Positions 1 through 64,000 of a DNA stretch of 64,000 nucleotides are shown piece by piece. Position 1 is the stretch's first letter, and every line of letters begins with the position of its first letter. The stretch is from Monocercomonoides exilis PA203 (Eukaryota > Protista > Preaxostyla). The notes under the pieces are model-generated. The model saw only the letters and a program-made list of their open reading frames with translations, was not told the origin of the DNA and did not search any database. A program made the translations under genes and the position numbers. The DNA lies in contig LSRY02000015.1 in assembly GCA_001643675.2 (NCBI GenBank), positions 1,488,001 to 1,552,000 on the forward strand, in the 5' to 3' direction.

Positions 1-3000
1 AAGTGATTTATTTGAACTTGTGAGCTGCAAGGCAACACAAAACACAGGTGGAGAGCACGGATATGGAGGAGGGATTTATCTTCATCTGGATGATGAGGCG
101 AGTTCATTCATTTTGAGGGATGTTTCATTTTCTGGATGTGATGCCAGAGAGGGGAAAGAAATCTTCATTAACTCTTATGATCTATCGAGTGTGATTAGCA
201 GAACATCGATGGGATTTGAAGTTGATTTGAATAACTTTACGAAATTGAATGGATTCGAGAGATCAACATTGAATGATGCATTTGCCATCCCGCTGGTGGT
301 GTATCTGTGGGATAACTTTTCAGGGTCTGCCTTTGTTGGAGGAGGATCATTGAGCCATGATTTTTCGATATGTGGATATGAGTTATTTCCATGCTCCACA
401 ATCGCGAAGGCAGCATCGGTCCATTTTGAAGGGAAGAAAAAAGACATAACCATTCTTGAATCATTTGCCTTTGAGGATGAATTGAGCTTGAGGACAGATG
501 AATGGAACGTCAAGGCAAAACAGAATGAGATGAAATGTGAGGTTGCCGATCTGACAGAGGGAACGCAAAGTGGATTGATTGAGAACTCAGTTTCTGTGTC
601 AATGACTAGCATTGTATTTTCTTTGATTCAATCGCTTTCATCTCATGAAAGTGTGTTTGAATGTCATTCTGAGAAACTCACACTGAACAAATGTGGGATG
701 GAAGGAGGGATTGAGGCTATTTCAACAGTATTTGTGAGTGTTGTTGGAGGGGCTGTGGAGGTGAGTGAGTTTTCAACAATGAATATGAGAATAGAAGATT
801 CATCGTTTTTCATTGTTGAGGGAAGTATTAATTCAAGGCCTTCAATGAACATGACAAACAGCGATTTTGGAGAAATCTCATTTGGCGATGGATGTATTGT
901 TGAGTTCCACAACGGAAATATCGAGAAGATAACAGGATGCACATTTTCATCGATTACTCGTTCGAAGGGAAGTGGAGGGTGCATCAGCATTACGAACGAT
1001 GGTTATGATGGAAGCGATTGCAAAGTGGAAATAAATGACTGTACATTTGAAGAGTGTGCTGTTGAAGAAGAAGGAACTGAGATTGGAGGTGGTGCACTCT
1101 TTTGTGAAGCATCTTCGAAAACGAATCTTTTGATAAATTTGTGTTCGTTTTATTGTTGCACAGCTCCATATGAAGGGGAAGAAGTTGGATATGGAGGAGG
1201 AATCATGTTGAGCTTGTTGAGTGAAATGGGCGAGGCAACATTTATGATATCCTCTCCAACTTTTTCTTCTGACAAGCCAAACAATGCAAGGTTTGGGAAG
1301 GATTTGTTTGTTTCGTCTCCATCGCTTATCAGCAGTATCAAGAACGAAACCCTGCCATTTGTGAATGATCGACTGGAGATACTGACCGAAGACTCGATGA
1401 GAGGGTACGATGGAGGAAACAGAGAGTGTGCAATCCCACTGATCTATTTCTGGAAAGAGGTTGGGTCGAGTGTGCATGTGGCGAGGGAAGGAAATAATGT
1501 GGTTGTGTGTGGGCTGTTGGAGTATCCGTGCGGGTCTGTTGATTATGGGCTGAAGAGAGGGAGTGGTTTGGGGATTTGGTCGATTGCCATTCAGGGGACT
1601 TGTGATGTGAGGAATGAAATGAGTGTGAGTGGGATGAGGCTGGAAGGAACAAATGGCGAAACAGACAAAATTCAATTTGTGAAAGCGATTGAAGGAGACA
1701 AGGGCGCTGTTGTTGAATGCAAAGGAGTTGTTCAATTCAAAGAAGTGGGGATGGTGATTCCGACTGCCTTCGATAACGAGGCAAGCATCCTCATCCAGAC
1801 AGGCTCAGATGCAATCAATACGAGTATTGCAGGTTGTTCAATTCACATGAGTGATAATGCAGAAGGTGAATTGACATTTGTATTGATAAGTGCCACAAAA
1901 GGAATTGTCGAGATTGAAAAGACAAAGATGGCAGGGTTGGCATCAATGCATGAGATAATGAGCATATCAGTTGGATGTGTGATAACCATGAGCGATGTGT
2001 CCTTTGAAGAAATATCATTGAGCGAGAAAAGTGCAATTGCGATGAGTGAAAGTGAGATTCCTGGAAATGGAAATGATAATGCAGAAGAAGAAGAGTGGAA
2101 TGTTCTGTTTGAGCAATGTTCGTTTGTGAATGTGAAGAACACAGTGCCAAACAACCCTTCATTTCTTTTCTGTGATATGCAGAATGAAATGAAATTGAAA
2201 ATGGAGAATTCGACAATTGATGGTTGTGGATCTGCAAGCTCGAATGAAGGAGGAGGCATGTTTTTCCTTCTCAACGAGAGGGGAAGACTGGAAATGAATC
2301 ACACAAATGTGACAGAATGCTTCTGTTCGAACAACGGGAGAGGCGGAGGATTGTTTTTGAAAACGCAGAGTGTTGCAAAGAAGTCTTTGCCATTTGTGCT
2401 GTCGAACATCACATTCAAGGAGAATGTTGCACTGAAGGGGAGAGATATGTTTGTGAAGTGCACAGACCTTGACTCGCAGATAAGTGAATCACAGTTCCTG
2501 ATAAACTTTGGGGAGCCGTTTGTGAAGGAGCTGGCGATATGGGGATGCACAGCAGACGATTATGGGGACGAAGAGGATCTGTTGGGGAGGGTGTATGTGT
2601 TCAGGAGCGAATTCATATTTGTGTCATCGATTGTGGGGAACAGCAGCAACAGCAAGAACTGTGGGGAAATGAAGGGTGCATGCTCATCGCTGAATGTTGG
2701 GGTGAGCCACATCATTCCATCGGATTATTCGCAGCTGCTGATATGGAATGAGACAACACTAACTGGTTCATGCTCAGCTCAAAAGGTGACAATCAAGTCG
2801 ATGGAGGCAAGCAGGAATGCTGAGATAAAAGTGAATGAGATGAGCTTGGCTGATGGAGTTGTGACAACATCAGAGACTGTTCGAATTGAGAAAGTTTCAT
2901 TTGTTTTTGGTGTAATGCAGAATGTTGTCTGCCCGTGCTTAATACACCAAGCGAATGGATCTCTAATTCTCGAATCTGTTTCATTCTTATCAGAGAGCGG

Positions 3001-5599
3001 ATCAATGGAGAATTCACAAACCCTTTTTGACTTTTCTCTGCTGGTTGTTGAAAATGGGATATTTGAGGCAGATCGATGTGGTGTTGGGTGCTTGAAATTT
3101 TCAAAGTCCATGTTTCAGATATTGTGCTCAGAAAGAGCAACATTTGAAGATCTGACTGTTTGCAATGCCCAATGCACAAGCTCAGCGATTGAATGTGGAA
3201 AGAACGAGAAAGTGATAATTTCAAAGTTGGCAGCCACAAACATTTCTCTCCAAGATAGAAGCCTTATCTCATTTGAAAATGGCCATTCTTCACTCGTTTT
3301 ATCTTTGGCGTTATCATCATTCACAAATATCAGCCGATTAGCATCCAGGCCTAGTGTTGTTTGCGCAACTCAACCTCTGGCCGGCTTGGAGATGTGCAAC
3401 TGCTCTATTCGTGAGTGCATATCAGATTGTGTGAAAGGAAGCCAAGTGGCAATTGCTTTGGCAGAAAGTGCTTTGATGGATTTGTGCCAGTTTGAGGGAA
3501 GCATGGCTGATAATACCGAAGAAATAAATGGTGTGAGTAATAAGATCTGTCAGTGGAATGGTTCAGTTGTTGATTTTTCGAAGAGTTCTGTAATGATAAA
3601 AGACACAACAATCTGCAACTCCTCAAAGGGAGGGATGACAGTGAGTGGAGGAAATGCGATAATTGAGAAAGGAGAGTTTTTGAATAGCAATCCATCAATA
3701 GCAAATTACCCATCACTGAGAAGAAATATCATCTGTTCAGATTCTGGAACATTGAATGTGATGAGTCTGAAAGGAGGAGATGGATGGGAAAGAAACACAT
3801 CACTTTGGATGTTGAATTATGGATGCAGCTTTGAAGGGATTATTTCTGAAAGAGCATCTTCATTTTTCATCCCAGTGTTGGAGAGTGTTGAAGCAAATGA
3901 GAAAGGAGCAGAAATGGAGATTGTATTCAAAGGGAAGCTTCTGCTGCCTTGCAACTTGTCATTCATGATTGTGAAACAGATGGGCGATGAAAAGCAGATA
4001 GAGAAATATGAGTTTGATGAAAGTGAATATGCTTCAGAGACAGAAGTCGAAGGGAGGCTGAAAAGGGAGATAATTCGTGAGGCAGGAGATGAGGAAGAGG
4101 TGAGAGTGAGCATTCTGTTTGGAAATGCCAAAAACCCATCATCCACTGATTCTTTCATTCTGAAGAACAGAAGTGAGCCCAAGGCTAATGGAGATGAAAG
4201 GATTGTTGAAGGAGGAAAAGAAGGGAAATCGTATTGGTTGTTGATTGTGATAATCATGGGCATCATATTGTTGATTGTTCTGATTGGATTTATTTTATTT
4301 ATTGTTCGATGGAGGAAAGTGAAGGAAAGAAATGAGGAATTGCAAGAGATTGTGAATGACAACATCAGAAAAGATCCCAAAGCATTTGAGATGGTTACGA
4401 TGGAGATGTCACCTGAGGAGCAGTGGAGAAGAGCAGAAAGAGAGGCTGAGAAGAAGAATGATGAGAGGATGAAGAAGAGAGTGTATGAGAAAAGCTTGGG
4501 ACACTCAGAGTCTTCAGAGCATCTTCTCTCCGAGAGTGGATCAACTGAATATATCCTTGGAAGAGACTCAGACAAGATCCCTCAATGGATGTCGGAGAAA
4601 GATGAAGAAGAAGAGATAAGGAAGAGAACACCTTCGCCATCAATTTCTTCCACTTGCTCAACTGATTCAGATTCAACATTTGTTCGAGGGGAGGATTTGT
4701 GTCCTACAACCTCGTCGATGTCGAACTTGGTTGATGCAATGGCCTGTTCATCGCCTCATGAGAAGCTGATTGTGGATTTGAGGGATTCATTGTTCATGCT
4801 CCTGCATGGGAGGAATAAGACAAAAGAGATGGCGATTGGAAGTCTTCAAGAGAGGGAGCAAACAGCTGCTCAGATCCTGTTCTGGGTGGCTAATCTCTCA
4901 CTCCATTCATTTGATGAGATGGAAAACCCTCTTCAATCATTGAATAATCTGAGTCCGCACATTGTTCTCTTCTCCGAGCACATGGTCATCTGCATTGTGA
5001 TGCATTCTGATATTTTACTAGATGATGATTCAGATTCATCATCCATTTCATCATCAACCGTTGTGACATCTGCCAGTGGCAATGATGATGATGAAGACTC
5101 TCTGCCCTCATCTGCCTTTGAGGAAGAAGATAGTTTCAAAAAAGAGTGCCTGAGGTGGAAGGCGCCTGAGCTGCATATCAACAAGAAGATGGGGGCAACA
5201 AAGGAGTCAGTTGCCTTTTCGATTGGGATGATGCTGTGGGAGTGCTTGACCCTTCAAATCCCATTTGGAGACTATGAAGCAGAAGTGGCTGGGCAGAAGA
5301 TAGTGAATGGGGAGCGACCAAGGGTTGAGAAGATTGGAGATCCGTCGATGAGAGGGATCGTGGAGCGGTGCTTGTTGGAAGAGAGCAAGAGCCGGCCGAC
5401 GCTTGTTGAGATGAAACGAGAGTTCATTCAGCGGTTTCCGCCAGGTGCAGTGACACTGACGATTTCAGATGCGATTGACATTGGCAGCGGGGTAGAAGAT
5501 AGGAGCAAGGCCAGCAATGAAAGTGGATCAAGCAGGACGATTTATAATGAGAGCTCAATTTACTCACTTGTAAGGCCTGAGCGTAGAGATCGAGAGTGA
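1..5599 (+). CDS. Giant single-pass receptor-like protein, paralog A (5'-truncated by the window): Cys-rich beta-helix/Pmp-like ectodomain modules, TM helix, degenerate TK/TKL-like kinase domain
   Basis: Frame is open from position 2 (SDLFELVSCKA, as in paralog C). It has repeated GGG(I/L/M)(Y/F) and CG....PC.(T/S) motifs, a TM segment YWLLIVIIMGIILLIVLIGFILFIV (~4230-4310), and kinase C-lobe motifs LRWKAPE, FSIGMMLWECLT..IPFG, GERP and RPT. Confidence 0.9.
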   Translation, partial: SDLFELVSCKATQNTGGEHGYGGGIYLHLDDEASSFILRDVSFSGCDAREGKEIFINSYDLSSVISRTSMGFEVDLNNFTKLNGFERSTLNDAFAIPLVVYLWDNFSGSAFVGGGSLSHDFSICGYELFPCSTIAKAASVHFEGKKKDITILESFAFEDELSLRTDEWNVKAKQNEMKCEVADLTEGTQSGLIENSVSVSMTSIVFSLIQSLSSHESVFECHSEKLTLNKCGMEGGIEAISTVFVSVVGGAVEVSEFSTMNMRIEDSSFFIVEGSINSRPSMNMTNSDFGEISFGDGCIVEFHNGNIEKITGCTFSSITRSKGSGGCISITNDGYDGSDCKVEINDCTFEECAVEEEGTEIGGGALFCEASSKTNLLINLCSFYCCTAPYEGEEVGYGGGIMLSLLSEMGEATFMISSPTFSSDKPNNARFGKDLFVSSPSLISSIKNETLPFVNDRLEILTEDSMRGYDGGNRECAIPLIYFWKEVGSSVHVAREGNNVVVCGLLEYPCGSVDYGLKRGSGLGIWSIAIQGTCDVRNEMSVSGMRLEGTNGETDKIQFVKAIEGDKGAVVECKGVVQFKEVGMVIPTAFDNEASILIQTGSDAINTSIAGCSIHMSDNAEGELTFVLISATKGIVEIEKTKMAGLASMHEIMSISVGCVITMSDVSFEEISLSEKSAIAMSESEIPGNGNDNAEEEEWNVLFEQCSFVNVKNTVPNNPSFLFCDMQNEMKLKMENSTIDGCGSASSNEGGGMFFLLNERGRLEMNHTNVTECFCSNNGRGGGLFLKTQSVAKKSLPFVLSNITFKENVALKGRDMFVKCTDLDSQISESQFLINFGEPFVKELAIWGCTADDYGDEEDLLGRVYVFRSEFIFVSSIVGNSSNSKNCGEMKGACSSLNVGVSHIIPSDYSQLLIWNETTLTGSCSAQKVTIKSMEASRNAEIKVNEMSLADGVVTTSETVRIEKVSFVFGVMQNVVCPCLIHQANGSLILESVSFLSESGSMENSQTLFDFSLLVVENGIFEADRCGVGCLKFSKSMFQILCSERATFEDLTVCNAQCTSSAIECGKNEKVIISKLAATNISLQDRSLISFENGHSSLVLSLALSSFTNISRLASRPSVVCATQPLAGLEMCNCSIRECISDCVKGSQVAIALAESALMDLCQFEGSMADNTEEINGVSNKICQWNGSVVDFSKSSVMIKDTTICNSSKGGMTVSGGNAIIEKGEFLNSNPSIANYPSLRRNIICSDSGTLNVMSLKGGDGWERNTSLWMLNYGCSFEGIISERASSFFIPVLESVEANEKGAEMEIVFKGKLLLPCNLSFMIVKQMGDEKQIEKYEFDESEYASETEVEGRLKREIIREAGDEEEVRVSILFGNAKNPSSTDSFILKNRSEPKANGDERIVEGGKEGKSYWLLIVIIMGIILLIVLIGFILFIVRWRKVKERNEELQEIVNDNIRKDPKAFEMVTMEMSPEEQWRRAEREAEKKNDERMKKRVYEKSLGHSESSEHLLSESGSTEYILGRDSDKIPQWMSEKDEEEEIRKRTPSPSISSTCSTDSDSTFVRGEDLCPTTSSMSNLVDAMACSSPHEKLIVDLRDSLFMLLHGRNKTKEMAIGSLQEREQTAAQILFWVANLSLHSFDEMENPLQSLNNLSPHIVLFSEHMVICIVMHSDILLDDDSDSSSISSSTVVTSASGNDDDEDSLPSSAFEEEDSFKKECLRWKAPELHINKKMGATKESVAFSIGMMLWECLTLQIPFGDYEAEVAGQKIVNGERPRVEKIGDPSMRGIVERCLLEESKSRPTLVEMKREFIQRFPPGAVTLTISDAIDIGSGVEDRSKASNESGSSRTIYNESSIYSLVRPERRDRE

Positions 5600-6176
5600 T
5601 GCACAAGCGTCACGGGTGAAAAACATTTGCATGGAAACTGCTTCATTGTTTGCACTGACATATAGTGAATCGATTGAGAGAAGTGGGCAAAACGTGAGCT
5701 AGCAGAGGGAGTTTTGATTTAGCGGAGCAAGCAAGAACCGCAAACGGGACAAAAGTCGTGGCTGAACAGCTTTGCTTGACAAAACGATGTGACTTCAATG
5801 ACAAGAGAAAGAAGAGTGGAGCAACCATACGGATGGTGTTGCTGCATCTCTGAAAATATATTGACAGTTGCTGTTGTAATTATATAGATGCCTTCATTTC
5901 ATCGTTTGGCTTCATCATTTTTTTTTCAAAGCATTCATCAAAAAAGCCTTAGTGAAAGCAAAATCATTAACTGTGGGACTTCGGTCCTTGAGGAATTGCA
6001 GAAATTTTTGATGGATAGTTTCTTTTAATGATTTTTTTAAGAATGAATAATTTAACCCAATTCACAAAAATGTATTTTTCACAGTCTTCGTAGATTTTTC
6101 TGATGAATGTTATTCTAACAATATGAAAGCATTTTTTTTTAGAGAAGAAAAAAAAACGTTGAAAATGATAATGTCT

Positions 6177-9100
6177 CTATGAAAGATGTGTTTCCATCTC
6201 TTTTTCCATCTTTTCAAGTTCCCTTTTCATTTGTAATGCCTTCTGTTTTTTCTTTTCTGCCTCTTTTCCTTTTTTATCTGATGCCAACTTCATAAGTTCT
6301 GGTGCATCCAAACGTGATGGCCCAGTAAGCCCAAATACCAGCTCTCCGTCGTCAATAACCTTCATAGCATCTCTCTCAGCTTGTGTTCCATCCTTCTGTA
6401 GCATAAACAAAGATACGGCTTCCTTTGCAACTTTTCCTGGCTTAACATTACCAGGAAGCAGCTTTGCATGATATTTGAAGTGTCTTGCAACAGAAAATGG
6501 AACGACCACAGGTAAAGCAGCTACAATTGTATCCTCCTGTGTTGGATTACCTGTAAGTTGTTTGATAATTGACAATGATGTATCAAATGGAGCGCTGTTT
6601 GAAGTGGTTGAAGAAATGGAAGAAGAAGAAGATGATGATGATGATGATGGCTGATTTGATTGAGACGAAAAGATGCCCTCTTCTACATCTGCGCTTTCCT
6701 TATCTTTCAGCGTTAAATCCTCTGATAGTTCTTCAATCATAGCTGATTCAAGGTAATCTTGCCTCAAGAGTGGGCAATCTCTCATCTTGTGGCCAAGCTG
6801 CTTGCATCTGAAACACACAAGTTTAGACGAAGCCAAGTCTGATGCAGATGAACTATCTCCACTTACACTTGCATCACTCGAAGGAAGAAGCTGTGAAGGA
6901 TCGATTCCAGAAGAAGCTCCAAAAAATGATGGTGGAAGTTCAGGGATTACATCTGTAACTGGAGGAACTGTCGAAGATAAGGCATCATCATTTTGTAGTT
7001 TTGATTGCGTGCTTGGCTTCCCTGCTTGCTGTTTTGAAGTTGGCTTTCCTTTGTCTCCTTTTTTCCCTTTGCCTTTCCCTCCTTTGAGCGCTTCGTCCTT
7101 TTCATTGTCTTTAAAAGCGCTTCTTGCTTCTCCTTCATCTTTCACAAAACGAGGAAGGACTTCGCCTTTCTTCCCCTTTATCAGCTCCATCCGAATGCGC
7201 CGTTCTTCTTCATCCTGATCAGCATACTTCTCTTTGATCTTCTTGTATTTCGATCGCTGACCTCGTTTCAGCTTTGTTGGTGGAACAGCAAGTGGCAGGT
7301 CATCCATTTTCGGTGATGGTGAAGACAACTTTGATTCAACAGATTTTGAATCAGATTTGTCTCTTTTTTCTTGTTTTCGTTTATCTTGTGTTTTTTTATC
7401 TTTTCCTCTTTCTTCGTCCTCCTCCTCTTCTTCTTCTTCTTCTCTATCTTCTTCTTCTTCTTCTTCATTGGATTCTCCTTCTGAATCATTCTTTTCTTTT
7501 TTCTTTTTTTCTTCCTGTTCTCTTTTTTGCTCTCTTTCAAGCTGCCGCCTTCGCTTCGCCTCTCTTTTTTCTTCTTCTTTCTTCTTTCTTTCTTCTTCCT
7601 CTCTCTTCCTCTCTTCTTCCATCCTTCTTTCTTCTTCTTCGTCAATGATATCATCATCTGCATCATACACACACTCCTTCACTCCTTTGCTTTCTCTTCT
7701 CTTGATGCTATCCTCGTCAATCACAAACATCATTGCATAGCCCATCGCCCCTCCATTCGCACTGCAATTCCACCCTTGACTCCCACTGCACCCAGGAATG
7801 CTGCTCAGCTGCGGGATTTCGTTGTGCTTGCCCAGTACCAAAAACGACCCTTTCCCCATGTACATCCCAGACGGCGCTGCCAGACGCACTTGCTCCGCCG
7901 TCACCCACCACGCATCCACATCCAGCACTCCGCTGGCCCATGCACGCGAATGAGCTACTGCCATAATCCCTGTCTCCGCAAGCGTGCGTGGCGGAATGGG
8001 CGGAATTTGATATGCTGAATGGCCTGACCTTTCATTGTCAGAGCTGTCTTCGTCGCTTTCATCCTTATTTTCTTTGCTCGAACTTCCTTTTTTATATTTG
8101 AGTGATTTGTTTCCCAGCACATTCTTGATGATAAGTGTGGCTGCTCCATCGATGTTTGCATGTACATATACGTCCTGCTTCTTCAGATACCTTCGCACCA
8201 ACATCTCGTTCGTGATGGCATCTCTCCCACACAGCACAAGATACCCGTCAGACGATATAAACCACACAAACTTCTCAAACCAGAACCGCTTCCGCATCTT
8301 CTTCATCTCTTTGTACCCTTTCAGCTCCGTCTGCTTCAGCGCCTGCTGCACTCTGCTCTGCGCCGCCTTCAGTGCCTCCATCGCCCCAACCTTCGCCTTC
8401 TTCAGATCAGACGACAGGTCCTTCTTCTTCTCAAAGTATGCTCTGCTGTTTCCATGTGCACTCAACGCCAAGTCGAGCGATATCGACAGCATTCCGTCGG
8501 TTGCCTTCTGACGCGGATTGGGCTTGCCCTGATTGGATCCTGCGCCTTTGCCTTTCTTCTGCTGCTGCCGTCGCTCACGCCTCAGCTGCCGCTTGCCTTT
8601 GTTTTGACTCCTTTCGGCTTCTTTTTCCTCTCCTTCTGCTTCTCCTTTCTCTTCTTCCTCGTTTTTCGCTTTACTTCTCTCTTTATTCTCATCAATTTCT
8701 CCATCACTTTCTTCCCCTTTCTCTTCCCTCTCCTCTTCTTCTTCTCCTTTATCTCCTCCGTCTTCCTCGTCCACCGACTTCAGCCGCACCACAATCTGGT
8801 TCGCCTCTAAATGCAGCTCCTCGATTATCTTCACCGTCTCGTCGCCCATCTGCTGGTGGTTCCGGATGATCCCTTTGATCTGCGCCCAGTCCATCCCCGT
8901 CGCCACCAGCGAGTTCACCACATCCAGACACCGCTGCACAACGTCTGCATACGCCTCTATCGTATGCCCCTTGGCTGTGTTGAGCTCTCTCTGGTAGTCG
9001 ATCTGGGACAGCCGCTGCTGCTGCGTCTGCTGCACAGCCTCCAGCCGCGTCAGGGCGGCTTCCTCGGCAGCAGACTTCGAAGAGCGCCCTTTTATTTCCT

Positions 9101-10777
9101 CGATCGTGCTGAAGTAATCGTCCAGCGCCAGGTCGAAGGACGGAAACTCCTTCACGCCGTAGCTTCCGCACTGGGGCTGGAGGGAGTCTGGTGAAGAAGA
9201 AGAGGAGGAGGAGGAAGATGAGGAGGAAGCTGGGCGGACTGAGATTTTCTTGACGATGTTTGAAAACATGATGGGGAAGAAGTCGACGTATTCCTCTGCC
9301 AGCTCATCTGCACCAGAATCTTGTTTTTCTTGTTTTGAGTCTGAAGATGACTCAGCAGATGAAGAGGCAGATGATGAAGGAGGCATCGTTGATTGAGCCA
9401 TTCCCAACAGGGATGCTGCGCTTGATGCAGAGGACGAGGAAGGAGGAGCAGATGATTTCTTAACCCATTTGAATAATATATAGCCTTTTCCCCTGATCAT
9501 CGACCTGTCGTGCAGCATGTGCTCTGTCTGTTTATGGTGATAAGTTGGCGCGTTGCAATTTATTTTATTTCAATTTATTTCATTCGATAAACAAAATGGC
9601 AAGCACATCCCATCCATATGCAAATTATCCGCAGAACATGAGATAAAATTCATTGAAAAATAAAAAGCGAAAAATATATAGCAAAATTCAAACATTCAAA
9701 AATGCTTCTGTCAAATCCTTCACAAATTGTGCATCTTGAGTCAAAAAAAGACAGTCGGCTTTTCCCTTTTGAGTAGAAACATCTGGAAGTTTCGGAATAA
9801 GATGCAGCGGTACAGCTTCCTGTGGTAACGAAAGTTGCACATTCGGATCAATATTACAACGATCAAGGCAGTAGTCAATGATATCTCCTCCGTATTCAAC
9901 GGAAGGCATCAGAAGCGCACGAATTGACCGATCTTTTTCTTTTTCTTTCCTTTGTGGCTTCTGCTTCTTCGAGGGAGCAACTGATTTTCCTTTTTCATTA
10001 CTCTTTTGGCCTTTCGTGTCTGTGCTCTCTTTTTCTCTTTTTTTACTCTTTTGTTCTTTTGCTGCAATTCCTTTGACAGCTTTATCATTTGCCTCTATCT
10101 CTTTGACTTCTTCTTCCTCTTCTTCTAATGGAGGAATAATTTCATTGGGATTTTCAACCCCGAACAAAGAAAGTGAAAGTGACTTAAAAAGACTCTTAAA
10201 CAAAAACTCCTCATTCATGATATCGTGTCTTCGAATTTTATCTAATTTATACGTTTGTCCCACAACCAAGTTATACTGTGGCTCAGGACGAGGAAACATA
10301 ACGCATAGAATTGTTTGACGGAAATCTGTCACAATGATGTTTCCAGGAGCATATAACTCTGCAATTAGATGATATCGATTTTCGCCTTGACCAAAAACAA
10401 TACAAATAACGCGGTCAACGCCAAGTTGAGCCACTTGTTCAACTTTTCTTGTCCTTAGATACTGCCTAGACTATTTTATATGCATTAAAGATTGATTATT
10501 AACAATTCAAACACTTTATCAATGTGAGCACAAATAAAAATATTTAAACTTTTTGAACAAATTGTGATTGTTTTTCTTTTGATTCGCGCATGAACTTTGT
10601 TGAATGCATTCGCTTTCCATTTTCAATAAGGATAAAATGTTTCGCAGAATCAATTGAAAATTTCAAAAAAATAGTGTTTGCGTTCAAATCATAAATGTTA
10701 TTTAAGCGTGTTCCAATTAGAAAATTTAAAGATCCAGCCTCAACAACTGTATCAACAAATGAAAATCTATTTTTCAT
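6177..10777 (-). CDS. NEMF: Ribosome quality control subunit NEMF/Rqc2, 3 exons (10777-10550, 10470-9694, 9527-6177)
   Basis: NFACT-N motifs MKNRFSFVD, QLGVDR and IAELY..GN; WFEKF.WFISSDGYLVL.GRDA..NE (NFACT-R); KLKRGQRSKYKKIKEKYADQDEEER; C-terminal KYHAKLLPG..KPGK. Both GT-AG introns preserve the frame. Confidence 0.95.
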
Positions 10778-10948
10778 TTGTTTTTTATTAATTATACATA
10801 ATGGGAAATTATGGTTTCGTTTCTTTCACAAAATTGAAATACTTGGAACTTAGATATTGTTATTATCAAGATTATTATAAAAAGCCAAATATACAAAAAT
10901 GATCGGAAACCATAAATTGGCTAATTGTGTTGTTGTGGTGATCGAAAA
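10778..10948. promoter_or_regulatory. Putative bidirectional promoter between NEMF and Rac
   Basis: 171 bp separate the divergent ATGs. An inverted 13-mer lies at 10806-10818 and 10906-10918. Confidence 0.6.
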
Positions 10949-11738
10949 ATGTCAGCTGTTACTGTATGAGTTTTATGCTTTTGCTTCAAATGAATTCAAG
11001 CCATTTTAATAATTGTTAATTGTTTCACATTTGTTTTTATTTGCATCATCGATATTAATAAGGATGTTAAATGTGTTGTTATTGGAGATGGTGCAGTTGG
11101 TAAGACTTGCATGCTTATGTCTTACACACAAAACAAATTTCCAGATGACTATATAGCAACTGTTTTTGATAACTATGAATCACTACAAGTTGTAGATGGA
11201 AAGACAGTACATCTTCAACTTTGGGATACTGCAGGACAAGAGGAATACGACAGATTGAGATCTCTCAGCTTCCCAGATACTGAAGTGTTTCTCATTTGCT
11301 TTTCAATTTCTGATCCCGCTTCTTTTCAAAATATTGAAGTGAAGGTTTATTATTATTTTATAATAATTCAATCAATTTATTTATTGTATTTTTGTATTTC
11401 AGTGGATTCCTGAGATTAAGGAATTTATCAAAGGAGTTCCAGTTATTCTTGTAGGAACAAAGGCAGATTTTCGAGAAGCGCCTCCTGAGGGCGTTAAGTT
11501 GGTTCAAAAGGAGGATGTTTGTTTTTCTTCTTAACTTTTTTAATATCTTTTCTTCTTTTTCTTTTTCTTAATTTAGGCCGAGCAAATGGTTAAACGCTTA
11601 GGATTAACAGCATACGTTGAATGCTCTGCTAGAACACAACAAAATTTGTCAGCTGTATTTGAAACAGCTGCTCGTTCAGTTCTTCAGAAAAATCAACCAC
11701 AAGAAGCAAAGAAGAGTGGTTGCTGCACTGTATTGTAA
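10949..11738 (+). CDS. RAC: Rho-family small GTPase (Rac-like), 4 exons (10949-10963, 11063-11344, 11403-11516, 11577-11738)
   Basis: [45 protein letters not shown] and C-terminal KKSGCCTVL (CaaX). Three frame-preserving GT-AG introns. Confidence 0.95.
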
Positions 11739-12159
11739 GTGTGTTCGACATATCAAGGTGGAACATGTATTCTTTGAATTATAGTTTTGTTCTTATGGAG
11801 ATTTTAAATCATTTGATCAAGATAAAGTTTAAAAATATCTCTTCCAAGCGTTCCTAATAGTTATTAATTTTAAAGAAATTTTTAGAACAAGTTCAGTTTT
11901 TCTTTTTCTTTTTCGTTATGAAATATCTTTGTTATTTTTTTTTTTATCGTATATTTTAAGTTATGATTATAACCTTAATTTGGAAAAATCACATCAAAAA
12001 GTATAATTTTGAAATTGGAAATCATTTTCACCATGTTTTTTCCTATTTTATTGACTCGTCATTTCGCTGAAACGATAACATTCAATTTTTATATTTTATA
12101 ATAAAAGAAATCATCAAATCATTATTATGTTAAAACAATTAAAATCCAAATGGCTAATC

Positions 12160-12346
12160 CTTTTTGAAATCATACTTACGTTCGAGTTTTGATCAAAAAA
12201 TTTTTCTTAAAGGGATTTTGTAAAATTGAACTTTTGCAGTTAATTCAAATTGTTCATGATGTTGTTGAAAAAACAAAATTATTTATAGAATCCCATTGAG
12301 ATTGAAATTTTGATCAAAACTTGAACGAAAGAATGATTTGAAAAAG
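12160..12346. repeat. Inverted repeat / hairpin (MITE-like)
   Basis: 12160-12198 matches the reverse complement of 12308-12346 at 35/39 positions. Pairing continues inward more weakly. Confidence 0.8.
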
Positions 12347-12441
12347 AACAACAAAATCAAATGAATACTTCGTTTTTGTATGTGGTCAGTTCAATTTATT
12401 CAATTTTGTTATTTGCTTTTTGTCAATTATAGCTTCACATA

Positions 12442-12487
12442 CACCAAAAATAATTCTAATTCGAAAATAAATTATTCAAATTCGGAA
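12442..12487 (+). mobile_element. Degenerate terminus related to the 62245-63090 element
   Basis: TA|CACCAAAAATAATTCTAATTCGAAAA resembles TA|CACCAAAAATTATTCAACATCGAAAA at 62243. No clear partner end was found. Confidence 0.5.
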
Positions 12488-12641
12488 TTACTGTTTCAAA
12501 ATGTCTAATTCGTTTTTAAAAGTTGCATATGTTTGATTTTCAAATTCATCAAAATGATGCATTTTTGCATGGGTTTGAGCAATCGATCTGTTGAATTTGA
12601 CCAGAAAGAAAAATGTTGCATATTGAAAATTATTCATTGTT

Positions 12642-12892
12642 CATATGGGAAATTCTTTTTGAAAAGTTCCTTTTGTTTAATTTTCAAAGAAAATAAAAAT
12701 TTCATATTTCAATCAATTTTCTGTTTTCACTCACCAAATTTTGCTGTCATGAAAACACAATCTTGACAATGTTATTATTTCCTTTTGAGAAAAGAAACGT
12801 GAGTGGGAACAGAAATTTGATCGAACTATGAAATTTTTTCTTTATTTGAAAATTTATCAAAAGGAACTTTTCAAAAAAAATTTTGACATATG
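12642..12892. repeat. Long inverted repeat / hairpin (MITE-like), ~93-bp arms
   Basis: 12642-12734 matches the reverse complement of 12799-12892 at roughly 85% by eye, with a ~64-bp loop. Confidence 0.85.
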
Positions 12893-13808
12893 GCGAAAAT
12901 AATTTAACAACTGGCATTTCATTTCAAATTTATGCACAATGAATGAACTTTTTTTTATCAAAAAATTAATAATTTGGGGTTCATTATTTTGAAATACGTA
13001 TTTGTTTTCCAAAACGTTAAGTTATAATATTGATGATTCCTGCTTTCAGATATGGTGGAAAATACGTACTTTCAAGCTTTTTTTGCACAAGGCACTGAAA
13101 AATTGCTTCATTCATAACTTTATTTCCCATTCTCAGATTTCAAAATAAAATTGATTTTTCAAATTCAAAAACAGGTATCATTCATATAGTGACAAAATGT
13201 CTTGTAACATTTCACGAATGTCATAAAATTGACCCATTTTTAAAAAATTTTTTGTTCTCAAAAAGTCAACGAAAAGTGCATAATTTTTCCATGAAAATGC
13301 TTGAAGCAAAATATTTTGCCCCAAATTGTGAACAAATTCTGTTGAACTTATAAAAAATGTTTTTTGAGTTGTTGAAAGCCAATCAGCACTTTTCAGCAGC
13401 TGGCAAGCTTCGACAAAAGAAGTGCCAATAAGTGAAATCGTCTCATTTTAAAGTTGAATAAAACTTTCATTCTCGTGCAAGAAAATAAAAAAAAAGTTAA
13501 AAAATTGGAAAAACGAAAAGACAATATTGAGTTGAATAGCATTTTAAGTTAATAATTTCTTTCCATTTGACAAATACATGCCCCATAAACAAAATATTTC
13601 TCATAAATGTCTTTTTTAGCATCCAGATTAAGCAAAGAGAAAGCTATAAAATTAACTGCGGGGGTTTATAACAATTTTAATAATTAATTATTGTTTCATT
13701 AAAATTAATTTTTATGCGGACAATTCACAATTTGCTTCCATTTTTTCATTTGTTTCAAAAAATCCGTTTCATTTTCATGTTTTTATTTGAACTTGACAGA
13801 ACAAAAAA

Positions 13809-16800
13809 ATGAATGAAGAGAAAAGCAAATGTTTGCGATGATTGCTATTATAAATTATGTTTCTAAATTTTCTGATATTCAACAGCTATTGAAAGATTGG
13901 AGGAATTGACAAACAGATTGACGTTTGCACGTTTTCTCAATTAAAATTGCTTTTCCATTTTTTAGCAGCGGAACGACATTGACTAAACATCAGAACTTAC
14001 TCGAAAGTTCAAATGAAATAAAAGACATCATTGTGAAATACAAAGGGAAAATGGATGTGGTTCCTGCAAACATTTTGCACTCATTGATAAAAGCATGCAG
14101 CAGCGTTTTCAATTTCACAAATAACGAAGAAGAGACGAGAGTTATTGCATCGATTTTAGAGATTATTTTAAATCCAGAATCATATTCTGACAGCTTTTGC
14201 GCTTTAAAGCAAAAAAAAGTCTCGACTAATGCCAGAGAACGACATGAATTCTATTACTGGATAAATACAAGAAGGACTGTTGGAGTTTCATATTATTCTA
14301 CATCACCTCTTCTCCACGACATTATAAATGATGGAAAGGTTATTCCTGCAATTGTCAAACAGATCCAAGCATCTGAAAATGATGAAACTTTGAGTGTTTT
14401 TGGGAAAATACTATTTCACTTTGCCAGATTGGCAGAAAAAGGAGAGTTCAACCTGATGGCTGAACAGGGGTTTTTTGACGGAATTAAAATCCTTTTAGTT
14501 CAATGTGATTCGATTGATTGCCTGCATTTCACTCTTAGCGCAATTATACACTGCATGACGAGGCTTAAGCATTTGACGTACAAGCTTTGCACTGATATTA
14601 CGAAGGAACTGAGAAGTCTCGACTTTATACATGCTGTTCTTGCAATAGCGTTGGGTTTGCGAAAAAGAAGTCAGCTTCATGAAAAGAATGCAAAAGAGTA
14701 TCAAAATTTCCACCTTTATTCCAGGATGCACAGCGAGGAAGAATTTATTTCAAAATACTTTTCAAATGACCATGGATGCGAAATGAGTCGAAGAAAGAAG
14801 ACAAGGGAAACACAATCAAAGAAGAAAACAGCAATTCAAACAAAGAAAAACATCAAAAAAATGACAGACTCAAAACGAAAGCAGAAGAATCAAAAAATAG
14901 AGATGCCCAAAGGAGAAGAAGGTTTGATAATTATCGAAGATGATAAATCGGGCGAATCATTGCTTACCGTTTCTTCTTCATTGTCAGCCACAGAAAGGTG
15001 CTATGGAGACTGCAGCAACGAGGAACACGCTCACCTCCCTCTGAATATTCGGCTTGAAGCAGCTCGTGTCCTTTTTTCTTTTGATAGAGGTTCACATTCG
15101 ACATATGCTCCTAAGAGAATGCTGATGTTGCTGTCAGAAGGGTTGGAGTTGCCAGAAGGAGCTGAAGAGGAGTATTTGTCTCAGAAAACAAAAGAATTAA
15201 AAGAAAAAGAAATTGCAGAGAGGGAAGAAAAGAAGAGGATAGAAGAACTGGAAAAGAAAGCAGCAAAAAAGAAAACAAAAAGAAAAACTGAAAATTTACC
15301 AGACAAATTAAATGAAAAAACCGAGGATAAAAAAGAGAAAGAAGAAAAAGAAGATAAAGACTGTTCCTGCGCTGACACAATTGCAAATATTGAAAACTGT
15401 GATACTTGCAAGAAGAGCATCCCTTTGACAACATGTGATACAACCGAAAACTTGAAGCAAGTTCAGGAGACTCTTTCATCACTGGCTTGTTTCTTTAAAT
15501 TGAATTGTATGATTTCGGGAAAAGAAAAGAAAAGTTGTTTAGTTTTTATTTAATGTTATTCTCTTTTATTTGAGTTCTTCCAGCTCTGCTTTTGTGTGTG
15601 TTTTTTGTGTGTATTTGTTCGAAATATTCTTTTTGTTTTTTTCTTCTTATCTTTGCAGTTAATCAACGCAACAACAGCAATTATCAAGAAATTCCAGAGC
15701 TTATATTAACAAAGCTATTTGATCGCTTGAATCGTCTGAAGAAGTATGACAGATGACTTGGGAAAGAAGAGAAATAAATTTATGTTTTTACAGTTTAATT
15801 TTGATTTGAATTTTCATTTTTCGGATAAAAACACATTTTTTCACAACTCTTTGTTCTTTTGAAGTTTTCCATTGAATCGGTTCAACACTTTGGCTTGCAG
15901 CTGCATTGAACTGCTATTTTCGTTGATGCCTAATTCCATGCTTTTTCGTTGTTTGCCTTCTGTTGAAGAGCAGATTGTGTCTGATCTTTGCTTGATTGAA
16001 AAGGAGATGATAGAAGCAAAGTCGAATGATTCAACACTTTCACAATCACCAACTGAATTTCTGAGCAATTCAGAAAACGACGAGTTGAGCTTAAATAAAA
16101 AATTCCTGTCATTTCCAAACGATCTTGGGATTTCTGCGCTGGAGCCTTCCTTCGAGAATTGTCTGACAGCAAGTGATTACGACAAGTCATTTGAAAATTA
16201 CATTTGTGCTCTTTCAATAAAGGCGGAACTATCTTTTCGACACATTTCTAATTTCAACTTTGGGCTAAACTTCAATGCGTTTATCCGACGTAACTATGAA
16301 GAAATCAGTCAGCGTTCTCAGCAACTTCATTATTCATTGACAGCGTATCGTCTCAACCACAACATAAGCTGTATTTTGTCTGCAATTAGTTCAAACCAGG
16401 GCTGTGCAGATGAAATTATCCTCCGTCCATTTTTTAGATTTCTTATGTCCAAACTCTCGTACCGCTTTCCAGTGCGCGCTGCAGCTTCAGTTAAATATTC
16501 AGAGAACAGGCATTACTTTCTATCTTCTTTGGAGTCTGTGCCAATAACGATATGCGAAGCTGTGGCGATTGTTCTTATGAACACTGTGAAAGAGCTGCCA
16601 TATGCGTTTGAGATGGGGTATGTGACGAGCTTGCTGGAGTGGATGGCGGACTTGTCACCTTGCTCTCCGGAGCTGCTCATACATGGAATCATTCAAATTC
16701 GCGAAGCTGCCACCCTCTTCTCTCTGCCATCGCGCAAGATTCGACTTGAATTGGAGGGGTATTCAAACGAAGAAATAAAAGGGATGAAAAATAAAACAAT

Positions 16801-17191
16801 TTTTAAAAAGTTCATGTTCAGAAGCAATTTTTGCAGAAACTGGAATGGGATCTCGAATTTGGAGATTGAAAAGTGCATTCCACGTTCAATAACTTCAGGA
16901 GGGGAACTAAACGAAGGAACAGAATTCGAACTGTTGGATTTCACAGAAGATGAAGAGGAAGTGCAGAAGCAAGATGACACAGGAACGCTGCTCTATTGTA
17001 GACTTGAAGATTTATTGGAAGAGACAGGAATACGAGATCTTGTGGAAACATTTCCTCAAGGCAGAAGTCTCGAGCCTTTTTGGATAATGAAAGGAACAAT
17101 TCCAACAAAGCCAAAAGACGACTTTAAAAGAACGTTCTACAATTTCAATTATGAAGTGTTGCAAAGAGGTCCAAATCTTCAAATGCGATGA
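13809..17191 (+). CDS. Hypothetical protein, probably helical/ARM-like, 5 exons (13809-13830, 13886-13922, 13966-15506, 15659-15743, 15901-17191)
   Basis: Four GT-AG introns with consistent phases join ORFs 13925-15553 and 15872-17191 and three small exons. Amphipathic helical character with K/E-rich inserts. Confidence 0.8.
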
Positions 17192-17714
17192 TAATAAACT
17201 AACAAAGGATTTAAAGATTATTTAGCGAAATAAATTATTTCATTGAAGAAATGTTTTATCGAATGAACAGAACGTTTTCATGAAGCATTTTTGTTTTCAA
17301 TGAAAAATTTAAGTTAAGCTGTTTTTATTGCAACAAAAATCAAGCTGTTGATGAAGAGTTATTTTTTATTTTTTTTCACAAAAGAAATTATCCATTTTAT
17401 TTGATATATTTGAACTTTTATTCTTCTTCCTTTTGTAATTTTTTTGTGTATAACTCATGCACTTATAAGTTGATTATTTTTCACATTTATGTTTCTTGCT
17501 CTGTTTATTGAGATACATTCCGTTTTATTGTAAATTTAAATGTACAGATGAAAACACTCCTTTCAATTGTTATTTGATTTCATAACTTCACATCAAAAGA
17601 AATTATTATTTTAAGAACAAATTTCTATATTTTTTCTTAAATTTTGTTAATTTGACATGAAAGTGAAAATAAAATAAAATATTATAAAAAAACAAAATAA
17701 CCAACAAAAACTGT

Positions 17715-20335
17715 TGAATTCACAGCAACCTATCTCACATAGCATTCAACTCCTCGTCAGTTCACCCTGAAACGAAGCCATGGATCATATTCTCAATGAC
17801 ATCTTCGCAAACAGTCCTGAAATTGTATCCATTTGGCTGCTACAGAAGTGTCCTTGCTGCTCCTCCTCTCTCCTGCACTTTCGCCCTTTCAACCTCTCCT
17901 TCTCTTTCTGCTCCGCTCACAAACATCTGCTGAGACTATGGCAGCGCTGCCAGCGCTGCCAGCTTTGCAAAGGCAAACTCGCTCACTTTCATCGGCTTTA
18001 GTCGTAGCGCATGCGAAGAAGACAGCGCAGCAAACTGGCAGGGCTTCTTGAATGAGAGGCATTCGTGGGCCTGCTGAAGGAAAGGATATGTTCCTGTTAG
18101 CTCTTTCATCATCTCCTCCAAAAGCTCCTCCGTCACTGCCCGGAACAGACTCAGTTGCTCAGCATGACCTTCTTTCAGACAGGTCAAGAAAGGAAGCTGA
18201 GACAGTTGTGATGTGTGTGTGTTGTTTGAAGTGACGGCTGTGGAATAGGAAGATGATAAAGCAGAAACAGAAGAAAGCTATTTAATTTCTGTTTGCACTG
18301 AGCGGCGGCTGAAACAGAAATACCTACAAAAGGGAAGAAGCCCAGTGCAGTCTGAAAACTGGATAGCCGAGCTGCTTTTGAATGACACTCTCAAAAATTT
18401 CTTCTGGTCTGGCTCTCTGAAACCGTCATCCCATTCTCTGTCTTCCTCGCCCTCACCCAGCATCCTCCTCATCCCTCCATCCAAATCATCTCCATCCAAA
18501 TCCTGCAGCCCATCCAACCCACCAAACTTCTCCTTTTTCGACGACATCCGCCCTTCGTGTCCTCTTCCTCCTTCATTTGGCTCTTGCATCCCCAAATGAG
18601 GCAGACGAAATACGTAGCCTTTCTTATTCATTGCTCTTGTAGGAATTAACCCTTAAATTCCTTGTATCCCCTGTGTTTGCACAGACCCCCGTTGTACCAA
18701 TCTCTGCTGAGGATACAGCGGAACTGAAACCGAACCAGAACCAGAAGAAGAGCCAGAAGACGGATTCAACAAAGGAGGAAGATACACATTCACTCCTTTC
18801 ATTTCTTCTGCTTCAGTCACCCTCCTTCCTCCAGCACTTCCGCTTCGAGACTCTCTCAGCTGGACCAAGTTCCTTTTGTTCTTTCTTGTTCCTTTCATGG
18901 TAGACATCGTTGGAATGAGGTTGCTCATCCCAATCGCTTCTCGTTCCTTCTCCTTCGATAAAATGCTGATCTTCTGCTCCTTTTTTACATGTGCTGCTGT
19001 ATCCAGCTCCAACTTCGTGTACTCATTGAGTAGAATGTCACTGGTCAATGATCATGACTGTAGAGTTGACGCAATAGCTATCGAAAATGGATCAACAGGC
19101 TCCTCGCCAGCACCGACAAAAACTACTTCTCTTCGTTTCTCGCTTTTTGCAGGACAGGGCGGAATTGCTCAAGTCGGGTGGATATTTGAATGCCCCTTGA
19201 TTTCGTCATGCGCTTGGCTGCCTGCGGATGCTTGGCTGATGCGGGGCAATTGCAAGTGAGGAGGAAGAGGAAGACTGAGAAGGCATAGGATAAGAAGAGG
19301 ACGGAGGCCCTTTGATTTTTCTCAGTTGAGAGTGCTATGTAAAGATTGAAGCACCGGTGGAGCGATCATCGATGCCGCCTGAGTTAAAGTTGGATGCAAC
19401 AATAGAAGAAGAAGCAGTAGTAGAGCAAGAAGAAGAAGAAGAAGAAGAAGAAGAAGAAGAAGAAGAAGAAGAAGAAGAAGAAACACTTTCAAAACACGGA
19501 AAACCTTTGTCATCTGAGAAATTTTTTCGATTATGGAAAATTAATCCAAATCTTTTCTTTCTATCTAATTATCTCGTTTTCCTTTCACTTTCTCAATTCC
19601 TCCACAAAAGAATTCTCTCAGCAAACATAATACATCAACATTTCTCGTATAATATCCAAGATCCTATTTTATGAAAAAAATAAAAATATGAAAATATAAA
19701 AACATCAAAAAAATATGAATAAAAACGAACAAATATATTTTTCATGAAAAAACTTAAATAAAACAGAGTTTGTCTCACACCAATCGTTTATTGCACCCCT
19801 TCCTTGCAACCCCTTTGCCTCAATAAAAAATATCCATTTTCACTTATTCCATTTTTTATCCTTTTTCCCTTGAACTGAAATTCCATCTCTATCTGTGAGA
19901 AAAGCACATCAAAAACCCAATCCAAATGCTCATATAACCTTGTTCCATACATCCCATCCCTTCTGTGTAATGTGTCTATTTCAGCCAATCGAGGCAAAAA
20001 CAATCATTTCTTTCAATACATCGAAAATTCCTTCAAATAAAAATATCACAAATAATCCACCAAAAGACATACATTTATATCTGGTGCAGAATCACAAAAC
20101 GTTCATCGCTCACACCTCTTCCATTCATCTGTAAAACCAATCTTCACAACATTCATTTCTTTCCCTGATGCCATTCCTCATGAAAATACAGGCATCAAAA
20201 TTATATGCTCCAAATAATATGTTGTTCCATCTCAGAGGCAGATATCGCTGGACGGAGAGTGACGGCTGAAATATCTGAACATCAACAAAAATTGATGAAT
20301 TATTCACTATTATTCATAGGATCAGAAAATGGAAC
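17715..20335 (-). pseudogene. Decayed multi-exon gene with many in-frame stops
   Basis: ORFs 18653-19048, 18278-18631 and 17936-18187 share one frame separated by single stops. Upstream exon-like blocks have splice-like boundaries (e.g. acceptor at 19664) and further stops. A frameshift near 19260-19320 is likely. Confidence 0.7.
19429..19482 (+). repeat. (GAA)18 microsatellite
   Basis: Perfect trinucleotide run, probably a former poly-Ser (TCT) tract of the minus-strand pseudogene. Confidence 0.95.
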
Positions 20336-20468
20336 TAGAAAAAAACATAGAAAATTATTTATTTTTATATGATAATATGAAAATAAACAAAAGTTAAACG
20401 TTATTTTTTCATTGAAGTGCCCATATTAGTTGAAAAGAGAAAAAAGAAAAGAAAGCAGTTGGAGAGGC

Positions 20469-23400
20469 ATGGTATTGGGGCTGTCAGGAATATTATATTG
20501 TGTGTGGATAATTAGTGTGGGGTGTGTGTGCAATGGTGCTACAAGTGATGGAGCAGGATTTAGAGAGGAATCAGCGAAAGAAGGAGAATTGGATTATTCT
20601 GAAGACACATGGCGAGAGAAGGCTCAAAACAACAAAATTGGAGATGGGAATTTGTTTGACACATATATTGAAGGAGAAGAAGGTGGAGTGAGAGAAACCT
20701 GGAAAGAAGAGAGAATGATGAAGAAATGCTCAAAACAATGGAATGAAGGAGGTGGGGAAATTGGGAAAGTCCAAAAATGGGGTTTTTGTAAAGAGTGGAA
20801 AATGTGGGGAAAGGAGAGGATATGCGATGGGAGTCAGATTGAAGGATGTTTTGTTCTAGTCAATTCATCAATGAAACTGAATTCATTGGGACTGAGGGAA
20901 AGAGGTGGGGAGAGTGTGCTCAGGGCATCGGATGGAAGTTTTGTTGAGGCGAGTGTGCGTATTGTTGGAATTGAGAGAGAGACGCCTCCCTTTGATTTTT
21001 ATGGGAGTTGTGGACAGTTTTCCAACATTTCACTCAGATCGCCATCATCTGGGCTATTCCAGTTATTTCCTTCTCTCTTCTCTTCAAATGCATCGGAGCG
21101 ATATATTTCAGAGAAATGCCAAGTTTCTGTTTGTTCTTCTCATTTTTCCTCTTTTTGTGTGTCCTCTGCTCCATTCATCTCTTCTTCATCCATTCCTCTT
21201 GTATCCTTCTCTCATCTGACATTTTTTAACATCTCGACAACATCTTTTGATTGTCCAGCTCCAACTACATCCATTTCCCAAACCACATGTCTGATGAGCA
21301 GCTGCTCATTTTCATCTGTTTGCGACGTGTATGATGGCGGGATTGTATCTTCTCTGAACAACCCCTTGGCTTCCTTATCTGTTTTAAACACCTCATTTAT
21401 TGGGTGTTGTCGTACAAGAAACGTAAATATTAATGGAACTGCAGAGGCACCATTGAAGCCAGGGAGACAAAATGAAACAGACGATGGAGCTAATTCATTT
21501 ATTTGGTGTGAATGGAACGGATCGAAGACAACAGGGACAAGCGATTCCTCTTCAGATGGAATATCGAGTGGAGGGGCTATATCAATGTTCAATATTCAAA
21601 ATGGAGAGCTTTCTATTTCTCATTGTTTATTTAACAATTGTTATGCATTCAGTCGCGGAGGTGGGATAATCTGCCATTCGTTGAAATCTATTCGTTTTGA
21701 TGATGATATATTTAATGTTTGTACGGCTCAAAATCAATATGGAGGAGGATTATATGCAGGCGCAATTAATTCTTGTTTTCGAATTTCAGAATGCATTTTT
21801 CATGCGTGTAAAGCAAGTGGCAATGGTGGAGGTTTATTGGCTGAATCAATAAAAGTCTCTGGTCCAGGGTGCATTGAAACAGAAAGCGGCAATGGAGAGA
21901 GTGCATGCATATTTGATTGTTCATTTTCTTCATGTGAAGTTTCTGGTTCTTTTGGAGGAGGAGTCCATTGTTATGGTATTCAAACGGATTTCAAAATGAG
22001 GAGCGTTCAGTTCATCTCTTGCAATGCGTCAAACAGAGGTGGAGGAATAAGATTCTCTCATACTGAACAAATCGTTCCAAGAGGCGGATATTATTGCTAT
22101 TTTCTTTTCTTCCATGATTGTAGATGCTTCGATTCCACTCCATATGGACACGATGTCTATTTTGAAGACAATAACAATCACTTTTCATCTAGCAATCCGT
22201 TCTTCGAATCTTTCACAACAAATAGTGATGACAAGAGAGTTTGCTATTATCAAGGTGAATATCAGGAAAAACAAAAGAAAGGGTTTCTGAAAGACTGGTC
22301 AACAGATCTGTTTGTGTCAATTGATGGAAATGATTCTGGAAAATGGTGTGGACTGAACGAACAAAATCCTTGCAGGACAGTTTCAGCAGCTGTTGAAACT
22401 TGCATTACACAGCTGAGATCAACTATAACAATCTTTATCGGGAGGCACCAAAGTGAAGAGTCAATGATCAGTATTGGTGAAAAGAAGATTTCAATTATGG
22501 GGAAAGGAAGAAATGCAAGTGTGATTGGGACGAGTGCGCTTTCTTCGTCTTCGCCAACGCTGTTTAGCGTATCTTCTGGTCAACTGGAGGTGGGGCACGT
22601 GGGGGTCGATCACAACGCGACAAGAAGTCCATCGCCGAGTGTGTTTGTGGTGTCTGTGGGGAGAGGGACTCTTTCGCTGGAGGATGTGGTGATCGACTCT
22701 TCGACATCAGGAGGGAGCGGAATCTCGTCATCTGTGTTTGAAGTGGCACTGAAGCAACTGACGATGATTGATGTGGAGATCAAAAATATGAAAATATCAC
22801 AACCTCTGTTTTCCGATCTTTCATCAGCAGGATCGTCATCAGGAGAGAGTTTGCTGGGGAATTTGACAATTCGGAATGTGAATCGGACAACTGGGGATGG
22901 GGTTGAAATGGCAAAAAGTGTGAAGGCGGGGGAGACATTTGTGGTGTGGAACACAACAATGGAAGGGTGTGAGTGTGCGAATGGGAATGGAGGGGGGATA
23001 AAAATTGAGTTGGCTTCTTCAACAAGCAAAGTTCGAATTGGAGATTCAATGCCACACGGCGGAGGTACAGCTTCGTTCAATCAATGCAAATGCAGTGGAT
23101 ATGGAGGAGGGGTGATGCTGCATCTGGCTGATGACTCTTTTGACTTTTCAATAACAACTGTAAGTTTTGATGGTTGTGCTGCAACAATGGGAGGGAAGAG
23201 TTTATTTGTGGAAGGACAGGATTTGTCAGCTGTTATCAACATCACTTCAATCGGATTCAATCCAGAAGTTGGAATTAATGTTGCAGATTTGAATGAACTT
23301 TGTGGAAGAGAAAGAAACAAGCCAGAGCTGATTGTTCCACTCGTTGTGTTTCTTCGAACATTTTCATCACCGGCATATGTGAGTGGGAGAGAACAAGGAA

Positions 23401-26400
23401 GTGAATTCAGATTGTGTGGATATGAAGATTTCCCATGCCGAACAATTGGGGAAGCGAGTGAATATCGATATCTGAGTTCAAAGAGATTCATCAGACTGAC
23501 AAGCACATTTTCATTTGATGAAGAAGTTCAGTTGGATGAACAGTCATATGAGATTGATTCGAGCAACAAAGATGTTGGATTGAAAGTTGGAGGAACAGGA
23601 ACAAAAACACAAGAAGCATTGGTGATGAACAGTGTTTCATCAACATTGACAGGGATATTGTTTGAATTGGGAGGATCGATTGGAGAGCGATCATCATTTC
23701 TTCATTCTTCAGGAGGGACATTGAGATTTGCTGGTTGTGGGATAACGATGGGAGGCAGAGTGGATTCTGCGAATTATGAGTTTGTTAGTGCGAGTGGGGG
23801 GAAAGTGGAGATTATTCGGATGAGTTGTGGAGGGAGTGAGAGAAAAGTTAAAATTGTGGGAAGCATGATTACTGTGAATGGGAGCTGTGAGTGTCTGATG
23901 GATGAGGTGATTGTCAACCAAACAACATCAAATGGAGTGAATGGATTGATTGAGATTGCCACAAGCAGCTCAGCCACAATTCAGAACTGCTCCATAGCAA
24001 ATTGTGATTTTTCAAGTTGTGGAGCAATTCAGGTTGAGAAATGCTCATCGATCACATTGAAGAACACCTCATTTGAGAACATCACGAGAGGAGCAGGAGA
24101 CGGTGGATGTGTTTGTGTTGATTCAAATGAAGATGGAAGCCAAAATATAATCAGAATTGAGAACTGCTCATTCGCCTCATGCGAGGTGACTGAGAATGGA
24201 AAGGGAGGAGGAGGACTGTCAGTTTCATTGGTGAATCCATCTGGACTGCATGTTTCATCAACGAGATTTGAAAAGTGTTGTGCACCTTCAACAAGTGGAT
24301 CAAATGGGAAAGGAGGAGGAATGTTTCTTTCGTTGGTGGATGCAGATGCGATGTTTGAGTTGTCAGGAGATTTGATATTTGATCAGAATAAAGCAGAATA
24401 TGGGAGGAATATGTTCATTTTGGCAAATGATTTAAATACTTCTGTGACAAATGACTCATTCAAGTTCAATTATTTGACAATGATAAATGATGGTAATTTG
24501 TTTGTGGGGAGTGATGGTACTCATTCAAACAAAGATTTGTTCATGTTTCTAATTCCATACAGCTCCGTTGAGATATTTATCTCATCTGAAGGATATGATG
24601 TTGCAAGATGCGGAAGTGAGGAAGAGCCATGTAAAACAATGTGGAAAGGGATGAAAAATGTGAAAGATGGAGACGATAAGAAGACAATTCAGATTAAAGG
24701 ATCATCCATTATTCGAGATACATTTAACATGTCCAATTATCAGATCAAAAAGGATGCGAAGATGGGAGAAGAGAATATGAAAGCGATATTGAATTTTGAA
24801 AAGGCAATTGGAGATCAACTGGAATATTTCATGGGAAATGAAATTCATCTTGAATTGACAAATATCCAACTGCAACTGACATCTAGATTTGTAAACTCAG
24901 CCAAAACAATTGTTTCAAATAGAAATGGTGATTTGGTGATAACTGGATGTTCATTCCATTCAGAAGCAGGAGTGAACAATGGATTTGATTGTGTATTTGT
25001 GGATGTTATTGGAGGTAGTGTGGAAGTGAATGATTTGTCTTTGGAATCATGCAACGTTGGAAATAGCATTTTTGTCGTTCATGATTCTGGAATCATTTGT
25101 CATTTGACGAATGTTCGAGTGAAATTGTTGAATGAAAGTGGAGGTTGCATTTTATCAATCAAGAAATCTGAACCAGGATTGGAGATAAATGAAATTGGTG
25201 AAGAAGAAATAAATCTCAACATTGATAATTCATCATTTTCAGATGTGAAGAGAATTGGAAATGGAGCAAGCATTTTGGAGTCAAAGAGTGAGAAAAAGAT
25301 AGATTTAGCTGTAAAGGAGAGCAGCATTACAGAAGACAAAGCAGAATCAAGTGAAAAAGGAGGAGCCATATTCTTCACATTGGGTGGATCTGGATCAATG
25401 AAGATAATTGAGTCAACAATCAGTCAATGCAGCTGCGCAAATGGGAGAGGAGGAGGAGTGTATTTGGCAACAAAGGAAAGAGGAAAATTGGATTTCACAT
25501 TTGTGGGAATGAAGTTCAGTGCAAACACAGCAAAAGTTGGGAATGACATTTTCATTGAATGCTTCAACATCACATCACAGATCAATGAAAGCCAATTTCA
25601 GTTTGATCTTCGAGAAGGCCGTTATTCACGAATCAATGCGATATATGGAAGAGATGAATGCGATTATCCAAATGATACAGATCTGATTGATTTTGTGACG
25701 ATTCTTCAGAGTGACACAATCATTGTGAGCAGTGTGAATGGATCAAATGATAAACAATGCGGAATGAACACACTTCCTTGTGCTTCTGTTGATTATGGAG
25801 TGATGCATCTGACTTCAGATTTCATTAGCCAGATGTTTATTGTTGAGGAGAGTGTGATTTGTGAAGAGATAAATCTGGAGGAGATGAGTTTGAGCTCGAA
25901 GAGCAGAGAAATGTGCAAAGTTGAAGTGAAGTCAGAGATTGAAAAAACAAAGGATTCTTTGATAACAACAATTGGAACAGTCTCATTGTTGAGAGTGAAT
26001 TTTGTGTTTGATTCAAATTTCATTTCTTCACATGAATCATTGATATCACCAGAGGGAGGGATTCTTGAAGTGATGAATTGTTCATTCACTACAAAACAAC
26101 TGATGGAAGGAGTTAATGCAGAATTTGCTAACATTCCATTCCACTTTATTGAAATGGAAAATGGAGAATTGCAACTTGATGGATGCTCTGTATCAAATCT
26201 AATTCTTCAAGAATCTGCATTATATCTTTCATCTTCTCTTCCATCAGTGATTTATTTATTAACGATTTACAGTTCAACTGTATCAAAATCTCTAATTGAT
26301 ATTAATGAATGTGGACAACTGAATTTGGAGAAGTTTCATATTGAAAATTTATCAGTTGAAGGAGATGAAGAATCATTGATCTCGTGCTTGTCAATGAAAA

Positions 26401-28562
26401 AGACAATTCAATTGACAAATTGCACAATTGAAAAAACAAATTCAAAGAACACAAAAGGAAAATTGATGAAATTAGAGAATAGTTTAGATGTAAAAATGGA
26501 TAGTTGCATTTTTGATGGGAATTCAAAGGAAAGAAATGAACAATATTTGAATTCAGGAGAAGAGATATGCAGATGGGATGAATCTCTTGTGGATATTGTG
26601 AAGAGTTCTGTGATGATGAAAGACACAACATTATCAAATTCACCAGAAGGTGGAATAGTAATAAGTGGAGGAAGTGTGAATATTGAGATGGGATTATTTG
26701 AGAATAATAATCCATCTATTGATAGATATCCATCATTGAGAAGAAATATATTCTGTTCTGATTCAGGAACATTGAATGTGATGAGTTTGAAAGGAGGAGA
26801 CGGAGTTTTGCCAAATTCATCACTTTGGATGTTGAATGAATGGTGCAGCTTTGAAGGGATTGTTTCTGAAAGGGCATCACCATTCTTCATCCCAGTGTTA
26901 GAGAGTATTGAAGCAAATGAGAAAGGAGCAGAAATGGAGATTGTGTTCAAAGGAAAGCTGCTGCTTCCTTGCAACTTGTCATTCATGATTGTGAAGCAGA
27001 AAGGAGAAGAAAAGCAGATAGAGAAATACGAGTTTGATGAGAGTGGATATGTGTCGGAGACAGAAGTTGAAGGGAGGCTGAAAAGGGAGATAATTCGTGA
27101 GGCAGGAGATGAGGCAGATGTGAGAGTGAGCATTCTGTTTGGAAATGCCAAAAACCCATCATCCACTGATTCTTTCATTCTGAAGAACAGAAGTGAGCCC
27201 AAGGCTAATGGAGATGAAAGGATTGTTGAAGGAGGAAAAGAAGGGAAATCGTATTGGTTGTTGATTGTGATAATCATGGGCATCATATTGTTGATTGTTC
27301 TGATTGGATTTATTTTATTTATTGTTCGATGGAAGAAGGTCAAGAATGAAGCGAAAGATTTGAGAGAGATTGTGAATGACAACATCAGAAAAGATCCGAA
27401 GGCATTTGAGATGGTTACGATGGAGATGTCTCCCGAGGAGCAGTGGAGGAGAGCAGAAAGAGAGGCTGAGAAGAAGAATGATGAGAGGATGAAGAAGAGA
27501 GTGTATGACACGAATATGCAACATTCTGAGTCATCTGAGCATCTTCTCTCTGAGAGTGGGTCAACTGAATATATCCTTGGAAGAGACTCAGACAAGATCC
27601 CTCAATGGATGTTGGAGAAAGATGAAGAAGAGATAAGGAAGAGAACACCTTCGCCATCAATTTCTTCAACTTGCTCAACTGATTCAGATTCAACATTTGT
27701 TCGAGGGGAGGATTTGTGTCCTACAACCTCGTCGATGTCGAACTTGGTTGATGCAATGGCCTGTTCATCGCCTCATGAGAAGCTGATTGTGGATTTGAGG
27801 GATTCGTTGTTCATGCTTCTTCATGGGAGAAATGAGAAAAAAGAGATGGCGATTGGAAGTCTTCAAGAGAGGGAGCAAACAGCTGCTCAGATCCTGTTCT
27901 GGGTGGCTAATCTCTCACTCCATTCATTTGATGAGATGGAAAACCCTCTTCAATCTCTTTCCAACTTGAGCCCTCACATTGTGTTGTTCTCAGAACACAT
28001 GGTCATCTGCATTGTGATGCACTCAGATTGTTCATCAGACTCAGACACTTCATCCTCCATCTCTTCATCAACAGTTGTGACATCAGCAAGTGATAATGAA
28101 AGTGATTCCCTTCCCTCATCTGCCTTTGAGGATGACGAAGACAATAGGAAGGAGTGTTTGAGGTGGAAGGCACCAGAGCTGCTGAATGGGACAAAAAAGC
28201 ATGCAACGAAAAAGACGGTGGTGTTCTCGATTGGGATGATGCTGTGGGAGTGCCTGACCCTTCAAATCCCATTTGGAGACTATGAGGCAGAGGTGACAGG
28301 GCAGAAGATTGTGAATGGGGAGAGGCCAAACATGGGGGTGATCGAGACAAGCAGTTTTGGTGAGACGACGAAAGCGTGTGTGACGCTGCAGGCGAAGAGC
28401 AGACCCACACTTGTGGAGCTGAAGCGAGAGTTCTTCGGGCACTTTCCAGCAGAGATGGTGGTTGTGACAGCGTCTGACGCGATCGACGATGAAAATGCGA
28501 GCGATGTTGGCAGAGGAAGCGATATTGGGAGCAGCAGTTTCAGCGACACATCATATCTGTAA
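20469..28562 (+). CDS. Giant single-pass receptor-like protein, paralog B (intact, intronless, ~2697 aa)
   Basis: ATG 20469 begins a signal-peptide-like MVLGLSGILYCVWIISVGCVCNG. It has an N-terminal GGG/GGAI beta-helix-like region, four CG....PC modules, a TM identical to paralog A and a degenerate kinase C-terminus. Confidence 0.92.
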   Translation: MVLGLSGILYCVWIISVGCVCNGATSDGAGFREESAKEGELDYSEDTWREKAQNNKIGDGNLFDTYIEGEEGGVRETWKEERMMKKCSKQWNEGGGEIGKVQKWGFCKEWKMWGKERICDGSQIEGCFVLVNSSMKLNSLGLRERGGESVLRASDGSFVEASVRIVGIERETPPFDFYGSCGQFSNISLRSPSSGLFQLFPSLFSSNASERYISEKCQVSVCSSHFSSFCVSSAPFISSSSIPLVSFSHLTFFNISTTSFDCPAPTTSISQTTCLMSSCSFSSVCDVYDGGIVSSLNNPLASLSVLNTSFIGCCRTRNVNINGTAEAPLKPGRQNETDDGANSFIWCEWNGSKTTGTSDSSSDGISSGGAISMFNIQNGELSISHCLFNNCYAFSRGGGIICHSLKSIRFDDDIFNVCTAQNQYGGGLYAGAINSCFRISECIFHACKASGNGGGLLAESIKVSGPGCIETESGNGESACIFDCSFSSCEVSGSFGGGVHCYGIQTDFKMRSVQFISCNASNRGGGIRFSHTEQIVPRGGYYCYFLFFHDCRCFDSTPYGHDVYFEDNNNHFSSSNPFFESFTTNSDDKRVCYYQGEYQEKQKKGFLKDWSTDLFVSIDGNDSGKWCGLNEQNPCRTVSAAVETCITQLRSTITIFIGRHQSEESMISIGEKKISIMGKGRNASVIGTSALSSSSPTLFSVSSGQLEVGHVGVDHNATRSPSPSVFVVSVGRGTLSLEDVVIDSSTSGGSGISSSVFEVALKQLTMIDVEIKNMKISQPLFSDLSSAGSSSGESLLGNLTIRNVNRTTGDGVEMAKSVKAGETFVVWNTTMEGCECANGNGGGIKIELASSTSKVRIGDSMPHGGGTASFNQCKCSGYGGGVMLHLADDSFDFSITTVSFDGCAATMGGKSLFVEGQDLSAVINITSIGFNPEVGINVADLNELCGRERNKPELIVPLVVFLRTFSSPAYVSGREQGSEFRLCGYEDFPCRTIGEASEYRYLSSKRFIRLTSTFSFDEEVQLDEQSYEIDSSNKDVGLKVGGTGTKTQEALVMNSVSSTLTGILFELGGSIGERSSFLHSSGGTLRFAGCGITMGGRVDSANYEFVSASGGKVEIIRMSCGGSERKVKIVGSMITVNGSCECLMDEVIVNQTTSNGVNGLIEIATSSSATIQNCSIANCDFSSCGAIQVEKCSSITLKNTSFENITRGAGDGGCVCVDSNEDGSQNIIRIENCSFASCEVTENGKGGGGLSVSLVNPSGLHVSSTRFEKCCAPSTSGSNGKGGGMFLSLVDADAMFELSGDLIFDQNKAEYGRNMFILANDLNTSVTNDSFKFNYLTMINDGNLFVGSDGTHSNKDLFMFLIPYSSVEIFISSEGYDVARCGSEEEPCKTMWKGMKNVKDGDDKKTIQIKGSSIIRDTFNMSNYQIKKDAKMGEENMKAILNFEKAIGDQLEYFMGNEIHLELTNIQLQLTSRFVNSAKTIVSNRNGDLVITGCSFHSEAGVNNGFDCVFVDVIGGSVEVNDLSLESCNVGNSIFVVHDSGIICHLTNVRVKLLNESGGCILSIKKSEPGLEINEIGEEEINLNIDNSSFSDVKRIGNGASILESKSEKKIDLAVKESSITEDKAESSEKGGAIFFTLGGSGSMKIIESTISQCSCANGRGGGVYLATKERGKLDFTFVGMKFSANTAKVGNDIFIECFNITSQINESQFQFDLREGRYSRINAIYGRDECDYPNDTDLIDFVTILQSDTIIVSSVNGSNDKQCGMNTLPCASVDYGVMHLTSDFISQMFIVEESVICEEINLEEMSLSSKSREMCKVEVKSEIEKTKDSLITTIGTVSLLRVNFVFDSNFISSHESLISPEGGILEVMNCSFTTKQLMEGVNAEFANIPFHFIEMENGELQLDGCSVSNLILQESALYLSSSLPSVIYLLTIYSSTVSKSLIDINECGQLNLEKFHIENLSVEGDEESLISCLSMKKTIQLTNCTIEKTNSKNTKGKLMKLENSLDVKMDSCIFDGNSKERNEQYLNSGEEICRWDESLVDIVKSSVMMKDTTLSNSPEGGIVISGGSVNIEMGLFENNNPSIDRYPSLRRNIFCSDSGTLNVMSLKGGDGVLPNSSLWMLNEWCSFEGIVSERASPFFIPVLESIEANEKGAEMEIVFKGKLLLPCNLSFMIVKQKGEEKQIEKYEFDESGYVSETEVEGRLKREIIREAGDEADVRVSILFGNAKNPSSTDSFILKNRSEPKANGDERIVEGGKEGKSYWLLIVIIMGIILLIVLIGFILFIVRWKKVKNEAKDLREIVNDNIRKDPKAFEMVTMEMSPEEQWRRAEREAEKKNDERMKKRVYDTNMQHSESSEHLLSESGSTEYILGRDSDKIPQWMLEKDEEEIRKRTPSPSISSTCSTDSDSTFVRGEDLCPTTSSMSNLVDAMACSSPHEKLIVDLRDSLFMLLHGRNEKKEMAIGSLQEREQTAAQILFWVANLSLHSFDEMENPLQSLSNLSPHIVLFSEHMVICIVMHSDCSSDSDTSSSISSSTVVTSASDNESDSLPSSAFEDDEDNRKECLRWKAPELLNGTKKHATKKTVVFSIGMMLWECLTLQIPFGDYEAEVTGQKIVNGERPNMGVIETSSFGETTKACVTLQAKSRPTLVELKREFFGHFPAEMVVVTASDAIDDENASDVGRGSDIGSSSFSDTSYL

Positions 28563-29252
28563 TTGTTTGTGGTTGAAGAGCACAAAACTGGAAAAGAAAG
28601 AAAGATGATTACGAGAAACAAATAGAATGAGAGTGGATTGAACTTTCTGAACGATTTGAAACACCGAATGAGGAGAGGGGAAAGAAAGTTGGCATTGGTG
28701 TGACGAAGCAGAAACAGAAGTGATGGCATTGTGAATGCTCAAGTTGGTCAGCCGCAGTGAAGTATTTTTGTTGTGGTTTCCGAATCGCAAACAAAAAATG
28801 AGTGACTGATTGTTAGAAAAATCGAGGTGAAGTTTTTTCGTTGAATGGTAAAAACATGTATTTTATTTTTATTTATTTATGTTAATTGTTCTTATCACAT
28901 TGGAGATTGGAGATGCAAATAAAGTTTTGCATTCATTAAAAGTCTTGAACTTCATATTTTATACATTCAAATTTATAAAATAAATGGAATAATTACATAT
29001 AATTTGCAATAATTGTTTATAGATACATTTATTAAGAGAGAAGGATTTTTCATTTTTCCCATAACTTCAAAAATTAATCTAAGTAATTACAATTCAATCT
29101 AATGCTTCCATAAATAAAAAGAAACTGGAATCAACCTATTTAAGATTTCTAAAAGATATCTTTTTTCCATCTTTAATAAATGAAAAAAACAGTAATTTAA
29201 CTTCAACAAGCCGCTTTGCAATATCAAAACTAAATAATAATTAGTCTACAAT

Positions 29253-31417
29253 TTATTGCTGTGATGTTTTTGCCATTAACGGAATAAGCTTTGAAAGAAG
29301 AAACATGTTCCATTTTTCTTCATCAGAAGCGTTTTCATTTCTATCAGTGGCAGCTGATCGGGAAAGAGTCAGCGACAGGAGAAGCGATTCGCGAAGTGGA
29401 GAAGAAGAAGAATATCCTGCCATCTCAAGAGCTTTGTCCAGCTGCGAAAGCTCAGTTGAAAGGTAATTCAGAATTGGAGCCTTCTGATCAGAAGATGCAG
29501 GGGAGGCACAGCTCAGCAGATTTAGCGAAGGGACAGATGGGCGTATTTGCGAGACTTCTTTCTCCTTCGAAGAGGCAGCTTGAAGAAGTGCAGAAGCTGA
29601 CAAACGTTGCGATGCATCGACAGAATTCTCGTCAGTCGGAGTCTGCTCTTTTTGTTCTGTCGAAGTTTCTGCTTTTGATGTCTTTCCTCTGAACGGAGGA
29701 ATTTCCTTGAGATCAAACGGACGCACTGGTCGTGAAGTGGCAGATGCCTGGACAGAAGTACGAGGAACGGACAAAGCAGAAACAGAAGCAGAAGCAGAAG
29801 CAGAGGCAGAGGCAGAAGCTGCTTTTGAGACAGAAGGAGAGCGGGGAGGCAGCGAAGCACAGATATGCTTTTCGGCTTGGTGGCCTTGTGGAGAAAGATA
29901 TCGTGGCTCTGAGGATGAGCGTTCATAGCGAGCAGCCGCTGAGTCGTATGACGCTCGCAAAGGCTGCATCTTGCGGGGAGACGAAGGAGCAGACAGATCT
30001 AAAGACGGTGTTCTGTGGGAGTGAGGCAAGGAAGATGAACTGGATGAAGAAGCATGAGGCGATTGCGAAGATGAAGATGAATATGACCGAGAAAGCGAAT
30101 TTGATCTTTTGAGATGCGAAATGGAGCGCGGAGAAAGAGGAGAACTTTCTGGAATCTGCACATTCTGGACAGGCCTGAGGACAAACGTGGTCGACCCAAC
30201 TTTGAAAGGAATGCCAGCTATTTGTGTAACTTTTGTGGGTGTGAAGATTTCCTCTGGAGAAATTGCGGTTGCTTTTTCATCCACTTTTGCCGTCTGTCGC
30301 ATAGCTGCCAGTTTGCGGGGCGAATGCGGAGGTTCTATTTCGTTTTTATGAATGTGAGAGGCTGCAGCTTCGGGCTTTGAATGAGCCGATGACAAAGAAG
30401 GTCGATGCGGTAAATGCGATGAAGAAGCACGAGATACAAACTGCGCTTTTCTATTTCTGGGAGATTCTGGTGATGTGGCTGATATAAATGTGGAATGAGA
30501 TGGAGTTGTTGAAGCAGAAGCTGAAGCAGAAGAGGAAGAGGAAGAAGAGGAAGAAGATAAAGGTCGACCATGTGACATTGGAGAACGAGCTATTGAAGTG
30601 GAAGATTTTGCACGAATAGTTGAAGGAGATGAAGATGGAAGACGGGCCTGCTTCGTAGCAACAGACTTTGAATGTGCTGGTGGACGTACAAAAACTGCTG
30701 TAGTTGAGGATTGAGGAATGTGACTTCGATAAGGTGAATAAGAAGGCATAGCATCGTTTTGATGTATTGATAAAGCTGAGTGAGAAGAGTTGGAGCGAGA
30801 TGAAGAAGTAACAATGCTTTGATCTCTTCTTGGAGATGTGGACCTTAAAAATGGCGACGGTGGTCGGACAGCTTGATGCTCAAAGCGATTTCTTGGGGTC
30901 AAATCAATGTGCTTTTGTGCAGCTCTCCGTCGAGGAGATAAAATTTGAGGTTCTGCCGGAGTAAGCTTTTTATTTGAAAATTCCTGCTTCGTTAAATTGT
31001 CTTCAGGTGCATCCCGAGAATTACTTTTCAGATGAAGTTGAGGTAAGTTAGAGGCAGCTTTTGGACGACTTTTGTAAGTTTCACGCTTTGCTTGCATTTT
31101 GTAAGCTGGATTATCGGATTTTTGAGATGAATAATCATCATCTGATCCATCAAGATCAAAACTTAGAGAATCATCATCAGAACTTATTGTAAGTTGATCT
31201 ATCGCAAACGTAATAAATAAGCAAATCGAAAATCTCAAGAAATACTCAACAATCGCAAAAAAACAATACCATCTGAATCTGAAGCAGAAAGAGACTGGCC
31301 ATCACTCTTTAATAAAAATAAACAATAATTGCGATGACAAAGGCAAAAAGAAATTTCAGTTCAGCATGAGATTAGACATGGTAAAAAGAAAGAAAATTAA
31401 CAAACTGAAGAATTCAT
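29253..31417 (-). CDS. Hypothetical Ser/Pro-rich disordered protein, 3 exons
   Basis: A 661-aa ORF plus two small upstream exons (MNSS|SDGQSLSASDSD|DQLTI) joined by phase-consistent GT-AG introns. Many SP motifs and a short helical C-terminus. Confidence 0.75.
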
Positions 31418-31712
31418 TGAAACACTTGAAAGAAACTTAAAATAACGAAAATTTAAAAAGTTTTTGAATTCTGTTAAAGAAAAATTGAAAAATTTCCCTT
31501 GCCAATAATTTTAACAATTATTTAAGGAAGATATCAACTGCAAATTCTTTTCAATTTTCAGTGATAAATTATGGTATCAATAACTCAACAAACAACCGTT
31601 TGCAAGAACATCCATGATTTCATTATCAAGGAAAGAAATAGAAAATATTGTTTGATAACTGAAAATAGTAATTAATTAGATTCAGATCGATATATATTTT
31701 TTTAGAAATCGA

Positions 31713-33469
31713 ATGTCTTTGGCAAGCATTGAAAAATCTGTTAAATTAGCGCGTGAATGCGCTTTAACTGGAAGTTATGATGAAGCCTTAGTTTATTACA
31801 CTGGTGTAGTTGCTGAAATCAACAGGTTAATCTTATAAATAATTAAATGAAATTTTATGAATATTGTTCTTTATAATACAGTTATCTCAAGACCCCATCA
31901 TTATCCCCCGATTTGATTAGTAACTGGACGGCAGTTAGAGAAGCATTGAGAGAGGAGACAACGGCTGTCCAAGCAATTACGAATGAACTTGCTGCATTCA
32001 AGGAAAATCCAAGATTAGCATCAGGGTTGGAACAAGATAAAGAACCAAGAAATTCTTCTCCAAGTCGAAAATCTCCAAGCCCTGGCCGGGCAAAGGATCC
32101 TCTTATATGGGATCCTCCTTCTCCAAGAAGCAATTCACCAATTGGAAGGAATCTATGGGGACAACAGCAACTTGGAACTGCGCGCCAAAGTGGCTTATCA
32201 CGAGGAGTTCCGAAACCGCCAAGCCATATGGTCGGTGGTGGGTTTAATTTTGGAAGGCAACCAAAATCCCATGATCCAGATTATTCCAGCCTTGATAATG
32301 ATGAGTGGGGAGGTGCTCCAAAGGCCCCTCCACGACAGCGAGGGCCAGTCAAGCCACCTGTTCCTCGCTTCAGTGGAGGAGCTCGTGGTGGTGGAACTCC
32401 ACGAACTGCTTCAAGCAAAGATGATCCAAGAGCAAAGGAAAAGAAAGGTCATGATGACATGCCTGCGGAGCGACCAAAATTCAGAGATGGAGAACCGGAA
32501 TTAATTGAAGTGCTGGAAAGAGAGATTTTGGATGTGAAGCAATCCGTCCCGTGGAACTCTATTGCAGGTCTTCGTGAAGCAAAAGGACTGCTGAAAGAGG
32601 CTGTGATGCTTCCTATTCGCTTCCCTAAGTTCTTCTCAGGGCTGCGTCGCCCTTGGAAAGGCATATTGATGTACGGCCCTCCAGGTACAGGAAAGACGAT
32701 GCTGGCGAAAGCTGTTGCAACAGAGTGTTCATCCACTTTCTTCAACTGCCCTATATCTGCTCTCGGATCAAAGTGGAGAGGAGAGACAGAAAAGCTGGTA
32801 AGGATCCTGTTTCGTATGGCGCGATATTATGCACCTTCGACCATTTTCTTCGATGAAATCGATGCAATCGGAACATCACGCGAGTCAGATGGAGGAAACG
32901 ACGCGTCCCGCAGAATGAAAGCAGAGCTTCTGACACAAATGGACGGAATGGACTCGAACTTGCCTACGCCTTCTTCTTCATCATCGTCGTCTTCTGGCGA
33001 TGGAGCCGGAGATGACAAAGGAGATGCCCCAGCAGAAGAGAGAAAGACAGTCGTTGTGATTGCAGCCACGAACTTCCCGTGGGATTTAGATGAGGCACTG
33101 AAGCGGAGATTGGAGAAGAGAATCTACATTCCACTACCTGATGCTGAAGCAAGGCGAGACCTCATGAAGATCAATCTGAAAGGGCTGCGGATCGATGAAG
33201 GGCTGGACTTGGACGAGTTTGCAGACAGGATGGCTGGCTATTCTGGAGCAGATATTACAAACGTGTGCCGTGATGCGTCGATGATGGGCATGCGAAAGAA
33301 GCTGAAGGAAATGAATGATATGGACTTGAGCAAAATGAATGAAGACGAGTTTGATACGCCTATCACAAAGGAGGACTTTGAGGATGCGCTCGCGAAGGTG
33401 TCTCCGTCAGTTAGCCAGAAAGATATCGAGCGTTTTGAAAAGTGGAGAGCAGAATTCGGCTCAGAGTAA
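31713..33469 (+). CDS. KATNA1: Katanin p60 ATPase subunit A1, 2 exons (31713-31825, 31882-33469)
   Basis: MIT start MSLASIEKSVKLARECAL.GSYDEALVYY; RRPWKGILMYGPPGTGKTMLAKAVATEC; IFFDEID; AATNFPWDLDEALKRRLEKRIYIPLP; YSGADITNVCRDASMM; C-terminal EKWRAEFGS. Confidence 0.97.
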
Positions 33470-33605
33470 AATTAAAAAAAAAAAAACGTTGGTTGACTTT
33501 GATGTTTATTTTAATTTAATTTTTCTCTTTTATTTTTGCCCAATTTACTGGATAAAGCAGTTCAATTTTTGATAATTCGTATTTTCTTTAACATCTTATT
33601 GGATT

Positions 33606-33625
33606 CCCCCTCCCCCCCCCCTTCG

Positions 33626-33671
<46 letters not shown>
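33606..33671. repeat. C-run followed by a 46-nt poly(A) tract
   Basis: CCCCCTCCCCCCCCCCTTCG then A46, between the convergent katanin and SNW1 genes. Confidence 0.9.
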
Positions 33672-33673
<2 letters not shown>

Positions 33674-33902
33674 AAATTAAATAAAGCAGAATAAAAACAG
33701 AAATTTATTTTAAAATTGTGGCATCATCTGAAGATTTCTGTTAAAACTTAAAATGAAAGAATTTTTGAAATGAATTATTAAAAAAATTATAAGAATGTGG
33801 TGAAAATGGTCCATCGGCTTGTGAAATGATTTAACCATTTATTACTTACAAGATTTGAAAACAGATACATCCAATAAAAGAAAAAGCATAATATCCTGCT
33901 TT

Positions 33903-35204
33903 TTACGCCTCCCCATCCTTTTCAAACTCAACCTGCTTAATCTTCTTCAGTCCGTCTCCTCCAACTGCAGATGACGGATGATACAGCCTGTCAATAGCTG
34001 CGCCTGTTCCTTTGAACAGCGGCTGGTCAAACACATTATATTCACTATCATCTCCAAATCCGCTGTCCAATCCTTCGCTCTGATTGAAAAGTCGAGGATC
34101 ATATAACTGTTCAGAAGATCTAACTGATGACGATGAACCATGCGGCCCAAGAATAAGACGTTCTTCCCCTTCTTCTTTCAAATGAGCGCCCCGTCGATAT
34201 TCTCTTTCTCTCTCTCTCTTCTGAGCAAGCCTGATTCTATCTCGCTCGTCCTTCTCCTTTTCTGCAGTTTCATCAATTTCATCAGCTTCCCTCTTTCTTT
34301 TTGTTGCAATCATCGGTATTTCTTCCTCATTACTACCTTTAAGAACAGACCAAGAATCTCTTTTGATGCCATCCTTTGTATTTTCTCCGTTGTTGCTATC
34401 TTTTGACAATTGTGCCGCTTTCTCTCTTCGAGACTGTGCAGCCAGTTGTCTCAGTTGAGCCTCTCTTTCGGCTTGTTGAGCAGCCACTTGGCGCCCTTCA
34501 ATTGCTGCAAGCTTCTCGATTTCTTCTCTACCTTCTCGTTCGGCAATATAAAGAGAATCGGCAAGCTGAGCATGACTATTGTGTAAAGAGACTTCAAGAA
34601 GAGTTCGTCCATCAGCAGATTCTCTAAGATCAAGTGGAATTGTGTATCCTTTCGGATTTTTCCAATTTGAAATACACGCTGGTATATCCCACTCTTTTTG
34701 TTCTTCAGCAGATAACTTTCGAGGAGGTGAATGCATTACAGGAGCAGAAGGAGGAGGAGGCTCTAAAAATATGAAAAGGCAATTAAAATGGAAATTTTCA
34801 AAAAAATTAAGTATTATCTTTCGTTAAAAACAAAATACCTCTAGCTGTGTTACGCACTTTAAATTTAGGTGGTTCCAGTGGGTCAACAGGCATAGAGGAA
34901 AGACGAATTAAACGATTATTCGGTAAATCAGCAAAACGAAGAGTTTGCTCAGAAGAAGTATAACGTATGAATTTAACTTCATCTCCTTGATCAACAGGTG
35001 ATGATGGCTGCGCAGTTTGTGTTTTGACTGAAGAAAAATGAAATAAAATGTAAGAATTGGCATTTCCCAAATAAAACTTCCAACAAAATTCAAACTTCGA
35101 ACAAGTTTTTCTATTGCTTTTCTTGTTTCTTCTAATTGTTGCTGTACATCTTCTTCAGGAGGAAGAGGGAACTCAGAATCAATAAACCTTGTGATCGAAT
35201 CCAT
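33903..35204 (-). CDS. SNW1: SNW-domain splicing factor SKIP/Prp45, 3 exons (35204-35096, 35027-34839, 34762-33903)
   Basis: KFIRYT, DPLEPPKFK, APVMHSPPRK, IPACISNWKNPKGYTIPLD and YDPRLFNQSEGLDSGF..D.EYNVFD.PLF. Confidence 0.95.
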
Positions 35205-35273
35205 TCAGCAGAAAAAGTGGGTTGTCAAAAAAAATTTGTGTTACAATTAACGATCAATTAATGATTTTCGAAA
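35205..35273. promoter_or_regulatory. Ultra-short bidirectional promoter region
   Basis: 69 bp between the divergent ATGs of SNW1 and the Vps37-like gene. Confidence 0.55.
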
Positions 35274-36082
35274 ATGGCAATATCTGCTCAAGCAAAATCC
35301 CAATTGCCTGTTCCAAAACCTTTAGGAAAATTTAATCTTTCAAAGTTTGTATCTTTTATCAGTGAATGCATTGAAAAGCTGAAGTAGATTGTCGGATGAA
35401 GAGTTGGCAAGATGTATCAACGATTTTGAGTACTACAATGAGACAATTGCTCTTCACACTTATTTATTGCAATTCCTTCCAAGAATGGATCAACTTAGAA
35501 CGGAATGTCAAGTATTACTGGGTTTGAAATATTTTATTTTATTTTTTTGAAAATGGATTTTCTTTTGATATAAACAAAAATGAAAACGAATGATATTTTT
35601 TTTTTTTTGAAAAATCTTCCCTACAGATATATCTAAACGCAAGAAATGTGATATTGAAGAATTACACTTACGAGTGATGGAATCAAGAGAAATTTTGAAC
35701 AAAACTTACAAAGAATTCAAAGAATTGCAAAGGCTTCATCAAGAATATGTCACAGTGTGAGCTGACATCTTTTCTTTTTCAAGGAAGCACATATTTTTTT
35801 TCAATGCAGCAAACAGAAGAATCAAATCCTCAATTGGTCTTAAAGAAAGCAATGCAGGAGCACGAAGGAAAGATGAAAGAGCTTCGTGATTCACTTGCAC
35901 ACTGCGATAATTTTTCAAAGGTTTTCTATATTTCAGCGCAGATTTTAGCATTTTTCATTTTTTTAAATTTCATTTTTTGAACACAGACCCTTCAAGAACT
36001 TTATGAAGAAACCCAAAGATTTTACTATGACGAGGCACTGTTGAAGGTAACTCCTCGCATACAAAGCGAAGCTGTGATATGA
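35274..36082 (+). CDS. 179-aa coiled-coil protein, probable divergent ESCRT-I Vps37 (Mod_r-like), 5 exons (35274-35344, 35388-35521, 35627-35754, 35810-35920, 35987-36082)
   Basis: Four GT-AG introns give a stop-free 540-nt CDS. The pattern LSKLSDEELARCIND...LPRMDQL...SNPQLVLKKAMQEHEGKMKEL...TLQELYEETQRFYY parallels Mod_r. The gene model is more certain than the family call. Confidence 0.6.
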
Positions 36083-36725
36083 ACATCTGTTTCTCTCCCT
36101 AGTTTTTGTTCGTTTTTATTGTATTGTTCTTGTTAATACAAAGGAAGGTAATTACAAATAATTGAGTGGAATCGGATATCATCAGTTTCATCAAAGTTGG
36201 AAATTTGCACAGGCAAATCAATGCTTGGAGTTGTTGTTAGTGCAACAGCTGAGTGATGAAAGAGAAATTATTTTCATTCTTCATATGAGCTTCTTATGTC
36301 AACTATCCGGTTTCAATCCTGGTGGATGTTTAATCATCAGTGAAAAATAGCATTGCCTTGAAGCTTCGCTTATTTGCAAATATTCATTAAAATTAATTGA
36401 TTGGGTTGAGCTCGATTATTCCAACAATATTCTGAATACTCACAATCACAATTGACAATTTAATTTTATGAATCCAACAATATTTTTGTAATTCTCAAAT
36501 TTAAAACGCATACATTTTTTGTATTTTTCTTAGCAGTTTCAAAAGCATTCCTCAAAATTTCAAAAGAGCAAAAAAATTTTCAATTTCTCATGAAATAAGA
36601 TATGACGAACATTGCTTTTGCATCAAATAATAAACAAACTACTCAATAAAAAAATAAACTCAAAATTTGAACAAAGTTTTATTTTCTTTTTTAAAAAGTT
36701 AACAAAAAAAGATTTTTTTCAATTT

Positions 36726-39700
36726 TCATTCTGTAAAAGTGGTTGGCTGGACAGATAAAAGAAGAGGCATTGAAGGAAGAAGCTGAGTAGATGTCAGATT
36801 ATGCAGTCGATCAGAGGAGCTTTTCAGGGCAAGTGGATGAGACGAATTGAAAGAAACAAGAAGAGTAGAAGCAACTTGAGGACGAGGCAACTGTACAAAC
36901 AAAGGAAGAGAGTAAAAAGGAAGTGGAAGTGAAACAGGCAGAGAGACTGATGTGCAGTTGTATTGTGCTGCGAAGCAGCTTTTATTGGCTGAGACAGAAG
37001 GACTGCGATTGGGAGAATCGAGCGAATTGAATGAGGATGGCACTTGAATATGTTCAGAATCAGATTTCTGACTGTCTGATGAATTATTTTGTGGTGTCAG
37101 AAACGAGAGATGAATGACAGGTGGAGAATGGCAAGAAGAGATAAGAGGAGAAAGCGAAGATATTTGCGATTGGCTGCGCACGGTTTGTGGGGCAGCTGAA
37201 AAAGAAGAAGAAATGGAAGAGAGATTAGCAGTTGCTGTGAGTGAATGAGTGGAAGAATATTGATCGCTATTTGCCATCTGGTTCAGAGAAGATCCTTCTT
37301 TTTGCTTTGAAATTCTGTAGTTGTCGATGGACGCATAGCAAACATGATGGAAAGGAGGAATATGGAACCGCACAACAAGACCACTGATGAGCATCGGCTG
37401 GGCAAAGTCGAATCGGAAGAGCTGAGCGCCAAGTGTGGAAGCAACAGTGGACAACTGCTGTGATGAAGACAAACCAGATGAGGAAGAAAGAATCAACGAA
37501 GGTGAAATGACAGCTTGTGGAGGAGGAACGAAGTGTGAGTGACTGGGGGAAGGAGTTCGATGTGAAGAAATAGGAGTCGAAACAGCAAGTGACAAAGAAG
37601 ATGAGCCAGCAGAAGGTAAAATGGTGCGGTGCAGAGGTCGGGGGATGCGGGTGAAAAAGATGGAAGACAAGAAATGGAGATCAGAATTAGAAGGAGAAGC
37701 AATGAGAGGAGTGTAAGTTAAAGTCGATTGAGCATCTTGAGAGTGCTTGCTGATGACAGAATGACGTGCAGAACTGGCTGTGAGCGAGAAAATGGAATTT
37801 GGCGAGTGGAGTGAATGCGAAAAGGCACCACGGATCTGAATGGACGAAAGGGAAATGGATGGAAGATAAGAGCTAAATTCTTTGTTGGCTGAAAAAGTGA
37901 CAGAAACTGCACGGCAGAAAGTGAAGGGAACAATCACGTCGATTCTGTGAGGTGTTGAAAAGAGATGGACAGTAGGAAGAGCTGGAGGAGGGTCAATTTG
38001 CGGGAGAGCACTCGAGGAAAGCGGAGAAATTGAATGAAGTGAAGAAGAAGAAGTAGAAAATGGATTTGTCATCAGATGCTCAAAGTTATTGAGAGGATAA
38101 ATGGAAATATTGAATGGAACAAAACTGGTTTTGCCCTCTGAATTTTCTTTTGATTCATCTTCTATTTTGTGCTTCATTTTGTCTCGAACAGCATCAGGCA
38201 CAAATCCCTTTGGCGGAGCAATAATTGTGAGGGAGCGGATGAAAGAGGACGAAGACAGCAATAAAACAAATGAGACACAATTAAGTCCGCTTTCAGAACG
38301 CCAGCAGATTTTGTCCATTAATTTCAGTTTGGATGTATCTGACACACAAAAACGATCTCTGTAATCGGACAATCGATTGGATTCTTCAACAAACTGGCTT
38401 TCTCTGTCATTTTCATTCAAACAGGAACTTTCAATGGTCAATGGAGGAGTAAGCAGAAGCGAAGGAGGAGTGGAACAATCAGCAGAAATTGGAGGCTTCA
38501 TCACAAAATCAGCTGCAGGGAAAAGAGAAACAATTGTCGTTGACTGAGAATAACGCAAGAACAACTGGGAAGGCAATGTGTTAAAATAATACATTTTTGC
38601 TGATTCCTTTTTTTTAGGAAGTGCGCATTCAATTTTACCAATTTGTTTGGTCTTGCCATTTGATAAACTCAAAGAAGAAGTTGAAGATGAAGTTTGCATC
38701 GAATTTTGAATTGCCCTTATTGGTGACAATAAGCGATTCACTTTTTGAGTATCTTCTTCCAGCTGCCTTTCTCTCTCTTTTTCTTGCAACAAAATTCTCA
38801 GTCGCTCCACAAACACAATGAGAGTGTATGGCTCAATCGCTTTTAGTAATTTCATCTGCAAATTGTGGAAGAATGCATGCGACAAAGCGGGAACCGTCCC
38901 AAACAAGGAAATAAACACAGAAAAGCACGACGGACACAATTTGTCGATGTATTCAGGCAAAGTTGGGATCAAATGCGAAGGCGGTAGATGAACAGCACTT
39001 GAAGGCAGTGGGTGTGTTGCAAAGAGAGGCGAACAAGTTGAAGAAGAAGAGCAGCGGAGACAAAGCACACGAGAACAGAATGGACAGCGATGCACGTATG
39101 TGTTGGTGGAGGAGCAGATGGAGCAGACAGAATGCTGAGGAGAAGAGGAAGAAGATGTTGACGAAAGAGAGGAATTTTGAGAGGCTGTGAAGGAAGGGCA
39201 GTGCAATGCAGAGAAAAGAAAGAACTGATTGAGCATGCTCCACAAGTTGTATAGTGCAAATGAGCTTCTCTTCCATTCATCAAACAGCACCTTCACATGA
39301 TTCACGACTTCGCCTTCGAAGCTTTCTCCTTCTTCTTTCATTGCTTTTCTTGCTTCTCTTTCAGCATCACAATCCTTGTCTGTTTCTGCTATTTCGTCTT
39401 CCACCAAATGCCGTTCTTTCTCCATTGCAACAGAAAGCAGCTCAAATCCTCTTTCGAATGAAATGTTCATCGCAAGGCGCGCGAGATGGATGTGGGCAAA
39501 CGGAGCCAGCGAAGAAAGGAAAATGGAAGGAGAAGACGCAATTGATGCAAGAGAGTACTGGTACGAGAAAAAGCTTGATGAATAAGCAGAAGAATCGGAC
39601 GAATCGCTAGGCATAAAGCAGTTCAAAAGCAGATCGTCTTCTTTCTCTTCTTCGATTTGCTTTCGGATCATCGAATATTCAGCAGCTGACATTGCCGATG

Positions 39701-42700
39701 TGACTTGCTTGCTTCTCGCACGGAACCTCCTGCCTTGCGTTGCATGTGCATCATGTGCAGCAGTAGAAGACAAAGAAATGTTGTATCTGGAGATGAGAGG
39801 GTCATAACATTCAGCCAATTGCAGAGATTTCAGAGCCGGTGGAGGAATTGGAGCTGTTCTTGGGCTCTCAGAAAAGCCAGAAGGAGAACTGAGCGCAGAA
39901 GTCATTCTAGCTTTATTGTTATCAAGTGGAGTGGCAGAATTTAATCGATTTGTTTTGCTTGATTGATGATCCTTCAAAGCATCTTGTTCGTCAGAAAGAT
40001 CGACACTTAAATCAAACAGCGCTGTTCCAGATGAAATGTCCATTGGATCAGAAAAGGAAGAAACATCTCTCCGTTTCAGTGTTTCTTCCAGTGAATCCAT
40101 CATAAGAGGCTCAGGAATCAGCGAATCGTGCAGCTCTTCGCCTGTCTCCACCATCGAAGTCATCTTATTCACTGCATTTTCAATTCGCGTTCTCTCTTTC
40201 TCTTCCTTCTGCTTTGTTTCCTGATCCAGCTTCGTCTTGTTACGCTCGATTCTCCGCTTTCTGGCTGCTTTTCTGCGGAGAAGGGAAGGCTGCATCAGAA
40301 GAGGAGGAATTATGCAACGCAGTTGATACGACAGAAGCGAAAGGAAAAGACTTTCGCTGTACGACGAACGCAAAACGAGTGCTGTTTCAGACGGCAAAGA
40401 AGATGGAAGTTGTTCAACAGCAGTTGAATTGTCTGAAACAGATGAAATCTCTTCAGATTCATTTGAAGTTGAAGAATCATCCGAAGACAATTGATGAGAC
40501 TCGTTCAGTTGTTCAGTTGCATCATCACTGCATTCTTTGCATTTTGTCAACAACCTTTCCACATCAGAAAGTGCTTTTATTTCTTCTTCTTTTTCTTCCT
40601 CTTCGCGGCAGGCGTCCTCTTTTGTCTGAATTATCTTGAAGAACAGCTCCTTTAATGAAAATGGCGGGAGAAGAGAAGAAGATCGCTGAGGAGCGAGGAA
40701 AGAATGAAGAGAAGATTCAATTGAAGATGGCTTATTCATAACAGCTTCGCATTTTCCTGTTGAATGAGAAGAATTTCCTGCTTCCTTTAATTCAAATGGA
40801 GGAGTATTTAAGCTGACAGTCGTTTCGGCCGAATTTGCCTGGAGAGAAGAAGCCAACGCAGAAGACAAAAGAGGCTGCCCAAATACAGACACTTGGCCAA
40901 TCAATTGAGGAATCTTTGTTTTTGATGCATTTTGTGAATGAGTGGCTGTGCTTGAAGCAGTATTTGCATTTGAATTAAATGGATTTCCAGTTGATTGATC
41001 AGCTAATAATATCTCATTCAAAATAGAATTCGTCTGCTTTTGAACAGAAATCGAAGAGGGAAACGTGAAATGAAGTTGGATAATTCGCACAAGTCCAACT
41101 GGAACTGGATCTGTGCCTTGTGGAAGCGGAAGGGGATTAAATCCGCTGCAATCAACAGAATAATCACTTTTATCACCAGAACACAAACTTCGCATTCCGC
41201 TTTCTCTTCCATTGTTCGCAGCGAAGTCTGTTGAAAACGTCGTTTCTGCCTGTTTTGGGAAGCAATACGGTGGAATTTGCAAAAAGAGTGTGTTTGCCGG
41301 AAGATTCAGCGAATGAAGTGAAGTTTCTGTCAAAGAGAAGCTGAACTCCCGCTGAGACTTCGAGTGCTGCGAAGAAGATGGAGAAGACGAAGAAGATGCT
41401 GAAAAACCTGAAGAAGCAGAAGAGATTGCATTTTGATTGGGAGGTAATGGTGGAGGGGGGTTGCTTCCTTTCCTGGATTGTAAAGACGTGCCTCTTTCTT
41501 TTGCTGATTGATTATCATTTGTTCCATCAAAATGTGAAAGAGGAAAGCCAGACGAAGTCATTCCTGATGAATTATTGGGAGACACAAAAGAAGAAGAAGC
41601 AGGAAGAGGAAGAGCAACAGAAGAAAGAACAGGAAGAAGAGAGTCAAATGTCATTCCCATCGCAACGGAGACTGAGATTGGCGAGGATATAAGCAGCATT
41701 GTTGATGGAACAGAAGAAGAAACAGAAGAAGAAGAAGATGATGATGCAGATGCAGAATTGATTGCAGATGAATGAGGAGCAGGTCTGTGGAAGGTCAGAT
41801 GTGTCACAAGAGAAGGAACAGGAAGGATAATTGTGATGACTGGAGAGGAAGAAGAACAAGTTAGGGAGTTTGGCTCCAACGAAGACTCACTAATGTTACT
41901 GGGAACTTCAGAGACATACAAAATGTGCTGTTTGAGAACAGCGTTTGCCAAAGAAAACTGAGGAAGATAAGAAAGACAGGGCGGAAGCTCTTCTTTGATA
42001 CCAGCTTCTGTATCATCGGACGGACTGTTGCTTGCATCTGGTTCTGAAGATGATGACAATGAAGATGATGATGCCGATTCTGCGAATGGGTTAGATGACT
42101 CTGGTGAATGGAAGCCAGCTTTGACTGTTGGCCTCACAAGAGCTTCTTCCTCTTCTTTCAGCATCTGCTCAATCTGATTTCTTTGCTCCATCATTTCTTC
42201 TTTCTCATTAGCATCAAAGTTGTTGCATCCATCTTCTCCATCTCCACCATTTCCGTAGTTTTCATCCAACATTTCCAATGCGCGCTTTCTTTTCTTCTCT
42301 CTCTCCACTTCAACTGAATATCTGCCTCTCCCGTCAATCATCAGCGGAGTCTGCTCGTCCATCGAGCCTGTCATAAACAGAGAACCCGAATCCAACCCAG
42401 AAAACAGATCAGCAGAAAGAGGACTCTGCGAAAAAGTGGAAGAGAAAAGAGATTTGTGATGAGATGAAGAATTGCGATTCAAAGACGTGTTTAAAAAACC
42501 AGATGGTTGATTTGACTCTGAGTGTTGTTGTTGATTGCCATCACTTGTAGACAAAGAAGCAGAAGAGTCATAAAATGAGGCATAAGATATAGCACCTCGC
42601 GATAAGCATTCCATCGCAGGGACAAAAGGTGGAAATTGAGTGATTGGACCAGAAGGAATTGTGCTTGTTATTTGCGAATAATTAAAAGGAGATGATTCAA

Positions 42701-45700
42701 AAGTGTTGTTAATTTGTTTGCCTTCAAAATCATTTCCTTTTTCTTGATTGTCATCTTCAGACATTTCGTCTTTTTCTCCCATATTCTTTGCAAATTTCGT
42801 ATTCTGAGTATAAAATGTGACGTATTCCTTTCTTCTTTGCAGAGAATTTACTCTGTCTTCATCTGCACTGTTCTGCAGGAGCATTGCCAGTCCACTCTGA
42901 ACTTCGCCCAATCCATCAAATCCCTTCTCTTCATATGGATCAAACTTCTTTCTGACAACCTGCAAATGAGAGGATGAATTGTTAGAAGCAGCTTTGCCTT
43001 CTTCTTCTTCTCCTTCAATTTTTATGCTTCCATCACAATGAATGTCTTTTCCATCAGCAGTCTGCTTCATTTTTCTGTTTCTCCAACGAATCTTCTTTTC
43101 ATCATTAACAGAAGCTGCAATCCATCTCATTCCCATTCTCCATCCAACGCTCCTTCCCAGTCCGCTGCTTTCTTTGCTTCCCCAGAAAAGAGACGGGTAC
43201 AGTGATGGCAGCATCCACAAAGCTGCAAAGGAAGTGTAGCGGATGTGCCGAGTTGGGTCTGAGAACACGTTCTGAAAGCGCCTCTGGATCGATATGATTG
43301 CATTTGATGGAGTTGACACAGAAGACGTGGAAGATGAAGAGGAGAAGAACGTTTGAGCATCAATTGAAAGCGGGTTGTTCGAGATATAAATTGAAGGTTG
43401 GATTGGCTCTGAATTGCTTGCAGCACCATCGCTTTCTGCTTTTTGTGGAACTTTATCTTCTCCTTCGTGATTGCCTTCAAACTGACCTTTTTCATCATCT
43501 GTCGCTTTTGCATTTCTATTCAAAGCATTTATTTCCGATCGAACATTTCTTATAATCCTTACCACTTTTGAATGTGAAGCATCAAGCACAAGTGAATTCA
43601 GAACAGGTGGAATAGACGTGGCTACAAGCTGTGCATGGCAGTCCAGCTGCAGTGAGTCGAGATATTGTAGTGACGATTCATCGAGCGAGGAAGAGAAAGA
43701 GGAGTCCATGTAATCCTTTTCGTTCGGATCTTCCTCTCTTTTCTGAATGTCAATGGCTGTTGATTTATTTGCGCTTGATTGGATGGAAGATGATGAAGAT
43801 GCAGTTGTTGTTAAAGCCAAGTTCAATTGTGTGTTGTTTGTTGATGCCAAACTGTCAGATGAAACAGAAGACATTGCCTGCGGTACGAGGAGCGGAGAGG
43901 AAAGTGAATGCAGCTGAATAAAAGAGCGAATAAGGTGCGTGTGCGTTGCGATGGATGATGTGTATAGAAGCGAATTGGAGTTCGCGTGAATAAGAAACTG
44001 CTCAGAAAGCGCAGAAAGCGCATGCAAAGAGAAGAAAGAGCGGATGACAGCAAAAGAAGATAGCTTTGCTTGAACCTGCTGCTGAGACGTTGAAGTGCGG
44101 GGGAGAAGGCTGTCTGGAATGTATGTCTGATTGGATATCGCCTCCAATGTCTTTGTAATCATGAAATAAGAAGGCAGTTTTCGGTGGGTTTTTTCCAGAG
44201 ATATGATTGTTTCAACGGGTAGACAGCCTTCAGAAGAGATGTTTATAAGTTCTTGGAGTTGAGGATACGAGTTTAATGTCTGTTCAAGTTGTGAGACATC
44301 AGCGCTTTTGTTATTTAATGTTTGTACCACATTGTCTCCTTTCATCATATCATCTTTTATGTGATCTTGGCATTGATCATTTTCTTCTTCCTCCTCCTCC
44401 TCCTCTTCTTCCTCTTCCTCTTCATCTCCATTTTGTTCATCTCCTTCTGTTTCATATTCGCTTTCATCTGCCCCATCAGATTTTGCACCTGAATCATCCT
44501 CCAATCCATCCACTTCATCATCGTTGATTCTATCTTTTCCTATTACTTCTCTCTCTTCCCTTTCATCTCCACCAACCGCATCCTCATAATATCCCAATCT
44601 GTTCAGCATCTCCTGGATGACCGGCAGCGATAGAAAGTACATCGACACACTCGTTCTGTCCATTGAGTCTGCGCAGTTCGTCCTCACCAGCCCTTCCTGG
44701 CACGTGAGCTGCAGAAGCGACAGCTGTGCCAAGGGCGACGGAGGCCACAGAAAGCGAGGAGACTGCGGCTGCGCAAGCGGATGGCGCGGTGGATGCACAA
44801 AGTGCGGGAGAAGCTGCGGTTCAAGCTCGCAATCGTCACTATTATCTTCACAGGAAAGCGATTCGTGCCAGCTGTATGGTGTAAATGAGTGGTAGTGCTT
44901 TGGCTCAGTCAAAGGAGAGGACGCTTTTGCAATCACAGACACATCTGCAAAGGCAGCTTCTTCTCCGTTGCTGCACTGGATGTCTGTGGCGTCTGTGAGA
45001 TAATATCCGTCTTCCTCCAAAGACGGATTCTCAACTCGGCTTTCCTCAGAATTGCTTGAATGTTGTTCGATCACAACACTTTGTGATACTTTTGCCGAAT
45101 TCTCGTTTTCTTCTTTCTCGTTCTTTTCATCATTTGCAGTTTCTTTCTCCTTTGTTTTTGCTTCTTCCTTTGTTTCCCATTCATTTTGCATCAAGTTCTC
45201 TTTCAGAATCAAACCAGATGACATTCCAGCCTGTTTCAAAGACTGTGCCATTCTGCTCCACAAACCCAGTACGCTCTCCTCTGCACCCAGCTGCTTGTTC
45301 AGTCCGTGCCAATCAAAAGACACCAACAGAACAGGAAAAGAAGAGGCAAGCTCAGACGATATGGTTGCGATAGGTGAGGAAAGACTACTACGCGTGAAGT
45401 GAGAAAGATGAGAAGAAGAAGAAGACGAAGAAATGGTGTTTTCAAAAGAGATCAAAGACAAATCGTGTTCATCATTGCTATTTTGTGAAGTGTTTTTGTT
45501 GAGATCCTTTGTAATTGGGCTGACAATTGCTTTCTCATCAACTGATTCTTTTGACTGAAGTTCAGTTTGAAGTGTTGAAATATCATCCTGATTTAAAGCC
45601 TCATCTTTCTTGTTCTCTTCTTCTTTCTCTTCTTTCTCCGTTTCTTTCTCTTTCTCTTTCCTCCTCTTTCCTTCCAATTCTCTTTCCTTATCAATCATTT

Positions 45701-48700
45701 GCTTAACAATGAATTCTGCTTTCCTTTCCTTTTCTCTCTTCTCCTTGCGCATCGTCAAATCCGCATCATCTGCCCGTAATCGCTGCAGCGCCGACTGAAA
45801 CTGTTCAGTCAGCTCAAACTCGTTTTTGTGCTTCTCATCAACATGCAGCAAAGACAGACAAGAAATTGGAATGTGTGGAAATGATGGATCGTTTTGATTA
45901 TCTTCATCGCTGCTTTCTTCTTCCTTCTGCTCGTTTGCGTCTTCGTTATTGTTATTCTCGGTATCTTCCTCATCTTTGGTTGCTTGAATAAATTTGTTTT
46001 CACCAATTTGTTTGTTTTCTGTTTTATCCCCTTCGTCGCCATCAGATAGCACAACTGTGATATCAAACGAACTTGAAAGCTTTTTCGGTTCCATTTCGTT
46101 TTGCTCTGAGCCTTCTTTTGATTTCCCCACTGAAATTCTTCTCATATTCCTTGCATAAGCCCCACTTCCTTCTTTCTTCTTCCTCCTGTTCCTCATTCGC
46201 AGCGCCCACTCCTTTTCCTGTTTCCATCGGCGCCAGTAGTCGATCCTCGCCCGCACTCTGTCCCAGTACTTCTTCACCCCAAACGAGTAAACCGTGTCCT
46301 TGTCGATAGACACCTGTGCTGTGTTGATCAGAGAAGACACAGAAGCCGACCAGCCAATCGGAATGGTACCGCGGAGGATGAGAAAGGAGCACCAGGCTCC
46401 GACAACTGACAGCTGTGGATGAGACACTACATTTCCATTGGTAGCACTTGTTGCTGCTGAGTATGTATTTATTGTGGCAGAGGAGTCTTCGTTATCTGTG
46501 CTTGCCGAATTGGATGAATTGGTTATGTTGACCGTGCTGGTTATGTTCGGCTTATTCTTCAGTAACTCTTTCGAAAGTACTCTCACCTCATCTCTCATCG
46601 CCTCTTCCATCCTCTTTCTGTTGGTCGCACATTCTGTCTCCAAAGTCCAGCAAACGATTTCCGTCTCCATTTCGTTGCCATTTCCTCCTTCGCTGTTGAT
46701 GCCCCTCGCATTGTAGCGTGTTCCCGGATGCAGGCTGCTTTTGCGCGACAGCAGCGACATCATAAAAAGAGGCTTTCGGATGTTTCCTACAAGAGACGGA
46801 GCATTTTCCTCTTCTGCATTCGCTTCCTGATCGAATGGCAAAGTCGAAGATTGCTTGATTCTATCATAATGCATCAAGTTACTTTTTGATTTGGCAGAGG
46901 TACTTTTCCTGTTGGAATGAGATGTTTGTTGTTTAGTCTTTGAAAACGAAGCATGGGAATCTTTACTATTCAAATATGGAGGCGGCGGAGGAGGGGTTTC
47001 AGCAGCTGTTCTTCGATTTCTTTGACTTGAAACATCCTTATCGCTCTTTTTGCCTTCGATCATTTGACTATCTGCTTTCTGTTCATTCATTTTCCCCTTC
47101 TCATTTTCCCTCTGTTCTTTGTGCGTCCAGGGGATTGTGGTATCTTTGGAGAGTGGAGCGAACGCAGAGGAAGTGGCTGCACCTTGCAGAAGCACAGACA
47201 CCCATTCGCTCAGCCCGTGAGACACAAACATCGCGCGGAAGATGTTGTTCCAGCAGAAAGACGGGTCGATGCTGGAAAGCGATGTGGCTGCAAAGGGAGA
47301 GCTGGAACAGTGCTGTGTTTGAAAAGATGGACTGGTTGAATAAGATGAGGGATTAGGCGATGATATATAAAAGTTGGAAGAAGAAGAAGAAGTTGATGCG
47401 AATGAACAAGAAGAGGAAGGGAAAGGATGAGTAAGATCCAACGTGTCGCAGAAGTAATGGAACTTAGAAACAGCAAAGGAAGAAGAAGACTGATGAGACA
47501 TTGCATCTACGTATTCAAAGGGAAGGTTGGACGACAGCTGCGAAGACGCCGACGACGAAGAAGAACTTGAAGATGAAGGATTTGCGAATGAAGCAGAAGA
47601 ATTGGTAGAAGTGGTAGGGATTTGGGAAAGAGTATTACTTGTAGGCATTGGCTGGCGAGATGGCTGTCCGGGTGCTGCGTTGGAAGAATGAGGCGAATGC
47701 ACCTGAGGTGATTCGCTCGGCCGAGCCTTCAGTTTTGAGAAAAATGAACTCATCCATCCACTTTTCTTTTTGTCTGGTGTTTTTGATGGTTGGTTGGCTA
47801 ATTCTGAACGAGAAGGAACTGAGTGAGAAGATGCTTGAGATAACGAAGAAGGAGATTGAGCAGAAGACGAAGAGGAAGGTGAGGGAGGAGAGGAAGAAGA
47901 TTGAGAAGAGGAAGAAACTGGAGATGCTGTTAAGGATGATGCTAATTGGCTGCTTGGAGTATTCTTCAGAGCATCAGAAATAGCATTCGATATTGAATAC
48001 GGATGTGCAGGAGAGGAAGCAAAAGAGCTAATTGCTTTGTTATTGCTATCCTCTGTCAAGGCATCAAGCAAATCATCCGTGACAATTGAAGTCCAGTCAT
48101 TCAAACCTTCTGACGGAGTAGCTGCCATAAAAGATCTGTAAAAATCAGGCGTTGTATTCATTCTCGAATCAGAAATTTGTAGACGTGATAAAACTTCCAA
48201 TTTCTTCGTATTACAATTGCCCGCAATTCTGTGTGGTGCTTCATTTTGCTTTTCACTTATTTTAATAATTTTTTCTTCGAAAGACTTCAAGTGCGAAGGA
48301 AATGAAGGTATAGAAATAGCTATTTGAAATTTGAAAAGTAAAGTTAACTAGAAAATTACGCATTGCAAACAATTAAGTTCTTCAATTCCAAAAGTGCAAC
48401 TTTGGGCATATTTATCAGTTTGAGAAAAAAATTCTGCAATTTTCTGTGAGGTTGATGGTTGCTTTAATTCTGAGTAAGATTGCGGTTGAAAGAAATTTGA
48501 AAGAGGAATTCTTCTCCACTCTGCTTGCCTTACTGAATAAATTGAATGGAAAGGAGGAAGGATCATGGTCCTCACCACAGAAGTCGCAAAAAGAAAAAAA
48601 GCTTCGTTGGATAGAGTTATATAACCGAGCAAAGCATCTGCTTGTAAAATAATACGTGGCGAATTCTGCGTATGTTGAAGGAATTTCATTGCCTGCCTTG

Positions 48701-48993
48701 GCGTGTTGAAAACATCGACTCCATAAATACCTAAATAAACAAAAATATTTAAGTATATTTGAATGTGAAAAGTCCAAAATTACCTCGAAATGAAGGATTT
48801 CCCGTTATAGGATCAATTGTTATAATAGTTGTATCATGTCTTGTTCGAAGAGAAGATATCAAAAACTAAATTTAAAATGAAAATCAATAGTCTTTTAAAA
48901 ATTTTCAAAGCAAACGTAAAAATTGTCAAGTGTTTCAACTAATAAGTGTGCTGGGGTAGGTCTTTCATTGAACAAAAAAACATTTTCTTTCAT
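36726..48993 (-). CDS. SAC9: SAC9-like phosphoinositide phosphatase, ~4000 aa, 4 exons
   Basis: The spliced N-terminus LLVETLDNFYFLISSLRTRHDTTIITIDPITG...ADALLGY...YSVRQAEW.RIPL..QPQ matches the plant SAC9 pattern. Also HYFCDTLDLTHPFPS, LHPGTRYNARGIN..GNE.E.E, RGTIPIGW, catalytic RTNCADSMDRTS (CX5R) and a Cys-rich zinc-finger-like segment. Confidence 0.9.
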
Positions 48994-49762
48994 AAATCTA
49001 TTCACGCTTCAACAGTTAAAAAAATGGAAAAAAATTAGTCAACAAAAAAAATTATTTATATTTATTTGAAAAGGCAATTTTCTGGGTAAATCATTATTTT
49101 TAAATCCAATTTCATTCAATTGCAAAGAAAACAATGAAAATTTCGCATTAGCATTGTTTGAGAACTTTTATTTCCGTTTTGTTTTTAAAAAGCTTTTTGA
49201 AAGAAAACAAAAGTGTTTCTTATTCATAAAATTAAAGCAAAATATGGATAAAAAAATATTCGAAAAAAACAGTCAAAACAGTCTATTGAAAATTCATTTG
49301 CTCTGATAAAATCAAACAAAGAAAAGAAAATAATACCAACCAAATCCGAGCAAAATTTTCATAATAGATAAATGAACTCAAAAAATATAATTCCAAAAAA
49401 GAAAAAGAAAAAAGAAAAAGAAAATTATTATTATTATAAAAATTATATTAAAATTTAAATTAAAAGCATTCTATACTGAAAATATAATATTTACTTTTTT
49501 AGTATTCATAAAAATTCTTTCACATAAATGAAAACATTAATCAAATCAAATAGAAAAGGTTAAAGGCCCTAGAAAAAATAATAGCCTTCATTCTTCTCAA
49601 AATCCTAAACTAAGCACAAAAATTTAATTCACAAAGAATAATCAAATATAATGATACACAAACAATATTAAAAAATAACAAATATTATCATTTTACTTCA
49701 ACCTCATTGCAAATTGACTTTTACCATGAGTTACTAAAAGTCCATAAAACTTTATTTCTTTC

Positions 49763-51773
49763 TTACAATCCTTCTCTTTCAAGCTCTGCTTCATAACATT
49801 TATCTTCAATGTCATAGCTTCTATCGTAATTTATAAAGGTACAGCTTATGCATTCTGAATTAAAAGCCAATTTTGCAAATTCATTTGCTGATTGTCCCCT
49901 TGCATTCAAACATTCAAGAAGGGTGGCGTAATATTCTTCATCATGTTTTTTCACGACATTAATTGGTATTTCATTGATTATTTCGTTCGCATTCTCCACT
50001 TTCTCATTCGTTTCTTCCTCGAAGTCAACATTGGATTCTGTCTCTTGTTTCTCATCGTCCAGCTCCGAATCCGTAAACATTTGGCAAACCGGACAAAGAT
50101 TTCGGTCACATTTTGCTTTGAGTCTGTTTTTCATTCGCTGCTCTTTTTTAGCTTTCAGTGTGTGTTTTGATACTTCCGGAGCAATATGCGCAAGTAAAGA
50201 ATCAATCACTCCTTCCTCTTCACATACTTCCATCAGCATTTCTTTCAATTCCTTTCGTACAGGCTCGTCAAGGCATTTATAACTATGAATGACTTCTTCG
50301 CCTCTCTTCTTGCAAATTGGACGGATATGTGCATTTATCGATATAGCACTCCATCCACTAATTATGGCTTTTGTCGCTTCCAGTCTCAAATGTTCATTTG
50401 CAGTGCAACAAAGCAGAGAAGCTATTTTGCCCATCACATTTCGTTTCATGACTCCGTTAATTGAATCGCTCAGTTGCCTTGCAAGCCAATTTTTCACAAT
50501 CAAGACTGCACATAACTGAAATCTTGCAATCATTTTTTGGAAACTTTCCTCTTCGCAATATAGCCCATCCGACATTTGCTGGAAGTTTACACCACCTGAA
50601 GAAAAAACATCAGCACAATTTGCACCCAAAAATTTGCTTCCAGGAAATATAGCCTTCCGTTCGTCTTCTGACCAATTACCAAGCAAATAACTCATCACTT
50701 TCTCCATGATTCTGTTTTGGCTTAATAAATAATTAAACGCTTCCAGATGATTGCTCGATAACTTCTGCAAACACTCAAATGCTAAAATAGCTATCGAGCA
50801 AATTGACCCACGTGCAAACACTCTTGGAATCCAATCTGAAGAGCAAGGATTTAGCAACGAATGTGCCATTTGAGAAGATTCATTTAAAGCAGGCAAAGGG
50901 ACAAACGAATTTAAAGTCAATAAACTGTTCGTTTTAATGTCATTTTCAAACTTCATACGAACTCTAAGCGATGATAGCCTTCTTATTATTTGTAATGCTT
51001 CAATGATAACTGAAGGAATTCTGTTTGATAAAAGACTATTCATCCATTTCCATACATATGCAAGACGATAACCCCCAATTATTGGCGTAGCACCTGTAAA
51101 GCATAAAAAATTAATTCAATTGAATGGATGAACCATTATCGAAGAATTCAATACCATTGTCTACGGATAGAAATCTGTAATAAGCCATGGTAAACATGCA
51201 GATATCTTCATCATCACATTCTCCCAAATGAAAAAGCTCTTTTTCAATCTTTTTAGCTCGATCCATCGAAGAATATTCCGGAATAGATTTAGCGATAAGC
51301 TTTGCTGGATCAGGAAGTTTTTCAACGAAAGCAGGAATTCCACACTCTTCAAAATAAATGCCTAAGCACGATATTCTTGACATGTATCCGATAACACGAA
51401 GCTTCATTAATTCAACAGGACCACAGAAATACTTGCAACTTTCTTGCAGTTTTTCCAAATTATTTGCATATCCAAATAACCCACTAATTTCTTGACTTTG
51501 AGGATCAGCAGCTTTCAATAAATGATAGAATCTTCTCAACAATCTTTCCTGCTCTTTTCCTTCTTTCATCAAAATTCCTGTTTCATGAAGTAAAACAAAA
51601 AGATGCACTTGCAAAATAACAAACAGGGTAATACAATAGCAACAACCATCATTCAATGCTCTTATTTCTTCCGCTACACTCATTCTACGCTTTCCAACAC
51701 TCAATTTTTCATTCGCTCTTGCTGTATATCTCGCTCTTGTCATTTTCATACAACTTATAATCTGCTTAACGCC
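49763..51773 (-). CDS. Hypothetical helical/ARM-like protein, at least 2 exons (51773-51155, 51093-49763); 5' exons unresolved
   Basis: ORFs 51111-51749 and 49763-51043 are joined in frame by intron 51094-51154. An acceptor at 51774 implies further upstream exons. Confidence 0.75.
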
Positions 51774-52866
51774 CTATGTAAATGATAAAGTGCTTATTCA
51801 AAGTTCTTAAATTTTTATTAAGGTACAACCGTTTATTGAAGAATTTTTCTGACACAACTTCGAATAGTCGAAAGTTCAACGAAAATTATGAAAAATAAAA
51901 AATACCATATCAATCATAATGTGCACATAACCATCATAATTATTTGAGAAACGACAGATAATATTATCAAACAAGATAAAACAATAAATCAGTAAATCAC
52001 ATTAAATACATGACGCAACCACCTCATTTTTATATAATCCATATTGGAAAAAAAAAAATTAAGACATCGTTTTTTTACTTTTTTTTTTTTTTTTTTTTTC
52101 ACTCTTTTTTTTCATTTGAAACAGTTCTCTTTTGATTTTGAAAAACTTTTGTGCATTCTTGAAAAACGAAAAATCTGCAATTGTCAAGAGAGAAAATAGG
52201 AGTTTAAGCAGAAGCCATTGATTACAATAATTTAGATTTCATTTTTAAAGGCAAAACTTTGGAAATGACAATATCAAACAGATAAATGAGAGAATAATTA
52301 TTTACAAAAGAAAAAAAAGTCTTATTGGAAATGGTGTTATGATTGCTTTTTATTCGAAATAACAAGCTTCAATCAAATCTTTTTGAAAAACAAAAAAAGA
52401 TTATTATTTAAATAAAAGCACACACAGCATATTGAATTATCCAAATAATATGCTAGAAGGAAGCAATCTGAAAATATTAGCGAGAAGAAAGAAATTCAGT
52501 GATTAAAATTATTGCAAAGGCTGCAATTGTTTTGATACGAATGCCAGAAAACACCTGCGAGAAGTTTTGGAAAATGTCTTGATACACACGCAAAATTTCC
52601 TTCAACAAAAAGTTTTTCTGTAATTTGCTCGACAAAACAAAAAAGTGAGTTTGAATAAGTTATTAAAAAGCAACATGGTGCCTTTTGCAAATGCCTTGTC
52701 CTACGCTTTATGTTTGGATAAATCCAACGAAATTAAGAATAGTGCACCATTTAATTTTTTGTTCATCTCCAATCATTCTTTATTCTGAGAAATATGCCAA
52801 CGTTTTTCTTTTTTTTTCTCTTTTCAAGTGATTCATCTGTGGCTGTCCCCAACTCTCCATTATGCT

Positions 52867-55800
52867 TCATCCACTGCTTTCTCTTGTTTGTGTTTCGCTT
52901 TCAGATCCAGAATGCAGCTTCGCAATAACCCCGCTCCGCTCAATGTATTCTGACCCGCATTCCTCCGACCCTTCGCAATATGCAATTGCATCCGACACTG
53001 TCGCCATCGTGCACCCCAATGGCAAGCGCCCAATCAGATACCGCTTCACCTGCATCAACGATGCTCTCCTTTCTGGATCTCCATCCAACCCGTTTTCCAC
53101 CGCTTCACACATCTCTGATCCACGTATGCTCTCCATTCCTGGCCTCTCCCCATTCTTTATCTTCTCTCCAGCTGTCTCAGCCTCATACTCCCCAAACGGA
53201 ATCTGCAATGTCAGGCACTCCCACAGCATCATCCCTATCGAAAACACCACCGTCTTCTTCGTCGCATGCTTTATTGTCCCATTCAGCAGCTCTGGTGCCT
53301 TCCATCGCAAACACTCTTTTTTGAAATTATCTTCATCCTCAAAGGCTGAAGAAGGAAGAGAGTCATTTTCGTTATCACTGGCAGATGTCACAACAGTTGA
53401 TGAAGAGATGGAGGATGAACTGTCTGAGTCTGATGAACAATCTGAGTGCATGGCAATGCAGATGACCATGTGCTCGGAGAAAAGAATAATGTGGGGACTC
53501 AAATTGACAAGGGATTGAAGCTTGTTTTCCATCTCATCAAATGAATGGAGCACCCCATTCACTACCCAGAACAGGATCTGAGCAGCTGCCATTTCTCTCT
53601 CTTGAAGACTTCCAATCGCCATCTCCTTTGTCTTATTCCTTCCATGCAACAACATGAACAGAGAATCCCTCAGATCCACAATCAGCTTCTCATGAGGTGA
53701 TGAACAGGCCATTGCATCCACAAGATTTGACATCGATGAGGTTGTCGGACACAAATCCTCCCCTCGAACAAACGTGGAATCTGAATCAGTTGTTGATGTG
53801 GTTGAAGTGGATGAAATGGATGGTGATGGTGTTCTCTTCCTTATCTCTCCTTCTTCATCTTTCTCCAACATCCATTGAGGAATCTTGTCTGAGTCTCTTC
53901 CCAAAATGTATTCAGTTGAGCCACTCTCGCTCAACAAATGCTCAGATGATTCTGAATGTCCCAGGCTTTTTTCATATATTCTCTTCTTCATCCTCTCTTC
54001 GTTCTTTTTCTCTGCCTCCCTTTCTGCTCTCCTCCACTGCTCCTCAGGCGACATCTCCATCGTTACCATCTCAAATGCCTTCGGATCCTTTCTGACATTA
54101 TCATTCACAATCTCTTGCAATTCCTCATTTCTTTCCTTCACTTTCCTCCACCGAACAGCCAGAACAACAGACACAACAAGAACAATCAACAATATGATGC
54201 CCATGATTATAACAATCAACAACCAATACGATTTCCCTTCTTTTCCTCCTTCAACAATCCTTTCATCTCCATTAACCTTGGCCTCACTTCTGTTCTTCAG
54301 AATGAAAGAATCAGTGGACGATGGATTACTTCCATCCCCAAACAGAATGAGCACTCTCACCTCTGCCTCATCTCCTGCCTCACGAATTATCTCCCTTTTC
54401 AGTCTCCCTTTAACCTCTGTCTCTGAAGCATATCCACTCTCATTAAACCCATATTTCTCAATCTGCTTTTCTTCTCCAATCTGCTTCGCAATCATGAACG
54501 ATAAGTTGCACGGGAGAAGCAGCTTCCCTTTGAACACAACCTCCGTTTCTTCTCCTTTCTCATTTTCTTCAATACTTTCCAACACAGGAATGAAGAATGA
54601 AGATGCCCTTTCAGAAACAATCCCTTCAAAACTGCACTCATCATTCAACATCCAAAGTGAGGTATTATCTTTCACTCCATCTCCACCTTTCAAACTCATC
54701 ATGTTCAGTGAAGCAGAATTGGAGCAGATGACGTTTCTTCTCATTGATGGATACCTTTCAATTGATGGATTGTTATTCAAAAACTCTCCTTTCTCGATCA
54801 TCGTGGATCCTCCGCTCACAATCAAACCTCCCTTTGAGGAGTTGCAGATTGTTGTGTCTTTCATCACTAACGAAGAATTTGTTGAATGAACAAGAGACCC
54901 ATTCCATTGACAGATCTTATTACTCACACCATTTATTTCTTCGGCATTATCAGCCAGGTTTCCCTCAAACTGGCACAAATCCGTCAAGACATTCTCAGTC
55001 AAAGCAATCGCCACTTGGCTCCCCTTTGATGGCTCTGATGTGCATTTATGAATAGAGCAGTTGCACATCTCAAAGTTAGTCATGTGCTGAGCTGTGCAAA
55101 TAATGCAAGGCCCAGAAGACAGCCGGCTGATGTTTGAGAATGATGATAACGCCAAAGATAAAACGAGTGAAGAATGGCCATTTTCAAATGAGATAAGGCT
55201 TCTGTCTTGGAGAGAAATGTTTGTGGCTGCCAACTTTGAAATAATCACTTTCTCGTTCTTTCCACATTCAATCACTGAGCTTGTGCATTGGGCATTACAA
55301 ACAGTCAGATCTTCAAATGTTGCTCTTTCTGAGCACAATATCTGGAACATGGACTTTGAGAATTTCAAGCACCCAATACTACATCGATCTGCCTCAAATA
55401 TCCCATTTTCAACAACCAGCAGAGAAAAGCCAAAAAGGGTTTGTGAATTCACCAATGATCCGCTTTCTGATAAGAATGAAACAGATTCGAGAATAAGAGA
55501 TCCATTCAATTGGTGTATTAAGCACGAGCAGACAACATTCTGCATTACACCAAAAACAAATGAAACTTTCTCAAATCGAACAGACTCTGATGTCGTCACA
55601 GCTCCTTCCCCAGCCAAGTTCATCTCTCTCACTTTTATCTCCACATTCCTGCTCGCCTCCATCGACTTGATTGTCACCTTCTGAGCTGAGCATGAGCCAG
55701 TTAGTGTTGTCTCATTCCATATCAGCAGCTGCGAATAATCTGATGGGATGATGTGGCTCACCCCAACATTCAGCGATGAGCATGCACCCTTCATTTCCCC

Positions 55801-58800
55801 ACAATTCTTGCTGTTACTGCTGTTCCCCACAATTGATGAAACAAATATGAATTCGCTCCTGAACACATACACCCTTCCCAGCAGATCCTCTTCATCCCCA
55901 TAATCATCTGATGTGCATCCCCATATCGCCAGCTCCTTCACAAATGGCTCCCCAAAATTTATCAGGAACTGTGATTCACTTATCTGCGAGTCAAGGTCTA
56001 TGCACTTCACAAACACATCTCTCCCTTTCAGTGCAACATTCTCCTTGAATGTGATGTTCGACAGCACAAATGGCAAAGTCTTCTTTGCAACACTCTGTGT
56101 TTTCAAAAACAATCCTCCACCTCTCCCGTTGTTCGAACAGAAACATTCTGTCACATTTGTGTGATTCATTTCCAGTCTCCCTCTCTCATCGAGAAGGAAA
56201 AACATCCCTCCTCCTTCATTCGAGCTTGTCGATCCACATTTATCAATTGTTGAATTCTCCATTTTCAGTCTCACTTCATTTGGCACATCACAGATAAGAA
56301 ATGAAGGGTTGCTTGACACACTGTGCGTCACATTCAAAAATGAACATTGCTCAAACAGAATGTTCCACTCTTCCACTTCTGCATTATCATTTCCATTTCC
56401 AGGAATCTCACTTCCACTCATCGCAATTGCACTTTTCCCACTCAATGATATTTCTTCAAAGGACGCATCGCTCATAGTTATCACACATCCAACTGATATG
56501 CTCATTATCTCATGCATTGATGTCAACCCTGCCATCTTTGTCTTTTCAATCGAAACAATTCCTTTTGTGGCACTTATCAATATAAATGTCAATTCACCTT
56601 CAGCATTGTCACTCATGTGAATTGAACATCCTGCAATACTCGTTTTGATTAAATCAATGCATGTCTGGATGAGGATGTTTGCCTCGTTATCGAAGGCAGC
56701 AGGAATCACCATCCCCACTTCTTTGAATTGAACAACCCCTTTGCATTCAACAACAGCATCCTTGTCTCCTTCAATTGCTTTCACAAACACGATTTTGTCT
56801 GTTTCGCCATTTGTTCCTTCCAGCCTCATCCCACTCACACTCATTTCATTCCTCACATCACAAGCCCCCTGAATGGCAATCGACACAATCCCCAAACCAC
56901 TCCCTCTCCTCATCCCATAATCAACAGACCCACATGGATACTCCAACAGCCCACACACAACCACATTATTTCCTTCCCGCGCCACATGCACACTCGATCC
57001 AACCTCTTTCCAGAAATAGATCAGTGGGATTGCACACTCTCTGTTTCCTCCATCGTATCCTCTCATCGAGTCTTCGGTCAGCATCTCCAGTCTATCTTTC
57101 ACAAATGGCAGGGTTTCGTTCTTAATGCTGCTGGTGAGCGATGGAGATGAAACAAACAAATCCTTTCCATATTTTGCATTGTTTGGCTTGTCAGAAGAAA
57201 AAGTTGGAGAGGATATCACAAAACCTGTCTCACCCGATTCACTTAACAAGCTCAACATTATTCCTCCTCCATATCTAACAACTTCCCCTTCAAATGGAGC
57301 TGTGCAACAATAAAACTCACACTTGTTCATCAACAGATTCGTATTTGCAGATGCCTCATAAAAGAGTGCACCTCCTCCAATCTCATTTCCTTCTTCTTCA
57401 ACAGCACACTCTTCGAATGTGCAATCATTTATTTCAACTTTATAATCTCCGTTGTCATCCACATTATTCGTTACACTTATGCATCCTCCACTTCCCTTCG
57501 AACGAGTAATCGATGAAAATGTGCATTCGGACATCTCTTCAATAATTCCCTTGTGGCACTCAACAACACATCCATTGCCAAATGTAATTTCTCCAAAATC
57601 GCTGTTTGTCATATTCAGTGAAGGACTTGAATTAATACTTCCCTCAACGATGAAAAACGATGAATCTCCTTTTTTCATATTCACTGTTGAAAACTCAATC
57701 ACTTCCACAGCCCCTCCAACAACACTCACAAACACTGTTGAAATAGCCTTAATCCCTCCTTCCATCCCACATTTGTTCAGTGTGAGCTTCCCTGAATGAC
57801 ATTCAAACACACTTTCATGAGATGAAAGCGATTGAATCAAAGAAAATACAATACCGGTCATTGACACAGAAACTGAGTTCTCAATCAATCCACTTTGCGT
57901 TCCCTCTGTCAGATCGGCAACACCACATTTCATTTCATTCTGTTTTGCCTTGATGTTCCATTCATCTGTCCTCAAGCCCAATTCATCCTCAAAGGCAAAT
58001 GATTCAAAAATGGTTATGTCTTTTTTCTTCCCTTCAAAGTGGACCGATGCTGCCTTCGCGATTGTGGAGCATGGAAACGCTTCATATCCACACATAGAAA
58101 AATCATGGCTCAATGATCCTCCTCCAACAAAGGCAGACCCTGAAAAGTTGTTCCACAGATACACCACCAGCGGGATGGCAAATGTCTCATTCAATGTTGA
58201 TCTCTCGAATCCATTCAATTTCGTAAAGTTATTCAAATCAACTTCAAATTCCATCGATGTTCTGCTAATCACACTCGATAGATCATAAGAGTTAATGAAG
58301 ATTTCTTTCCCCTCTCTGGCATCACATCCAGAAAATGAAACATCCCTCAAAATGAATGAACTTGCCCCATCATCCAGATGAAGATAAATCCCTCCTCCGA
58401 ATCCGTGCTCTCCATCTGTGTTTTGTGCTGCCTTGCAGCTCACAAGTTCAAATAAATCACTTTCATCATTCGGAAACATTGCCCTTGCTGAGTTAGTATC
58501 TGTCATATTTCCCACAGTGAAGGATGATCCTTCTTTCATCTCAACCCACAATCCTCCTCCATTTCCTCCATTGCTCTCACACCTAGACATCGTCCCTCCA
58601 ACTATTTCCAGTGAGCAATCTCTCCCAAGTGTGCATTCCATTGCTCCTCCATCTCCTCCATCTCCTTTGAATCCACTCATCGTGTTGTTTGTGAGCTTCA
58701 GCATCTTGGCTGAATTTGTGGAAATTACTCGAATGGATCCTGATGGCAAATCTGTTTGTGAGGATGCTTTCACTGAAAGTGTTGAATCTTTAATCGAAAA

Positions 58801-61800
58801 AGATGCTCCATTCGCCACTCCAAACAAAACACTATTTTCTGTCGAGCTCATATCCTCGGCACTCAAAGAAGCGAATGAACCAGCAGTATTGATTCCATCA
58901 AGAGAAATCAACGGACAATTCCCAATAACCAGAGACAATACATTCAACAATGAAACTGAAACCTCACCTGCTGTTGCTGACAAAAACACATAAGATAATG
59001 CTGATTGAGGATCTTGAAATGTCAGCGAGCAGCCATCAAGCGAAAATAACTGTGAGGTGGAATAGAAGAATGCTTCGTGGTTTGGAAGAGCAGATGGAAC
59101 AGAGAAAACAAGTGAACTCACATTCGTATTTGCACTGACCGTTGTCATGCTTCCGTCACTTCCATTCGGATCGTTGCTCACCTCCCATCCACTGTTTTCA
59201 TCTTTCCCCCTGATTGTGTGTTGGAAGGAGTTGAATATCAGCTCATTTTTCAGTTCAATCATCCCATCGACAACAATCTTCTTTTCACTTATTTGCCTTG
59301 TCAGAGAATGCTTCAGAGTCAGACAGGGAAACTCAGCGTATCCACAACGAGAATGATCAAATGCATCAACATTGCTCACAATAATCTCTTCTGGCAAAGG
59401 AATCAAATAAACACAAAGTGGAATCGGAATTGAATCATTTCCATTATCATACCCTTGTATCGTGCTCTTTGTGTCAAACGAAGCTGTCAACGAAGTGATT
59501 TTCCCACTTCTTGCTGTTGTTTCCAGATTGATTGAGTCAACAAAAATGTCACTTCCCCATTTGGCCCTGTTTCTTTCAAATCCTGATGAAATCTGAAACT
59601 CTGCATTTGTGTCTTTCACTTTCAGCCCAACCCCTCCTCCTCTCCCTTGAGTAGTCGAGGCATAACAGTTTCTCACAACACCTCCACTTACATTCAATGA
59701 ACCAACATTCCCTATTTCAATCATCATCCCTCCTCCAAACTCAGAGGCTTCACTCCCACACCCATCTATCGTGCATCCTTCAATAGTTATCGAATATGAC
59801 CCTTCACCCACACTCATCAGCGATGATCCTGCTGTTGTCCTCACAATTCTGTCGAAAGTGCAGTTATCCAGAGACAATGTTACAAGCGATCCCTGAGATA
59901 GAGATATCAAACTTGCTGTACTGAATGTTTGCCCCCATCTCACATCTTTCATCTTCAAACTTCCCCCTTCCATCTTCACAAGCGAGTTCTGAATGCTCCT
60001 CTCTTCTGAATGAGCAGAATCCATCGATATATTTGTTCTCTCCAAATTGATCCCTCCAGCCCCTTGAACCTCAAACAGTTTGCTTCTTCGATTATTTTCA
60101 AATGATGAATTGTGAACCACAGACAGATCGCTCGCACTCAATTCACCTGTTCCAACACAAAACAGACTCAGTCCATTTGATTCAAATTTGGTTTCAATGG
60201 CTGAGTCAGCTGGTGAAACTCCATTCACAGAGATTGTTTTCTCTCCAATATCAACTCCTTTTCCCTCCACAACTGTTCCACCCAACACCTTGATTTCCTC
60301 CACAAATCCAGAAATCATTTGAGTCAGACAATGACTGATAGTGAGGCATGCACAGCTTTCATTCAATCCGCAGCTGAATGTGTCTTTTGCATTTGACTGT
60401 GTTTGAACTGAAGCAACAAATCTTATTCTCCCTCCATTGTTAGGAAGCCAATTGCTTTTATCTCCACCTGCGTAATATCTCACTCCTTCTGATCGTGTCG
60501 AATAACAGAAGACAGTTAGGGATATTTGTCGCATTATCATAAACACAAATATCATTGCCACGAGGTGCAGTGTTGTTATGAAAAAAGCAAAACCATAAAA
60601 GGTTTTCACAAAAACCATTTGTTAGAATACTTACGGCCCCTCCATCAAAATCAGAATGGCAATTGTTGAATTGACAATTTTTTGTTATGACATAATCAAT
60701 TGCATCCCAATGAATGAATCCTCCACCGTTAGAATTAGTTTTATTGTGTCCGCTACAATTTATGAAAGAGCAATCCAAAACACAATCTTTGATTTTTGCT
60801 GTTTTTGATTCCCAAATACCTAACCCCCCTGTATCATCTCCTGACCACCCATCTTTGAACAAACAATTCGAGCAAAAAACTTGTTCACTTATTCCGGAAA
60901 GATCTGCTCCTGCTCCTCCATATCCAGGACTTTCTGAAAAGCAGAAACATTCAATGAATGTTGAATGCTTCATTGTGCATTCTGCAATTTTCAAAGCAAA
61001 TATTCCTCCACCTCTTGTTTCAGTTGCATTGCATTTCACAAATGATGAATTTTCAACTGTTAATGTTGCACTCGAATTGTCATGAACATACAGTGCTCCA
61101 CCGCATGGAGCAGAGCATTCTTTCCATTCAGCATTCTTATATATCTGTGTTTGAGTTGTTGAATTTCTTTCTGTGTTTCCCACTCTCCAATCCACCCTTT
61201 CGTTGTGAAGGAATGTGCAATTGTTGCAAGAAAATGCAATGGATTTTTCTGTTCCACTCACAATCCCTCCCTCCAAAACATTCATCGATCTTTCAACTTG
61301 ACAATCTTCCATTGAACTTGTTTCCATCATTGGCTCTTTTTCAACTGGTATTTCATCTGTCTCCATGAATTTCATTGAGATGTTAGAAAAAGCACAGTTT
61401 TTGATTCCTTCAAATGACCCTTCTCCATTTCTCAAAATGCTTCCACTCCCACAAAACACAATGTTCCTCCACTCACTGTTTCTCACAAGCAACGATGCAT
61501 CTTCTCCTTCCATCTTAACAAGACTTGTTATGAACTCACAATTATTGTCTCTTTTTTCTGTATTCAAAGTGGTGTTTATCATTTCGCATGTTCCTTCATT
61601 GAAGACAAAATGCCCATTGAAACCTCTTTTTCTCATCAACATGCAGTCATCAATGCGCAGGAGTGACTTTGCTTCAACATCAAATGCCATGTTATCATCT
61701 GCCTTTTCTAGCATTATTTCCTTCAATTCGACTGAAGAATTGTGTATTTCGCAGAATAGCTGAACAACACTCCCTTTCTCCAAAATATGACTTTCAGACT

Positions 61801-61954
61801 GAGTAGGAACATAATCAACGAGATGTCCATTCCTTTGTGAATCATTTCTATCAGTGCCACAAAATGTGAAACACAAGCACTCAGCCAAAATAAAAAGAAT
61901 CATATTCAAAAGATTCTTATGGGTCATTATTAACCATATTTTTATTAAATACAA
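52867..61954 (-). CDS. Giant single-pass receptor-like protein, paralog C, split by one frameshift near 60508 (possible pseudogene or assembly error)
   Basis: ORF 60458-61954 (signal peptide and N-terminal beta-helix region) overlaps ORF 52867-60618 (five CG....C modules, TM, degenerate kinase) in a different frame. Near-identical to A over much of the ectodomain. Confidence 0.85.
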
Positions 61955-62114
61955 TAATAATTTCGAATTATGAAAAATAGTGATAATTCCTGTCTTTCTT
62001 TCATTTGCTTAATCGATGGTCATTCATATTGCTTTGCCTTTCAGTTGTTATTCTATTCTGTTTTAAAAGATTAATTTTTTCTTTTTCATCACTCAAAAAT
62101 TTATTTGATTTTAT

Positions 62115-64000
62115 TTTATTCTGTATGAATGAGGAATATCAACCTCTTGAGGGCATTTCCAACAATATATTCCTTATGGAGGAATTTCCAATCAATGAAA
62201 AGAAGAATAGCTATCAAAAGAAATATTTTCATTTGAAATATTTACACCAAAAATTATTCAACATCGAAAAACTTTAATTCAAAATCGAAAAAGTTTAAAA
62301 CAACATCGAAAAACTTTAATTCAACATCGAAAATTATTATTCAAAATCGAAAAAGTTTAATTCAAGATCGAAAATTATTATTCGAAATCGGAAAACTTTA
62401 ATTCGAAATCGAAAAAGTTTAATTCGAAATCGAAAATATTTAATTCAACATCGAAAATTCATAATCATCAAAAAATTTGAAAAAATTTAAAAATTCATGC
62501 TCATGTCAGTTTCATCTTTTTCAGTAAGTGATCTGAGAAATTTGTCAATTTCAATAAGAAAAATATTTTTTTATGTTTTTTGGTGTTTGATTGTGTGAAA
62601 TAGTGGAAATAGGATAAAACTGAATTATGATTAAACTCTTCACATGTATTCAGGAGACAATGAGGAATTTTTGAAAAAAATAAAAGTGATAGGATAGTTC
62701 ATGATCTTGTTTTGTGCACAAAAATACTTAAATCAATCTAATGCATTTGTTATGAAACGTTTGACATTCATTTGTTGAATATGAAACAGATAAAATGAAA
62801 CATTTTCAATTTTCAAAATGAGAAAAAGATCAACGGATATCAGTCGAAATTATCGAAAACCGTAGTTCAAAATAAAAGGAAAGTATTTCCAATAAATAAA
62901 CATTTGTTATGATTAACATTTGTATCAAAAAAATTTCCTTGGTTTTGACTTGAATTGAAATTTCGAACAAATTAACTTCTTTTTCGATTTTGAATTAAAC
63001 ATTTTCGATGTTGAATAAAATATTTTCGATTTCGAATTAAACTTTTTCGATTTTGAATTAAAGTTTTTCGATCTTGAATAATTTTTGGTGTAAAAAAATG
63101 AAATTGGAAAAGAAAGTGAATAAAATTTTTACAAACTTCAAATGTTCAAAGAGAGGTCTTTATTCGTTTGATAGGTGCATTCAATTTTCATCAATGATTT
63201 CATTATTTCAAAACTATCCGTTTCGAAACTTTATTTCGACATCCTTTAAAAGAATTTTTTTCCTCTTTTCTTTCTTCCTTTTCAATCATTTCTTCATTCG
63301 CTATTTCTGAATCTTCATAATTTCTTCCAAACTGTTTTGTGGAGTCAATTTTTCTCTTCTCACTTTTTCCTAATTCTTTCATCGCTCATGCTTCATCTTC
63401 AAAGCATTCAATATTTCAAAAAATACTTCCATATCATCATTGGTGATCATCCCAGTTCAGCGCAAATCTTTCATTTTAATGCGTATTCTTCCAATCCTCC
63501 TTCATGATTTTTTATTTTTGATTGTTTTGTAATATCCAGGAAAACATTTCATTCCGAGCTTTCGTTTGTTTCTTCGCAAAATAATCCTTGCTTATCAATG
63601 AATCTTTCGGGGAAAAATGAAGTGGCCAACAGCATTGATTCAAATTCTTCATCACTTTTCCTGAAAGTCAAATGTCTCTTGATTCTTTAAGTGACAACTT
63701 CAAAGCTTTTCATAAAAAACGATGGAAAGATGAATATATGAATCAAGGAAGAAAATCAATGAAAACCTTCAAATTTGTTAATATAGCCATTGTTGCCAAT
63801 TAGTAATGAGCTTTTCATTCAGTTTTTGAGTCAAAGGCATCGTTTGTCATTGCATCCCCTTTTTGCAAGCGAACTTTTTCCATGGATGCAAATCATCATT
63901 GAAAAGACACTTGAGTCAGAAAATTAATACATTTCATCTTCAAAGAGCTTTGGGTCAAACTCAACAAACGTTTTTTGTTCAAAAATACTCCATAAAATTG
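62115..64000 (-). pseudogene. Decayed multi-exon gene running off the window end; the transposon lies in one apparent intron
   Basis: Protein-like frames with frequent stops (e.g. KILLKDVEIKFRNG*F*NNEIIDEN*MHLSNE*RPLFEHL). A GTTTGT donor near 63136 and an AG acceptor near 62212 flank the element. Confidence 0.5.
62245..63090. mobile_element. Non-autonomous DNA transposon (MITE/foldback-like), 846 bp, TA target-site duplication
   Basis: TA|CACCAAAAATTATTCAA...TTGAATAATTTTTGGTG|TA. The long TIRs consist of 20-21-bp ATCGAAAA-containing units (~10 left, ~5 right). No internal ORF. Confidence 0.88.

Follow-up and report, generated by a model that had tools for sequence, protein, structure and literature searches.

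Do the giant receptor genes of Monocercomonoides exilis PA203 exchange segments with one another, and if they do, does the exchange amount to a system for making new receptors? M. exilis, a flagellate of the gut, is the first eukaryote known to lack mitochondria. The window, a stretch of 64,000 nucleotides of its DNA, holds three receptor genes, here called A, B and C. They are members of the largest gene family of this organism and are annotated as TKL kinases. The original prediction described the three genes as patchwork mosaics whose closest partner changes along their length, and read this as a receptor diversification system driven by gene conversion. We argue that the first half of this is correct and that the second half is unsupported.

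Gene A is an open reading frame on the forward strand that ends at 5599. Its 5' end precedes the window, so only its last 1865 codons (from position 1) are seen, and their translation is 100% identical to P0121 (2853 aa). Gene B is an open reading frame of 2697 codons at 20469-28562, also on the forward strand. It encodes a signal peptide, an ectodomain of about 2240 aa that belongs to a different class, the core and a C-terminal end of its own. A gene model for B was looked up and none is on record, and B's own protein is absent among the homology matches. Gene C (MONOS_5343, P0018) lies on the reverse strand from 52867 to about 61927, and consists of two reading frames joined over an intron at about 60490-60820. 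The two frames were taken separately in comparisons, with P0018 as the spliced reference; the translation is identical to P0018 from C residue 636 to the end. Gene A lies in one arm of an inverted duplication (1-6008) that has 99.83% identity over 6009 bp to locus L035. Its twin, A', is placed head-to-head with A about 20 kb upstream (G000:C9:1471511-1477519). In this neighborhood the receptor genes are interspersed among housekeeping genes.

The family members appear to be giant type-I single-pass receptors, with a predicted beta-helix ectodomain, a stalk, a transmembrane (TM) segment and a tail with a kinase remnant. The core shared by the three genes runs in A from 3543 to 5320 (forward strand), as bounded by homology, and takes in the extracellular stalk, the TM segment and the cytoplasmic tail up to the kinase-like lobe. 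The equivalents of this core of about 1.8 kb are at about 26563-28330 in B and about 54917-53140 in C. The TM segment of A is at 4235-4309 (forward), 25 hydrophobic residues in the protein alignment. An ectodomain fragment of A (2399-4216, forward) is modeled by AF2 as a right-handed parallel beta-helix that leads into a stalk rich in beta structure (pLDDT 78, pTM 0.71). The predicted solenoid is long and made of stacked three-strand coils. Foldseek matches this model to the beta-helices of tailspikes and lyases with E values of 3e-5 to 1e-3 and a probability of about 1.0, but with TM-scores of only 0.2-0.34. A shape search of the ESM atlas gives only weak solenoid look-alikes. Pfam has no match on the ectodomains of A and B even at E<=5; PF13229 is precomputed on two relatives. 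A role for the ectodomain in recognizing glycans would be a guess from the predicted fold.

The only part of a kinase that can be recognized is the last ~100 residues of the domain, the end of the C-lobe. In A this remnant spans the APE motif to helix I at 5138-5431 (forward; PF07714 positions 160-257). Against the PDB the family profile matches TAK1 (E 1.7e-7), ZAK, ILK and BTK at residues ~162-259 only, with recognizable C-lobe helices and a conserved APE motif. A complete catalytic domain, with its Gly-rich loop, VAIK lysine, HRD and DFG aspartate, is absent, since the Pfam and PDB profile matches cover ~160-258 only. HRD and DFG were sought in the family consensus and neither is seen. The tail model reaches pLDDT 64-88 only at the C-lobe remnant, is at 49 for the cytoplasmic tail overall, and upstream of the remnant is mostly low-confidence and unstructured with no folded N-lobe. 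Its top Foldseek matches are all kinase domains, but they are weak (E>=0.095). By profile and model, then, the cytoplasmic tail is predicted to be largely disordered and to end in a TKL-kinase C-lobe that is reduced to a catalytically dead remnant. The three genes had been called pseudokinases, and that description proves to be an understatement. The members examined are not active kinases, so the family annotation should change.

Similarity among the three genes changes abruptly along their length. In blastn comparisons the whole 5.3 kb of A inside the window aligns with C at 89%. The match of B to A is confined to A 3543 onward (87%), and its match to C is confined to the final ~1.65 kb (84.5%). 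The claim that A resembles C across the ectodomain while B is remote there is therefore correct. A then becomes identical to B over 214 bp that include the TM segment (A 4100-4313, forward; B 27120-27333), exactly as predicted, with 26 consecutive informative sites that unite A and B at A 4109-4309. C differs at these 26 sites, and the neighbor L003 is near-identical in the block too. A run of this length at 87% identity would have a chance of about 5e-11. The next 31 bases (4314-4344, forward) pair A with C at 15 consecutive informative sites, and B differs at 15/31 bases. The motifs that had been listed as shared by A and C after the block (KVKERNEELQE, YEKSLGHS, GRNKTKE) are present in the protein alignment. 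Sites that unite A and B then dominate a stretch at 4656-4930 (forward), with runs of 17 and 19 informative sites and the predicted match at FWVANLSLHSF. At 5005-5050 (forward) A is the odd one out over 16 consecutive sites where B equals C, in line with the predicted likeness of B and C at SDCSSDSD and the ELLNGT motif. A 3SEQ-type permutation on the three genes gives p of 5e-5 to 1.5e-4, and with third codon positions only p<=2.5e-4 for B. All of the motif switches are there, and partner switching goes far beyond chance (p<=1.5e-4, and a PHI z of -12.1 in the wider sample below).

Synonymous divergence is just as uneven. Between A and C there is a breakpoint at 3293-3322 (forward), where identity drops from ~97% to ~76-81% and dS rises from ~0.08 to ~0.5. 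Read-derived contigs begin at this breakpoint, which is a graph branch point. Overall dS between A and C is 0.17 in the ectodomain and 0.63 in the core. Core dS among the three genes is 0.42-0.65, and the flanks are saturated or unalignable (unalignable for A and B). Stretches of 100% identity, up to 214-277 bp long, join genes whose remaining core dS is 0.4-0.6.

It is worth considering whether the assembly itself could have made this pattern, through paralogous Nanopore reads that were collapsed or short reads that were mis-mapped during polishing. The assembly went through Canu, Nanopolish and ten rounds of Pilon, and 46% of the genome is repeats. The best DNA run contains only 81% of the sampled 31-mers of A's tail, and the contigs that match the stretch are short. 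However, the proteins of A (P0122 versus P0121) and C (P0018, NCBI and EukProt) are the same in a 454-based and a Nanopore-based annotation. The 454-based model P0122 has 0 mismatches to gene A. This agreement covers A's tail and C from residue 636; B has no such check because no B gene model is on record. Since the proteins of A and C reappear unchanged in the independent annotation based on 454 data, their mosaic structure is not an artefact of Nanopore assembly or polishing. Exact read-derived contigs from 2016 DNA, 2022 DNA and 2024 RNA runs, the last from another study, span 4063-4150, 4675-4762 and 4987-5077, and so cross several junctions. The junction at 4309/4314 is confirmed at the protein level and is absent among the contigs listed. 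Blocks that differ by up to 15/31 bases differ too much for mis-mapped reads to prevail, and the near-identical arms of A and A' were resolved separately. An artefact is therefore extremely improbable. Pilon mis-polishing was considered as a cause in its own right and is rejected in view of the two-assembly agreement.

The same signal is found across the family. Our sample is 32 tails and about 120 annotated proteins, out of a family of more than 300 genes, with over 1100 first-look DNA matches, that overlaps much of the 35% of the genome labeled 'unclassified repeats'. PHI on the 32 tails gives z=-12.1 (0/1000 permutations), and on third codon positions alone z=-4.7 (again 0/1000); the stronger signal sits at first and second positions. 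Shared fragments longer than in any of 2000 permutations occur in 60/496 tail pairs, and painted tracts are 30-300 bp. Linkage in the core decays within about 50 bp across paralogs. Between sites of the 32 tails r2 is 0.32 at <=10 bp, has dropped to 0.078 at 26-50 bp and is ~0.055 once sites are more than 200 bp apart. Low long-range linkage could come in part from a star-like radiation with multiple hits. Such a radiation would not yield a decay with distance. Alternative multi-residue motifs recur over 71 tails in near-random combination (Cramer's V 0.09-0.35). The tails are close to linkage equilibrium across paralogs, which makes a single gene tree meaningless for this family. No one topology holds over all segments: segment 4651-4940 supports the clade (A, B, L003) at 93, and segment 4941-5330 rejects it (p-AU 0.0018). 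It must be noted that the clades for the AU tests were picked after seeing the data, that the trees are poorly resolved and poorly searched, and that most tests are non-significant; two rejections are used here. The ectodomain is mosaic as well (amino-acid PHI z=-11). Mosaicism is thus found in the ectodomain and in the TM/cytoplasmic core alike, and targeting to the exposed part is not evident.

Each gene consists of three modules with separate histories: the ectodomain, the conserved core of about 1.8 kb and a variable C-terminal end. The last is at 5321-5599 in A (forward) and comes in classes whose pairing with the core has been reshuffled. Taken over 120 proteins, the core is the most alike, with a median identity of 73%, against 25% for the ectodomain and 32% for the C-terminal end. 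The nearest neighbors of the modules are concordant in only 23-28% of these proteins. Gene B is an example. The relatives of its ectodomain (76-84% identity) are only on contigs other than C9, but the relatives of its tail are mostly on C9 and C55. On C9 are 22/39 relatives of the tail versus 0/33 of the ectodomain (Fisher p 4e-8). In many loci homology repeatedly starts or stops at A ~3548, ~3690 and ~5320, and the ectodomains group into visible subfamilies.

Inverted duplications give a view of more recent change. Many family members sit in palindromic pairs. The arms of A and A' differ by 8 substitutions, 6/8 of which are in two tight clusters. In the pair L027/L038 all 9 differences are inside 94 columns, and in L017/L024 all 18 are inside 100 columns. 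No exact donor of these patches or of those in A/A' is among the genome match lists or the 32 tails. Nearly all of the copies sampled are intact: 31/32 tails are open, with a median dN/dS of 0.14. Pieces specific to A are found in assembled RNA contigs at low depth.

Two readings would do without continuing exchange. In one of them there is no exchange at all, and a single gene tree is disguised by constraint that is uneven, by alternative motifs that were selected in parallel, or by homoplasy. The tail is indeed under strong purifying selection, the short motifs that make up the variable patches might each be selected as a unit, and the PHI signal is stronger at the first two codon positions. 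However, it persists at third positions. The 214-bp identity of A and B spans 26 sites where C differs, dS varies several-fold between adjacent segments and between pairs, linkage decays with distance, and palindrome arms that are otherwise identical differ only in dense patches. This reading is hardly credible. Explanations by selection only are rejected in view of the tests on third codon positions. In the other reading the domains were shuffled long ago by a few duplications or crossovers, and the core stayed similar through constraint. The recurrent boundaries and the ectodomain subfamilies fit this. It does not account for stretches of up to 214-277 bp that are 100% identical in genes with a remaining core dS of 0.4-0.6, nor for patch-wise differences between arms that are otherwise 99.8-100% identical. 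The identical stretches and the patches in the arms imply recent events, so we consider old shuffling alone to be very unlikely.

The most probable explanation, and one we hold with good confidence, is a huge family under purifying selection in which ectopic gene conversion is pervasive and larger exchanges happen now and then. The patchwork similarity would result from ordinary homologous recombination among the paralogs. Most of it would be short-tract ectopic (non-allelic) conversion of tens to a few hundred bp within the ~1.8-kb core. The favored partners would apparently be neighbors within one chromosome and the paired arms of an inverted duplication. Occasional longer exchanges would end inside the core or at its edges, and would re-pair ectodomain classes and C-terminal ends with a given core. 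Purifying selection and exchange together would uphold the similarity of the core, and the core in turn would serve as the homology block that enables its flanks to be reassorted. The direction of the transfers, their non-reciprocity, their rate and any functional benefit are what we infer from these patterns.

One could go further and propose that segmental gene conversion actively makes receptor variants, using donor copies and expression that is regulated or exclusive. In favor of this, the genes are mosaic, the ectodomain included, and their family is very large. A conserved core between variable modules is a possible recombination handle, patch 'alleles' are reshuffled combinatorially, and the palindromic pairs are many. 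However, the best-defined tracts are in the TM segment and cytoplasmic core. With 31/32 tails intact and under purifying selection, the sample is not a silent or pseudogene archive, and no silent or defective donor archive is found among the 32 tails. The receptor genes lie among housekeeping genes and give no hint of an expression site. Heterogeneity in the short read-derived contigs is no more than paralog cross-mapping, and any large family of similar genes acquires these signatures passively. Since we found no evidence in the available data that switching is programmed, that an expression site exists or that silent copies form an archive, the proposal of a dedicated system like antigenic variation or immune receptors is unsupported, and we consider it unlikely. 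The original prediction also had segmental exchange coupling swappable ectodomains to a homogenized tail. Family-wide exchange and reassorted modules bear this out in part, as B pairs an ectodomain whose relatives are on other contigs with a core typical of its C9 neighbors. The tail is not simply homogenized, since A and C are closer in the ectodomain than in the core by the dS values above. A bolder version makes the core a portable recombination cassette and the palindromic pairs its workshop. Beta-helix ectodomains would be re-paired continually, even mitotically in culture, with tail motifs and C-terminal ends, so that selection could act on a combinatorial set of receptors for glycans or prey. 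We think this is a long shot. If it were true, it would mean a combinatorial repertoire in a eukaryote without an adaptive immune adversary.

The published accounts consulted treat this family as tyrosine kinase-like kinases and do not treat its architecture or evolution. In the literature searched we found no report of its mosaicism. The TMK family of Entamoeba histolytica (Beck et al. 2005, as cited in PMC10463195; EhTMKB1-9 in PMC2880585) is alike in several ways. It is a large family specific to its lineage, it consists of single-pass receptors whose tails are kinase-like, and it too belongs to an anaerobic gut protist. Some of its members are near-identical and some are truncated. However, their ectodomains are Cys-rich and lectin- or VSP-like, and their kinase domains are complete. 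No sequence relationship was found either, as full-length matches to the tail profile are all M. exilis proteins.

The mosaics of trypanosome VSG genes and the homology blocks of Plasmodium var genes come from segmental gene conversion in antigenic variation. There too variable parts lie between conserved blocks that bound the recombination, and family members supply the pieces of new mosaics. In the VSG and var systems expression is exclusive or tied to expression sites, silent copies or pseudogenes form archives, and immune selection acts on the exposed domain; none of these features is seen in the M. exilis data. The plant clusters of receptor kinases and receptor-like proteins (Xa21, Cf-4/Cf-9) also diversify through sequence exchange between paralogs. 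They share single-pass proteins, solenoid ectodomains, clustered families and blocks reshuffled by unequal crossing-over and gene conversion. In the plants it is the ligand-binding LRRs that are the focus of exchange and positive selection, and the kinases are active, whereas M. exilis has a predicted beta-helix ectodomain, a dead kinase remnant and its clearest tracts in the tail.

Ectopic gene conversion and concerted evolution are familiar from multigene families, as is conversion between the arms of primate sex-chromosome palindromes. The likeness here includes short tracts, mosaic paralogs and trees that are incongruent along the gene, as well as physically close copies that are more similar and inverted arms that are near-identical. 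On present evidence no new kind of mechanism is revealed, and the pattern is in keeping with short stretches being copied in the ordinary way from one gene copy to another. M. exilis differs in having hundreds of genes of 6-12 kb, and in the near linkage equilibrium between paralog sites more than 50 bp apart. The family is a natural system for measuring the tract lengths of ectopic conversion and the dynamics of palindromes in a metamonad.

Three giant receptor genes of one family lie in the window. Gene A (1-5599, + strand, cut by the window's start) and gene B (20469-28562, + strand, 2697 uninterrupted codons) are ORFs. Gene C (52867 to ~61927, - strand) has two ORFs, which were handled separately here; the annotated model MONOS_5343 (P0018) joins them across an intron near 60490-60820. 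In blastn, the 5.3 kb of A inside the window align with C throughout at 89%, the A-B match starts only at A 3543 (87%), and the match between B and C is confined to the last 1.65 kb. A is like C in the ectodomain and B is remote, as the original prediction held. It also held that the closest partner switches along the genes. In a three-way alignment the informative sites do form long runs with a single partner: A=B at 26 sites in one run (A 4109-4309), A=C at 15 (A 4314-4344), A=B again in runs of 17 and 19 (A 4656-4930), and B=C at 16 (A 5005-5050). A 3SEQ-type permutation of site order gives p 5e-5 to 1.5e-4 for the triplet, and p<=2.5e-4 for B at third codon positions alone. The 214-bp identity between A 4100-4313 and B 27120-27333 has exactly the predicted coordinates, and the protein motifs quoted are all found in the protein alignment. 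Given 87% identity, the chance of such a run is ~5e-11. C deviates at 26 sites within this block, so constraint is not the cause of the identity.

The signal is family-wide. Queried with the tail, the genome (82.3 Mb, 101 contigs) yielded over 1100 first-look candidates, and 535 database proteins matched as well. For 32 tails (A, B, C and 29 further genome loci, 27 + 2), PHI is 12 standard deviations under the permutation mean (0/1000 permutations), and 4.7 under it at third positions. In 60 of 496 pairs a shared fragment exceeds the maximum from 2000 permutations. For pairs of biallelic sites, r2 declines with distance: 0.32 at <=10 bp, 0.078 at 26-50 bp and ~0.055 beyond 200 bp; independence would give 0.034. 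Variable patches in 71 tails are a few recurring multi-residue forms (GRNEKKE 32, GRNKTKE 20 and GRNAKKE 7, for example) that pair up almost at random (Cramer's V 0.09-0.35). Segment comparisons and trees give A, B and C different closest relatives from one segment to the next. Topology is not constant: the clade of A, B and L003, a family locus 60 kb upstream, has support of 93 in 4651-4940 but is rejected in 4941-5330 (p-AU 0.0018), as is the clade of A and C; these clades were picked post hoc, once the data were known, and most of the remaining AU tests were without power. L003 has a different ectodomain again, yet differs from A by one base over A 4000-4310. The A-type ectodomain is also mosaic (amino-acid PHI z=-11, eight proteins).

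The three modules of these genes (ectodomain, core and C-terminal end) have separate histories. The core (stalk, TM and tail) spans A residues 1181-1773. Its dS values are 0.42-0.65 and its dN/dS 0.16-0.20, and A and B have no meaningful alignment immediately upstream of it or past residue 1773. Homology to A in other loci starts at recurrent points (~3548-3552, 3688-3697 and others elsewhere) and in most ends at ~5310-5322. For 120 proteins the median identities are 73% (core), 32% (C-terminal end) and 25% (ectodomain). Identity in the ectodomain is weakly correlated with that in the core (Spearman 0.20), and 23-28% of the proteins keep the same nearest neighbour from one module to another. 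The ectodomain relatives of B (76-84% identity) are on C59, C14, C12, C8 and other contigs but never on C9, the contig of the window, whereas 22 of the 39 best-matching tail relatives lie there (Fisher p 4e-8). B is a clear chimera. The predicted joining of swappable ectodomains to a homogenised tail survives as module reassortment. Simple homogenisation of the tail among the three genes does not: between A and C, dS steps from 0.17 in the ectodomain to 0.5-0.7 at A ~3300, and the two genes end in ~90 unrelated codons.

One can imagine that the mosaic is an assembly artefact, but independent data disagree. A's cluster in the database comprises two Nanopore-based models, P0121 (A) and P0007 (A', A's inverted twin upstream), and a 454-based EukProt model, P0122. 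Over 1865 residues the last has zero mismatches to A; missing from it are 22 residues directly ahead of the TM, probably a modelled intron. C's model is a single identical sequence in NCBI (1,837,935-bp contig) and EukProt. Short contigs assembled from reads of two DNA runs (2016 and 2022) and of two RNA runs of another study (2024) fit 3293-3566, 4063-4150, 4675-4762 and 4987-5077 of A exactly. The 4309/4314 junction is confirmed at the protein level only, and the annotation comparison covers A and C, B having no model on record. We conclude that the mosaic is not an artefact. RNA contigs matching the unique 3' end of A suggest that it is transcribed at a low level, though DNA carry-over is also possible.

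Gene B has no protein of its sequence among the database proteins and is missing from their homology matches; the public annotation may lack it or have it in pieces. The public model of C begins at an internal Met, bypassing the ORF's likely signal peptide, and takes out as intron an in-frame 85-codon stretch (C residues 551-635; 60490-60820, -). It probably needs revising.

The family is annotated as kinases (PMC6759080). Its members carry a signal peptide and a single TM helix. A 606-residue ectodomain fragment is predicted to be an all-beta solenoid (pLDDT 78) resembling the parallel beta-helices of phage tailspikes and polysaccharide lyases (E 3e-5 to 1e-3, low TM-scores). Pfam has no match in A or B; two relatives carry PF13229. 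The cytoplasmic tail is mostly modelled at low confidence (pLDDT 49), with long stretches predicted unstructured. Kinase similarity is limited to the ~100 tail residues just ahead of the variable end; these match TAK1, ZAK, ILK and BTK at ~162-259 (APE motif through helix I). The protein alignment and family consensus show no Gly loop, VAIK, HRD or DFG. The pseudokinase label is therefore apt, and judged from these motifs the family members cannot be catalytic. All strong matches in the database protein search are MONOS_* gene models of M. exilis, and only this species gives full-length matches with the tail profile; next come fragments, three weak environmental proteins and ordinary kinases. 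The three (P0225, P0251 and P0231, from Logan and JGI metagenome contigs) match the non-kinase part of the profile and may be relatives from other, unsequenced oxymonads.

The receptors are not a pure tandem array, since housekeeping genes are interspersed with them: an NFACT/Rqc2-like protein (6177-9518, -), a Vps4-like AAA ATPase (31913-33469, +) and an SNW/SKIP protein (33903-34736, -). A single 3854-codon ORF (36726-48290, -) also lies between receptor genes; it starts with a SacI-homology (Syja_N) phosphoinositide-phosphatase domain and continues as a very long tail, 18% serine. Inverted (palindromic) pairs of family members occur genome-wide, head-to-head and tail-to-tail, with arms near-identical outside dense patches. 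At least 10 pairs have equal identity to a query (C9, C55, C75, C51, C16, C10, C64 and C95). A and A' are head-to-head, 99.83% identical over 6009 bp (window 1-6008 / L035:3511-9519), and their first ~400 residues are unrelated. Six of their eight substitutions fall in two clusters (P ~1e-5). Among other inverted pairs of the tail sample, L027/L038 has 9 differences, all inside 94 columns, L017/L024 has 18 inside the first 100 columns, and L011/L012 has none. Such patch-limited differences are signs of recent exchange. L024 (1493-2816; C9:412450-413754) has a tail with 5 stop codons, the only broken one of the 32, and its partner L017 is open.

The literature searched has no mention of gene conversion or mosaicism in this M. 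exilis family. We argue that short-tract ectopic gene conversion between paralogs accounts for the patches, with rarer, longer exchanges ending within or beside the conserved core, which thereby reassorts its variable flanks. The original prediction read segmental exchange as a candidate diversification system. Exchange stands on the runs, PHI and r2 decay, but nothing points to a dedicated system: the sampled copies are nearly all intact and constrained, the tracts show no evident focus on the exposed domain, and neither an expression site nor switching is visible in the sequence and assembled read contigs. Every signature is one that passive homologous exchange produces among similar genes in so large a family.
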